Assembly (NCBI GenBank): GCA_973895155.1
Contig: OZ316898.1
Location: 9,411,079-9,475,078 of the forward strand
Source: Marsupella aquatica
Lineage: Eukaryota; Plantae; Marchantiophyta
DNA: 64,000 bases
Reading direction: 5' to 3'
The position numbers and the translations under genes are program-made. Shown in pieces: positions 1 through 64,000 of the stretch. Within the stretch, counting starts at the first letter, position 1; every line of letters begins with the position of its first letter. The notes beneath the pieces are model-generated. The model was not told the DNA's origin, did not search any database, and was given only the letters and a program-made list of their open reading frames with translations.

Positions 1-3000
1 CCAGAGCACAAAAAGCGAAGAGCCACAACCACAAAGTGGCTCTCCGTGAGACCTGACGAGCCAAGATTCAGCGCCCTCTTTTTCTTCGAGAGGCCCGCAG
101 CAGCGGCGGAGGTCTTACAGCAATCCTCCGGGCGGCCCAAGCATCGCGGATCGAAGAAAAGCACGACGATTTTGCAGACGTGATGTCGCAAGAACCTCAG
201 AAGAGCGAGCGCAATTGCGTTATTGCGACGAGGAGCGCAGCAGACAGATTGCAAAGACGGGAAAACAGGAGGAAAGACGGAAAGAGCGCCACCAATGTGA
301 GCGACAAAAATAATGAGCGAAGGAGAAAAAGCGAAGGCTACATTCGTTTCTAGTAGTGTCCAGAGACCTCTAGACTCTAGACGGCCCCGACTCTTTATCG
401 TCGCTACCAGCCTAAGGCCTCGGACGACTCTAACGACGGACCTTACCGCTTTTCAGGAGTCAGAACTCAGAACGCCCAGACCCACTAACAGCCGGTCTTC
501 CGGTCGTTCTTAACCGACCTTCCGGGACAGCTGCTGACCACCGTCCCCGGTCTCCCGGTCGCGTGGCGACTCGCTCCTCGTTACGTCTCACCGACTACCG
601 TCTGATGGGTTCCCGGTTTCCCGGTCGCGCTGCCGGTCGCGCCGGTAGCCGCGGCTTTGAGCTTCCCATCCGCCGGTGGGTCGCTCGCCCGATGCAACGA
701 CGCTGTACACGTGTCCGGCACTGTTCGTGTGTGAAGTGGCATTCCTTCTTCGCCTTTTGGGGCCCGCACTTCTGTGGGGGGTGGCACCGCTTTTCTTTTT
801 TGTCGTTCTGTGCCTTTAGACTGTTTGGCCACAACAAACTTGTTTCAATTGGGCCTCTCAAAACTAGTGCAGTTTATTGGGTCAGCTCCAATGGGAGATT
901 TGTGTCGTTGACCACACTGAAACCTAACTTTAAGGTAAACTTAACCAGAGGGTTTTGGGTCACAACACCCACTGGCTTCACCATGTTTGTTTTCAGAGCA
1001 CCAACAATTCTTGAAGGGGGCTCATGCATTTTCTAGTACAATTTTTTTGCTGTGGGTGCCAGTGCACTGACACCGGAGTAGTGGCAACATCATTTTTTTG
1101 GAATAGCAGATATTTTGCCTACTGCCGAGTCTGGGGCATTCTGGTCACTGGAAACCTCCATGGACCAACTGGTTTGAGATGCCATAATATCTTACTATAT
1201 AATGGCAACCCAGAAGCTACTTTTAAAGGGCAACTGTCTAGAGTGAAACCTCTAGAGAATAACTCAAATAAGGACAAAATGTATAATGACTCTGAATAAG
1301 ACAAATCTAAAAGGTGCACAAAAAAATTGATATGCAAAGATAAAAGAAAAGAGTATAAATTTTATTTTATTTTTCATTTTTTTGTTTTCAATTCTATTTA
1401 AGTCAGGCTAGTAGTTATAATCATGTGTCTAAGGTTAACCTGGTGTCATCAGTTAGCCAAGAAAAGAGTAACAATAAACACTCAACTACCCTTCAGGACT
1501 GTAGTTACCTCACCAAAACTCAGGTTGGGTTAACCAAGGGCTCTTTTGGATATGATTTTTGTTCTGCATGTATATCTTCTGTTCATTGTTTTCCATACTC
1601 TTGGGAGTATTTGGCCAAAAGAAAATGTTTCAATTTGTTCCCCAGAAAGGTCAATTTTGTTCATCTGTCCTTTTCATACAATTGATTGGTATTTTAAATC
1701 TAGGTACACTAAAAAGCAAAACTATAAATTGAGATAGCATCCAATCTATAACTTTTTGCAGTCACAAGTTTTGTCTGCTCACATGAGATCTATACAAATT
1801 TTTAAAAGTGTACGTTTTACCTAAAACAATATGAATTTGAAGTAACATATTGCGATTTTAATGTACAGAACAGTTTGGGACCTTGTACGTTTAAAAGTTT
1901 GGATGAGCTCCCATCCTAGCTTTTGACTCTTTAAAACAGAGCATAAGGAAAAGTGTGCACACGTAAGATGATTGAAAGTGCTTATGGAGCTCAAGCTCGA
2001 GCAACTAATAGTCAATCTCTCATAGTTGGTGCTAGTGTGCCTTCGCAGAGGCTTGCCCCACTAGAGAACATTCCTGTCATACTTGCAGATTTAATTAAGA
2101 CACTATATGTGTACTATTAGCTCTAGCTGATTTACTTTAGATGTGTACATCAGTCCATCCCTCTAGTGCAGTGCTAGCAAAATTCCCCTTTCTTTTATCC
2201 TTTTTCCCTTAGGGTTGCACTGTCTTGCTTCTTTTGCACTTGTCCTCTTTGGATTTCTTTTTGTTTGCTTTGCATTGTACTTTGTTTGGCCCTTCCTGTT
2301 CAATATATTTTTCTTTCATTATGGAAGATGATAAGGAAATTTTGCACGTGTATTTTTAGATGTATGATAGCACCACAAAAATCAGGCCTTTAAATGAATT
2401 TTAAACAGGATTGCCATCTTGGGAACTTTCATTTCCAAAAGAGATATTATGGTGCATCGTAGCTATCGCGCACGAAATGCAAACTCACTATGGCGGCATG
2501 TGAATAGCCTAGTCACCAATGAGATCCTTCATCCTCTCTCTTTCTTGTCTTTCTAAAGGGTGGCTTTACACTAAGTCAGCCCCATTGCTTCTTTTTTCCT
2601 TCTCATATTAAATCTAGACATAGAATGAGTGGAAATGGCCACATTTGGATTTACAAAAACTCAGAGACTTATTCAACACTTAGATATTGTCTCTGACCAT
2701 CCTTCATGATAAACAGTGGGCCAAGGAAATGCTGATGTGGAGAGTTTGCTTTGTCTAGATTTAAGACCAATTCCGGCATTGGCCCTAACCTTTCCAAACA
2801 TTGGCTCTTTCATATGAGAGACTGATGTTATTGAGCTTTGTTTCAAAAGATATTTTGTTTGGAGTTTATAGTTAGAATGAGAAGTGGCACTCCAGTTTGC
2901 TTCCGTGTAAAAATGTCCCAAGTGCCCCCCGTATCCTGTATAAAGTCACTCTAAGGCAAAATTGAAGCTGTGGAAATAGCTTGAAAGCAAATCACTCAGT

Positions 3001-3665
3001 TTCTATTTAGTGATAAAATTTCTACAAACTACCAAGAGCCTAGCCAAGAGCCTGTAGATAACGTAACAAGAATCGGATGGGAACCAGAGTGGACATTTGT
3101 GGCATAAACCTTCTTCCTCCCCTCTATACTACTAGCCTGGTTGAGTGCCTGATCTTTGAATGGAACTAGAGGTGTTTTGGTAATTGCACAAAAATAACAC
3201 AGCCAAATACATAGTTGGAATAACACTTAATGAATTGAAAAGAATGATTGGGTTTATCATGATATTGAGTGACATGTACACTGTCTATATATTATCACAT
3301 TTTTATCTACAATTACCAGGCTGTGAAATAGAATGAACACTTCAAGTACCCAGAGACTCACCTTGCCCAAGTCTCCAATTTCCCCACATCCCCCATATAG
3401 ACTTACCTTACACCAATCTCCAATTATCCCCTCACCCCCCAGATTTAGGGTTTAGAGGTTTCTTACTAGAAGGTGAACCTGGAAGAGTGCTTTCAATACC
3501 CATGTTGTAGTTTTGGAATTGCTAATTATGGTGATTTTATAGTTAGATTCACTAGTCTGTACCTTTTTAAACTCATATTGACTGTGGCAATTTTTTGTTT
3601 ACATCTTTTAGGCCACAAGGAGCAGAGCCCAAAACATTGACTCTAACATAGGGGAGATGGTCTTC

Positions 3666-4096
3666 TATCGTGCGCATACACATCGCTACATAACATACAT
3701 CGCATGTCACACACATTCAAACATAAACACAAACAACCATAAGAGAATAGGGTACAAGTGAAACTCATGTCCACACATCTCCAAAACCCACAATATCGAT
3801 GCCAACAATACACGATCAATCCGGCCTATTCCAATCACACACCTATGTCAAACTCAACGCACCTTGCACTCAAGGAATTGATGTTACATAAAAGGAGCTC
3901 TCAACCACCATAACCACAACTCAAGCTCCCCTCTCCAATACTCAACGTCAAAAGATAATCTTTCCATATATCACAATGGGAGAACTACTCTCCACACAAA
4001 CCCAACTGAACCCTATTGGCTCATATAACACACATACAAAACATATAAACTTAGATAGCATGATATACTATAATACTACCTAGAATGGTGTGAGCA
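3666..4096 (-). mobile_element. Diverged solo terminal repeat (X+Y unit) of the same retroelement family as 5606-15305
   Basis: Starts tatcgtgcgcatacacatcgctac, as at 5606. Aligns along its length with 5606-6021 apart from a ~25-bp extra segment, and ends ...aatggtgtgagca. No clear target-site duplication. Confidence 0.8.
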
Positions 4097-5605
4097 GGTA
4101 AAGCCATAGATCAAGATCTTGAAAACCCAAACCGAGTAAGGAGTCAACTACTCTATAATCTATCTCATATGTATATCCAATAACCAGAAAACCTGGTTAG
4201 TGGATTGAGTGAGTGGGTTGGACTTGACCTTTTAGATTTTCTTTACTGGGTTTGGTCAACACCCAATTATAGTAAACCCAGTTGGGTTGGAGATGCTCTG
4301 ACAAGGGGAAAATTTGGGGTCTCAAGTTCCCATTTAAGGAAACGAAAAACAAGTATAAAAGTCTCTCTTTTCTTGGGGTGGGGGTGCGAGGAGAACAGAA
4401 GGAAAGTGTCATTTTGCACACCTTCACAGAAAACAATGTTTGCATTATTGATTTGTTGATGTTGCTTAGATGCTTTACAATGGCCTGTTTTTGCTGCAAG
4501 GTGAACAAACACATAAACATTTTGAGAAGGCTCTATGGTCAAATGTTGAGGTGAAAAGTGGTAAGAAAGTGGCAGTGTCCACTACGACGCCCTAATTGAA
4601 CCCAGATTCATGCCACTTTCTTACCCCTCTTCTAGCTCAAAACTGAGGGTGGCTTTACAAGACATTAGATGCACACAGTCTTCTTTTTATTCCCTCTAAG
4701 ATTAATGTGGACAGTCTAAACAATTGGGAACAGCTGCAATTGGTTTTACAAGAAATGGGGGGTCATTTAGGTCAAGTGTCTATCAATCCTACATAGCAAG
4801 TAGTGTGGGTCCTACTAAATGTTAATGTGGAGTGCTTATTTGTCTGGAGGATTAGACCTTCCAACGTGGTCCAGATATTTTCAAACTTTGGCTCCTTCAT
4901 TACTTGTATTTATTGAAGTTCATTAAAATATCTTTGGTAAGGAATCTGTACGTAAGGTTATATGGAGCTCATCTGTCATGCTGAATCTACAATAGCGTTG
5001 TGTTCTAAATTCCATTCAAATGCATAGGATTAAGCTACAGTTACAGTAAGCTACTATAGGATACCTATATTTGCATTAGATCTATTTAAACATGCATTTT
5101 ATTGGATAATAATGCTAGGATAGACCAGAAAAGTGTGCATTTTTTGTTCAACGGAAAAGGTGCTATTTGAGGAATAAAAGGTTTGTGTGCTGTACATCGC
5201 ACAAATCCATTGAGGCGTTAGTTTCATTTTGTTTATGATGCTGTAGATTTAGAATAAAACGTTTTCATGGAAATAAGAGTCAGGATCCCATCCAAGTACA
5301 AAAGTTCAGACATCCATCCTACCTGAGCTTCTGGCCCTTGTACGGTAAGCAGCAGCCCAGCTTTCCAGTTTTCAACCACAGTTAATTTACTTCACTATGA
5401 AACAACATTATGTCAGCCGTTGATCTCCTCGATCTACCATCAGCCCATTATTCTTGCGTGCAAAGAGAGATGGTTTTCTCAAGAAAGCACAGTCTCCTCT
5501 TTGTAACCGCAAACTCCACAAGCACAAAACCTGGTTTAGTGCAAGGCATCTTGTTCTATGAGTTTGCATCATTTTGCACTATTTTAAAGCAAAACAGGTC
5601 TGAAA

Positions 5606-6161
5606 TATCGTGCGCATACACATCGCTACACAACATATATCGTTTGTCACACGTATCCAAACATAGTCACAATCCACTAACACAAACATAAGAGAATGGA
5701 GTACAAATAGAACCAATGTCCACACATGCCCAAAACCCACAATCCCGTCTGACGCGATCACACATATATGTCAAGCCCAACGCACCTTGTGCTTCAAGGA
5801 ATCCACGTTACATACACACAACCTCGTCAGCCACACCATAGCCACCAAGCTCATGCTCAAAGGCTCAACATTGAAAGATGAGGCCTTTGAGCCAACACAA
5901 GGGGATAACTATCCCTCACACCAACTCAAACTAAACACAAAGTGCTCATATAGCACACATACAAAACCTCTATACCCTGGATAGTACGATATACTTTACT
6001 ACCACTCTAAATGGTGTGACAGCTGTCGTGCGCATACACATCGCTACACAACATACATCGTTTGTCACACGTATCCAAACATAGTCACAATCCACTAACA
6101 CAAACATAAGAGAATGGAGTACAAATATAACCAATGTCCACACATGCCCAAAACCCACAAT
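5606..6161 (-). repeat. 3' terminal repeat block Y-gc-X-Y (element orientation)
   Basis: The two 138-bp Y copies differ at about 3 positions. The 278-bp X is about 95% identical by eye to 15028-15305. The Y/X junction is the palindrome gacagctgtc at 6018-6027. Confidence 0.9.
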
Positions 6162-6338
6162 TGCCCCCCTAGCTGGGAGTGAGGTCCCCTAACTCTAGCT
6201 AGCCATAAGTTCTACAAGGTTAATATACACTTAAAGTTGTAGGTGCAAAGATCAGGAGGCCGGGTGCAAGTGAGCCCCATCGATCACCTACCTGCAATCT
6301 ATATCTTCCACAAGAACACAAATGATAACTAGTCGGCA

Positions 6339-7592
6339 TCACCGACATTGAGGACAAAACCATGATCCGCTAGGAATCATGTGCAAGGGTGGTGTCAAAC
6401 ACGACATGTGCCATCCTCTAGAACACCTATCACAAATCAACATAGTAGCTGCTTCCTGAGCAGACCCACACAACATACACTTCAAGCTAGCACGAACATG
6501 TGCCAAGCTTGGATCCACAGTGCCATCAATGTTTGGAAGGTGACATGACGCACAATTACGCACGTGATCCTTCCAAACCATACCATCACGCCCTTCCAAC
6601 ATAAGGACTCCAGAAGGCAACACTTCACGCACACGCAAGATTGTCCGCCCTGCGGTCACATCAAGCGTTGTTGGTGCTGTCTGCTGCAAATAAACATAAT
6701 CGTCAGGATGAAATCTCCTAATCCTTGTGCGATAACCTCCTCCACGAATAGTAGCATACCGCAAAGTATCATGATGCTGGGCAATAGCAAGGTTGTCAAA
6801 GGCCATGGGCATGACTCTCTCAAAAACTTGTGCCCTCTCTAAACAAACCTCTACCCAAATATCTGGATCATCCAAATCCACAACAGTTGCAACATCACAA
6901 TGAATAGCCGCTGGCAAATCTGGCTCTCTACCATAGAGCAAGAAATAGGGTGAGAAGGATGCAAGTGATGCTTGTCGACTGAAACGGTAGCCCATAGCTA
7001 ACCAAGGCAGTTGGAGATCCCAGTCTCCCAAAATACCAACCTGCAAGCCATACTTGCACAATCCTCTCTTCATAGTTTGTACAACTCTCTCTGCCAATCC
7101 ATCTGCCTCAGGATGATCGCGAGAAGTAGTACAATGGTCAATCAGAGCTTGCTCACACAAACTCTCAAAATCTCCATGGAATTCCGTGCCCTGATCAGTC
7201 AACACCTCAGCTGGTGCTCCAAAGTGACTGAGTACACGATCCAAAAATGTGGCAGCAACTCCTCCACTAGCTTTATCTGGCAACGCGACTAGCTCAATCC
7301 ACTTGGAGAAATGCTCCACCATAACCAAAACATAACGGTTATGTCGTTGGGTGAGAGGCAATGGACCAGCAAAGTCCAAAATCCATCTGTACCCCAAACC
7401 CATGATTGGCAATGGATGCAATTGGGGAGTGGGAGCATTAAATGATGCTCGCACTTGATCACAAACCACACACTTAGCTATCAATTGCTGAACATCAGTG
7501 TGCATACCACACCACCAATACTGTGTCTGCAGCAAGCTATAAGTGCGCTTGACACCAAAGTGCCCTAACTCCTCGTGCGCATGTTGCACCAA
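6339..7592 (-). CDS. pol: DDE integrase with HHCC domain and C-terminal PHD finger (end of pol)
   Basis: H..GHFG...CVVC; ILDFAG / LTDQG / LAER catalytic residues; PHD CMLC...LICDRC..GWHMSCL...WFCPQC. Frameshifted relative to the RNase H segment. Confidence 0.93.
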   Translation of the reverse strand: MVQHAHEELGHFGVKRTYSLLQTQYWWCGMHTDVQQLIAKCVVCDQVRASFNAPTPQLHPLPIMGLGYRWILDFAGPLPLTQRHNRYVLVMVEHFSKWIELVALPDKASGGVAATFLDRVLSHFGAPAEVLTDQGTEFHGDFESLCEQALIDHCTTSRDHPEADGLAERVVQTMKRGLCKYGLQVGILGDWDLQLPWLAMGYRFSRQASLASFSPYFLLYGREPDLPAAIHCDVATVVDLDDPDIWVEVCLERAQVFERVMPMAFDNLAIAQHHDTLRYATIRGGGYRTRIRRFHPDDYVYLQQTAPTTLDVTAGRTILRVREVLPSGVLMLEGRDGMVWKDHVRNCASCHLPNIDGTVDPSLAHVRASLKCMLCGSAQEAATMLICDRCSRGWHMSCLTPPLHMIPSGSWFCPQCR

Positions 7593-7669
7593 TGTACTCG
7601 TTGTGATGGTTTTGGTATCACCAATACCTTACCATCACGTAGTACTCTCAAAAGATGGTTTCCTTCCCA

Positions 7670-8467
7670 TCAAAACCTCTTGGCTCTCTGTAGAACCCTG
7701 TCACGTTCCTTGGTATCAACACTGCCAACAATAGAACCACTACGTAGATATTCCAACACTATCACATCATTGTGAATATCTTGTTGTCCAGAAGTTACCT
7801 CACCAACATACACATCTGAAGACTCATCATCTACTTCATCCAATGAAGTAGAATCCACAGATCCACTGCATGCTGGAACCCAACAAAGGAAGGCAGATGT
7901 ATGCCATCCTGGCACCATCTCCTTATCTGACTCATCATGCCATCTGGCTCTAGTCTCATCCTGCTGACTGGTACATGGGTTGCGGCTCAATCCATCCGCA
8001 TCCAAGTTCACTTTTCCAGGTCTATGTACAACTTGGAAATCATATTCCTACAACAACAATGCCCATCTTGCAAGCTTCCCAGTAAGCTTGTCAGACTCCA
8101 TTAACCACTTGAGAGGCTGATGATCAGTGATCAAAGTGAAAGGATTACCAAACAAGTAACAGCGGAAATGTGCCACAGTCCACACTGCTGCCAAACACTC
8201 TCCCTCATAAGAGCTATACTTAGCCTCTGCTGAATTGTTTGATCTACTGGCATATGCCACAACAAACTCATGTCCTTCATCATCTTTCTGAGTTAGCACT
8301 GCTCCAAGTCCTACTCCACTCCAATCAGTGTGTAGCTGAAATGGTCTCCCTGAAATGGGTCTTCTCAAAATAGAGGATGATGCCAATCTTTCTTTCAACT
8401 CCTGAAAGGCATGCTCCTGATCATCACCCCAAATCCATTCCTGATCCAACTTAGTGAGTATGGTCAA
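7670..8467 (-). pseudogene. pol: Ty3/gypsy RNase H domain
   Basis: LHTDWSGVGLGAVLTQ, YSSYEGECLAAVW, ITDHQPLKWL and NLDADGLSR; in frame with RT, with stops. Confidence 0.93.
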
Positions 8468-8590
8468 AGGTTTAACAAGCTGGCTAAATCCTTTAACATA
8501 CCTCCTATACTAGCTCGCCAATCCCAAGAATGCACGAACTCTGCTCACATCAATAGGACGAGGAATCTGTGTAATGGCCTCCACTTTAGT

Positions 8591-9313
8591 CTATTGTACA
8601 CCCAATCCCTCTGGGTATATAGTGTGGCCCAAATACTCAATCTGTTCTTGGAAGAACTTATACTTGCCAGGATGGAGCTTCAATCCATGTTCCCTCAATC
8701 TCTCAAACACAATCTGCACGTGTTGTTGATGTTCTTCCACAGTAGAAGAATAAACCAAAATATCATCAATATAACATCTGACAAAATCCAAACCTGCAAG
8801 GATTCGATCCATGACTCTCTGAAACTCAGTTGGTGCATTCTTCAACCCAAATGGTAAGAACAACCACTGATACAAATGATCTTTGCCATAAGAATCAATT
8901 CCCCAGAATACTGTCTTGGACCTGTCAGAATGTCTGATTGGAAGCTGATGGTACCCTGCCCTCAGATCCAATGAACTAAAAACCTTTGCATGCCCCATTG
9001 CATCAAAGATATCCTCAAGTGTGGGCATGGCATATCGATCAGATTTTGTATGACGATTAATAGGTCGATAATCACCACACATGCGCCTGTCCGTGTAATT
9101 ACCATGCACATCCTTCTTGGCTGGCATCATTGTGGCAGATGCATACTCCCCGTATGAGATCTCCACCAAACTAGCCTCCAACAAATCCTGAGTTCTGCTT
9201 TGAATTAGAGCTCTCTCCATGTCACTATAACGGTATGGTCTACGAAAGATTGGCGCATCACTATCCAATTCAATCTGAATACCAGGGCCCTTCAATGTCC
9301 CCAAATCCTTCAT
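8591..9313 (-). pseudogene. pol: Ty3/gypsy reverse transcriptase domain
   Basis: RMCGDYRPIN, SLDLRAGYHQ, LPFGLKNAP, YIDDILVYS and YLGH motifs. Confidence 0.95.
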
Positions 9314-9493
9314 GCTGAATGCAAAACAATTCTAGTAACTCTTTAGGAATTGATGCATGCGACGTCTCTCATCCCCTGTCAACTTAGGACCAATCTGTGG
9401 CTCCCAACTCTCCACCAGATCCCTAATATTTTTTTGTAGGGTAGAAGAGATAGCCGATGATTGCTATTTAGCAGTAGATTGAGCAGTCTCTTC

Positions 9494-10573
9494 CTACTCA
9501 ACAATCTGTCTAGCCTTGGCCAATCCTGCCATAGGTCCATGGACTGTCATCATTGTCTCAGTGGACCGCAAGCTCACTAATGGACGATCAGTAACACCAG
9601 CAGAGCGCATCCGCAATTGTTCAGCTACTCCCAAGCTGATAATCCAAGTCAAGCAATTTAATTCCATGGCTTGACCAAGGACTTGGCGGCGTGAACTCTC
9701 TGACACCGAGGCAACTGTAGTAGTGTTTGTCAAAAATCCCATAGCACGCTCTCTTTCATCAGCAGTAGGCTCCACTAACTGTTGTAGAGCTGTATCCCAC
9801 ACAAGTCCAGGCCCACCTGCTCTAAATGCATATGAAGTAGAATGGCTCACAAAAGTGGGTAATGCACAACGCGGGCGACCAACTACATTGACCACTACCA
9901 ATGGAGGTTTGTCAGACTGGGTCACATGTTGTGCACAACGCCTTGGATCCAAAATATCATCCACCACCAAGGATGTTGAGCGAGGAATGCTATCAAATGC
10001 TCGCTTCAACACTTCACAAGGTAACAAATTAGTCCACCACAAGCGTGGACGATGTGCACGAGAACCCACACGTGCAGCATCCAATAACACAGCAGGTCCA
10101 ATCCAAGATCTGACCTGATGAACACTAGCAACAAGTCGATGATGCTCATCACCCAATAGTGGCACATTCTCCAAAATGTAGGTAGGGGAATGTGTTTGAT
10201 GTAACTGGAGATGACGCAATACCCGTAACATCTCTCAAAACAATGCAGAGCGTGGATCATGAAGTCCATGTCCAACTCCAGCTCTTGATTGGCCTTGACA
10301 TGGCCAACCAGCAATCACCAAATCAATGGGGCCAACGCGATCCAAATGATCCGCCCCCAGCAATGAAATATCAGTCGGCAATGCATGCTGATAGCCACGA
10401 ACAGCATCCACTAGCAACAACTGTGGATAACGGTCTACCAACATAGCCACATGGCGCAATGAGACTCTCCGTGTTGTCTCATCTGTCTCCACATACAAGT
10501 AACGACGCACAGGAATTCCTGCCTGAAGAACAGTAGCCAATCCAGTGCTAATTCCACCAAATAGATCGAGCAA
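9494..10573 (-). pseudogene. C5 cytosine DNA methyltransferase domain embedded in pol between protease and RT
   Basis: Motif I DLFGGI, II YVETD, IV LVIAGWPCQ, V DPRSALF, VI YILENVP, VIII AHRPRLWW, IX ERERAMGF, X RQVLGQAM. One internal stop at 10235; same frame as protease and RT. Confidence 0.93.
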
Positions 10574-10975
10574 ACAAATACCCTCTGGTGGATATTGTCA
10601 CGCAATAGGGGTGGTATCCAATGGTGAAAGAGTCACTGATCCACCTGTAGGAGATTGCTCTGCTCTTGACTGTGGTGTAAAAGCATGACGCCATGCATCA
10701 TGTACCAATTGTGCTGCCCTCTGCGGCAAGGCTGGTGCAGTACCCCATACTGGTGGCACAACACTAGTTGGATTGGGATCATCCCAATCCAGGTTGCTCC
10801 TTCGCACCATCTACTCCTCATGTGACTCCTCCACTGATGGAACATCTGCTGCATGTGCATTACCCTCCATCAAATCATCAGGATCAGTGATCACACCACT
10901 GAAGGCTGCCAAAAACAATAGTGTGGGTTTAGGGCCTCCCACAGGTCCACTAAATTGCACTGGCAACCTGCTCAA

Positions 10976-11446
10976 TCAAGCATCTCCTGACTGCCAATCA
11001 GGTCTATATGACACTGATTCATCCCAAAAATCAAGAATAAATCCCATGGGGTACAACACTGTACATCCCACCAACACATCATAAGACTCTGCCTTAGTCA
11101 AAATAGCTCGCGCCTGTATGTGGGAGCTATCCTTGGCATGACCCTCCTGAATCCTCAATTCAAGTGGTCGTCTGGTGATGTGTTGTGTGGGTGTAGGTCC
11201 CCCCAATGAAGTCTGAATAGGAAAGGGACACTCCTCCAGATCGTCTAGACGCAATGCCAATCCTCGTACCGCAGACTTACCCAACATCAAGGGCTGAGCA
11301 CCAATATCCAGTAACACTCTCTCTGGCTGGTATATGGCTCCAGTAGGCCCAACGAATTGAAAGATACCACTCTGATTATCCAATGACACAACACTAGGTT
11401 TAAACCTAGTCCTCTCAAATGCAGGGCGTGCTGGTAAATCCACCAA
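10976..11446 (-). pseudogene. pol: Retropepsin-like aspartic protease domain of pol
   Basis: VLLDIGA (a D-T/S-G variant) and YDVLVG; in frame with the downstream DNMT, RT and RH segments. Confidence 0.8.
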
Positions 11447-11852
11447 CCTTGCTGCTGCTGCATGCTAGGTCTCACTAGTAACAGTAGGTGGTGTCAACTT
11501 TTCTGCTCTAGAACTGCATGCTGCCTCTACACAAGAAGCCAAAACTGGAGTATCCTCGCATAATGTGGCTGCCAATCTGAACACATCACTTGGACCAACT
11601 CCCAAGTTCAGCATGTCTGTCGCTGAAAATAATGGGGTGCGCGCTATGGTCGTAGCCACCCCCAGCAAGGTACCTGTCATCCCTGCTGCATCACTACCTG
11701 ATTCTGCCAACTGATCCACACTAGGGTTTGTCCAAACCGGGTTCATAGAGGCAGTTTGAACTGTCTCTGATAATGTAAAAGATTGAGGAAGCTTTGTCTG
11801 CCGACGTGCATCCCCCCTCTGTGGATCTAGCTCCACTACTGCTCCTCGGGGC

Positions 11853-13334
11853 TCAAGAGCTTTTGCTGCCCCACGCATCAAAGATGTTGATGAATCCCAT
11901 AGTGGCAAGATCTCCATCAACCCCATAAGATGTGGAAGCCCCATAGGATGTAGAAGCCCCATCACCAGAAGCAGGTCTCACTTGAGAACTAGCCATAGCA
12001 GCTAGTTGTTGCTCCAATTGAGCAATCTTAGTATCCTTAGGATCTGTGGTCACAGCAGGAGCAGTATCACCTCCCTGCCTCGCTACATGTGGCATACCTC
12101 AGCCACGACCACCACCTCTACCTCCTCTTCCCTGATCATGTGTGCGTTGTCCTCCTCTCCGTAACTCAGGATGGAGTGAAAAAAATCTATCCTTGGTGTG
12201 TCCAGGAGCTCCACAATGATCACATTGTCGCTGATCAGGTGCTGAGGCCCCTCCTGACCCTCTATGATCAGGGCAATACCGCTGCGCATGATCCCCACCA
12301 CAGGTCCAACATCCAGACTGTTGTCCAACATAGGAAGACACAGGTCTCTGACTGGTAGATTCCCGTGCAATGGGCTTCTCCCTCTGACTCTTACGTGCAG
12401 TAGGCTGTGATGTGGGTGTAGATGCAGCCTTTGGTGCTTCCTTGGCAAACCCGGAAGTCACCACTTTCTCATTCACCATATTGAGCTCAATGCGCTCTGA
12501 AAGTGTAAAAACAACTGCCAATGTGGGATCTGCATCCCTAAGTAGAGTGACATCTCTCACTCTGCGTCGCAATTCTCTATCCAGAATTGCATACCAAAAT
12601 TGGACTGCCTGAGCCTCTGTCACTCCCTTAGTGACAGTGATCAATCTACGCATACGAGTGTATGCCTCACGTAGACTCTCTCCAGTCTTGCGCTAAAACT
12701 CTTGGAGACCCTTCAACTTATCAGTCCTCACACCCTGATAGTTTTGCTTTGATACTTCAAAGAACTCCACCACAGGGTTAAATATTGGCGTAACTCCAAC
12801 CCCCGTTACAACCGCATCGGTAGGAGTAGCGGTGGATGTTGTTGGAGTGGTACTGGTAGATGGTGTGCCACTCTGGCTAGTGCTGCTAGAAGAAGCAACA
12901 GCTGTAGCGATGGGTTGGGCAGCCGCTCTAGTGCCATAGGTGATGGACACATAATTAGGTGACCAATGTTGCCTCCATGCCTCAATCTCAACCAAATGAG
13001 CCTTCCAAAACTCATGGTAGTCATCCATGGGTGGCCCCTCCAAATGCTGAAATAATCCCTTCCATGCCATGAAAGGGGTAAACAACGTGGCATTACGTAA
13101 TGACTGCATATCGCACCACGTATCAAACTCCTGGATGAAGTCATCCAGATCAATCGTGCCAACTGCACCAGAGTATCGTCGTGGGCCCTTTGTAGCCCCG
13201 TACATCTCTTCCATGTCCCACAACAAAGGTGAAATCACCTGATGACAAGGAGAACTGGTCATAGAGTCCTCGTCATAATCACAATCTGAAGCTGCATTTG
13301 CAATTGTTATCATTGTTGTTGGCCGAAAGGGCAC
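11853..13334 (-). pseudogene. gag: Retrotransposon gag with two Zn knuckles (premature stops)
   Basis: ORFs 12693-13334, 12099-12653 and 11853-12095 share one frame and are split by single stops. Motifs: F*RKTGESLREAY, CWTCGGDHAQRYC and CDHCGAPGHTKDRF. Confidence 0.85.
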
Positions 13335-13950
13335 CCCACTTCGAGTGAAATCGGTCCTCTGTTCCTCAGACAGTCCCGTAGCACCCGAAGAATCCGTGAT
13401 GATAAATCTACCCTAAATCATCACCATCACCTTCATAATAGGCTTCACAATGCCCCAAGGTTGTAGCTAAGAATCCATGCAAAATTAATCCAATCTATGC
13501 ATCTAGATGGATTCAGAAGTATCCAAAACCTCTTTGATTTGGCCCAAAATAGGTCTCTAGACAAACTAATAAGTGTATAAAGCCCCATGGCCCTTTAACT
13601 TAGACAACAAGTTGTGAAAGCTTGTGTGTACACTGCATGCCATAAGAACTCCATGGTTAAGCACGCGCAGGAGGAATAGCTTTGGGATGGGTGACCTCCC
13701 CCCTTGGAGTTATGCACCAACTTAGGCACTCCAAACCAACCAATTGTCAACTACTCCTCACGTACCAACAAGCGACCTTGCGGCCTGCTCTGGTCTGGCT
13801 CTTGTTCCGCCCTCATGCCCCTCGTCACGAGTCGCTTTGAAACGCCGAGATGAGCCTGAGGGAGCCCTTCACACCCGCCACACTTCGCTACGTCGGGGTG
13901 AACCTCCAATTCAAATCCATTCAATAGTCATCCGAACGCCCGGTCCACAA

Positions 13951-14396
13951 GTTGGAGTGGGATGATCCCAGTCCAAGTCCTTCACGTTCTCTACACAGGT
14001 GAAGTCGTCAAGATACAGTTGGATTGGGTTGATCCTAATCCAAAGCCACTTCAAGGTCCAGATGAGGTCTCTGGACACGCCAACATACAGTTGGATTGGG
14101 ATGATCCCAATCCAATTTCACCTTCGCCCAAAATCAAGTCTCCAACGTTGTCAATGTACAGTTGGATTGGGATGATCCCAGTCCAACTTCAACTTCAAGT
14201 CCAAATGGGGTCCGAAGTTACCAATGTATAGTTGGATTGGGATGATCCTAGTCCAAATCCAACTTTGAGTCAAAATGCGGTCTCAAGATACAACCCACAA
14301 TTGGACTCGGATGATCCCAATCCAAATCCAACTTTGAGTCAAAATGAAGTCTCAAGAGACAACCCACGATTGGACTCGGATGATCCCAGTCCAAAA
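13951..14396. repeat. Seven-copy array of a ~26-bp palindrome (ttggattgggatgatcccaatccaa), period ~70 bp, in the retroelement 5' leader
   Basis: Copies near 13951, 14018, 14090, 14161, 14231, 14300 and 14369; spacers are more diverged than the palindromes. Confidence 0.9.
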
Positions 14397-15027
14397 CAAG
14401 GCGCGCCACAAAACACGTCGCAATTCTCGGACCAAAACACTGTTCAACAATATTGTCATTTTCCTTGTGCCCTAGGTCGCTGCCGCACCTCGTCGCAACG
14501 CGGACTCCATCGTGACGCCGACAACACAATTCACCAACATTTGATTGTCACTTTCTTCGTAAAAGTGTACAATCCATCAACGAATCTCAAATCCGCAATA
14601 ACCTTTGTGATGCTGCAACGCAATCGGTAAGGACTAGAACTCTAAAAACACAATGTAGCAACTATCACTCGAGGCGCCTTCTGATCTTCGATCAGTCCCT
14701 CATTGCCATAGCTTCGAGAAGCTCCAAATGTCAATCCGGTAATCAACTCCAGAGAGGACTTCAATGAACAAACTATCAGAGAGCTTCAAACAGCACCAAG
14801 CTGTACTCTCAGAGCAATCAATAGCTCACAATCTCCAATCTACCAATGGCTGATCTGACTTGAGCTACCACAAGTCAACCAGCAAGATCTCAACAATCCA
14901 AGCTACCATGGATCAATTATGCAATACAACAAGCTTCGAAACAACTTCGAATCAACTTGCAGTGATCTTTCAATGTAATCTTCAATTGATGATATCGAAC
15001 AATGATCAGTGCTAATCCAACATCGAT

Positions 15028-15305
15028 CCCGTCCGACGCGATCACACATATATGTCAAGCCCAACGCACCTTGTGCTTCAAGAAATTCACGTTACATGCA
15101 CACAACCTGGTCAGCCACACCATAATCACCAAGCTCATGCTCAAAGGCTCAACATTGAAAGATGAGGCCTTTGAGCCAACACAAGGGGATAACTATCCCT
15201 CACACAAACTCAAACTAAACACAAAGTGCTCATACAGTACACATACAAAACCTCTATACCTTGGATAATACAATATATTTTACTACCACTCTAAATGGTG
15301 TGACA
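15028..15305 (-). repeat. 5' terminal repeat X of the retroelement
   Basis: Matches 5744-6021 and begins TGTCA on the minus strand. No Y segment and no canonical tRNA primer-binding site follow it. Confidence 0.9.
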
Positions 15306-16190
15306 GAAATCGTGTTGCTAAACAACTTTAGAAATACAATAAATCTTTGACAAGTGTATTTTTTGATGTTCTAATAATTGCATTTACCTATAAAAGTGCA
15401 CAAACTCCCTTATTAGAGTAAAAATATGCACTTACTTAATTGTAAACCGAATTTAGGGAAAGCGTGTACAACTTGTGAGTCACTAGATTCCTTCACTAAG
15501 GGAGGGGCCATTGATACATAAGTGCAAAATTTAGGGGGTTTGGTCTTATCAAGAGTGCAAATGTCATCCCGAGAGTGTGCACTTAGGAAGAGCTGACTAT
15601 AACTGTTAGGTCAGGGACAGTAAAGATCACGCGTGGGTGAAAAGCAGGCTCAGCGAATGGGCAGGCAGTGCGGGCAGGCCAGGCGGTGGGCAGGGAGGTA
15701 GCCCGTGGACAGCAGTCTCAGCCGGGCAGGTGGCCACGTTTAATTAATTAACACTGGATAGAGTGTAGATCAAGTTTAGAGCCCCAAACAGGACATTTCC
15801 GGGCTGCCCTCATGCCAAACAAGAAATTAACGACCCAGAGATCAGGTTTGGTGTTATGAGGCTCGGCAGCTTCTGTCGTTACTCGTTAGTGTGGAGATGA
15901 CTCGGCACACTTTTGTTGGCTCGGTGTTCGTGCACATAATTGGTTCGGTGGGTTGTGCATAATCATAAGAAGTAATTTAGTAATTTACTCCAGTCTTTGG
16001 TCTTGGAGTAATGAATATGGTGGTACTCTTTTGCAATGGGCACAAAATCCCCTTATGATTGAACTTCCGTTATATACTTACATAAGGTGCAAACTTAATT
16101 GTCTAATGATGATGCCTTGAAAAGAAAGCCCATTGTGTATAAACATCAAGTTTAAAATGTGTCAAGGACGAGTCAAGACAAATCTATCTA

Positions 16191-16651
16191 CAGTAATCTC
16201 TCTATAAGAGCACCCTCCATAAGTGCAAAAACTGGGTTGTCTCCAAAGCGTCCTGTTGTTCCATTAGTTTCCGAGCATTTTGTATTTTATGTGCATTTTA
16301 CTTGCTCTAGTTGTAAGTGCAAAGAGGCCAAAGAACTTTCATTGAAAAACAACTCTATGGGTGAAAAACCCAGTGTACTTGAACACTGATCAGAAAGTGC
16401 ACAATTCAATTGACTTACACTTATTCATCAGTGCGTTACATTTTTACATAGAGTAAACTTCGCACTTATGGGGTAGGGGGTTACAGGTAGGGCAATGATA
16501 TACAATTTAGGGTGGAAGTGGTGAGGCAAATAGATATGAACCACATACTGTTAATGATACAATTTGCTATTTTTGCACTTATCACTTACGCAAACACACG
16601 CTAAGTGGGGGATGCTTCTTCCCAGAGTGTGCAGTTAGAGAGAGACTATTG
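16191..16651. mobile_element. Tc1/mariner-pogo-type MITE
   Basis: Imperfect TIRs cagtaatctctctataagagcac / gtgcagttagagagagactattg, flanked by TA on both sides. A similar right-hand TIR lies at about 15571-15600. Confidence 0.65.
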
Positions 16652-18262
16652 TATTGTAGAAGATTGTGACTATAGTATGCCATATGCCATGCTTTAAACT
16701 TGAAACATTGTAGTCTTCCGTCCTTAGCGTCCTGGTAATTTGGACATCAAAAAGCGTCAGATATGTAGGCAAGAAAACACTCACCCATATAAGAGAACAG
16801 AAGGGGTACTATCCCTCCAGCCTGTGGGCACATGCCAAGTGACATGTACACTGTATGCAGCCATGTCACAAGCCCCAAATTTGTGATTGGGTCTTGAACT
16901 CAAACTCTCTTCACAAATAAATCCAACAAATACTAGAAAGCAACATGTCCTGATAAAGTAAGATCAAAGGCAATACTTTACTCCTACATATGAGCAGATC
17001 ACACATTGCAAAATTGTAAGATTTGTGTGTGACTCCAGCATTGGAGACAGCTGGAATGGGAGAATAAAGGAAACAGCGATGAACCCAAGCCAATTTACTT
17101 TGGGATGTTAGCCATGAACACCAACCCAACAACAAAGGTGGGTCACACAGCATGTATACTACAATATGACCAAAGGTGGGTCACACAACATCTAGACTAC
17201 AATTTGCAATTGAAGTCTACCCTTTGTTACCATCTCCATAGAGTGAGCCAATAGGCTCTATTGTCTTTGCTTACAGAAATTTATAATTGTGAGTATAGAT
17301 GGTTATGGGGGATCTGGATACAAGGAGCCCTTCCTTTGCATTCCACATGGGTATGTAGGCTAGTGTTAAATTACTTGCAACATAGATCAAACACACTTCA
17401 AAATGTAAGCATTTTTTTTCAAAATCACACTGATTTCTCTCATTCATTTTCTTTCCTTGAAGTGGAGAGGCCTTCCTTCATTCCAACTAATTCCCCAATG
17501 TGCTGACAAAAGAACAAGTTGCACAAAATCTTTGTCATCAATCCGTCCAATAATTTCTTGGCCAGCTGCAACACGGGGTCTGTTTGGGTGGAGATTTCCT
17601 CACCCCCCACAAATATAACTCCCCATGGTAGCGACATCTGGGGGTGTTAGCTAAAAGGAAATAGTCACTCTTATTAATTCATTATGGTGGTCTTGGGCTG
17701 GAAGTCTTCTGGTGATTGGATTTAATAATCAAGGCCCAATGAGACGTTTGCCGAGTTCATGTTAATCCTCCTTCTGGCCTATTGTAATAGTGGCTGTTTT
17801 TTGCCTCCTTCTTAGTTGTTGGGGAACCAAATGCCAAACTGGGCCAGCTCCGAACCCACGTGGATATGGGAAAAGCAAGAGAGGGCACTGGTCCAAGAAG
17901 ACATTCGTGAATAGTTGGAAAGTATGTTTTGGGGGCCCAAGCAAAAAGAAGGGCTCCCCTCCAATCACAAACAGACCTCTACGACTTTAACTACTCGCTT
18001 TTCACATTGGTTTTGGAAGCACTTGGAGTTACTGTGAAATGTATAATTTCCCCATTACCCCAAATTTCCAGTCCTTGGTCAATAACAATAGTCACAAACC
18101 CAATTAGCCAGAATAAAGGGCTCGTACTTAAAATGCAGGAAGATGTAAAGGTCAAATACAATTCGTGAAAATCAGATAAGGAATGTTCCGAGGATCATAT
18201 TCTTTCACACATGCTCACATTCGCCGAGCGACAAAAAGAAAAACCAAAAAAAATGACGCTGG

Positions 18263-18627
18263 TCGAGACCGGCGAGGGTAAATAAATCTGACTGTCGGGC
18301 AGGGTACCCTAGGGTCTGTTGGGCAAGGCCAAAAGGACTGCGGCAGGGGAAGGGCAGGAAGTGATTTAATTACATGAATGACGAAATTAGCCAGTTAGTA
18401 CAGTAGAATGCCTCATTTCAGCGACGCATGCCCGACATTGAAAGATTATGCGTCAGCCCGCTCCTTTAGTCCTTTGCTTTGCGATCCTGACCAGACCGCA
18501 TAACCGGGCCTTTCAGGGCTCGAGACACTGAATGGGGTAAATAAATCTGACTGGCGGGCAGGGTGCCCTCGGAGGAGTCGGAGCTGCTGGGCAAGGCCAA
18601 AAAGGACAGGGGCAGTGGAGGGCAGGG
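18263..18627. repeat. Local GC-rich direct duplication (~95 bp)
   Basis: gggtaaataaatctgactg..gggcagggt..ccct...gggcaaggccaaaaggac occurs at about 18276 and 18535. Confidence 0.6.
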
Positions 18628-20699
18628 GCAGCGTGGGGCCACCGGGTGGCAGCAGGCGCCGGGCCCCGGGGGAGGCAGGCTCCTGTCTTGTCTTGTAGCG
18701 TGCCCGCAAGCCTTTTTCACGTGACGGACCGTGACGGTCTGTAGCTGGGCCCAGTTAGTCTGACCGTCATAACTGCCCAAATTGCCGAGGGGAACAGTAA
18801 AATCCCGTGTTGCGCCAGTTGATAAAAATGATTTAAATAAACTGTTTTGGGATCGTTGGATTTCGACATTTGATGGTCTGGGTGCACCCAAAGTCATTTT
18901 TCTTACCCAATTGGAAACAAGTTCAAGTGTGACATTATGGAGTTATGGTAAACCCTAAGCTCTTAGATTTAATCTGGACATTATAATTAATGGTGCACTA
19001 CAAGGCCTGGAGCCAATTGCGTCTTTATTTTACTGTTAGATTAGATTGAATCAGGACGTATTTGTGCTCACAAGGCTTGGGTCCAAATCCATCATTTTAT
19101 TTCCTCTTAGATTAAAATGTGTACCTTATAGTTATGGGGCGCTTCACAAGGCCAATTCTGTCTTGTCATTTCTTCCTAGGTTAAATCTGGGTATTCTAAT
19201 TTATCGTTGCTTTACAAGGCCTGGGGCCAACTGAGTCTTTCATTTACTCTTAGACTAACTTTGAGCATCACAATTCAATGGATGGCAATGGTTGTAGTTG
19301 GCTTCAGAAGAACTAAATGGTAGCAATTCATCCTACGTGGCAAAGGAGTGTGCTCAAGGGAATGCTGATGTGGAGTGTTTGTCTTGGGCTAGAATTTTAG
19401 AGCATCTCTAGAGATGATCCAACAGTTTCCAAAGTGTGGTTCCTTCATTCAAGGGATTTATTGATCTTCAGTCAACAGATTTTGTTATGGAATCTATCTT
19501 TAGAACAAGAAGTGGCCCTACAGATTTTCTCTGGTGTAAGAATCACAAGTGCCCCCTAGTACTTGTAATGCCACCATCAAATGAAAACAAAATACACTCT
19601 GGGCAAACGGAGAATTGTGTCGACTAAACTCACGGCTCCAAGTGTGAACTAGTGTCTCAAGTGTTCAAATCAAACCATCAATCCTTGACCTTGTTAATGC
19701 ATACAAAGTTCAATTTTTTTTGCCGCCTTCAAAGATTATTTTAGAGCGCATACAAAACAAGAATATACAGGAAAATTCAGGGAAGAAACACGGCTTATTG
19801 CATTGCCAAGGACACATTCAATTGCATGGCATTGAGTGAGGGCCCAAACAATTTTGTTTCTTTCGATACTGTTTGTGCAAGTGAAACTTATTAAAAGTGA
19901 CAATAAGCATGATATTGAGTGTAATTGAATGTACATGAGACAAATAAAAATGTCCAGAAAATGTTTTTATCTCGTCATATTGAAGTATTTGCTTGATGTG
20001 ACCCCAAATAAACTATGTTTATTCCAGATACTTTGATAAGCCTTGAATTAATATACGCAAAATTTTAAGTTTTTTATTATAAAGTGACACTTTTCATTTT
20101 AGGTCCCCACCAAACAATAAGTCACTCACAATTTGTTTGCATTAAAGTTTATTTTCTCCATCTCATAAAGAAACGATATGATTCAAATAATTATTTCGGA
20201 TCTCAAGAGTGGATATGAGATACGAGATAACGAGAGAATGATTTCAATCTCACGAACAAACTTTCCCCAATTTGTTTCACCCACTTCGCTGGAGTCAAGT
20301 TTTGCCACTAATGGTATGAATCTTTGGGCCCGGTCAGCTGCTACCTATTCGCTCAGATTCCTCTTCCCCTTCCCTCCGTACAGTAGTCCTTTCACTTCAT
20401 TTTCACTTCACTGTCTAGTGTCTGCCCGACTGGGAAATTGTCAAAGACTTGTAACTACAGTAAATAGACAGAAATCGACAGTGGCATGAATCTTCCTCTC
20501 GGTCAGGTCAGCACACGCATTCACTCAACGTGACCCGATGCCTGATAGAGTCGGTCAGGTTCGGCCTTTCGGTCTGCCCGCCTGCCCGGCACACTGTGGG
20601 CACTCGGTCAGTCATAAAGATCCGAATCCGTCTGGCAGTTACTCTCATTACGCGCCATGCTGCGATGATTCCTTTGCTTGATTGTTCTTTGCACCAGAG

Positions 20700-21390
20700 A
20701 GTGGGCTCGTGATCGGGCAGCGAGCTTGGGCACTTGGGTGGGTCCGCGGTTGCCCGACAATTCAAGTTTACTAGTTTAAGGGTCGTCTTAAAACAGAAAA
20801 CGTGCAGAGGAAAAGTCGTCCAACTGAAAGCGCAGCACCTGCCCGCCACATCCAGATTTAGCGGCGTGGTCAAAACAGTGATTGGGCAGCGGGTCTGGGC
20901 ACTTGGCTGGTCTAGCCGGGTTTCCCCAACAATTCAAGTCTTGTCTGGCTGTAAAACAGAAAACGGGCACGGCAAAAGTGGTCCAACTGACCCGGCAGCC
21001 CCCTGCCCCTAACGTCCAAACAGTGGAACGGGCACCGAAAGTGCGGCAACTGATCGGGGCAGCTCAAATTCCGACACGTCCAAATTTAGCGTCGTGTCCA
21101 AAACAGTGGGTCGGGCAACTAAAGCCAGCAACTAACCGGGCAGCTCAAACCCCGACACGTCCAAATTTGGGGTTGTGTCTAAAACAGTGGAACGGGCCAA
21201 CTGACCGGGCAGCAGCTCAGATTCCGACACGTCCAAGTTTAAGGTCGTGTCCAAAGCAGTGGAACGGCCAACTGACCGGGCAGCTCAAATTCCGACACAT
21301 CCAAGTTTAGGCTCGTTGCTAAAACCGCGGAACGGGCAGAAGAAAGTAGTGTCCAGCTGACCGAGCATCCCCCTGCCCGACACGTCCAAC
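20700..21390. repeat. CpG-rich degenerate tandem repeat (~60-bp unit)
   Basis: Recurrent aaacagtggaacggg..caactgaccgggcagctcaaattccgacacgtccaa. Confidence 0.75.
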
Positions 21391-21635
21391 TTATTCCACC
21401 TCGGCAGACTCGAATGTTGTGCTGACGTGGCAACCTTATGTCATGAACTACAACTATGCTCATGATCGGTGTGACTTTGTTTTTTCTCCGAAGGTTCATC
21501 ATCAATCAGACATTCTCTTTATTAGGTTTATTAGGGAGTCCCAAACCTTTGAGTTTTGCCTGGTAGTTTCCCTAAAGTAAAGGGGCGGACACAAAGAAAA
21601 CTTCTTGGCACACTTGTGACTACAGATAGGAACTA

Positions 21636-22002
21636 CAGTATTTACCATAATTAGTGTGATTATTTGAGAGCGCCCATTTTCAGGGTCTACTTGTGAATTA
21701 GTATTAGTCACACCAATTTTGTGCTGACACTATTTCCGCATACATGAATTAGTGTTACTATGGTCTCAAGAGTGGAAAAATAGAGGGAAAAACAGTGTTT
21801 TGAAAAATCACAACAATTAGTCTTATTTTGGACTCAAGATAGTCCATTTTCTACTAGCAATATAAGCAAAAGTGGAAGAAAACTGTTAAAAGACAAAACT
21901 TAGTGTTACTTGGACTCAAAATTATTTTAACCAAAAATGCTGTTAGTAATTTTGTACTAACACTAATTCAATCTTGCATAACACTAATTATGATGAGCAG
22001 TG
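21636..22002. mobile_element. Tc1/mariner-type MITE
   Basis: TIRs cagtatttaccataattagtgt / acactaattatgatgagcagtg (17/22 match), flanked by TA. Confidence 0.55.
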
Positions 22003-23074
22003 TAGTACTTTTGAGCCAAGGATCTTTTTGAGGACATACAGGTTTGAGACTCCCTATTATGGTGAGGATGATCAGGTTAGCCCATGCCTTTAGTGAAAAC
22101 TTAGAGCACTCCCACAGTCGCCGGCAATGTCCAGCCAGAGAGGACAACTTTAGCTTGGGTACAAGTTTTTTTTTTATCTCTACTAAGTTGCAAAATCAAA
22201 ACCTTGTAGCCCGGCCTACTAGAAGCTGTCCTCCCACACTCCAGAACTCACAAGTTTGGGCACATGGGAGGGTCACCGGCCCACCGTTTCCAAATGTTTG
22301 GAAGGTAGAGATCAACCCATTCCAAGACCTTTGGACGACAATGACGTGAATGGAATTGATAGAAGACCATCCCAGTACATTGCATGCTCTGTATTGGGTG
22401 GGGATGTTGACCTGGTGCAGCCCGCCACGGAGCAAGCTGATATATCATTCAATTTTCTACTCACACATTTGCCAAGTTGCGAATGGCGTCACCAGCAGGG
22501 AATGCGCTTCAGAGTTTCACCTTTCAAACTATACGGCAACGCCATAAGTAATTTATCCACAGTTTCATTGTCTTACTTTAAAACAATGTATATAGTAAAA
22601 CAAGGATACCAACTTTTTGAGAACTGGATTGATGGTTGAATGGGATGTAGATCAAATAAACTGACCTTAGGAAGGTACATGATGTGAAAGGAATTTGTAA
22701 GAGTGCCAGGGGCCATTGATTCTCTTGTAGCATGTTTTCTCCCTAGTGAAAACTTTGACTGAGCAATAAAACCCCACAATAAAATCCCAATAACATCTTA
22801 TATATTAGGGAAGTTGATACTTGCATGGACCATGAGGTTTGACCTAAGGACTCCAATGGGACCAAGCACTGTTCCTACCCAAGAAGGTGAGCATTTATTA
22901 AAAATGTGCTATCTATGTGAGTCACAATGATTTATCCAAACATCTTGTTATATGTTTTTTTCTATGGGAGCTTCAATTAGTATCTGTTATGGGTTTCATT
23001 TTTCACAACCATAGCTACCTCTAACATGTCACTAGCTGAATAGTAGACCTATGATTTCATTAATATAAGAACTA

Positions 23075-23847
23075 CTAGCCCGATGCTTGTGCGTTGCACA
23101 AAAGATGTAGATCTAGGTGAAGAAAAAATGTTGAGATGAAAAAAATGGCGATGAGAGAAAAAGATGTCAAGGCGAGGACAAAACGTTGAGGTGAGGAAAT
23201 TATGGCAGGGTGAGAAAATATGACAAAATAATAAAAAGATAAGATATCAAGGTGAGAAAAGATGTTGAGGTGAAGAAGAGATGTTAAGCCAGGTGGAAAA
23301 AGATCTCGATGAGAAAAAGATGTCCAAGAGAGAAAATATGTGGAGGGTGAGAAAAAATGTCACGGTGAGATAAAGATGTCCATGTGAGAAAAATATATCA
23401 AGACAAGATAAAGATGTTACGGAGAGATATATATGTAAAGATTCAAAAAGTATGTCAAGACAAGAAAAGATGTCAAGGCCATGCAAAAACATATAATAAA
23501 TTTTGCAATATAGTTGTTGAGGCATGTTATGTGTGATGTTGAGGAATGTTATGTGTGATCTTGACCATGTAGCTGCTGTGGGTGTGTTTTATAACCCGTG
23601 TGTTGCACATAGAAATTGGAGATGCGAGATAGAGGCCACCACATCATAGAGTCCAAACAACCCCAATTTAAGGAAAACCGAACTTTGGAAATTCCGAAAA
23701 TCACTAAATATTATTATTTTAATAAAAAGGGGGCGACATGACACGTGGCTGCACGTGAAACCCTGAAAATGACTGCAACGTCACATTTTAACCAATCCAA
23801 CTTGACGGGACCAAGAGACATGCTCACGCGAATAATAATAATAGAGA
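23075..23847 (-). mobile_element. Probable non-autonomous Helitron
   Basis: The minus strand ends with hairpin ttgtgcaacgcacaa about 10 bp before CTAG|T (23075) and begins TCTCTATTATTATT at about 23847. The interior is a degenerate purine-rich repeat. Confidence 0.6.
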
Positions 23848-23926
23848 AATAAATCTTTGAGATCCTTTATATATGATAACCAGTATATAAGGAGTTTACA
23901 AATAGTTTCTAGAACGACAATACAAA

Positions 23927-24655
23927 TTAATCTGATCTCATGCCGACTATTATTTTGGAAGCGTCCAAAATTGGGCGTCTGTTAAATTGCTCTACTAGAT
24001 ATCTATCTCCATGCCTCTGAATCACAGGGTCTTCCCATAGAGTATGATTATAATCATAATCTCTAAAAATAGATTTAACTAACCAATCAGGATAATCTCT
24101 TCCATTGGCAATGACAAGCGGCTCACAAGAGTTTGCTAGCTTGCTAAGATACGGAACCAGCAAGTTAATCAGGAAACTGTCGTCGACTGACCCAAAATAT
24201 TTGGGCGGAAATAATGATCCAACAACAGGATCTAAATAAGCATGAAATGCATCGGATTCGCTAAGCATTATATTTTGCTGCAGATACGCCTTCGTATAAA
24301 TTCCAACATTCTCAAAACACTTCACAAATATCCGCTTATTTGATGTCACCCCATCGCATAAGTAACAATGAGACTGATCCCAAATATACTTAAATGAGGC
24401 CATTTCCATCGCAATAAAAATAGATACTAAAATCTGATCTAAAAAGTTCTTCCCAAGAGAGGACCAGATCCCTACATCGAAATTCTCAAAATAGAATCTC
24501 AAGAATTCGAGAAGATGAGGCCTTGGAAAAACGTAGATATTCCCAATCCGAATTCCAGTTGAGACCGCCATCAGTCGGGAATGCGGTGCCGTGTAACAGA
24601 GTAGATGCTCCACGTCTAAAACTATGAGCCCATTTTCTCTGCTGCAATGAATCTC
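23927..24655 (-). CDS. FCP1/NIF-like domain 3
   Basis: LIVLDVE, FPRPHLLEFL, VGIWSS, YIWDQSHC, FVKCF and DDSFLINLLVPYL. Confidence 0.8.
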   Translation of the reverse strand, partial: EIHCSRENGLIVLDVEHLLCYTAPHSRLMAVSTGIRIGNIYVFPRPHLLEFLRFYFENFDVGIWSSLGKNFLDQILVSIFIAMEMASFKYIWDQSHCYLCDGVTSNKRIFVKCFENVGIYTKAYLQQNIMLSESDAFHAYLDPVVGSLFPPKYFGSVDDSFLINLLVPYLSKLANSCEPLVIANGRDYPDWLVKSIFRDYDYNHTLWEDPVIQRHGDRYLVEQFNRRPILDASKIIVGMRSD

Positions 24656-24747
24656 CTGTAGAGAAACACAAGAAGATGCATGAGCCCGTATGGATGTAGT
24701 CACGCAAATGGTCGCGTCACATATTATAGAGACAACATCCTCTACAC

Positions 24748-25426
24748 TCTGGCCATTGATAAGTGACGTCTGTTGAAGTGCTTGATAAGAACTTGATCCG
24801 CATGTCTCTGCACGTACAGATGCTCCCATATATCCTCGTTCAGATCCCAATCTCGATGTAGATTTCTAATCAACTAGATGGGATAATCAAACTTGTTAGC
24901 GAATGCAAGACAAAGCCCTGAATTTGATAGCTTTTGTAAATATGGAATGAGGTCATCCCTCAAAAAGACATCATCCAACGATCCTTGAAATGACTTAGCG
25001 AACAATAATCCGCATACAGCTGTCTGGCATGTATGGGAAGGACAGGCATCAATCTGGATTATATTCTTTGGTCGATAATCTTGAAACATATCACGTAGTC
25101 TCTCGATAGATTTGAAGACAACAGTCTTATAATTTTTCTTCACATAACCAAGATTCCAGCAATGATCCTGCGTGAACACATATATCAGCTGCGATAGGTC
25201 GGTGCTCGACAACACTTCTGAAAGTATCTGATAAACCAGTTTATCGTCGAGAATAGACCAGACCATCATATCAAAATGATCATAACAGAATTTTATAAGA
25301 TCATGAAGATACGGCCTCGGAACGACACATAGAGATCCGATATGAATTCCCGATGTCGACTTGAGCTGAGGAGTATATTTTGAAATAGAGCACAGGAAGT
25401 TGACGCGACCTGCTCCACTTAGACAC
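24748..25426 (-). pseudogene. FCP1/NIF-like domain 2 (degenerate)
   Basis: VPRPYLHDLIKFC, MMVWS, VFTQDHC, VFKSIE and DDVFLRDDLIPYL; paralogous to domains 1 and 3. Confidence 0.75.
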
Positions 25427-25561
25427 CTATAAATGAACAATTCGATTCTCATATTATGCAATTGCAAACAACCACGCGACCGGGCGCGTCACTCCCAAAA
25501 TATAAAGTTCAATTTCAATCAATTTATAAATAATAATTGATAATAAACAATAAACGTTTAC

Positions 25562-26821
25562 TTATTGGACTTATCCCGAGCTTCTATAGCACGGTCTTTT
25601 TCGGCAGATAAGTATTTCATAAATTCGTCAAACTTTTCTAAATGGTCTTTATTCCCCTTATTACGAATGATCACATTTCTCCTCCAAAGATTCGTCTTAT
25701 CAATATAATCTTTCTCAAGATTTTCTTGAGAGAACGTTGGAATCCCATATCCACTAAGGAGCTCGCGAAATGTCAACTTGTCAATTGACATGTCGCATAG
25801 ATATGGATATAGTTTCTTTCTAAAAAATAGGTCATCATCGAGCCCAGAATATGCAGGGGTATTTACAAACGGCAGGAAACAGCAAACAGTAACAGGAAAC
25901 AGAAACTGGTAACAGGAAATGAGTGGTAATTTTTTTGGAAATTTTTTTGAAATTTTTTTTGAAATTTTTTTTTGAAATTTTTTTTTTTGAAATTTTTTTT
26001 TGCTAGCGCCCGGCGCTGGTAATGCTAGCGCCCAAAGCTAGCCAAAAATGTTATAATTTAATTGTTTTTGGAAAATTTGACGTTTTAGAAAATATTTTGA
26101 CATTGTTATTTTTCCTGGTAAGAGTAAATTTTTGCTGGTAACAGGAAAATTTTTACTGGTACCAGTAAACCTGTTTCCTGTTTACTGTCACGCATGCCAT
26201 ACCCGAATATGCATCGGGATACAGCGATGAATAGAAGTCATTAAGGCTCGTCTTATATGCAGCGTCATCGATAAGAATGACATTCTCGATGTTGTAATCT
26301 TTAATATCGGCGACAATGTCGGAGAGACATTTGACAAATAAGGGGATGTCATTATTATTCTTCCCAATAAGTCGAGTTGATTCTTGTCCCCATATAAATT
26401 TAATACGTTTCAAAACTTCGGGTCAAAGTATCAGCCTTACACAAGATAGAATATTTTGTTTGAACATGCACGACCAGATCGCAATGTCGTATAGATCTGC
26501 CACCTTCTCAAGAAATTCCATTAAATCAGGCCTTGGATAGATAACCTTGTGCATCTGTCTCACACCCCTTGACCAAATGGGCATCCCAGGGCTGATCTTC
26601 TCTGACCAGATAAGTACCCGATTCAGATCGAAAATTACCAGTCTCTTCTGAACCGGTGACTTCTTTGCCGATGGATTAGGCGCCATTTGTACCTGTGATT
26701 TTTGTGCCGCAAGGTTTGGAGAACGTACTAGAACAGTCTGTTTGTTTCCCGCCTCCTGACGATCACCGGACTTCCGGACTGGTGCCTTCGATACTCGATC
26801 AGGGGGTTTCGGGATAGGCTT
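25562..26821 (-). pseudogene. FCP1/NIF-like HAD phosphatase domain 1, interrupted by a MITE
   Basis: LVIFDLNRVL, YPRPDLMEFL, IAIWS, FIWGQ and VILIDD. Removing 25856-26213 rejoins YPDAYSG-LDDDLFF in frame. Confidence 0.85.
25856..26204. mobile_element. MITE with 9-bp TSD (Mutator-like) inserted in FCP1-like domain 1
   Basis: TSD gaatatgca at 25847-25855 and 26205-26213; gggtat termini; inverted subterminal aacaggaaac repeats. Confidence 0.8.
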
Positions 26822-26907
26822 CTGTAAAACATGAAGAAATGAAAATAAGTTTATAACGCGAACGGTCGCGTGACTACAAAGAGAGACACTGAAATGAAGT
26901 GTATTAC

Positions 26908-27696
26908 CTGTACAAGATGGTCGTTCAGTGCTGGAATTCCGCCGGAAATATCAATCATAGCAACACGGATCCCGATAACTAGGTTACCACCGGACGTCGG
27001 CTTGCGGAAGTCCATGTCAAATAACGACAAGACTATCTCCCTACGGAATTTCTCAATTTGATCCGCGGCAAAATTAATTTTGTTTCCTTGACACAAGCAC
27101 TTGGCGTATCTCAAGATAAACACACCACAACTGCGGCCGTCACTTTGGTGAGGAATATCATTCCGATATATCCGTTCCCAACCTGAGAGATCCAAGTTGA
27201 CACCAGTTCTCCAGCCAATTTCGTCGGCGTAGTACTTTCCAACAATATCTAGCACCACAGGATTTTGTCGATTATGAACTAGAGAATCTAGGTACTCCAG
27301 CCGTTTCTCCTTCGGATACACAACTACCAATGACCAATATTCTTTCATAGCATTGTGTATTGGACAGACCAGTTTATCGTATTGACTGATTTTTAGCAGA
27401 AACTCCTTTGTCCAAGCTGCTCTCTCCTCGTCGAAAATGGTAGGATCCATGGAGAGAAGCTCAAAATGGTGTGTTTGGAAGAATTTGACAAGGTCTGACT
27501 TTCCAACTCTATCGAGAATCAGTTCGAGAAAACTCAAATAAACGTTAATTATATCATCGATGAGCAACTCGCGCGGTCTCAGACACATCATATATTTCCT
27601 CTTGATCGAGTGTTGTAAGAACTTGGTCAATAGCTCTTCCATATCCTTAGAAGGATCAAGGCATTGATCTATTCGACTAGCCAAATTTTCAAAAAA
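26908..27696 (-). pseudogene. Ulp1/SENP-like (peptidase C48) SUMO protease domain
   Basis: DDIINVYL, PIHNAMKEYWSLVVV (catalytic His now Tyr; TAT probably from CAT), YLDSL and QSDGRSCGVF. Confidence 0.9.
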
Positions 27697-28709
27697 CTGC
27701 AAAAAATAGAGATTTCAGTACGCCTTCAAATAACGTACTGAGGTTGTAGCCTAAGGGTTCTACCTCAGAAAACAAAAACAATAACAAATCAATAATAAAA
27801 TAATGACGTCTATAATAGAAACTTTAAGCTTATAGCTTGCGAATGACCTTTGGATTGGGTGGATCCGGCCTTTTCGCAGCTGATCTCTTGGGTGCCTCAA
27901 TCGCAACATCCTTCAGCCCTCCTCGAGACCGTAGTGATCGCTCCACCGGACCAGTTTGCAAAGGTTGGAGCGATGAGGCGGGAAGACCTTCAAATGGTTG
28001 TGGCATTTGATTGAAATATTCCACAATCTGGGAATCCGATTCCAAAATATCCGGTGCCACAATTTCTGCGCGAGTGACCTCTGCAATATATCGGGGTCGA
28101 GACCATGAACCCGGTCGCGTCAAGTCAGCTGTTAGTCTCTTAACGACTTGAGCCGAGTCTGGTGCCAAAGACGTTCCCAGGTCTTGCACTCGATTCTCGA
28201 AAAAGCAGACATTATTGATGATTGTCTCCATTCTGGATGCAGTGGCAGTCTTCTCCACGGTAATCAAAAGACCCTTCCAATATTGCAAAGCAAGGATTGC
28301 CTGGACCCGGAGCTGCTCCGGTGAATATTTATTCCAATCATCCAACGAGACCGTACTTAAGGGTGGATCGTTAAATTCAAACTCCGGGCGAAGAAAATAG
28401 TCTAATATTTTCTTCTTAACTGCAACTGAGGGTGAAGGAGGCTTCTTCAAATTCAGCCTTATTTTTGGTAGACGTTGTGCCTCAAGAATAAGCGAAAGAT
28501 CCTTGGCCCTCTCGGCCTCCTTCCTCGTTGCCTCCAGTCTTGCGGCTTCTTCTCTCTCCAGTCTTGCGGAATCAACCTTTTCCGCCTCCAACTTCTCCGC
28601 CTCCACCATCTCCGGTCTTCCGGTCTCGTTTGCCATCCTCTCGGCCAGCAGCCTCTCAGCTGCCACACTCTCTGCCTTGGCCCTATTTGCCTCTGTCACT
28701 AAAAGGACT

Positions 28710-29245
28710 CTCGCAGCCTCCGCTTTCTCAGCCTGGGCTTTCTCAGCCTCCGCATTCTCAGCCTCCGCTTTCTCGGCCTCCGCTTTCTCAGCCTGGGCTT
28801 TCTCAGCCTGGGTTTTCTCCGCCTCCCCTTTCTCAGCCTGGGCTTTCTCAGCCTCCCCTTTCTCAGCCTGGGCTTTCTCGGCCTCCGCTTTCTTGGCCTC
28901 CGCTTTCTCAGCCTCCGCTTTCTTAGCCTGGGCTTTCTCAGCCTGGGCTTTCTACGCCTGGGCTTTCTCCGCCTAGGCTTTCTCCTTCTTCTTCGCGGCA
29001 GTTGCTTTTCTAGCTGCTGCCTTTTTCTTCTTAGCCTCCTTCTTTTGAAGCGCCTCTTGCCGGGCCGCCTCTTGTCGGGACGCCTCCTCCTGCCGGGCCG
29101 CCTCCTTCTTTTGAAGCTCCTCTTGCCGGGCCGCCTCCTGTCGGGCCTCCTCCAGCCGGGCCTCCTCCAGCCGGGCCTCCTCCTGCCGGGCCGCCTCCTG
29201 CCGGGCCTCCTCCAGCCGGGCCTCCTCCTGCCGGGCCGCCTCCTC
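28710..29245 (-). repeat. 15-bp coding tandem repeats encoding (EEAARQ)n- and (AEKAQ/E)n-type helical linker
   Basis: gcctgggctttctca / gcctccgctttctca and ccgggccgcctcctg repeats, in frame with ORFs 28973-29485 and 27830-28699. Confidence 0.85.
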
Positions 29246-30109
29246 TCGGTCCACCTCATGTCGAGGCTCCTGTGTGGCCTCTTCATCAGAGTCCTCAACA
29301 TCCTCAGAACCCTCCATCTCCTCGTCCTCTTCATCAGCGTCCTCAGCGTCCTTCATCTCCTCTCCGTCACTCTCTTCATCTCCTCTATTGTCGGAATCTC
29401 CGATGTCGTTCTGCGTATCGGTCATCCACTCTGGATCTTGGTCATTGACATCCCCATCTGCGTCACCTTCTGCATCACCTTCCATGTCACCTTCCCCCTC
29501 ACCATCCGAATCACCATTGCTCCCTGCATCCTCAACATTGAAGCCGCAGTCGACTTGATCTGAATAAAATCAAATCATTTGATAAGAATGACTCACGCGC
29601 ATATTCGCGTGAAAAGAAATGTTATGAATGTCCACGCGCTTGTTCGCGTGACGCAATAAAAAGTAAGAGGTTTCAAAAGTAACCTACCTTGGATTGGCCC
29701 ACTAGGGTACTCCGTTGGTCGAATGTACAATCAATCAGAATCTTCAGAGAGTGCATACTCTTGCAATAATTGATTACAAATATTATCAGGGATATGTTGT
29801 TCGTGGAGGACATCCAAAAGATCATCCCTGAGAGCAGTTATGGATGGACGGTACTTCATTAATTTATCTATACATTTTTCTATACTAGCCCGTACTGGGT
29901 CAATCAATGACAACGTTGTATCAATTGTCGCCGTGGTGTGTTGCAAGAAACAAGACAACTCCCTATGCGTTGCCACAGGGCAGTAATATTTTACATTGGA
30001 TCCAGCATCCTGTAAAAAAAGCCAAAATTAGTTCACAATATTAATTGAGAATATAATAATCTAAATAATCTTAAAATCGAAACCCCAAAATATAAATCTC
30101 AAAACTTAC

Positions 30110-31414
30110 CATTAAGCACTGGATCAAGTTCGTTCCCTCATCGAAGCATATAGCCCATTCCCCACATTGGACGAATTGACTAACAATACTTTCAAAGAAT
30201 GGAAGTATCTTTTATGGGGAAGGTGTCGTGAACTTGCCGCTCTCTTCAAAATTGGCTATCTTCTCAATCCGATATTTGGAGACCAATTGGAACTCGAGGG
30301 CTTGTGGATCGCCCATTGTGCTGAAGGCCAAGCTGTGAAAAGCGTAGGTTACAATAAGCTTCTTCTCCTTTGGCCGCTTCTGAATATAATGGCTATCGAC
30401 AGCAACGTAGTGTGTGTACTTCCCTAATTCCGGTTTGATTAAGTAAGACTCAACGGGAGAGGCTACAATAATAACCACATGGTGTGGTTTTGCCCCTATC
30501 TCGCTAGTAGCATGAAATAACCCCTCATAGAATGAGCAATTTGGCGGACGCAAATCTCCCATTGATGAGGGATCAAAATAAATCAAGCTCGCAAGGTTCT
30601 TGTCTTCACGTATGATACATTCTACAAACCCAGCATTTTTTATATCATGCAGGGATCGCAATTTCAGCCTCTCACCGACCGACCGCACTAGTTGGTTTCC
30701 TTGACTATCAACTGATTTATGTATTCCTTCCACCAACCTATAGAATATTGGGTCGATCTCTTTCAACAAATTATCATTACTAATATTTACAATTAAGCAC
30801 TTCTTCAGATAACCACTCAACGCATCTCTCAACTGCTTCAGCACCATCTTGTCGAGCTTAAAGCGATCAATCATTCCTTTGACCCGCAATTTCCGCGTTG
30901 AATCTGTCAGACTTTTCAGCTCCGTCCGGGTGGATGTATCCCCGTTGAGTTTACTCAATAATAAAATCTCAAACTCAACTTTCGTCTTCTTCTTTATACA
31001 GAATTGCTCCAAACTCATGCTGGTCGTTGACAACACTGGAGCCTCAGAGGACTTCCTCGCCTTCCCAGATTTCACTTTGATGCTTTGGTTTTTGAGTATA
31101 GACAGTCTTCCGCTCAACATATATTCCGCTGCCTTTTGAAGAACCGAGTCTGAGCACCCTTGACAAGAACGGAACGTCTTCTTCAGAAGATGATAAGCAC
31201 ATGGATTATCCGCAATTTTGACGGTGTCCCTCTGTAAAATTCCGTTGTAAATTACAAGCTCTCCTGTCCTTGATAGTTCGTAGACCTCCATCCACTTCTT
31301 GAATGTTTCATCCTCCATTGTAAAGAGAAATGGAGCCAATTCTCCAAATTTCATCATTTCGTTCTTCCCCATTTGAGCCCATGGGCAAACAAAACTCGTA
31401 GCTCTCATAAATAC
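30110..31414 (-). pseudogene. Exon 2 with degenerate beta-class N6A/N4C methyltransferase-like domain
   Basis: ASLIYFDPSS sits where DPPY is expected. P*KILPFFESIVSQFVQCGEWAICFDEGT resembles QKP..L....I......GD.VLDPF.GSG, in beta-class order. Confidence 0.45.
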
Positions 31415-31513
31415 CTGAAAAACAATGGAAACATGACAATTCTAAGCTTGACGCGACCGTTCGCGTGACAAAAGTTTAAACGATAATGTGATCGAAGAGG
31501 GTTATTTATATAC

Positions 31514-32752
31514 CTTCCAATTTGGATGACGATAATGTGATCCAGGCCGCCCAAATGAGTTCCAGATATGACGACACTGTCGTACAATGGTGAGAAATTG
31601 TCCTTCTTCCATTGATGTTTGATGATAGTGGTTCAGAGCTTTCGATAATCCCATCAAATGAACATTATTGTCGTTGTTGAGCGTTGCCCAAAACATTACA
31701 CCTTCTACAGTACCGCAAGCGTCTCGTACAACTTGGCTGACTTTGTCATCCTCTTTCAGCAATTTGTACGCCATTATTGTGTGCTAGCCTCCGAGTATCC
31801 AAAAATGATTGGTCATAATGTCCTCCTCCTTTGGCGCCGAATCGTAGGGCGCCCCATTGTAGTCAGGATCTCTGTCGGCCTCCGACTGAACCCACTTCAC
31901 AAGGACTAAAAAGCAGCATCGCTTTTTGAACTTTATAGCCGAATGAGAGAGGAGTGAATTCTTTAGCCTATCTGTGTAATCCTGATTCCACTCTCGGCAC
32001 TTGATGTGGTCCGGTGCAAGATGACAACGTGATGTCTCAACAAAAAATGACTTGCTGTTAAATATATTCACAGCACTATATTCTTTGAGGAAAGAATCGA
32101 ACAGAGCCCCGACATTTGCTGAGGTAATTACTTTCAGAAGATTCTCCACCGAGTATACTTCAACCTTGCTCACTGGCGGGGCCTTTCCCAAGCGAAATCA
32201 CTGGTTGAAAGGAACTCTCTGGAACTCAAGTACGTCAATAATGTATTGACAAATCAAATCTCCCGTTGATCCCTCTGGATCGGAAGGATATCCCACACTA
32301 GTAACCTTTTCCAAGGCGTGCCTTGCACCTAGAAGATCATCGATTCTGGGCTGATTGAAGGTTACATATTGCGTTCGATCCAAACAAATGCTTATTTTGT
32401 CATCCTACTGGTCGTCGCTGACTAACAGAACCAATCCCTCTGTACACTCTTTAACTTTCATGTTCTTCTCAAAGAAACACCCAAGAATTTGTGATCTCTC
32501 CAAAACTGTAGCTTTATCATTTTTTGCCACCACAAGACGGACAGCCCCATTGCGAACGACTATTCCAAAATCGGATATCTCAGTCGATTCAAAGAGATGG
32601 ATACTCTTTGTCTCCGTTGTTCTCTCTCTGATTGACTTTCCTCGATATGCAAGTATGGATGTCTCCGTGGGAGTCATTTTTGTCTTGGCTTTCTTACGAG
32701 AAGCAGCTTTGGATGAGTCTCTTTTCCGCTTTGAAGTTCCGGTAGGATCCAT
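31514..32752 (-). pseudogene. Exon 1 with ParB/Srx-like domain
   Basis: Four in-frame ORF pieces. CREWNQDYTDRLKNSLL...FWILGG*HTIMA restores to GGQHT, resembling the ParB G-x-H-R/T motif; followed by ALNHYH. Confidence 0.6.
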
Positions 32753-32863
32753 TCTGAAACAGACAAATATTGAAAGTTAAACGTTTATTATAAAATACTA
32801 ACATGCGCATGGTCGCGTCGTGCCGAATTACATTTTAGGAATGTTTATCCTGACCCAATCTTC

Positions 32864-33358
32864 TCACTCATCTTCATCTAACCAAAACCAAAGGTTCCTA
32901 AACGTCTCAAGTTCAGATCCTTCAAATCCACCCAGAATGTCCAGCGGCGAGAGAGTTTTGATGGATTCTGTAAATCTTAATGCTACACTCCATGAAGTCA
33001 AATGCCTTCGAAGCAATTCATATCCTGGTCTATCAGTGAAGTCGTAAGCTACCAAGGTGACCATCGCCCAAGTACTACTATAAGTAACTATGTGGCACCA
33101 CTTCTTCCTGACTGTTTGAATGGCGATCAAGTCCATGTCCCAATTTTTAATCGCAGTATCCGACAAATTTCCAAGACAGTGGAAAAACTCTTTGACTAAT
33201 GGCCAAATATATTTCTCGACAATATCGTCCGGAAGACCGGGTATCAGGTCTTCAACTTGACTCCATATCATGTTTTGGTTGATAACCTTTGCACGTGCAA
33301 TGCGCTCCATCATCATTTGACGATGAGATTTTCGATTCATGTCAAAGGACTGCAGCAT
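32864..33358 (-). CDS. F-box-like protein 1
   Basis: LIPGLPDDIVEKYIWP...TVRKKWCHIV, resembling the plant F-box motif. Confidence 0.65.
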   Translation of the reverse strand: MLQSFDMNRKSHRQMMMERIARAKVINQNMIWSQVEDLIPGLPDDIVEKYIWPLVKEFFHCLGNLSDTAIKNWDMDLIAIQTVRKKWCHIVTYSSTWAMVTLVAYDFTDRPGYELLRRHLTSWSVALRFTESIKTLSPLDILGGFEGSELETFRNLWFWLDEDE

Positions 33359-33754
33359 AATATGGAAAAGATTAAGAACAAGAACCTATCCATTAAGAAT
33401 TGGGACCACCTAGATTCTGAGAAAATCTACCAAACCTTTCGATTAGAACATCTCGTTCTTCCTCAACTAAATTGTTATATTTGTTCGTAATCAATGCGAT
33501 TTTGTCAGAAGTAGTAGTCCCAAGAACAGATATTTCTGGAAGCATAGAAATATCCTGTCGACTCAGGGGTCTCACTATATGGGGACCTACCCATCACCTG
33601 CGACGTTTTTAGGCCTCGGACCCCCTAAAATGTAAGAAAAAATTATTATTTTTTAACCCCTATAAAGTTGGAATATTCTTGGAATATTCCAAAAAATGGA
33701 CTAAAAAGGCCCTAATGTTCTTATAAGTCTCAAAATTGAATTTAAAAGACCCTA

Positions 33755-34264
33755 TTATTCTTCTACAAAAATTCTTAAGTCTTCCCTTACAACCAATAAA
33801 ATGACCCTATCCTTCGTCGCACGTGATATGCCATTTTTGTGGAAGTGAAACCCCCGAGCCTGTCGAATAACTCGACAGACTGAGTCAAATTCCAACTCGC
33901 CAATTTCGGGTATGTCGTAAAGAGCTTCATTTGCGACATCGACAATCCAGTTTGCTTGTTTGAGGATAGCCCATAACCTTGTATTTGTAACTAAAAAGTT
34001 CCACTTCTTGCTACAAGCTCCAAGCCGAATAAGGTCTCGGACCCTATCGATAACCAAATCGTTATCGAGGTATCGATATCCACGCAATCTTTCAATTGAA
34101 ATAAAGTGTTCGTAGAGTATTGGCCAAATGTTTGAAATGACCAAAACATCTGGTATTCCTCCAATGAGACTAGAGGAGGTTTCATCCAGCGTATCCCATA
34201 TTGTTTTCTGTTTCCTTTCATGAGATGAAAGGAAATCTTGAGCCTCATTCAAACGTTGGCTCAT
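33755..34264 (-). CDS. F-box-like protein 2
   Basis: LIGGIPDVLVISNIWP...ACSKKWNFLV. Confidence 0.6.
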   Translation of the reverse strand: MSQRLNEAQDFLSSHERKQKTIWDTLDETSSSLIGGIPDVLVISNIWPILYEHFISIERLRGYRYLDNDLVIDRVRDLIRLGACSKKWNFLVTNTRLWAILKQANWIVDVANEALYDIPEIGELEFDSVCRVIRQARGFHFHKNGISRATKDRVILLVVREDLRIFVEE

Positions 34265-34329
34265 CCTGCTTTTATCATATCACAAAACATTGTTAGAAGA
34301 CATACGACGCGCTTGGTCACGTAAGTTAA

Positions 34330-34911
34330 CTAGAATTCCTTAAAAGCGTAGATGTCAGCCTCAAGGTATCCAACTTCGTGGCATCTGACTATAAATTTCC
34401 ATTTTTCAAGAGGGTGAAGAGCATCGTAAGTCTTCGTCAAGAGTTCCCTAAGATCTCTGGACATTGACCCCATGAATTTAATTCTTGGGTATTTCTGGAA
34501 GAAACTTTGAACTGTCGATGAGAGAGACTCATTTCCGATCGGTTTAGTAGGATTTCGTGGGAAAGCCAAATCTAATAAACTCAACTTGATTACACCCAGA
34601 AGATAGGTATTCCCAACAAGGTGGCGCCATCTGCGACACACCGAAGATAGTCCTACAAACTCATCCAATTCCTTTATTGAGAAATTTCCTGCATTAGCCA
34701 AGGAATTAAAAGTCTCCTTGATCCGAGGCCATATCAATTCTGCGACAATGAAATCTGGAAGTCCAGGTAGTAGTGTTTCAACAAATACAGAATATCCCGC
34801 CAGTAGACCATCTTGGCTTCTGTCCAAAACGTCAAATATTGGGCATAGATATCTGAAGCTCTCCAGACCAAGTTCGCCCATGACTCTTTTCAGCCAAATG
34901 ATATATCCCAA
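34330..34911 (-). CDS. F-box-like protein 3
   Basis: LLPGLPDFIVAELIWP...SVCRRWRHLV; start codon uncertain. Confidence 0.65.
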   Translation of the reverse strand: MGYIIWLKRVMGELGLESFRYLCPIFDVLDRSQDGLLAGYSVFVETLLPGLPDFIVAELIWPRIKETFNSLANAGNFSIKELDEFVGLSSVCRRWRHLVGNTYLLGVIKLSLLDLAFPRNPTKPIGNESLSSTVQSFFQKYPRIKFMGSMSRDLRELLTKTYDALHPLEKWKFIVRCHEVGYLEADIYAFKEF

Positions 34912-35021
34912 AGATTATTTTCACGCGACTGGTCGTGTCTACAAATCAGAATGTATAAACAATTCTTTGAGAGACTGTTTTTTTTGGGTCACAACATGAC
35001 AAATCATAAATGTTGCTTCGC

Positions 35022-37463
35022 CCTCTAACAGAACCAGTCAATGAGAGAGCTACCTTAGACGCGACTGGTCGCGTCAACTGATCCTAAAAGGAACCTTACC
35101 TCCTCTAACAGAATCAGTCAATGAGAGCTACCTTAGACGCGACTGGTCGCGTGAACTGGTCCTAAATGAAACCTTCCTTCCTCTAACAGAACCAGTCAAT
35201 GAGAGATCTACCTCAGACGCGACTAGTCGCGTCAACGGCTCCTAAAGGAACCTTACCTCCTCTAACAGAACCAGTCAATGAGAGAGCTACCTCAGACGCG
35301 ACTGGTCGCGTCAACTAAACCTAAACAACTATATCCACTGAACCTTCTTTGTGGATATTTGGATATGGTACGCGCTCAGTAAATCTATCCAGTTTCCTTC
35401 TCACACGCGATTGGTCGCGTCAACTGGTCCTAAAAGGAACCTTACCTCCTCTAACAGAACCAGTCAATGAGAGATCTACCTCAGACACGACTGGTCGCGT
35501 CAACTGGTCCTAAAAGGAACCTTACCTCCTCTAACAGAACCAGTCAATGAGAGAACTACCTCAGATGCGACTGGTCGCGTCAATTGAACCTAAACAACTA
35601 TATCCACTGAACCTTCCTTGTGGATATTTGGATATGGTACGCGCTCAGTAAATCTATCCAGTTTCCTTCTCACACGCGACTGGTCGCGTCAACTGGTCCT
35701 AAAAGGAACCTTACCTCCTCTAACAGAACCAGTCAATGAGAGAGCTACCTCAGATGCGACTGGTTGCGTCAACTGAACCTAAACAACTATATCCACTGAA
35801 CCTTCCTTGTGGAGATTTGGATATGGTACGCGCTCAGTAAATCTATCCAGTTTTCTTCTCACACGCGACTGGTCGCGTCAACTAGTCCTAAAAGGAACCT
35901 TACCTCCTCTAACAGAACCAGTCAATGAGAGATCTACCTCAGACGCGACTAGTCGCGTCAGCTGCTCCTAAAAGGAACCTTACCTCCTCTAACAGAACCA
36001 GTCAATGAGAGAGCTACCTCAGACGCGACTGGTCGCGTCAACTGAACCTAAACAACTATATCCACTGAACCTTCCTTGTGGAGATTTGGATACCCTGGGC
36101 CCTCACTCTTACTATATTAAGTGAACCCCCCTGAGAACAGACACCCCCCGTGTACCCCTTCTTAATATTTTTGTTCACAAAAACAAATCCCTTGTTAATG
36201 TAAAAACATTATTTTTTCCTATAAAAATTTATCCTTTTGTAAATTATAACAGAGTTTTTCAAGGAATTAAAAAAACCCTTGAATTTTTAAAAATTGTAAA
36301 TATCATACTGAAACATAAAAGATTCTATTTTGCAGAGGGGAATATTATGTTACGCTGATGTTCACGGTACATATTTTATATAGATCATAACAAAATTAGT
36401 ACTAAAGATTTATAGTTCTTCCTAGAGTATATGACTATAACTCAGGCAACTTGTAGACCTCATAGAGATAAATTGAACTAGTACAAAGGCATTATTATGC
36501 TATGCTATATCCTTGGAGGAATAATTGCATATATACTACTTATGTAAACTCCAATTGCTAAATTATTCTATCTTGACTAAGAATGGTATGACATCAACCA
36601 TTAACACCAAATGATAAGTAGAGTTTTTGGCAACTTCTTTCATGCAACCTGACACATCAAACCACACATTAATCATATATAGTCTAGACACAAAGTAATA
36701 ATAATACAAAAAATGACTACTGAAAATTGTGGAGAGTAATACCATCAAATCTCCTTTGGCTGAAATTGTTACTTAGACATGGTGGGTAATTTTCCTGCCA
36801 TCTCTACAATCAAACAACTGTGAGCACCGGGTACCCCCCCCAACCCAATGATCAAGGCTCGGATCAAGGGAGTACACCACCCCACACACAAACACACCTG
36901 GCCTCATACCTGGCCATTTGATTTGAGGGAATTCAAAAGTAATCTTGTTTGTCTATGTGGGATTGATTCATGGGTCCCCATCAATCCCAGAACCCCAAAG
37001 GAGTTGGGCCCCAAAATCCTGGCCCAACATTTACTTAACTCCCAACTTAACACATGCGGGTAAACAAGTCTACCATGCAAGCCCATGAAACCAAACTTGC
37101 CTTAAGAGGATAAATAATTAAATGTCTGATTTACTATATGGACATGTGTGCCAATGAAGTGATGACATGTGTGCCAACCATATAGTGACACGTGCCCTTG
37201 GCATTTTAGGTACCCTTGCATAAGATTAATGTGACATGTATTTGATAAGAGCCTTATTACTAATATTGTGATGAATGTATATACATGGATGTTGCCTACT
37301 TTAAAAAATATTATAAAAATTAGTTTGCATTACATTAAAAATACCCTTGCATTGTTCGCACGTCCTCCCTGCATTAGTAACGCTGAGGGCCCAGGGATTG
37401 GATATGGTACACGCTCAGTAAATCTATCCAGTTTCCTTCTCACACGCGACTGGTCGCGTCAAC
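35022..37463. repeat. Compound tandem array (~80-bp and ~110-bp units), each unit with ACGCGACTGGTCGCGT; interrupted by a 1.3-kb insertion
   Basis: Repeated ctctaacagaaccagtcaatgagag..ctacctcagacgcgactggtcgcgtcaact; the array resumes at 37397. Confidence 0.92.
36093..37396. mobile_element. Non-autonomous TIR element (1304 bp) with 8-bp TSD
   Basis: TIRs ccctgggccctcactcttacta / tagtaacgctgagggcccaggg; TSD tttggata / attggata; splits an array unit. Confidence 0.85.
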
Positions 37464-40400
37464 AGCTCAAACAACTTTTGGACACTAGGATAATACAGTG
37501 ATACAACTGTGATTACTGACCCGTACGGACAAGGAAATCCGAGTAAGCATGATTTCATTCATTTGTATTCATTCATTTGTATTCATTCATGAACTTTACA
37601 ATAATTCAGATGTTTGAGCTCTGTCATTGTGAAACTATTATATATCAGAAGTTTAGAGAATGATTTAGCTAAGATGATTCAATTTAGCAGTCTACTGGTT
37701 GTATTCGTCAATTAAAGGATTCAGTGTAATAAGATTCACATAACATGAGAGTTTATATGATTAAATTCACAGCGTGCAAGTTTGTAATGAGTTTGTAATG
37801 AGTTTGTATGATTCACACATATTTGAGTTTACAAACAAACCGCATTATGAAAACTCAGCTTAACAATCAAGAGAAATTTTAGCAAACAACAATCAACACC
37901 AGCAGAAAATGTAGAAATTGCATCTGAATTTTGAAAAATTGATGTAATCGTTTGAGAGATTGACGTCCAAGCACTTGAAGACCTTGCTGCGGCATCCAGA
38001 AAGTATATATAAGATTGAAGATATTAATATGCTAAGCAACAATAACACAGCTTCTATACTTCTATACATAGAGCTTCGCTGCCACCAATTGAATAACATG
38101 TGCTTAATGCTAAGGAACTCATTATGTCGAGTTAAAAAGACTCTTTCAGAAGTACAATCAAAGTTGTGGATAGGCAAACTGAGCATGAATAAAAGCACAC
38201 TAAACCTGAAGATTCAAAGAGGTGAAACAAACCTGAATGCTGAATGGAAGGAGCTGAAACAAGCTGCCAAAAAGTAGTTCGAGCTGTTGAAACACGTTGA
38301 TCGAGCTGATATGAGCTTAAAATTGGCTGACATGAGCTGATATGAGCACTCCCAAAAAACTAGCTGCAACGAACCCAACGGGCTCCTAAGAATCTTTTCG
38401 AGCAAACTAGAAGTGAATACGAGCTGTAAATGCAAGTTGCAACGCGCCAACGAGCTCCTGGTCGAAACGATCGACAACTACTAAGAGCTGCAATGCGCCG
38501 ACAAGCACCTGACCGCAACGAACGAGCTACAATGACAAAAATGAAATCCAGGGCAGGAGCGAGAGCGACGAGAGCGAGAGCGATGAGAGCAGGCGCGCAA
38601 AAGTCTAGGGAGCGAGAAACAACAATAATGAATAGTGAACTCGAGACCGTGGGCGCCAACACTAAGGAAGGACTAATTAGGGTATTGTTTTAGCATAACC
38701 CTAATAACAGCCGAAGGTTCCAGATGATCTCCATACACTCCACCATCGACTGAACAAACTATGCAATCGTGAAAAAAAGATTACCGGATTCCTTTTGATT
38801 TTCCGTACTAAAGGAGATTTCTATTTGATCGCCAATTTGAAATTTAAACCGGTAATTATGCAACTGCGAAAGATTGTTAGTGGGGACCCCCAGATCCGGA
38901 TCCGGATCCGTATCTTCACTATATCTGCCAATTCAAATCCAAAATGTGAACGAACGACAACTTTCTCACGATCGTTCCATCACGTAGTGGAGGCGAACTT
39001 CAAAATCAGTCCATTTTGGTAGTGGAGACCGTCGGATCCGGATCCGTACTCCACTCTCTATCTTGCCAATTCAAACCCATACTCTAAACAAGGTAAAACG
39101 ATTCTCACAGTCGGGGAGAACCAATATTCAAAATCAATCCTGTACAATGATTCTCACGATTGGAGACTCAACCAATTTTCAAAATCAAAATCGAGTCCAG
39201 ATGAACACATCCTTCATGGAGTCAATAGACTGATCTCATTGCTCATGGATCATTCTTCATTTTCAGTTTCTCCTTACCAGGATACTAGCTGGGCTCTCAG
39301 CGGAGGCTGATCCAAGGCACATTTGAGGTGGAGCAGATTGGATCATTCGACTATTCCAGTCGGAGGCGGAGCTCATTCAAGCAACGCTGGCGTAGTTCTT
39401 GTTGTATCACCTTCAATCTTGGGGAGACCACATCCGATCAAGCGGGAGAGTTGCGACGAAGCGAGACGACAAACATTTAGAACCTCCATAGTCTGCCTCA
39501 TTCATCGAAGCATTCTAGCGGACCAACAAAGAGCGGCTATTCTGAAATCACTGTCTGGTCGAGGATTTTGATCTTGATACGATCAACAAGTTGTCATTCT
39601 CTGGTGGTGGGATTCGGTCACGATACTCAAGGAAATTGGAGTTCGAAGGAGGAGGCTTAGTTGGCTGGGACGAGGAGGCTACGCTGGAAGGAAGAGGCTT
39701 GGCTGGGAGGAGGGTTTCCGCCAACATCGAAGGGTTGCCGCCAACATTGCTGAGACCACACGCAACTGAATAACTTGTAAGTATCAATCAGCATTAATTC
39801 TGCAATAAATGAGGAGAGTAGTTGCCTTAAATCACGCATTCAATGCATGAGGTCCAATTTCTCACTCTGATTTTGATCAATCCGTGTTTCATGTCCAATA
39901 CAGAAGCAATGTATCAGAAGTACTAGTAGAGGATCCGAATGAATTCTCTAGTCTAAAATTGTATGGCGTTCAAGTATAGTTGTCCGTACGTTTTGCTATT
40001 GTTTATTGTAGTCGACGGCCTAGCAAAACTAAACGTAATCGAGGTCCATTTTTCAGATCAAACTGATCTCAACTTGTTAGTAGGATGACCTGATTTTTCG
40101 GTTACACATGTAGTTCATCACGTGCACAATCGCGTGAACCAATTTATCTCGTGTCTTTTGATATTGTTTATTGTAGTCGACAGCCTAGCGAATTGGCCAG
40201 CAATCTATTTTAAAACCAACGTCTTCATTTTATCATGCGCACGGTCACGTTAATGTTTTAGAGGTCAGCGAAAGCTCTGCACTCTTCAACGTAATCGCCC
40301 TTTATTTACGGACCTCCATTAGGGGTCTCTTGCAAATTCTCTGCCATGAGGTTGCGCCACATCATCACAACTAGCCACAAACAGGAATGATCCTACTTTT

Positions 40401-41790
40401 AACAATAACAAACGTGCACATACTTGTTTGTGGCAAAAGCAACGTAATTTTTGGGGCGCCATGCCGTAAATATTAAACGTAAAAAAACCAAAATACAAAG
40501 GAAGAGATGTCATTTAGTAAAACAAAGTTACCATTTTGATGTTTGTCAAAGATATATCAGTGTTTTATATCAAAATGCTTGTATTTTTTAATTGTTTGCA
40601 AGTTTGAAAAAATCAATCGATAGAAATGTACATAATTAAAACCCATTTGGCTTCACATTGTAAAACTAAATAATAAATCTCCTTAGTACTTGATAAAATT
40701 TGCCAATGTTTGATTCATTGGAAAATTCAAGATCAAGATTTAGAAACTCGTGATCTCTTTAGTAATGTCTTGATAAAATCTCTCAATGTCACTCATTGGA
40801 AAGCTAGAGTAAAATTAAAAACTCATCATCTCCTTAGTACTTGACAAAATCTATCAATGTTAGGTTCATTTGAAAGCTAGAGAAATTTAGATACTCATGA
40901 TCTCTCTATTTCTTGACAAATAATCTCAATGTCACACATTAGAAAGCTAAAAAGATTGAAAGCCTCTTGATCTCTTGAGTACCGTGACAAAATCTGACAT
41001 AAAATTTGTAAATGTCAGACTCAATGTTAGAAAGCTAAAAGAATTCATGAACTCATAGTCAAAATTTCTTATACTAACACTCATTGGAAAGGCAAAGATA
41101 TTCAAAAACTCATATGGAACTTGACAAAATTTGTCAATTTGAGGCTCATTGGAAACCCTTTCTCGATTAAGAGATATCACAATCTCATCACCGTCACAAA
41201 CTTAGCCGCTACAAATTGATTTCTTTGATTATGTCACCATCGCTTGTCCACAATGCTTGCTTCCCGGCTTGAATTGTTCGCATCTCTTAGATAGTCTTCA
41301 ACTAAAGCTCACTCTAAACACAGGTTGACGCCAAATGCAGCCTCTATGTCAAAGAAACAATTGTTGGTCTTCCCCTCACACCATAGCTTTCTTAAATAAA
41401 AATAACTACAAATCCTTTGTTTGAAGTGACGGCTCTTTCGTTTTGTGTGTTCTTCCCACCAAATTGACAAGCGTTTTTTTGCCAACAACTGAGTGTTGTG
41501 CTCTAGATTGTCTTGTGGCAGTAATGCTCAATGTAACTCACAAACAATCAATCAAGAATGGTTGAAAGATGATTTCTCCAATGTGTAAGCAAAACCTATA
41601 AGAAAACTCAATTCCTCCACATTCAACCTTCCATTTGATAAATCTCTATCTTTTGAGCATTTGTTTTTGTACGAGCACACACCAACACCATCGAGAGACT
41701 CAAAACCGTTGGTTACCGTCTTGATGAAAATTGATTTCACTTAATCACACAAACATTCCTTGGATGAACATGGGGGTCCACGGATTAATT

Positions 41791-42955
41791 CTCAGATCTT
41801 CCTGATCTCAACTTGTTAGTAGGATGACCTGTTTTTTGGTTACACATGTAGTCTATCACGCGCACAGTCGCGTGAACCAATTTATCTCATGTCTTTTGAT
41901 ATTGTTTATTGTAGTCGACAGCCTAGCAAATTGGCCAGAAATCTATTTTTAAACCAAGGTCTGTGTTTCATCACTCGCCCGGTCGCGTTAATGTTTTAGA
42001 GGTCAGCGAAAGCTCTGCACTCTTAGACGTAATCGCCCTTTATTTCTCAGATCTTCCTGATCTCAACTTGTTAGTATGATGACCTGTTTTTTTGGTTACA
42101 CATATAGTTCATCACGCGCATAGTCGCGTGAACCAATTTATCTCGTGTCTTTTGATATTGTTTATTGTAGTCGACAGCCTAGCGAATTGGCCAGCAATCT
42201 ATTTTAAAATCGAGGTCTGCATTTCATCACGCGACCGGTCACGTTAATGTTTTAGAGGTCAGTGAAAGCTCTGCACTCTTAGACGTAATCGCCCTTTATT
42301 TCTCAGATCTTCCTGATCTCAACTTGTTAGTATGATGACCTGTTTTTTTGGTTACACATGTAGTTCATCACGCGCATAGTCGCGTGAACCAATTTATCTC
42401 AGGTCTTTTTGATATTGTTTATTGTAGTCGATTGCCTAGAGAATTGGCCTGAAATATATTTTAAAACCGAGGTCTTGGTTTTATCACGCGCCCGGTCGCG
42501 TTAATGTTTTAGAGGTCAGCGAAAGCTTTGCACTCTTAGACGTAATCGCCCTTTATTTCTCAGATCTGCCTGATCTCAACTTGTTAGTAGGATGACCTAT
42601 TTTTGGTTACACATGTAGTTCATCACGCGCACAGTCGCGTGAACCAATTTATCTCAGGTCTTTTTGATATTGTTTATTGTAGTCGATTGCCTAGAGAATT
42701 GGCCAGAAATATATTTTAAAACCGAGGTCTTGGTTTTATCACGGGCCCGGTCGCGTTAATGTTTTAGAGGTCAGCGAAAGCTCTGCACTCTTAGACGTAA
42801 TCGCCCTTTATTTCTCAGATCTGCCTTATCTCAACTTGTTAGTAGGATGACCTATTTTTGGTTACACATGTAGTTCATCACGCGCACAGTCGCGTGAACC
42901 AATTTATCTCAGGTCTTTTTGATATTGTTTATTGTAGTCGACAGCCTAGCGAATT
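41791..42955. repeat. Tandem repeat, ~256-bp unit x ~4.5, two palindromic ACGCG-N6-CGCGT sites per unit; a further copy at ~40065-40305
   Basis: Unit starts (ctcagatct) at 41791, 42046, 42302, 42559 and 42814. Confidence 0.92.
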
Positions 42956-43202
42956 GTCAGTCAGAGAAATCTCAATTTTTCCTTGATTGCAAAAATGGTT
43001 ACATCGATCCCGAAGGACTTCGGATGTGGAATCCATATCCACTAGCACTATCCAGGAATTTAACTGACCTGGTCTTTCGAACACTATTTTCCACGGGACA
43101 AAATTAAGCTACACAATATCTATAACAAGTTCTAACTTGAACTACTCTTGAATCTGTAGTTCTAATCTTTGACTACTCAAAATATTGTTGACTTTGATCG
43201 AG

Positions 43203-43745
43203 TCAGTCATTCCAAGATGAAGGCATCCACTCATCGGTGTCTGGTGTGGATTCCCTTGAATCCAGAAATTCTTCCTTTGCCCAAGTCCTAACGTCCATAG
43301 ATTTTCTCGGCTTGCTCTTTCTGTAATACAAATCAGAATCTTCGTTCATCTCTAATTGCCTTTTCTTCGGTGCGTCCACTTTCTTGGCCTCCTTCTTGAC
43401 TGTCTTAGCGTCTGCTGCTGCTTCCCCCGAGATGGATTCGACGCATGCTCTGGCCTTCAACTTCTCCCCCCTCGAAACGGATTCCATGAGGGCTTTGCCC
43501 TTTAACTTCTCCCCTGATGCCATCTTTGTAGTCATCTTTGTTGGATTGGTCTCCATCTAATCTTCCATCGACAAATGTGGCGAACAATGTCGTCTCTCAC
43601 AAAACATTTGACTCGATTTAGTCATCGTAAACATTATATTACATCGCTGACACATTCTGTAAGGAGTACCACGAATTCGATACGTCGAACCTTCTGAATC
43701 GTCCGTCGGAACATCCTCATTCTTCGAGCTCAGTGGAGTAGTCAT
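43203..43745 (-). pseudogene. Small ~180-aa hypothetical protein with CxxC...Cx4C motif and Lys-rich tail
   Basis: ORFs 43557-43745 and 43203-43556 are in frame across a single TAG; CQRC...CERRHC. Confidence 0.5.
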
Positions 43746-44913
43746 CGCCCTTCAAACAAGAGATGCGGACCGAGACTAAGAATTGGAAATGAGAGAGCTG
43801 ATGTGCGAATAGATTATCCAATAGCCAGAAAGTGGAATGCATGGGGGAATGAGCAGTAGGGATCATCTCAATGCTTTATACTGTTTAGTCTTCACTAGTC
43901 ATTGTACATAGTGGTTTCTAGAAGAGAGTGCGCGTTTGACTTGCGCGTATTAGAATTGGCGGGAAGTTCAGTTGTCCTCTAATTATGGCTTTAATTTCAC
44001 GTTTGGCGACCGCCCCGAGAATACTGATTGCTAGTGAAGTACTGAGATTTCTTATGAGGATCAGTAGTTACTGACTGTCCGGTGTCCACTCATTGGTAAA
44101 CTAGTACTGTCCACTCATTTTTTCTGAGTGGAGTTGAAATGATTGTTCGTAATCGATTGTAGTCATTCTCATTCACTTGAAATGATTGACGGACCATGCA
44201 TAATCTGTTACCGGTATGTGTGATGCCTTTAGATCCGTAATTGTATCTTCCTGTCTCACGCGCAATCGTATCTTACTTATGAAGTACCAAGTATGAGCTA
44301 GAGTTTGGGCCTAGCCTTCTAGCTTCTACATCGTAGACCCTGTTATCCCTACACCCTCTGACTAAGGTCACGCGACATGCCTTTAGATCCGTAATTGTAT
44401 CTTCCTGTCTCACGCACAATTGTATCTTACTTATGAAGTACCAAGTACGAGCTAGAGTTTGGGCCTAGCCTTCCAGCTTCTACGTCGTAGACCCTATTAT
44501 CCCTACACCCTTTGACTAAGGTCACGCGACTAGTCGCGTGCAGGGCAGTGCATTGACTACATTCCGCCTACTTATTGACGGTCGTGATAGGACAATGTAG
44601 TTCACGGACATTTTACTGGCGCTTATTAGCATTACCGTCCTCAATAGTTACTGATTGTCCACTCATTTGTTTTGAGTGGATGTGAAATGATTGATCGTAA
44701 TTGATTGTGGTCGTTCTCATTCATTTGAAATGACTGACGGACCATGCATAGTCTATTGCCGGTATGTGTGGTACCTCTAGGGTCACGCGACCAGTCGCGT
44801 GCAGCACAGTGCATTGACTACATTCTGCTTATTGATCGACGTGACAGGACAGTGCAGTGAAATTGACGGACGTGACAGGACTGTACACTTACTGTGATAT
44901 TCTCTGATGTGCA

Positions 44914-47900
44914 GGAATTATTATGGTGACATCGACAGTCTGGATCAGGGAAGGCGGACAAGTTATTATAGGCATACGTGAGAAACAGGTTGGAAAAGGT
45001 CACGTGATAAGTCTTGATCCTTCCAGGGTTTGTCACAATGTTCCTCTTGGGGTGGACAGAGTTCTTCTTCTATTGGAGGAAGTTTTTGACGAGACCATTC
45101 TATGCAAAGATGGCGAACTTTTGAAGGACATGATTGGGGGTTATCTTGTATGGGAAAGGAATCAACTTTTTTGAGCTCCCATGGAATTGGAGGATGTGTT
45201 TGGCACTATTGGTGATGATCAAGATCCAATCAATCAAAATTCTGATGGGAACAACCATAATGAGAGTCGGTCTGGTGTGGAAGTAGTTTTACCAAAGGCC
45301 TTGTGGATGGGCATGCCTGTAAAGGTGGTGGATGAGAACAAGTTGATTTTTGCAGTGGCAACTATACATGTTCTAGATCCTATAGTGAAGCTTGGGGATG
45401 TCACCCTTGGGAATACACATGTGGGAATTCTGATCAACGATTTTGTCGAGGGAGCTACCATAGATCATCTGAAGCATAGAGATTGCTTAAAAGCTTGGTC
45501 AATGGACTAACTCATTGCCAAGGATGGCAACTTGTTATCTTTCCACAACATCAGGCAAGCTGTGGGAGGGAACACATCTCCAACAAGTGGCAAGCGGTCC
45601 TGTGTCCATAAAAGTAGGAAAAGAAAGAGTCCATCTTCCCAGACATCTAGAAGAGACACATCTTTGGCACGTCAAGATGTGTTGTTGATAAACACTAAGG
45701 ACTGTTGTAGTGAACATTGTTGCCAATATTTGGACTGCAACTTGGCTATGGCAATTAGGCAAAAGTGGTGGTCAAAATCTTTTGCGGAGCGCAAGGAGGA
45801 GGAAATCAAGGCTATTAAAAATACAATACACTTGGGTACTGGAGAAAGGATTCTAGCAGTGGAGGGCAAAGTATTGTGCTTGGAGGCATGGAGAATCATT
45901 CATTCAAGAGGAAAGACTCAATTTTATGCCTTGAAGAAGATTGTGATGGCTGGAATGAACATAGGTACCCATAGAAATGCTGGAAAAAGGCGTATGTCCG
46001 AGAAAGTATCTCAAGCGTTCATGTCAATGAAAGAGATTATTGAGGAGGCAGCTGATCATCATCCAGCCAAGTTGAGAACCATGGCAGATAATACAAGGAT
46101 GGTTTTGAGGGAATTGCCAACAAATCTTACTTGGGAGAATATTAGAAACAGGGTTAATGTTGTCAACCAGGAGGCTGGTCTTCCTCCAATTTCCCAACCC
46201 ACCTTGAGTCATCTACATCAGATGTATTTCAGGGAGTTCTCACGTCACAAAAAGGGCAACAACTTTTCAAAGTGTACAACTTGTAGTGAGTTGCTTCAAC
46301 GGAAAGCAAACCTTACAGGAGCTAAGGAAGAGTTAGAGGGCCTAAGGCGTGACGACGAGGAACATCACCAAGACCACACACAACAAAGAATGTGCTATCA
46401 TACCTGGAGATATGAGTCCATCCATCATCCAAAGGAAGTGTTATGCCTTATTCATGATAAGATGGATCATTCAAAGACAGCTCTCCCAAGAATGCCCTTC
46501 AATCCTAAGCATGTGGATGGTGCCCAAAAGTTCCCAATTACTGTCACTGGTATCCTTACTCATGGTCATGGTCCCAAGGCCATAGCCCAATATCATGTTG
46601 GAGTGTGGCCAGGTGATGTCAACATCACTATTGGGTCAATTGATTCAATACTAAGGATGTTGGAAAACCCAAATCCAATGATCAAATCACTTGTGGAGGG
46701 GCCAGACTCGACAAGTCTTTTTAAAGACCTCCTTTTTGGGAGAGCAAATATCTTGGAGGCAAGTGTCCTTAGAGCATTTGAGGATGACATTGCCTACATC
46801 TCAAGCCTAGGTACTTTACTCACAATCCTTTAATTTATTATTATTTAATAATATAAGCTCACACACACTGACACTCTACTTTGTGTAGTTGTTGCTCCTC
46901 CTAGCCAAGGTTTCATTAATAGGGTTTAAACCCTAAACCCTAAATTGGGGTTTAGGGTCTGACTAGGGTTTTATTTAAAAGCATTCTGAGATTGTTACAT
47001 TGTGATGCAGCACCTGAGGCACCAAAGTTCAGGCCCCTTCCACGAGTATTGAAGCTACAACTGGATAATTGTGCCTCAGACAACAAGAACAAATATATGA
47101 TGGCTTATTTGTCATTGTTGACGGCAAGGGAGGTGTTTGAAGAGGTTCATCTTGGTTTTATGGTGGTTGGGCATACTCATGAGGACGTTGACGGTATGTT
47201 CGGGCATTTTTCAGAGTCTATGATGCATAACCCCACATACTCATTGCCTGAGTTAATGTCCTTGTTCATGAGAGCAAGGACACCCAATGCAGTCCCACAT
47301 TTTCTACAGGAGGTCCCAGATTTCAAAAACTACTTAGCTCCATTCATGTTGAAGGGCCCTGAGGCATTGGTGGGGCATTTAAAACCCAGGCTGTTTAGGT
47401 TCTATGTTCGTCAGGATAGTATGCCATGCTTCCAATACAAAATGAAGTCAACTGATCAGGGATGGTTACCCAAGGAAGGTATTGGAATGTGGTCATGGAA
47501 AGATGACAAAAGTCCTCACATCCCAATTGGGGTGCCCAAACTGCTACCAATGATGGAGTTGAAAATGTTTCCTGAAGTGCTGACAGGGTTGAAGAAGCAT
47601 GTGTCATTCTTTGAGTTTATTCTAAAGCGAACAAAAGAGGAAGATCCAAAGCGACGTTGGACAACTCTCATCAATTATTGGAATGACATTGTAGATACTC
47701 TACAGGGTGAGCAGGTGCAATATGAACTTGAAGGTGCACACAACTTGGAATACGGGTTTTGGCCTTTATCAATATGGAGAGAGCACGTTCCACCAGAATA
47801 CCGAAATGTGGCATGTGAGTTGGAGGCAACAGTGGATTATGTGGGACCAGCAAAAGATAAACCTCCTGAGAGTTTTAACCCTAGGGTTGATGTTGTGAAG

Positions 47901-48299
47901 GGTTGTTATGTGTTGGTACGGCCGGACGACTCAGACCTGGATGTTTATCCCGTCCATATGGGGTTAGTTGTTACAGATGTGATAGAAGGACCAGTGAATG
48001 AACAAAACCTTCTTACTCATGTATGTGGCGTTGAGTGGTTTAGACCATTTATGGCAAAGAAGCAATGTGGTCAATCAGACTGGCAGCCAAGATAGCGGTG
48101 GGCAGATTCTTGGGATAAGAAATGGGAACGTGATCCAACTCCAATATACAAGGAAGTTGAGACAATAGATGTTTCCTCTGCCTTGTGGTGTTTCAAAGCA
48201 CGCAAAGGACCAATGACAGGGCTGGTAGGAATTCCAAAGAATGTTGCTGTCAAGGCAAGAGACTATCTCTTGACATGCATAGCAAGTGACAAATCCTAG
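44914..48299 (+). pseudogene. Sola-like (DUF7869-type) DDE transposase, spliced, with premature stops
   Basis: In-frame pieces 44923-45174, 45181-45510 and 45532-46810; phase-1 GT-AG intron 46811-47010; exon 47011-48299 with a stop at 48093. Motifs CCxxxC, KCTTC, IHDKMD, QLDNCASDNKN and VVGHTHEDVD. Confidence 0.8.
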
Positions 48300-51200
48300 A
48301 CAGTAATGAAGCATGTAGTTTAGCATACAGTTTAAAAGGCAACTCAGAATAGTAGTAGCCAGAGAACTCAAGTGTAGACAAGTCTTATCGTCTAAGTTAG
48401 TTAGTTGGTTAGTTTATTTAAGATATAATATTAGTTAGTGGGGCCTTAGTTTGGTGATATTAAGGCATGATATTATTGACATTCAAATGAATGTCCAGTA
48501 GACATTGTAATATACAACAATCCTATTAATTGTTGTAAAGGGTGGTCAATCTTTTTTGTATTCAACCCTATAGTAATTAAATAGACAATTGAAACAATGA
48601 ATGACAGTTTAATTAAGGATTTGTGCATGGATCAAGAGGTACTTGATGTCATTTAGTGATGCATTGTTATAAAGATCTTGCAACAAAACATTTGAAGTTT
48701 TTGACTATCCCACCAAATGTTAAAGAGGTTGATCATTCATTAACTTATAATATTTAGATAAAATTGGAATTAATCTAATACTTCAATATTCCTTAAATTG
48801 GGGTTAAACACAATTGAGTGACAAGAACATATATGTTTCTTTTAGTTTTTAATTTTTAGAGAAAGAAATAGTTTAGACAATGTTTTATTTCAATAGTTTT
48901 ACAAAATCTTCAATGTTTTTTTCCAGTTGTTTAAATTTAAAGAATTTGAATGTGAATTTATGAATTTCTAATTAATATTTTTGAATCTTGAGCAGTTGAC
49001 AGCAAGCTAAAGGGCAGCTTGGGCAGACATTTGTTTTAGATGGGGTCTATGGATAGATCTGATGGTGTAAAAAACAATATTTCAATGATGAAGGGTCATG
49101 ATTGGTTCCTGCTTTTTCTTTTTGCTTGGTAAACCGTCAACACCAAATTCACTTTGGCTTATTCCTTCCACTTTTTCAGGTTTTCATTTTTTCACTCAAA
49201 TCAGCAGGCCAAATTTGAATGAAGACCACTGCATTCTTTGGGGCGCAACCTTGAATTCTAAATTTGTATTTTTAGATGCATCTTTTGGTGCAAGATACAC
49301 ATTTTTGAGCCATAGACTACCTTCTATGGTGAACTGCTAGGATGACACTGATACTCAAAATTTCCTGAACATGTGATGTGTTCTTTAATATACTTGACTG
49401 TAGTTTAGATGGAATAAGTACAATGGGTTACCCAAAGTACTGTATATTGAAACTCCTGGTTTCAATGGTAGAGGAACTCTACCTATGCATTATCCAGTTG
49501 CCCGAAAAATGCCCAGCCCAAAAAATCTTGCAATAAAAAAATTGCAGGGGTAAAACTTGTATAAGTGTTTTGACCCCCACAGAAAAATAGAGAGTTTACT
49601 ATAAGGTCAGGTTTATAGAGAAAGTAAGAAAAATTAATAAAAGGGTGTAGATTGGCTCTCAATAGAAGATATATGTCCATTGTGATAAGTAAATACAAAA
49701 TGACACCACAACCTCATGAACTTGCACGTCAATGTTACAGTACATCAACCACTTGGTAAGCGCAAAATTTGACACCTGAATCTATACATAAAAGTGGATT
49801 TGGGGAGGGTGTGAGATCCATAATTCATGGTGACAGAGTGGTGGTGGTCATATATATTTGAATTTATATACTTTTAATGCATATGTTATCATACAGGCTG
49901 GAAAATGAACGAGAAATGAATCATGGTTATTTTCCTATGTTTCCTCATCAAACACTATCAATCTACTTATCTTTTTTGAAGGGAAGGACCATCACAAAAA
50001 CCCAAAACTTAGTTCCATTTGGAACAACCTGGGCGAGAAAAACCACTCTCCACTCTGAGGATTCCCATTCACATACAATGGGCAGCAATAAACCAGTTTC
50101 CAAGAAAGGCTTTTCCAAATTTTCTTTGGTGCTCCACCATTCTTTGGAGCACTTGGTCCCGGATCATCCACCCAAATTGCACACCAGACCATGCAATTAA
50201 ACCAGTGATTGACCACTCACACCACATAACAACTTCATATGGGCAGTACCATCAGAGGGGCCGTCCAGTGGTGCTCCAACCCGGACCCCCATTACCTCTT
50301 GCCCCAAAAGATGCTGGACTTAAATTTTTTTTCTGTAGCATCAAGGGCAATTGGTCATCAGTTCTGCCTAAAAGTGAAGGTGAAACTTAGAAGTCCCTCC
50401 CTAGCACCGCACCCAGTGTGAGATTGGAGGTGAAACTCATTTTGATGTTGGCAAGGTTGCTGAGCATATGTTACCTTTGGTTTTGTGAGGGATTTCACAC
50501 ACACACAGGACCGAGGGGCAGGCTATTGCAAGATGGAGCTCCGTGCTGGGGGGAGCTCAATGGAAGGCTGTAGTGAGCCCAAGGTGCATCTCACTGCCAG
50601 TTTTTGGGCATTTTTGTTTTTTGAGACGACTTCATAGTAACTCATGTATGGGCTCCAAATGTAATTGAGTCAGTACTACTTGCCCCTAGAGTTTATGGAA
50701 AACTCTCTGATGGTTCAACTCTAGATTCCCCCCCCCCCAAAAAAAAAACCTTGAGATTCTCTCCACCAGACTGAGTCAAGCTTCATGCATGAGGATTGGG
50801 GATTGCAAAAGATTCCAAACGCCTAGAGGTTATTGTCTCCATGCAAGGAGCTGTACCTTAGAAACTCCTGACGTATGATTTGCCATTATGTTCATGGTCC
50901 CATGCTACAAAAAACATATATCTAACCTTTTGGTAGGGACACAGATATTAGAGATTGATGCCAAAGTCGCCATTCAGGTGAGCTGATTTTGTGACATGGG
51001 ACCCGTAGATATATATGACCCTCTCAATGAATAAAAAGAGTAAAACCTGGAGTAAGGATCCCAAATGCAATAGACCAATCATAACCGTGTGATGCAAGAG
51101 TAACTATTATTAATTTTGGTGCCATGCTTATTTTGGAGCTCTACCAGGCGTTTCGGTTTGTGGCTCAGTAGGGCTTTAGTTCTTTTGTTGTTTGGGCTCC

Positions 51201-53290
51201 TAACGGTTTTACTCTTTGGCCTTTTGGCTCTTGGGGTTTTCCAGTTGTATCCTTCATTACCCCATTGGGTTTTTAGCCTTGGGATCATGTCTCCCAGTAA
51301 GGTGTTTTGTTCCCTTGAGGTTATATAATAATGATAGTATATTAGGCTTTTTAGTTTATTGCTCAGTAGAGCTCTAGTCCTTGTTCTTTGGCTGTTGTTT
51401 GGGACTCTTGAGCTTTTTGGCTCCTAGGTGTCAAGATTTTCCCCTTTGGCCCCCCCCCCTTATTGGGTTTCTAGCAGGCCTTTGGGTTCTTGTCTCCATG
51501 TATAGCTCCTTTTGAGTATTTTATTTGTCATGATGTCATGATTATAAGAGAGAACTAAGTATGCATGGTTACACAAAAAAGTATAATATTCCATTGATGC
51601 AGTAGCCCCCCCATGATTGGCCCCTTCCATAAGGAGACCTCCTCCAAGTCATCAAAAGAACCTTTAACATTTTCAAGGCTAGTCTTTAGGCTTCCCTAGG
51701 GAAAGGAATGTAAAGCCCAGATATATGGACATTTTCAAAGCTAGTCTTCAGGCTTCTATAGGGAAAGGAATTGGAAGCCCAGATGGACCATAATATTAAC
51801 CGGGATGGACTGCAGTGGACTCCAGGTTCTGGTCCCTCATTCCCCAACTTTTCAGCTGGAGGTACGAATGAGCCTCCACATGTCGCACCAGTTACATGTC
51901 ACCCTGGTCAATCCACCCCACATAAAAATTGGGGCGAGCTGATACTTGAATTAGTTTTTTGGGACAGGTTATCAATTTGATTATTTGGGGGGACAGGAAA
52001 GTAAAACTGTATGATGGTGAGTCAATTCCAGTCACAATGTTCCACATATCTCACCTAAGTTGGCTCTCAAGGCGAGTTTTAAACTTCATTGCATGCTACA
52101 GACAGTGATTATCTCCTATTCAGGGACAACCTTCACAAATTTTGATGGCTGGTCTGCACAGACAATTTCGCTTACTCCTCCACAAACTATCTAAGCTCCA
52201 TGTCTATAATCAGACCATGAGTGGTCGACATATCCACCTTAGACTTGCCAAACCTGTCTCCAAGTATCACATGCTCGGAGAGAAGGGATGGTGAAGCGTA
52301 GAAGGGATTTGATGGATTGCATCAGTTGATTGAAGCTGACGGATGTTCTCTCCATGGTGGGTCGTGAGGTCCTTGTCACACTGGCCACCCTTGGTCAGGG
52401 AGCTGTGTTGCCGAAGGCGGTTGAATGTCTCTCGTGGCCAATGCAGTTGACTACCATTTGGATTAGTTGTGGAAGTTCTATATACATCAACCCGTGTTAC
52501 AGATTTTGAGTGAAAACTTGGTTGTTGGATTTCAGACTTTGGTTCTGTCATCGATCAAGACCTGTCTCCTACTGTATACATTGTTTCTTTGGGAGCGGGA
52601 GTGACGCTAGCACATTTCTTAGCATTCCATTTCTCTCATATTTCAAGAGATACACAGGCAAAGATACCTGTCGTATCTTTTATTTAGCAAGGTGATCTCA
52701 AAGCTTGCGATCTCTACATAGAACTGTATCTACAAGTATTCCCACTGTGCAAGGAGAACTCGCAATCATGGCAAAGAGACGTCAATCTCCGGCCCCAATG
52801 GTGGGAGTCAGAACTCACCTTTGCACTGCTGGTGTCAAATGTTTTTCGTTGGTAAACAGAGATTCCATCAAACAAAAAGTAGAGTTGGGCATTACCTAAA
52901 TTAAATGGACAGGAATGGGGAGTGCATCACCTTCCTGCTTCACCTGTAAATTTAAAGCAACTCTTGACAACCGTAGTGCAGAAACCTGTGATTGTTGAGT
53001 TAATTCTCTCCATGTAAGTGTCTAATCCCGGTTCATGCATCTTCGGTAGCTAGGGCGGTGGGCCCAAATTTAGGCCAAATTTGCTAGAGCCTAGCTCCTG
53101 TATGACAAAGCTAAAAATTTACAAAAGGCTATTTGGAAAAGGAAAACACATTATCTGCTACAACAGGCTGTTTAAATGAAGTATCAATAAATGCTACAAA
53201 GAATTCTTTCCAAGAGGCCGAGAACTCTGCTGAGAGTCATGCTCTGCTAGTGGGTCGATCCACATGGAGCTGTAAGTCCCAAGGGTTGAT

Positions 53291-56200
53291 CTATGAAGAA
53301 CAGTGATCTGATGAGGAGCCTGATTTTCGCGAGAGTGAAAGATGGCCAAGGTATGTCTCAGCTGTTGAAGCTAGTAGTGCTGCTCCGTGAGGCAATGCAT
53401 TGTCATCAAACACATAACGAGCGGTATGGCCTGAATATATAGATCCAGCGGTCTCATTTCTCATCCCTAGAACCATATAGTAACCTGGGATGTGTTGCAT
53501 GTAGAAGGCGAAGTCCTCAGCACCCATGACAGGAAGGGCTGCCAGCACTTTGTCTTTACCAAATAGCTTAGTGGCCATTGGATAGACATGATCGTGCAAG
53601 TTGTTGTCGTTGATGGTGGCTGGGTAGAATGGGTGAGAATCCTCATTAAAATTGACCGAAGCTTGACAGCGATGCACAGCTGCCTGGTTCACAACAACCT
53701 GTGGGAAGTATGAGCCAGGTCAGAAAATTCCGCAGATTTAATGCTACCTACTGATTGCGGAGTTCTGCATTTCAAATTCAGATATCTATAGACCAAATCC
53801 TTCTTACTTACAAGCACTTTTCCAGAGTCCTCCCAACTTTTCGGTCTAACAGACATTTGTAATTCCTTAAGCCAGAAAAAATCCAAAAAATCGTCACTAT
53901 ATCAGCCCAATTCAGTATCTACACAACATCAACCTATCATTTGACAGTTAGGCGGACGAGGCGACCATGTCAAAATGATCATCGCCTATGGGTATGTTCC
54001 TGTTTGGCAGAGAACTCATGAGAAGATCATTGCTGAAGACAAGACTTTCTCAAATGATTGCCCTATAAAGAGGACGAACAAATAGATATCGCTCTTTTGA
54101 GAACCAGGTATGTAGCTTAATTTGACCCCAACTATGACAGCAAGGTAAAACATAAAGGTTTCTGATCTGTTTCTCCTAGCATCCCTCAAACAACAGGATA
54201 TGGATGTGGGAAGTTGTCTTTCAAAGAAAGAAAGTCCTTCTAGTCGACGGCTGCTTAACCAACAATGTCATGGACCCACAAGGAACGACCCTCTCACAAT
54301 GCTAAAGAGTACTCACCTCTTCAATCCTTTGCTTTAGCCTGCTGAAACTTTCGCTGGAGAAGGCCCTGAATGTACCAGCCATTCTCACCGTTTCAGGGAC
54401 AATGTTGAAAGCTTTGCCTGCTTGCAAAATTGAGACCGATACCACCTGCATGGCACCCGGCCTCAAATTAATTCAACACAATCTTGTTCCTGCCTCGTTG
54501 AACCCTATGGAACACGGCACAAACGTTGTGGGTCTTACGAAAAGGATGAATTCAGGTATGGCATTTATAATGAAGTGTGGTGGGTACCTGTGAGTCAAGA
54601 GGGTCAGCTTCACGGGAGACGAGTTGTTGTAAGACCAAAACAGTGGCAGCAGCAGCCACAATGGGATCGACAAGGGTTTGAGGCATGGCGGCATGTCCGC
54701 CTTTGCCATGGATGGTCGCTTCCCAAAATCCACTGGCTGCCATGAGCGGTCCTGGTTTGAGGGCCACTGTCCCTGTGGATATATATGGGGAAACGTGCAG
54801 CCCAAAAATGGCTTCAGCATTCCCAAGGGCACCTTCTTCCACCATCACCTTTGCCCCTGCACCACCCTCCTCAGCTGGTTGGAAGAGCAGTCTCACTGTT
54901 CCCTGTAACGCCAGAAGACCCATCAATTAATCACACCTTGAATGACGACCATAATCAATCGGTTATAGCGCGTAACCTATTTGCTATGATCTAGTTTAAG
55001 GTTTAGACCAGTTCATGACAGCGAAAGATTGAAGTAACTAAAGATAGAGGGTTTGCATGACGATATTGCCATCAGTATGGCCAGGGACGTAGTAGAGCTG
55101 CATAGAAGAAAAAGAGCTAGGTTGTCAGATTCTGTAGCTCCACATATTTGATGTTCGAACTTCTGGTGGTGAGTGGGTGTTTGTGTTGACGGAGTTCTCA
55201 CCTGAAGAAGATTACGTCGAGATTGCAGAATTTTAGCCGCTGCGAGGAGCATGGTGACATGTGCATCATGCCCACAAGCGTGCATCTTCGTGGATGCTTT
55301 GCTTTTGTGCTTTGAGTCGCCTGTTTCCTGCAGTTGTGAGCCAAACCCGAACGCTGAGAAAGTGTTTTTTTGGATTACTTGTGCTGGTATTGTTGGGTGG
55401 ACTTCATAAGCAACCACGAAAGAGAGAAAGATCAATTCAATTTTAACCACAAAGGACAACCAAGTGGAGCCAGCCATAGGAAAGACAAGCCGGTAGGGTC
55501 CAAGAACTGAGGAAAATCACGTGCGAATTGGCAAGGGGAAATTCAAGCCAAGTAAAGTGGAAAGACAAGCCGGTAGGATCCAAGAACTAAGGAAAATCAC
55601 ATGCGAATTGGCAAGGGGAAATTCATGCCAAGTAAAGTGGAAAGACAGAAGCTGATGGAGTAAGGATGAGTGATTTAATCTGAGCATCATCCAGTTCGTG
55701 GTAAGAATGACTGCTCTAAAGTAAGAATCATCCATTTCAGTTGCAAAAGAGAATCGAATCGTGATAATGAGTGCTCTAATCTACGTATCATCCGTAGTAC
55801 AGTGGTGAACGTCCCATTTAGACACCGTAATTAACTCTTCGCCAAATCTGTCCCTGTGTTGCAGTAGGGTCGGTGGACAGGAAATCAAATTCATTCATTC
55901 TGTACGTGATAGAAGGTTTCGACTACTTTATCATAGCGTTGGGGAAATGACGTTAAGGATAGTAGAAGAAGCCTGACCTGAATAGGCAGGGCATCCATGT
56001 CAGCTCGGAGAGCTATGACGGGTGCATTGCCGCTGCCAAGGATTCCAACCACACCAGTTTTCGCCACAGGATACTCATAAGGAATGTGCAATTCGTCCAG
56101 CTCCTTCCGAATGAAAGCGCTAGTCTCGAATTCCTCCCATGACAACTCGGGGTACTGGTGAAGGTGCCGCCTCGTGCTTGTCATCCACTTCACCATCTTC

Positions 56201-56499
56201 TCATCCAGTGCTGCTGCCTTAATGTTCGGAATTGCTTCTGCTATTCCACCTCTCCTTCCAGTTACATGTGCCTCTGCTGTTCTAGTTGCTACACCAAATC
56301 TTCCTGGTAGTTCCCCACTTCCGTTGGCATTCACCTCGTCCTCGCCCAGGCTGGACTCCATATTAATGGTTTCACAATCATCATGGGTCGTAGAGGCAAT
56401 GCAGCAGAAGCAGACGGAGAGTTGAAGCAGAATCAGAAGGACAGGACTCAACGATCGTCCCCACCAATTCTGTCTTAAATTCTGGAAGATATCCGCCAT
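53291..56499 (-). CDS. IAA-amino acid hydrolase ILR1-like, M20 amidohydrolase (499 aa, 5 exons)
   Basis: Exons 56499-55978, 55327-55202, 54902-54588, 54445-54317 and 53698-53291; GT-AG and in frame. Motifs [40 protein letters not shown] and MGAEDF; hydrophobic N-terminus. Confidence 0.95.
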
Positions 56500-59047
56500 G
56501 GCAAATGTCCTACAGTCTGCTCATCTCCCCTACGTCAACAACCGCTATGATGATGATGAGCTCACCCAAAATCGGGGGAACTTCTTCATGCTGTCCGCAC
56601 CAAATACTGAGTCTAAGTAAGGCTTTGTGTGGACAAATCCAGCCCAATTGATTGTCCCTGTTCCCTGTTCTCCCTGCCCCCTTGCAACAGAAGAATTCCC
56701 ACACCTGGAAATTGTAAGATTAAAATCTTGGCTGGTTTCTGCCCTCTTGCACAGGGTTCAAAGAGGTAGGAACAACATTAGCTTTTCAAATTTTGCAGCA
56801 TCCAAGAGGTCACCCACATCGTAGACCATGGATGCGCAAATGGCTGATTGGATGGACCGGACGCCGAGGCACAGTGTATTACAAAGTCAATACATATGTC
56901 TCAGTCTATGATCGCAGGCCATGGCGAAAATTCTCAGATCATGATCCTGTAAATTCAAATCCTGCCCGTCTACCGCGCTTTGGAATGAATGGCCGATTGA
57001 ACTGTGGGGCCTGATTACGATCTTACGAGATTGACAGGGAAGGAAGCTTATAAGCCTGGGCACATGTATACGTATGATACGATTGCTGGTCTTGCGACCG
57101 AGAGGGAGAGGAGGAAAAGCATCCTCCTAAGATACAGAAAATTCAGTGTCTTGAATTGTGAGTAATGATGACGATCTAACCGAAAGGGAGGGAAGGAGAG
57201 ACATCCTCGGTGGCTGGAGTCCATTGATCCATCCGGGTCTTTTACGAGACCCCCTGAAGAAAAATTGAAAGAAAAGTGAAACATTGGCTATATGCCAGTT
57301 GGGGCACGGAGAAGCATCAGGCAGGTACGAAAACGTGCAGGTGCTGCAGCTGGCTCACGGGCAATGGAGGCAGAGGCAGACCAAGCCAGACAAGATGGAT
57401 TCGGGATATCAAAAGTGTCCCCACTACCCAAGCGAGCGGTGCTAAGCTGAGAGAGAAGCGTCTGCTGACGAAAGGATGATAACATGATGAGCTGGGCTGG
57501 GACCCCAGAGTGAGCTGTGAGATCAGCTGAGCTCATGTTCAGTCAATCTTTTCTCTCCATCCCTCCGCAACATTTTGGGCCTCCTGTACAGACAGTCAGA
57601 CTGCTTTACACTGTTGAAAGATCATGAACTCTTTTGCCAGGAAAAGCGACTACGAAATTTGAATATATTGAGAGTAGAGTTTCCTGCTGGGGAGGCAGGC
57701 AGAGTTAGACGAGGCTAAACAAACTGAAGAACGAGGATCCGGAATCCAGATGACGCAACTTATTTAAATTCCAGCACGGTAGCTGCATGGGCATCAAAAA
57801 GGACGAAAGAGAAAAGTAGCCCGTGGCCCACAAATGTACAGACCAATAACTCACACGCCACATTCGAGATCTGACTGTCACGCAGTCCCGTACCTTTCAT
57901 TTATAAGGTCTCCTTTTCCCGACTACCTTCAAGCGAAAGAGTACTTAATTGAAAGACATGGGGAGTTTATCTCATCTTTTGTCCTATTGCCGCAGTTTTC
58001 TGTCCCATTATGTTTGCGTTATAAAGCGGTTGCACCTAAGATTTCAACGAGGGTTGTTTGTGTTCTGGGGTTGCCAAGTGTAAGTCCGACGGTCCCATGC
58101 ACTTCTGAATTTCGTTCCAATGTCCAAACGGCATTACAAATGGGGCCAAAATTTTCTCAAGCGCAAAGACGCTAATATTGAATGGCATTGTGGTCATAGA
58201 GGTGACGATGTGGACAATGGTGCTAATGATGGGCATGCTTGGTGGCGGCCATTGGCTTCTGGGACAGAGGCTGAGGTTTTGTTCAATAAAGGAACATGTA
58301 AAAACACAAACTCAAACTATGAACGAAACGAATGTCTCCAGTTTTATATAGCACGAAGGAGAGTTGTAGAATACCCCCACAATCGTTGTCAAATGTAACG
58401 AATTACAGAAAGAATATAAAATCCATTGAGGAACACTTTAGATACCCGCAAGAAGGGGAAGGAATTCAATTGAATCCAACTTCACTTTATCTTCGCTCGA
58501 AAAACGATAAGAATGTACAGTAAACTACCTTCTGCTTGACGGTGCTTTATGAGGAAAAGCTTGATGGCCACCAATTTTGGGTCAAGGCGTGGTAGATGTC
58601 GTGAATACTACATTTTCCCTTTCAGCTTAGACTGCCACGACATTAAGCAAACTGTTACATTTTGTTACTGCGTACAGTAGATGTAAGCCACAAAGTTTTG
58701 GTAGTTGTTGCAAGTGTATGGTTCGGCTAAAGAACAATACACATGAAATTCAGACGCACTCATGTCACTAACTCTAAACTCCTTGTAGCACATGGCAAAG
58801 GAACCAAAATCTTTACATATTCTGTACATTCACTGCTATATGGCGTCCACTCGAGTCTTGCGATGATTGTTGAAAGGTTATCAATTGTCCATTATCCATA
58901 GTCACTAGCAATACAATCGGAGAAAACGAGTTTCTAAGTACGTTTCATTAACTAGATCATGATCGACTTGTACAAGGGATCTATTCTTCTGCTGTTTCTA
59001 AACAGGTGTCTCGGGCGTTTCTCACAGTGACCTGACAAGCTGATGGG

Positions 59048-60993
59048 TCAAATAGACAGAGTTGTAGCGTTCGTTTCCTTGTGAATCCGCCATTTGAGAA
59101 TTGCCCAGATACTTGCAGAAGCCATCTCTTTTGTTTTAACCTTCCAGTTGAGGATAGCCCATCCACGGTTTAGAGCAATTGACTGAAGGCGGGCATCTGG
59201 ATTCACTGCATGTGGCCTCCCAACCTGCCAATATATTGAAGACATGGTCAAAACCCTTCTCGGAGCAGACAACAGTGCTGGTTCCATGACCTCAAAATCC
59301 ACTGGCTATCTAATCTTCAATGAGACGACAAGAGATGTAGTAATTTATTACGGTATTGACTCACAATTTCTAGCATTGGAATGTCTGCAATGCTGTCTCC
59401 AAAGGCTAAGCTGTCTCTCAATGAAACGCCATGTCTCGTAGCATAGTCCCAAATACGTTCAGCCTTCTCGCTGTTGCTGTTTGCCATCCCGTGGAGCCCT
59501 CCAGTAAATCTTGAGGGGGACATTCCAGACAAGTTTCACACTACCTATAAGGCACAACTTGAGATAGACGAGGAAAGCAACGTTCTAGGTACTGATGGAC
59601 ATCGCAATGTACAACAGAGTACCAAAAAAATGATGTACACATTGAAATTTTACAACAGAGTACAAAAACACAATACAGAGTCAGAAGAGTGCTTACCTGC
59701 CGTTTTCTTCGACCAACTTGGCCGCATACACAAAATCTGCGACATGAAACATGGGATGCTGGGTCAATAATGAAACCACCAAATTGAATAAGATAGCAGG
59801 TCCTCGACACTGACATGACTGAAAGGTGTGGTGATGTCTGAATACAGTTAGGGTGTAGGCCAGTAACATATGCTTTTTCATCCTCCATTGTGGTGAGGGC
59901 CTTCTGACTTTTACGAGCCAAAGTCTAATATCCCATCATCAAGTTCTACCGCATTGTATCAATTAAAAGTTGCCTCAAATTCGTGCTCCTTGAAATGATC
60001 ATTCTTACCTACACACAAAGGAGGAATGGTTTGTACCTGCACCGAGCTCTTGAGCTAATGGCGCTATGTGAAAGTCAAGAGCACCAGTCACGAAAACTAT
60101 GAGGTACCCCAATTGCTTCAGCTTCAGTATTTGTTCTAAAGCTCCTGCCATAATCCTATTCAATCCATACGTCAGGAAAAAATCCAGCTAGTCCCATCAT
60201 CATCGCGTCTAAAATGGTTTGCAGGCAACACTTATAGCCACAATCGATCATGAGTCTGCAGGAACTGTCTCCATGTTCACCTTTGAAAACTTGGGGATGG
60301 GATTTCGGCTCCAATTCAGCTACAGTAGCAGGATGAGATTTTACCAGCACCTTTGTAGTCGGTCGAGGAGTCCTCGTAGATAAAGAGTGGTCGACAGAGT
60401 ACGAGAACATACCTAGGCTTGTAGTACTTCTCAAATACGAGATTAGCCATCTCACTTTTGCCATCTGTAGGCCGGCCCTTGTAGCTTGAGTAGAAAATTC
60501 GATTAAAAGTTGGGCGATGGACGTGATCAACTATCAAATATACAATGCAGGAGAGGACAAACCACGGCACCCACAAAACCTTCTTGATGAGCGGAAGTTC
60601 AGCCATACGGATACATAAGTAAGCCACGACAACGTTTGTACGGGTGATGGTTCCATCTACATCGAAGAAGGCGGCTTTGAGGGGGTCCCTCCCGGTGTTC
60701 TCGGTTTCATTTACAACATATGAATCCGTGAAAATCTCTCTGCTTTCCGCTGTTGTGACAACAGAGTGCTCATTCGGGTCTGGGACTGTGATCGAGCATC
60801 TGATAGCCAAGCCTCTGCTTTTCCGCTGACGACAGGCAAGTCTTCCTCTGATGAACCCATTCAGGACGAAAAGAGATCCACCATTGAGCGATAATCCTGC
60901 TGGGCTCCCTGATTTTGAACATCCACCAAAGAAACCAAATTCTCGATCGAGTGAGAAAGCAGGAGAGAACCGCGTCTGGAAGACAGATCCCAT
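59048..60993 (-). CDS. HAD-superfamily subfamily IB (SerB-like) hydrolase with probable plastid transit peptide (5 exons)
   Basis: Exons 60993-60413, 60155-60037, 59736-59697, 59509-59365 and 59224-59048. Motifs FFDVDGT, VTG, EKA, GDSIAD and VGRPHAVNPD. Confidence 0.9.
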
Positions 60994-61699
60994 TACTTGT
61001 TGAGAAACCTGCATACATTGAATCAAAAATACTTCAGTCCCTAACGTAGGTCTTGACAGCGCACGAGGGAGAAAATCACTCTAAGCTTTTGCATTCTGCC
61101 ATGAAAATGGTCATTGCGAGTTCCATTCGAATTCAGGTCAGTTAGCAATGGCAGAAGGCAGTCAGCTCCACAAGTCGAGCGATAAAATCCATTCAGAGTC
61201 TACAAAAAATCAATCCTCTAGAGGGTTGTGTACCTTCTAAGGTTCAATGCATCACTGAAGTGAATTGATAGATAGATATAAGTTGTGGGTAAGTTGTGCG
61301 AATCGAGAAGCAGAGATTTGAGTCGAAACTCACAGATTCACGAAGCTTCCCAAGCAGATTGAGTTGGGACTGAGAAAGAAATGGAATCTGTAGCCTCGAG
61401 TTTCGTAAAGTCTTTGAAGCAAACTTTCCTACTTCTAGCCCCATCCACAAAACAGTACATGGACGAAATTCTCCATAGACATGAATTCTTCACGTTGCCA
61501 TCAACAGCTCTGTGGCAGAAAAGATCACAATCCCACATGATTCTTCATAAAACTGTCTCTCCTGAGATTGAGCTTGAGAGGCATTGGACACAAGTCACCC
61601 CTGGGCACTTGAGCTAATCACCATGCCCCAGTCAAGTGCTTCAAATTATACCTTTTGACAAGTTTATGTGGTCGATAATCGAGACCACAACATTTGACA

Positions 61700-61857
61700 G
61701 AGAGATATACTTGATCGACCCCCAAAATGAAAAGCGTGACTCCATTTATCCCATGAGTGATCCAGACCCTTGATGGGCCTTAGATCAATGTATCTAAAAC
61801 CTCATGGGGTCCATCAAGTAACACTTTCAATTTAGGGGTCCATCAAGTTTATCTTTC
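61700..61857. mobile_element. Short palindromic MITE-like element
   Basis: About 40-bp imperfect inverted repeats (cttgatcgacccccaaaatgaaa / tttcaatttaggggtccatcaag). Confidence 0.5.
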
Positions 61858-62959
61858 ACATTTGGAAAGATATTCAAATGGACAACTTGGAAATGTTAAT
61901 TTTACTCAGATAAAGATGTTGCTTGGTTTACAACTGTTCTCAAAGGTCCCCAAAGGTGCATCTCAGCTTCAACTTCCAAATATTCCATTTGAAAGAATAG
62001 TTGATCAATATAATACCTACTATGAACCCAACAAATTGAGTTCTGCCTTAGTGGGAGCTTCATATCAAAATTGAAGTCCGGGTGGATCTCCATATTTGCC
62101 AAAATGCTCAGATAGGGTTTTGCAGCCCGGATGGACTCTAGCAAAACCCTGTTTCTGCTCATATGGTACATATTACACGGTGACTGGTAAGAAAAGAAGA
62201 CAGTCATATTTGGATATTTTCAGGTATCTTAATGCTCAGAGAAATTTGAAAATGTTAGGCTCAGTTGGAAAGATTTCTGACAAACCCCAAAACAGCAGAT
62301 CCATTGGCTAGCAAGGGACATACTGAACGTCATTGTTAGCTGCTCATAAGGGCAAAGTGTGGACAGTGAGTGATAAAGTGATCTTCAGATGTTTTTAAAT
62401 CTCTCATTTATGAAATTTTTAGAGAAAATAGACTGATTGCAAAGATCTTTCAAAGTGATGTCTAATGAGCCCAAGATGAGCCGATCCAGTTGGATATCAA
62501 GGGAGGTATTGAATATCAAACTTTGTTGTTGAAAACGTTTTGGCAACCAGAAGAGTGTCAATGAGTGAAGGTGCTAAAGGTGTCAGTCCATGGGAGCATC
62601 AATTTCTGATATAACACACATGTAAAGTAAGTGAAAATGTGGGACTAAATATAAAACACTTCACAAATTTTGTGAAAAGAAAAGTAAACTCAAAGTATAT
62701 TTGGCATGGGTTGATAGAAAACCCTTGAGAAAGGACAATCTAAAACTGCAATAGGCACTGGAGAAACTATCCTAGCTGGAGCCTTGGGTTGTAGAAGTTG
62801 TCCGTACTCAAAATTAGGGGCCAGGGCAAGGGGGATAGTTTGTAAGTCTTTTTTGTTAAAAAGGGTGTGAAGTAGGAGTTAGAAATATCCATTATTTAAA
62901 TTTCTTAGATGTATTATTATCATTAAATCTCTGTAGGTTTAAGAAAAGCCAATAGATTG

Positions 62960-63700
62960 TGACTAACTGGCCCTGTAAGTTGATGGGAAAGTAGCTACTG
63001 TGACCCAACAAAATCTCACCAAATTTTTGTTTATAGATTTTCTCCAAAGTTACAAAAGTGGACAAAGTGGAATTTGGCAGCATTTTGTCCCTCACTTGGT
63101 GGGAAGTTGGCTACTGTGACCCTTCAAAATCTCACCAAATTTCCCCAAAGTGTCAAAAATTTGTGGGCAAAAAGGAATTTGACAGCATTTTTTCACTAAC
63201 TTGGTGGAAAACGCTCATGTGACCCAAGAAAAGCTGACCAATTTTCTGGAAAGGGGCAAAAGTTTGCAGAGCTAATTGGAACTTGGCGGCATGTTGTCAG
63301 TAACTTGGTGGGAAACTAACTAATGTGACCCAAAAAAATCTCACGGATTTCCCCCAAATTGGCAAAAGTTGGTGGGCAAAGTGGAAGTTGACCAAAATTT
63401 TGTGACTAACTTAGTGGGAAACTGGCGAATGTGACCCAAAAACATTTCACTCATTTTCCCCAAAGCGGCAAAGTTTGTCGGCAAAGTGGAACTTGACCGA
63501 ATTTGTCATTAATTTAGTGTGAAACTGGCCAGTGTGACCCCAAAAAATCTCACTATTTTTACTCAAAGTGGTAAATGTTTGTGGGCAAAGAGGTTTTTGA
63601 CCGAATTTTGTCACTAGTTTAGTGGGAAACTGCAAATGTGACCCCAACAGTTCTGACGAAAAAGTGCCAAACATTTTCTGGACAAAGTGGGATGAAATTT
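62960..63700. repeat. Degenerate tandem repeat, ~105-bp unit x ~7
   Basis: tgtgaccc recurs near 62999, 63115, 63218, 63324, 63430, 63534 and 63637, with gtgggcaaagtggaa and ggtgggaaactg. Confidence 0.8.
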
Positions 63701-64000
63701 TAGCGATTTTTCGTCAAACCCACATGTGCTGGCTACAGAAATCGGTGCAGTGGTAATCCAGCTCGTTTTCATGGGATACAGGATTCCAATTCGGATGTCT
63801 GGCTCCGAGGAGAACAATCTGATTTGAAGAAGGATGTCGGAAGAGGTTTCTGTGGACTCAATTAGGGGTTAGGCTGGAGTGGACTCTGTGCAGCATTGGC
63901 TGAAGTGTGATCCAGCTCGTTAGTCTGGGATTGAGATTTCCACTCTGCCAGGTTTTGAATTAATTTCTGGCTCCGGGGAAAAACAGTCTGATTTGAAGAA

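Follow-up and report, generated by a model that had tools for sequence, protein, structure and literature searches.

The 64-kb window, i.e. the whole stretch of DNA that was analysed, contains one dead copy of a high-copy, approximately 25-kb cut-and-paste DNA transposon that is filled with a palindrome which, as judged by comparison with relatives, is private to the element lineage. We suggest, with somewhat less than even confidence, that the palindromes dock a dimeric, sequence-specific protein encoded by the element, that this protein is most likely the large helper protein, and that it acts on the copies of its own family.

Results

Ends and transposase of the element

The element is delimited by a pair of TIRs, the sole such pair in the window, with a transposase gene between them:

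23659-23726, plus strand: left TIR, beginning AACCCCAATTTAAGGAA, with AAAC at its outer flank
44923-48290, plus strand: DDE transposase gene (Pfam DUF7869, PF25273, E 3.9e-37)
about 46834-46991, plus strand: intron of the transposase gene
48736-48805, minus strand: right TIR, followed by AAAC

The TIRs have identical termini (17 of 17 positions) and are similar over ~68 bp. The element length between them, 25.1 kb (TIR pair 23659/48805), bears out the original prediction of a giant transposon, and every palindrome is enclosed. The 4-bp AAAC direct repeat flanking the TIRs is a possible target-site duplication, seen at one copy only and not conforming to AWWT; a 4-bp target-site duplication with AWWT preference is the hallmark of Sola1 elements (as cited in PMC3845634). 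Based on its likeness to Ectocarpus Sola1-1_Ec32, the transposase probably belongs to the Sola1 superfamily, with DUF7869 as the only Pfam family matched. It is 62-65% identical to Calypogeia fissa proteins, and its first exon contains in-frame stops after 45174 and 45510. The helper gene, on the minus strand (32752 to 23927), and the transposase gene, on the plus strand (44923 to 48290), are divergent and lie ~12 kb apart.

Number and distribution of the palindromes

Exact matches to ACGCG-N6-CGCGT occur 23 times in the window (expected 0.00 in 100 shuffles), and allowing one mismatch raises the number to 33 (expected 0.14, shuffle maximum 2). All 33 lie within 24702-44800 and none in the ~39 kb of the window outside the element, in agreement with the about 35 copies originally counted at 24701-44801 only, the coordinates of which were correct to within 1 bp. 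The full consensus, T-CACGCGAC-YR-GTCGCGTG-A, is conserved over its whole 18-20 bp, beyond any 6-bp core. In eight of the ten one-mismatch palindromes the difference is a CpG transition, and we therefore read these as decayed, once-perfect sites. Because array sites, dispersed array units and a 65-nt duplication share sequence, the palindromes represent about 12 independent contexts, the flanks of which are unrelated. The repeated segments are:

35022-36052, unstranded: tandem array 1, ~80-bp period (units of 78-109 bp), 12 palindromes
37398-37468: dispersed unit of tandem array 1, palindrome at 37444
40030-40348: dispersed unit of tandem array 2, palindrome at 40120
41785-42956, unstranded: tandem array 2, 255-bp units with two palindromes each, nine sites
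44108-44841, unstranded: repeated promoter-proximal segment of the transposase gene, palindromes at 44524 and 44785

These two arrays, together with a 35-bp tandem duplication of the intron-1 palindrome in other family copies, document that the palindromes multiply by tandem duplication. The palindromes at 44785 and 44524, both part of the 65-nt duplication, lie 138 and 399 bp upstream of the transposase ATG (44923), as had been predicted. The helper gene and its surroundings contain seven palindromes; the transposase gene of the window contains none. The palindrome at 32803 is located in the helper-gene promoter, ~50 bp 5' of the helper ATG, those at 29595 and 29634 in a gap separating ORF blocks of the helper gene, and those at 34307 and 34923 between three F-box-like ORFs; the remaining helper-gene palindromes avoid the domains matched by Pfam, being placed between ORF blocks or in the tails of ORFs. 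The earlier assignment of palindromes to five of seven helper introns is verified for intron 1 only, whereas the introns proposed within 32752-31505 are in-frame stops of one continuous exon. The palindromes nearest to the element ends (at most one mismatch) are 1.0 and 4.0 kb away; given that none lies within 1 kb of the termini and that the TIRs are unlike the palindrome, the palindromes are not cleavage or synapsis sites.

Structure of the helper gene

The helper gene and the adjoining ORFs have the following features:

32864-34911, minus strand: three paralogous ORFs whose F-box-like motif is weak (E 0.004, not reaching the Pfam cut-off)
31514-32752, minus strand: helper exon 1, 413 codons, with an NLS-like start, a weak PH-like region and the ParB/Srx-fold domain (FWILGG*HTIMAYKLL)
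31415-31513, minus strand: helper intron 1, 99 nt, GT..AG, phase 0, with a palindrome (31451-31466) at its middle
30080-31414, minus strand: helper exon 2, conserved region with 53% identity to P0001 and 48% to P0002
28700-29976, minus strand: small conserved exon followed by an acidic, Lys/Arg/Glu-rich, low-complexity, coiled-coil-like region with 15-nt repeats
26851-27702, minus strand: Ulp1/C48 SUMO-protease domain (PF02902, E 1.4e-16)
26426-26686, minus strand: NIF/FCP1-like phosphatase-fold segment (PF03031, E 2.6e-6)
24874-25467, minus strand: second such segment (E 6e-10)
23927-24850, minus strand: third such segment (E 1.2e-11)

A nested high-copy insertion is present at ~33554-33858, within the region of the F-box-like ORFs.

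Exon 1 is interrupted by three in-frame stops (TAG at 32405-32407, TGA at 32198-32200 and TAG at 31784-31786). It is collinear with the related locus L001, in which these stops align to sense codons; position 32407 is G in family contigs, giving CAG instead of TAG, and intact exon-1 homologues exist (P0004, P0005 and P0006). The exon-2 ORF ends with the stop 30212-30214, which only the window copy has (30214 A>C in all family contigs). The copy in the window is dead, given that the ParB exon carries three nonsense mutations, the following exon one, at its end, and the transposase a further two.

The Ulp1 C48 domain and the three NIF segments belong to the same collinear gene as the ParB/Srx-fold exon. 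The original prediction that the protein carries deSUMOylase and phosphatase-like domains is in part sustained by the PF02902 and PF03031 matches; in the window copy, however, the catalytic His of C48 is replaced by Tyr (EYWSL versus KHWSL in L001) and the NIF DxDxT motif is degenerate (DLNRV and DVEHL). The exon-2 model (mean pLDDT 45) was too poor to confirm a methylase fold and gave no meaningful structural match.

The ParB-like domain

The fold of the conserved exon-1 domain was assessed with the intact homologue P0004, residues 240-390 of which have a pLDDT of 80-93 in the AF2 model. The top Foldseek matches of this model are Noc, Srx, ParB-CDP and PadC (probability 0.94-1.0). By VIA-align, the match to M. 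xanthus ParB-CDP (7bnk_A) has a Z of 8.2 with an rmsd of 3.0 Å over 95 residues, matches to ParB, Noc and KorB have Z scores of 6.8-8.2, and ParB, Noc, KorB, PadC, pNOB8 ParB and sulfiredoxin account for all of the first 22 rows. Thus, on the basis of structure modelling, the domain has the ParB/Srx N-terminal fold, the lack of which in exon 1 had been named as a result that would speak against the proposal.

The likeness to ParB is one of fold and does not extend to sequence. The position of the GERRxR motif (box II), the equivalence being by secondary-structure position only, reads (G/D)GQHT(I)(M/E/A)AY in all family members. ParB was not found in Pfam and NCBIfam profile searches (E up to 10 or up to 1) or in a PDB search using the family profile (E up to 10). 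No ParB HTH was recognised, the structural matches stopping at model residue ~401 (ParB ~132) and the next-exon model having the low pLDDT given above; nor were a ParB C-terminal dimerisation domain in the helper or a ParA partner seen. The description of the helper as ParB-like is therefore upheld at the level of the fold and not at that of the signature motif or sequence profile. Since the arginines of GERRxR, which bind CTP in ParB, are replaced (GGQHT) in every member, the predicted loading and spreading of the bacterial ParB type is not supported.

Palindromes in related elements

The window and L001 share the same palindrome (CACGCGAC..GTCGCGTG). Four further lineages, making five with that of the window, have others: CACGA(A/G)CCATGG(T/C)TCGTG in L003 and L004, CACACACCATGGTGTGTG in L007, GTGAACCATGGTTCAC in L008 and TATCGGGTGATCACCCGATA in L005, and Calypogeia fissa hosts two lineages with differing palindromes, CACGAACC versus CACACACC. 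The palindromes of the relatives are CCATGG-centred or GGTGATCACC-centred, lack CGCG and lie at positions matching those in the window, the shared placement being the helper promoter, the 99-nt intron 1 and arrays 5' of the transposase gene. Specifically, (i) an intron 1 of ~95-100 nt has a central palindrome in the window, L007 and L008, each its own, and a half-site in L001; (ii) in the window, L001 and L007, a palindrome lies ~50-600 bp 5' of the start of the helper coding sequence; (iii) L004 has 12 exact CACG-N10-CGTG sites, 11 of which are at 6566-7598 just 5' of the transposase gene and one in the transposase intron; and (iv) L005 has ~21 palindromes (at most four substitutions) in an array 5' of the transposase gene. 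In C. fissa one palindrome also lies within the transposase intron. A neighbouring MULE in L004 bears a 24-bp palindrome of its own, and the DNA covered there shows no ParB-like gene.

The position of the palindrome is thus kept across lineages that are ~50% identical in protein while its sequence changes, and its two arms change symmetrically, in the manner expected of a dimer site. The predicted confinement of the motif to the element family is in line with these data.

Discussion

Combining the distribution of the palindromes with the comparison of lineages, we suggest that the palindromes could serve as docking sites for a dimeric, sequence-specific protein encoded by the element. The likeliest candidate is the helper protein, which is transcribed away from the transposase and combines the ParB/Srx fold, the conserved exon-2 region, the Ulp1 SUMO protease and the FCP1/NIF-like modules. 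In this model, the helper would bind its own promoter, intron 1, further introns and the arrays that lie between the divergent genes, and would thereby identify members of its own family and influence their chromatin or their transcription. The outcome may be anti-silencing or autoregulation, as for VANC in Arabidopsis or KorB of plasmid RK2; a role in DNA partition is not expected. The enrichment of the palindromes, their confinement within the TIRs, the fold and the private palindromes at homologous positions argue for the helper as the binder, as does, by analogy, the linkage of algal ParB-like accessory genes to inverted-repeat arrays across superfamilies. Against it stand the replaced GERRxR arginines, the lack of a recognised HTH and of a ParB profile match, the lost C48 His and degenerate NIF motifs of the window copy, the C. 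fissa palindrome in the transposase intron and the palindrome of the L004 MULE.

Alternatively, the palindromes may be bound by the N-terminal region of the transposase (CCSEHCC zinc motif), which would regulate the transcription of cognate copies in a sequence-specific manner or bind accessory sites; the ParB-like protein would then have no sequence specificity or would work via the transposase. In the window (44524, 44785 and array 2) and in L003, L004 and L005, arrays lie directly 5' of the transposase gene. At the latter three loci, no ParB-like gene was found in the 7-10 kb on either side of the transposase, so that the transposase is equally available as the binder; these flanks are, however, shorter than the 12 kb between helper and transposase in the window. 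Repeated transposase-binding motifs are common in DNA transposons (En/Spm TnpA, Ac). Transposases are also reported, in a preprint, to be able to activate cognate copies autonomously and in a sequence-specific manner (Sasaki et al. 2026). On the other hand, the palindromes are neither terminal nor subterminal, are unrelated to the TIRs and are distributed in favour of the helper gene over the transposase gene, and unrelated superfamilies with ParB-like cargo likewise have inverted-repeat arrays. On balance, we regard binding by the transposase as somewhat less likely than binding by the helper.

It is highly improbable that the palindromes are host transcription factor sites (CAMTA CGCG-box or bHLH/bZIP CACG-type) gathered as promoter or enhancer modules. 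The window motif includes vCGCGb and CACGCG cores and palindromes occur in promoters and first introns; yet different palindromes at the same positions in relatives, without CGCG, argue against a host CGCG-box factor such as CAMTA, which had been named as a possible refutation, and point to an element-encoded binder. The two C. fissa lineages, moreover, differ within one host, conservation extends well past a 6-bp core and the DNA outside the element is free of the motif. Least probable is that the palindromes have no protein partner and are hairpin- or recombination-prone repeats spread by replication slippage, or small-RNA sources: tandem arrays and local duplications are present, but the independent contexts and the conserved intron-1 and promoter positions with symmetric change oppose this, and an 18-bp stem is too short as a Dicer substrate.

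We return to the helper as the preferred binder. The idea of a eukaryotic ParB/parS-like system is not new, having been proposed in 2025 for red- and brown-algal transposons. In Bostrychia moritziana, Plavaka PAG3 has a ParB-like accessory gene linked to inverted-repeat arrays (Petroll et al. 2025; bioRxiv 10.1101/2025.02.11.637652), and the 21.5-kb Ectocarpus Sola1-1_Ec32 has a ParB+methylase gene opposite the transposase (PMC12477816). The Marsupella element resembles these in being a giant (>20 kb) cut-and-paste element, in the accessory gene transcribed opposite to the transposase, here inside a TIR-bounded element, in the fusion of an N-terminal ParB-like domain to modules that modify chromatin or DNA and in nearby tandem inverted-repeat arrays that differ between families; by analogy, the same hypothesis of binding and modifying the own transposon may apply. 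It differs in its host, a land plant (liverwort), in its effectors (Ulp1 and three FCP1/NIF-like modules instead of a 2OG oxygenase or evident methylase) and in palindromes that extend beyond the arrays to the promoter and introns, the intron-1 site being conserved.

The anti-silencing protein VANC of Arabidopsis VANDAL elements (MULE) has short target motifs in the non-coding DNA of its element (Hosaka et al. 2017, PMC5735166). As originally predicted, the pattern here is similar: targets are concentrated in the non-coding DNA of the own element, grow in tandem repeats and diverge between related elements. In contrast, VANC recognises short motifs that are not palindromes and belongs to another transposon superfamily, and hypomethylation, which would be a prediction here, has been demonstrated for it. 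VANC is not known to be a ParB-fold protein. With bacterial ParB/parS and KorB/OB the element shares the N-terminal fold and multiple 16-20-bp palindromes dispersed over a mobile element, promoters included, as are the OB operators of RK2; unlike these, it has GGQHT in place of GERRxR, no HTH, C-terminal dimerisation domain or ParA was seen, and an element integrated in chromatin does not need partition. Subterminal transposase-binding repeats, i.e. the 12-bp TnpA motifs of En/Spm and the Ac hexamers, are likewise family-specific motifs in many copies inside the element, some as inverted pairs, whereas the palindromes here are internal, at a distance of 1-4 kb or more from the ends, and fill introns and the intergenic centre.

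To our knowledge, transposon self-recognition or protection is mechanistically detailed in very few systems, VANC being the main one, and the only reports of ParB-like accessory genes beside inverted-repeat arrays to date come from papers on algal genomes. The element described here extends the recently proposed self-recognition idea from algae to a land plant. The family offers a high-copy land-plant example for which public reads contain intact homologues, together with a defined 18-20-bp site, a palindrome conserved in a 99-nt first intron and natural specificity variants across lineages. A broader scheme, which we consider speculative and rather doubtful, is that land-plant DNA transposons carry a ParB-fold reader of a private, fast-evolving palindrome, placed in the promoter, the first and further introns and the amplified arrays of the family. 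This reader would deliver a swappable effector, in the present case the SUMO protease with CTD-phosphatase-like modules, to keep copies transcribed, as a eukaryotic, chromatin-level counterpart of KorB/ParB operator control that arose independently of VANC. If the binder carries Ulp1, SUMO removal would be linked to transposon anti-silencing.

A single transposon copy encloses all palindromes

The inverted termini begin AACCCCAATTTAAGGAA, are identical at 17 of 17 positions with similarity extending over ~68 bp, and form the only such pair in the window, enclosing every palindrome; with one pair only, a nested cluster of several elements was rejected. AAAC beside both terminal repeats is a possible 4-bp target duplication. 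The element measures 25,147 bp; its CG/GC ratio of about 0.55-1.2 shows no depletion of CpG, in contrast to most of the neighbouring DNA. Its two genes are divergent and the ~12-kb centre between them holds three weak F-box-like ORFs and two palindrome arrays.

Features of the element and its repeated palindromes (window positions)
23659-23726, left terminal inverted repeat
32752 to 23927, minus strand, helper gene (exon 1 with a ParB/Srx-fold domain, exon 2, Ulp1/C48, three NIF/FCP1-like segments)
35022-36052, array of ~80-bp period, 12 palindromes
37444 and 40120, palindromes in dispersed copies of the two arrays' units
41785-42956, array of 255-bp period, 9 palindromes
44524 and 44785, palindromes in a duplicated 65-nt segment
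44923 to 48290, plus strand, DUF7869 transposase (PF25273, E 3.9e-37)
48736-48805, right terminal inverted repeat

The nearest named relatives of the transposase are proteins of the liverwort Calypogeia fissa (62-65% identical), which points to a liverwort as the probable host; we found no literature under the name DUF7869. The 29.5-35.4-kb stretch has thousands of fragments 88-99% alike in contigs from three public runs, indicating that the family is high-copy. Within the F-box-like ORF cluster, a segment of ~305 bp (33554-33858) has a contig depth 25-60x that of its surroundings; at both edges many contigs carry on into sequence that does not match the window, and one family contig jumps exactly from 33553 to 33859. 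This pattern suggests a short nested element of very high copy number that is missing from some family copies. In the seemingly ORF-free centre, a 68-codon stretch (36077-36280) has 44% protein identity with L007:17978-18181, near the helper-gene locus of C. fissa, and could be what is left of an additional family gene. Just outside the left end, a tandem array of 72-81-bp units (21014-21337) carries in each unit an imperfect palindrome, GACACGTCC...CGTCGTGTC, and these may be private sites of a neighbouring element. A retroelement with reverse transcriptase and an integrase ending in a PHD finger lies at 6339-10231 on the minus strand.

ACGCG-N6-CGCGT has 23 exact matches in the window versus 0.00 in dinucleotide-preserving shuffles, and 33 matches at ≤1 mismatch versus 0.14 expected (top shuffle value 2). 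All 33 lie within 24702-44800 with none in the other ~39 kb of the window, in good agreement with the original prediction of ~35 copies confined to 24701-44801; CGCG-containing pentamers are likewise clustered in this range. The extended consensus spans 18-20 bp, T-CACGCGAC-YR-GTCGCGTG-A, and in eight of the ten one-mismatch sites the difference is a CpG transition. The count has to be discounted for duplication, which leaves ~12 contexts with unrelated flanks, still far above chance.

The window copy is dead

The element copy in the window is dead. The original prediction had split the start of the helper gene into two exons; instead, exon 1 is a single continuous exon of 413 codons, collinear with the 48-53% identical relative L001 and broken by three in-frame stops.

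In-frame stops in exon 1 (window positions)
32405-7, minus strand, TAG
32198-200, minus strand, TGA
31784-6, minus strand, TAG

The last of these sits within a key motif, FWILGG*HTIMAY in the window versus FWLLDGQHTIMAY in L001. At 32407 the family contigs have G, which makes the codon CAG (Gln), and at 30214 they have C; the sense codons at both positions imply that at least two stops are private to the window copy. In addition, the first exon of the transposase has two in-frame stops, the catalytic His of Ulp1/C48 (27290-27320) is Tyr (EYWSL versus KHWSL in L001), and DLNRV and DVEHL stand at the NIF DxDxT motifs. The His-to-Tyr replacement fits a C-to-T change, as do most differences between the window copy and the family contigs. 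An alternative genetic code was rejected because, of the three exon-1 stops, a single one aligns with Gln in L001; the long exons, which are open in the standard code, and the sense codons in family contigs at two stops also speak against it. Exons were searched singly without joining, those interrupted by stop codons as separate pieces, and the frame across intron 1 was checked computationally.

Palindromes change between lineages and keep their positions

In the window, a promoter palindrome at 32803 lies ~50 bp ahead of the helper-gene ATG, and another lies in the middle of intron 1, which is canonical, 99 nt long and in phase 0 (31513 to 31415, minus strand). Related loci carry palindromes at corresponding genes.

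Palindromes in related loci
L003 and L004 (C. fissa; transposase gene the sole content in common with the window): CACGA(A/G)CCATGG(T/C)TCGTG
L003: two palindromes upstream of the transposase; both the intron and the downstream DNA hold imperfect copies
L004: 12 exact CACG-N10-CGTG, 11 of them immediately ahead of the transposase and the other in its intron
L005:552-4568: ~21 copies of the 20-bp TATCGGGTGATCACCCGATA at ≤4 substitutions, upstream of a DUF7869 transposase remnant
L007 (helper gene of C. fissa): TCACACACCATGGTGTGTGA on both sides of the gene and inside intron 1
L008 (helper gene): GTGAACCATGGTTCAC upstream, inside intron 1 and at later positions
L001 (helper gene): window-type CCACGCGACTGTGCGCGTGA and two degenerate neighbours ~100-180 bp upstream of position 3491, where the exon-1 frame has its first ATG
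L001: a palindrome half-site in intron 1 of the helper gene

Between lineages the palindrome varies symmetrically in both arms and its positions are conserved, and two lineages inside one host, C. fissa, carry differing palindromes (CACGAACCATGGTTCGTG and CACACACCATGGTGTGTG). Together, the conserved positions, the symmetric change and the difference within one host argue for a binder that would be dimeric, encoded by the element and co-evolving with its sites. These same differences argue against a host CGCG-box factor such as CAMTA, which the original prediction had named as a possible refutation. In other family copies the intron-1 palindrome segment is present as a 35-bp tandem duplicate (31438-31472; contigs from three runs), the mode of growth, by tandem duplication, described for VANC targets (PMC5735166).

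L003 and L004 are alike in coding sequence only; no convincing terminal inverted repeats were found bounding them, and a Ty3 element bounds L003, and a MULE L004, on one side. The MULE-like transposase gene in C. fissa (L004:14251-18822; DDE and SWIM-like CxC..CxH) itself has a private 24-bp palindrome, ATTGTTAGCGA-NN-TCGCTAACAAT, of which five good copies lie within the gene and on its flanks; no ParB-like gene is visible near this MULE and its ends were not found. The L005 plant contig also carries a xyloglucan fucosyltransferase-like gene.

Exon 1 of the helper gene has a predicted ParB-superfamily domain

Sequence profiles gave no indication of ParB: neither window pieces nor intact homologues had a ParB match in Pfam and NCBIfam, searching PDB with a profile of the family returned nothing, and the ESM Atlas gave no usable match to exon-1 and exon-2 pieces. 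A word-based homologue search with a 135-aa piece had no match, and a full HMMER scan was needed to reach the intact exon-1 homologues P0004-P0006. In an AlphaFold model of P0004, with exon-1 homologues in the alignment, residues 240-390 are confident (pLDDT 80-93). Foldseek matches this region to Noc, sulfiredoxin, ParB-CDP and PadC at probability 0.94-1.0, and VIA-align superposes 95 residues on M. xanthus ParB at 3.0 A with Z 8.2, a middling value on the tool's own scale. The first 22 VIA-align rows are ParB, Noc, KorB, PadC, pNOB8 ParB, Atu1540 and sulfiredoxin, with no other folds. This unbroken run of family members, together with coverage of the whole domain, makes the ParB/Srx assignment credible, and the model thus supports one ParB-superfamily domain in exon 1. 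The ParB-like protein of the original prediction therefore stands for one domain, by structure, and not by sequence profiles.

At the strand-to-helix turn where ParB has GERRxR, as judged by secondary-structure position, all family members have (G/D)GQHT, and the structural matches end where the helix-turn-helix of ParB would start; for both reasons a CTP-gated sliding clamp of the bacterial type is not supported. DndB-like proteins have a DGQHR motif, and the motif of the helper protein is nearer to this, and to GGCHR of sulfiredoxin, than to GERRxR.

Ahead of the ParB-fold domain, P0004 66-207 (window ~32560-32140, minus strand) models as a beta-sandwich plus helix with weak PH-like matches (Tfb1, Pob3/SSRP1, Rtt106; Z 3.5-4.9, pLDDT 50-64), which we regard as a lead only. 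Exon 2, 53% identical to P0001, may be methyltransferase-like, as first read; its AF2 model, from five sequences, has a mean pLDDT of 45 and yields meaningless Foldseek matches, which neither back nor contradict that reading.

Candidate binders of the palindromes

We tentatively suggest the helper protein as the leading candidate binder. In its favour, (i) its gene contains or adjoins seven sites, among them the conserved ones in intron 1 and the promoter, (ii) no site at ≤1 mismatch lies <1 kb from the termini, and the terminal repeat is unrelated in sequence to the palindrome, and (iii) ParB-like accessory genes are tied to inverted-repeat arrays in Plavaka PAG3, of a superfamily unrelated to that of the window element (bioRxiv 10.1101/2025.02.11.637652), and a 21.5-kb Ectocarpus Sola1 element has a ParB+methylase gene opposite its transposase (PMC12477816). 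Alternatively, the transposase might bind the palindromes, which we consider somewhat less likely. Arrays closely adjoin its promoter in every lineage, and according to a preprint (Sasaki et al. 2026) transposases can act as sequence-specific activators of cognate copies; L003, L004 and L005 have no helper gene within the DNA fetched, but their fetched flanks are shorter than 12 kb, the distance between the two genes in the window. What is left of the odds, after the helper protein and the transposase, goes to binding by a host factor or to palindromes that lack a protein partner.

Relation to known systems

The core idea of a ParB-like protein acting with its own repeat sites is not new: it has been published for transposons of red and brown algae (bioRxiv 10.1101/2025.02.11.637652; PMC12477816), there too as a hypothesis. 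The element described here differs from the algal ones in that the CTP motif of ParB is replaced, the sites are scattered over introns, the one in intron 1 being conserved, the effectors are Ulp1 and three FCP1/NIF-like modules, and the host is a land plant.
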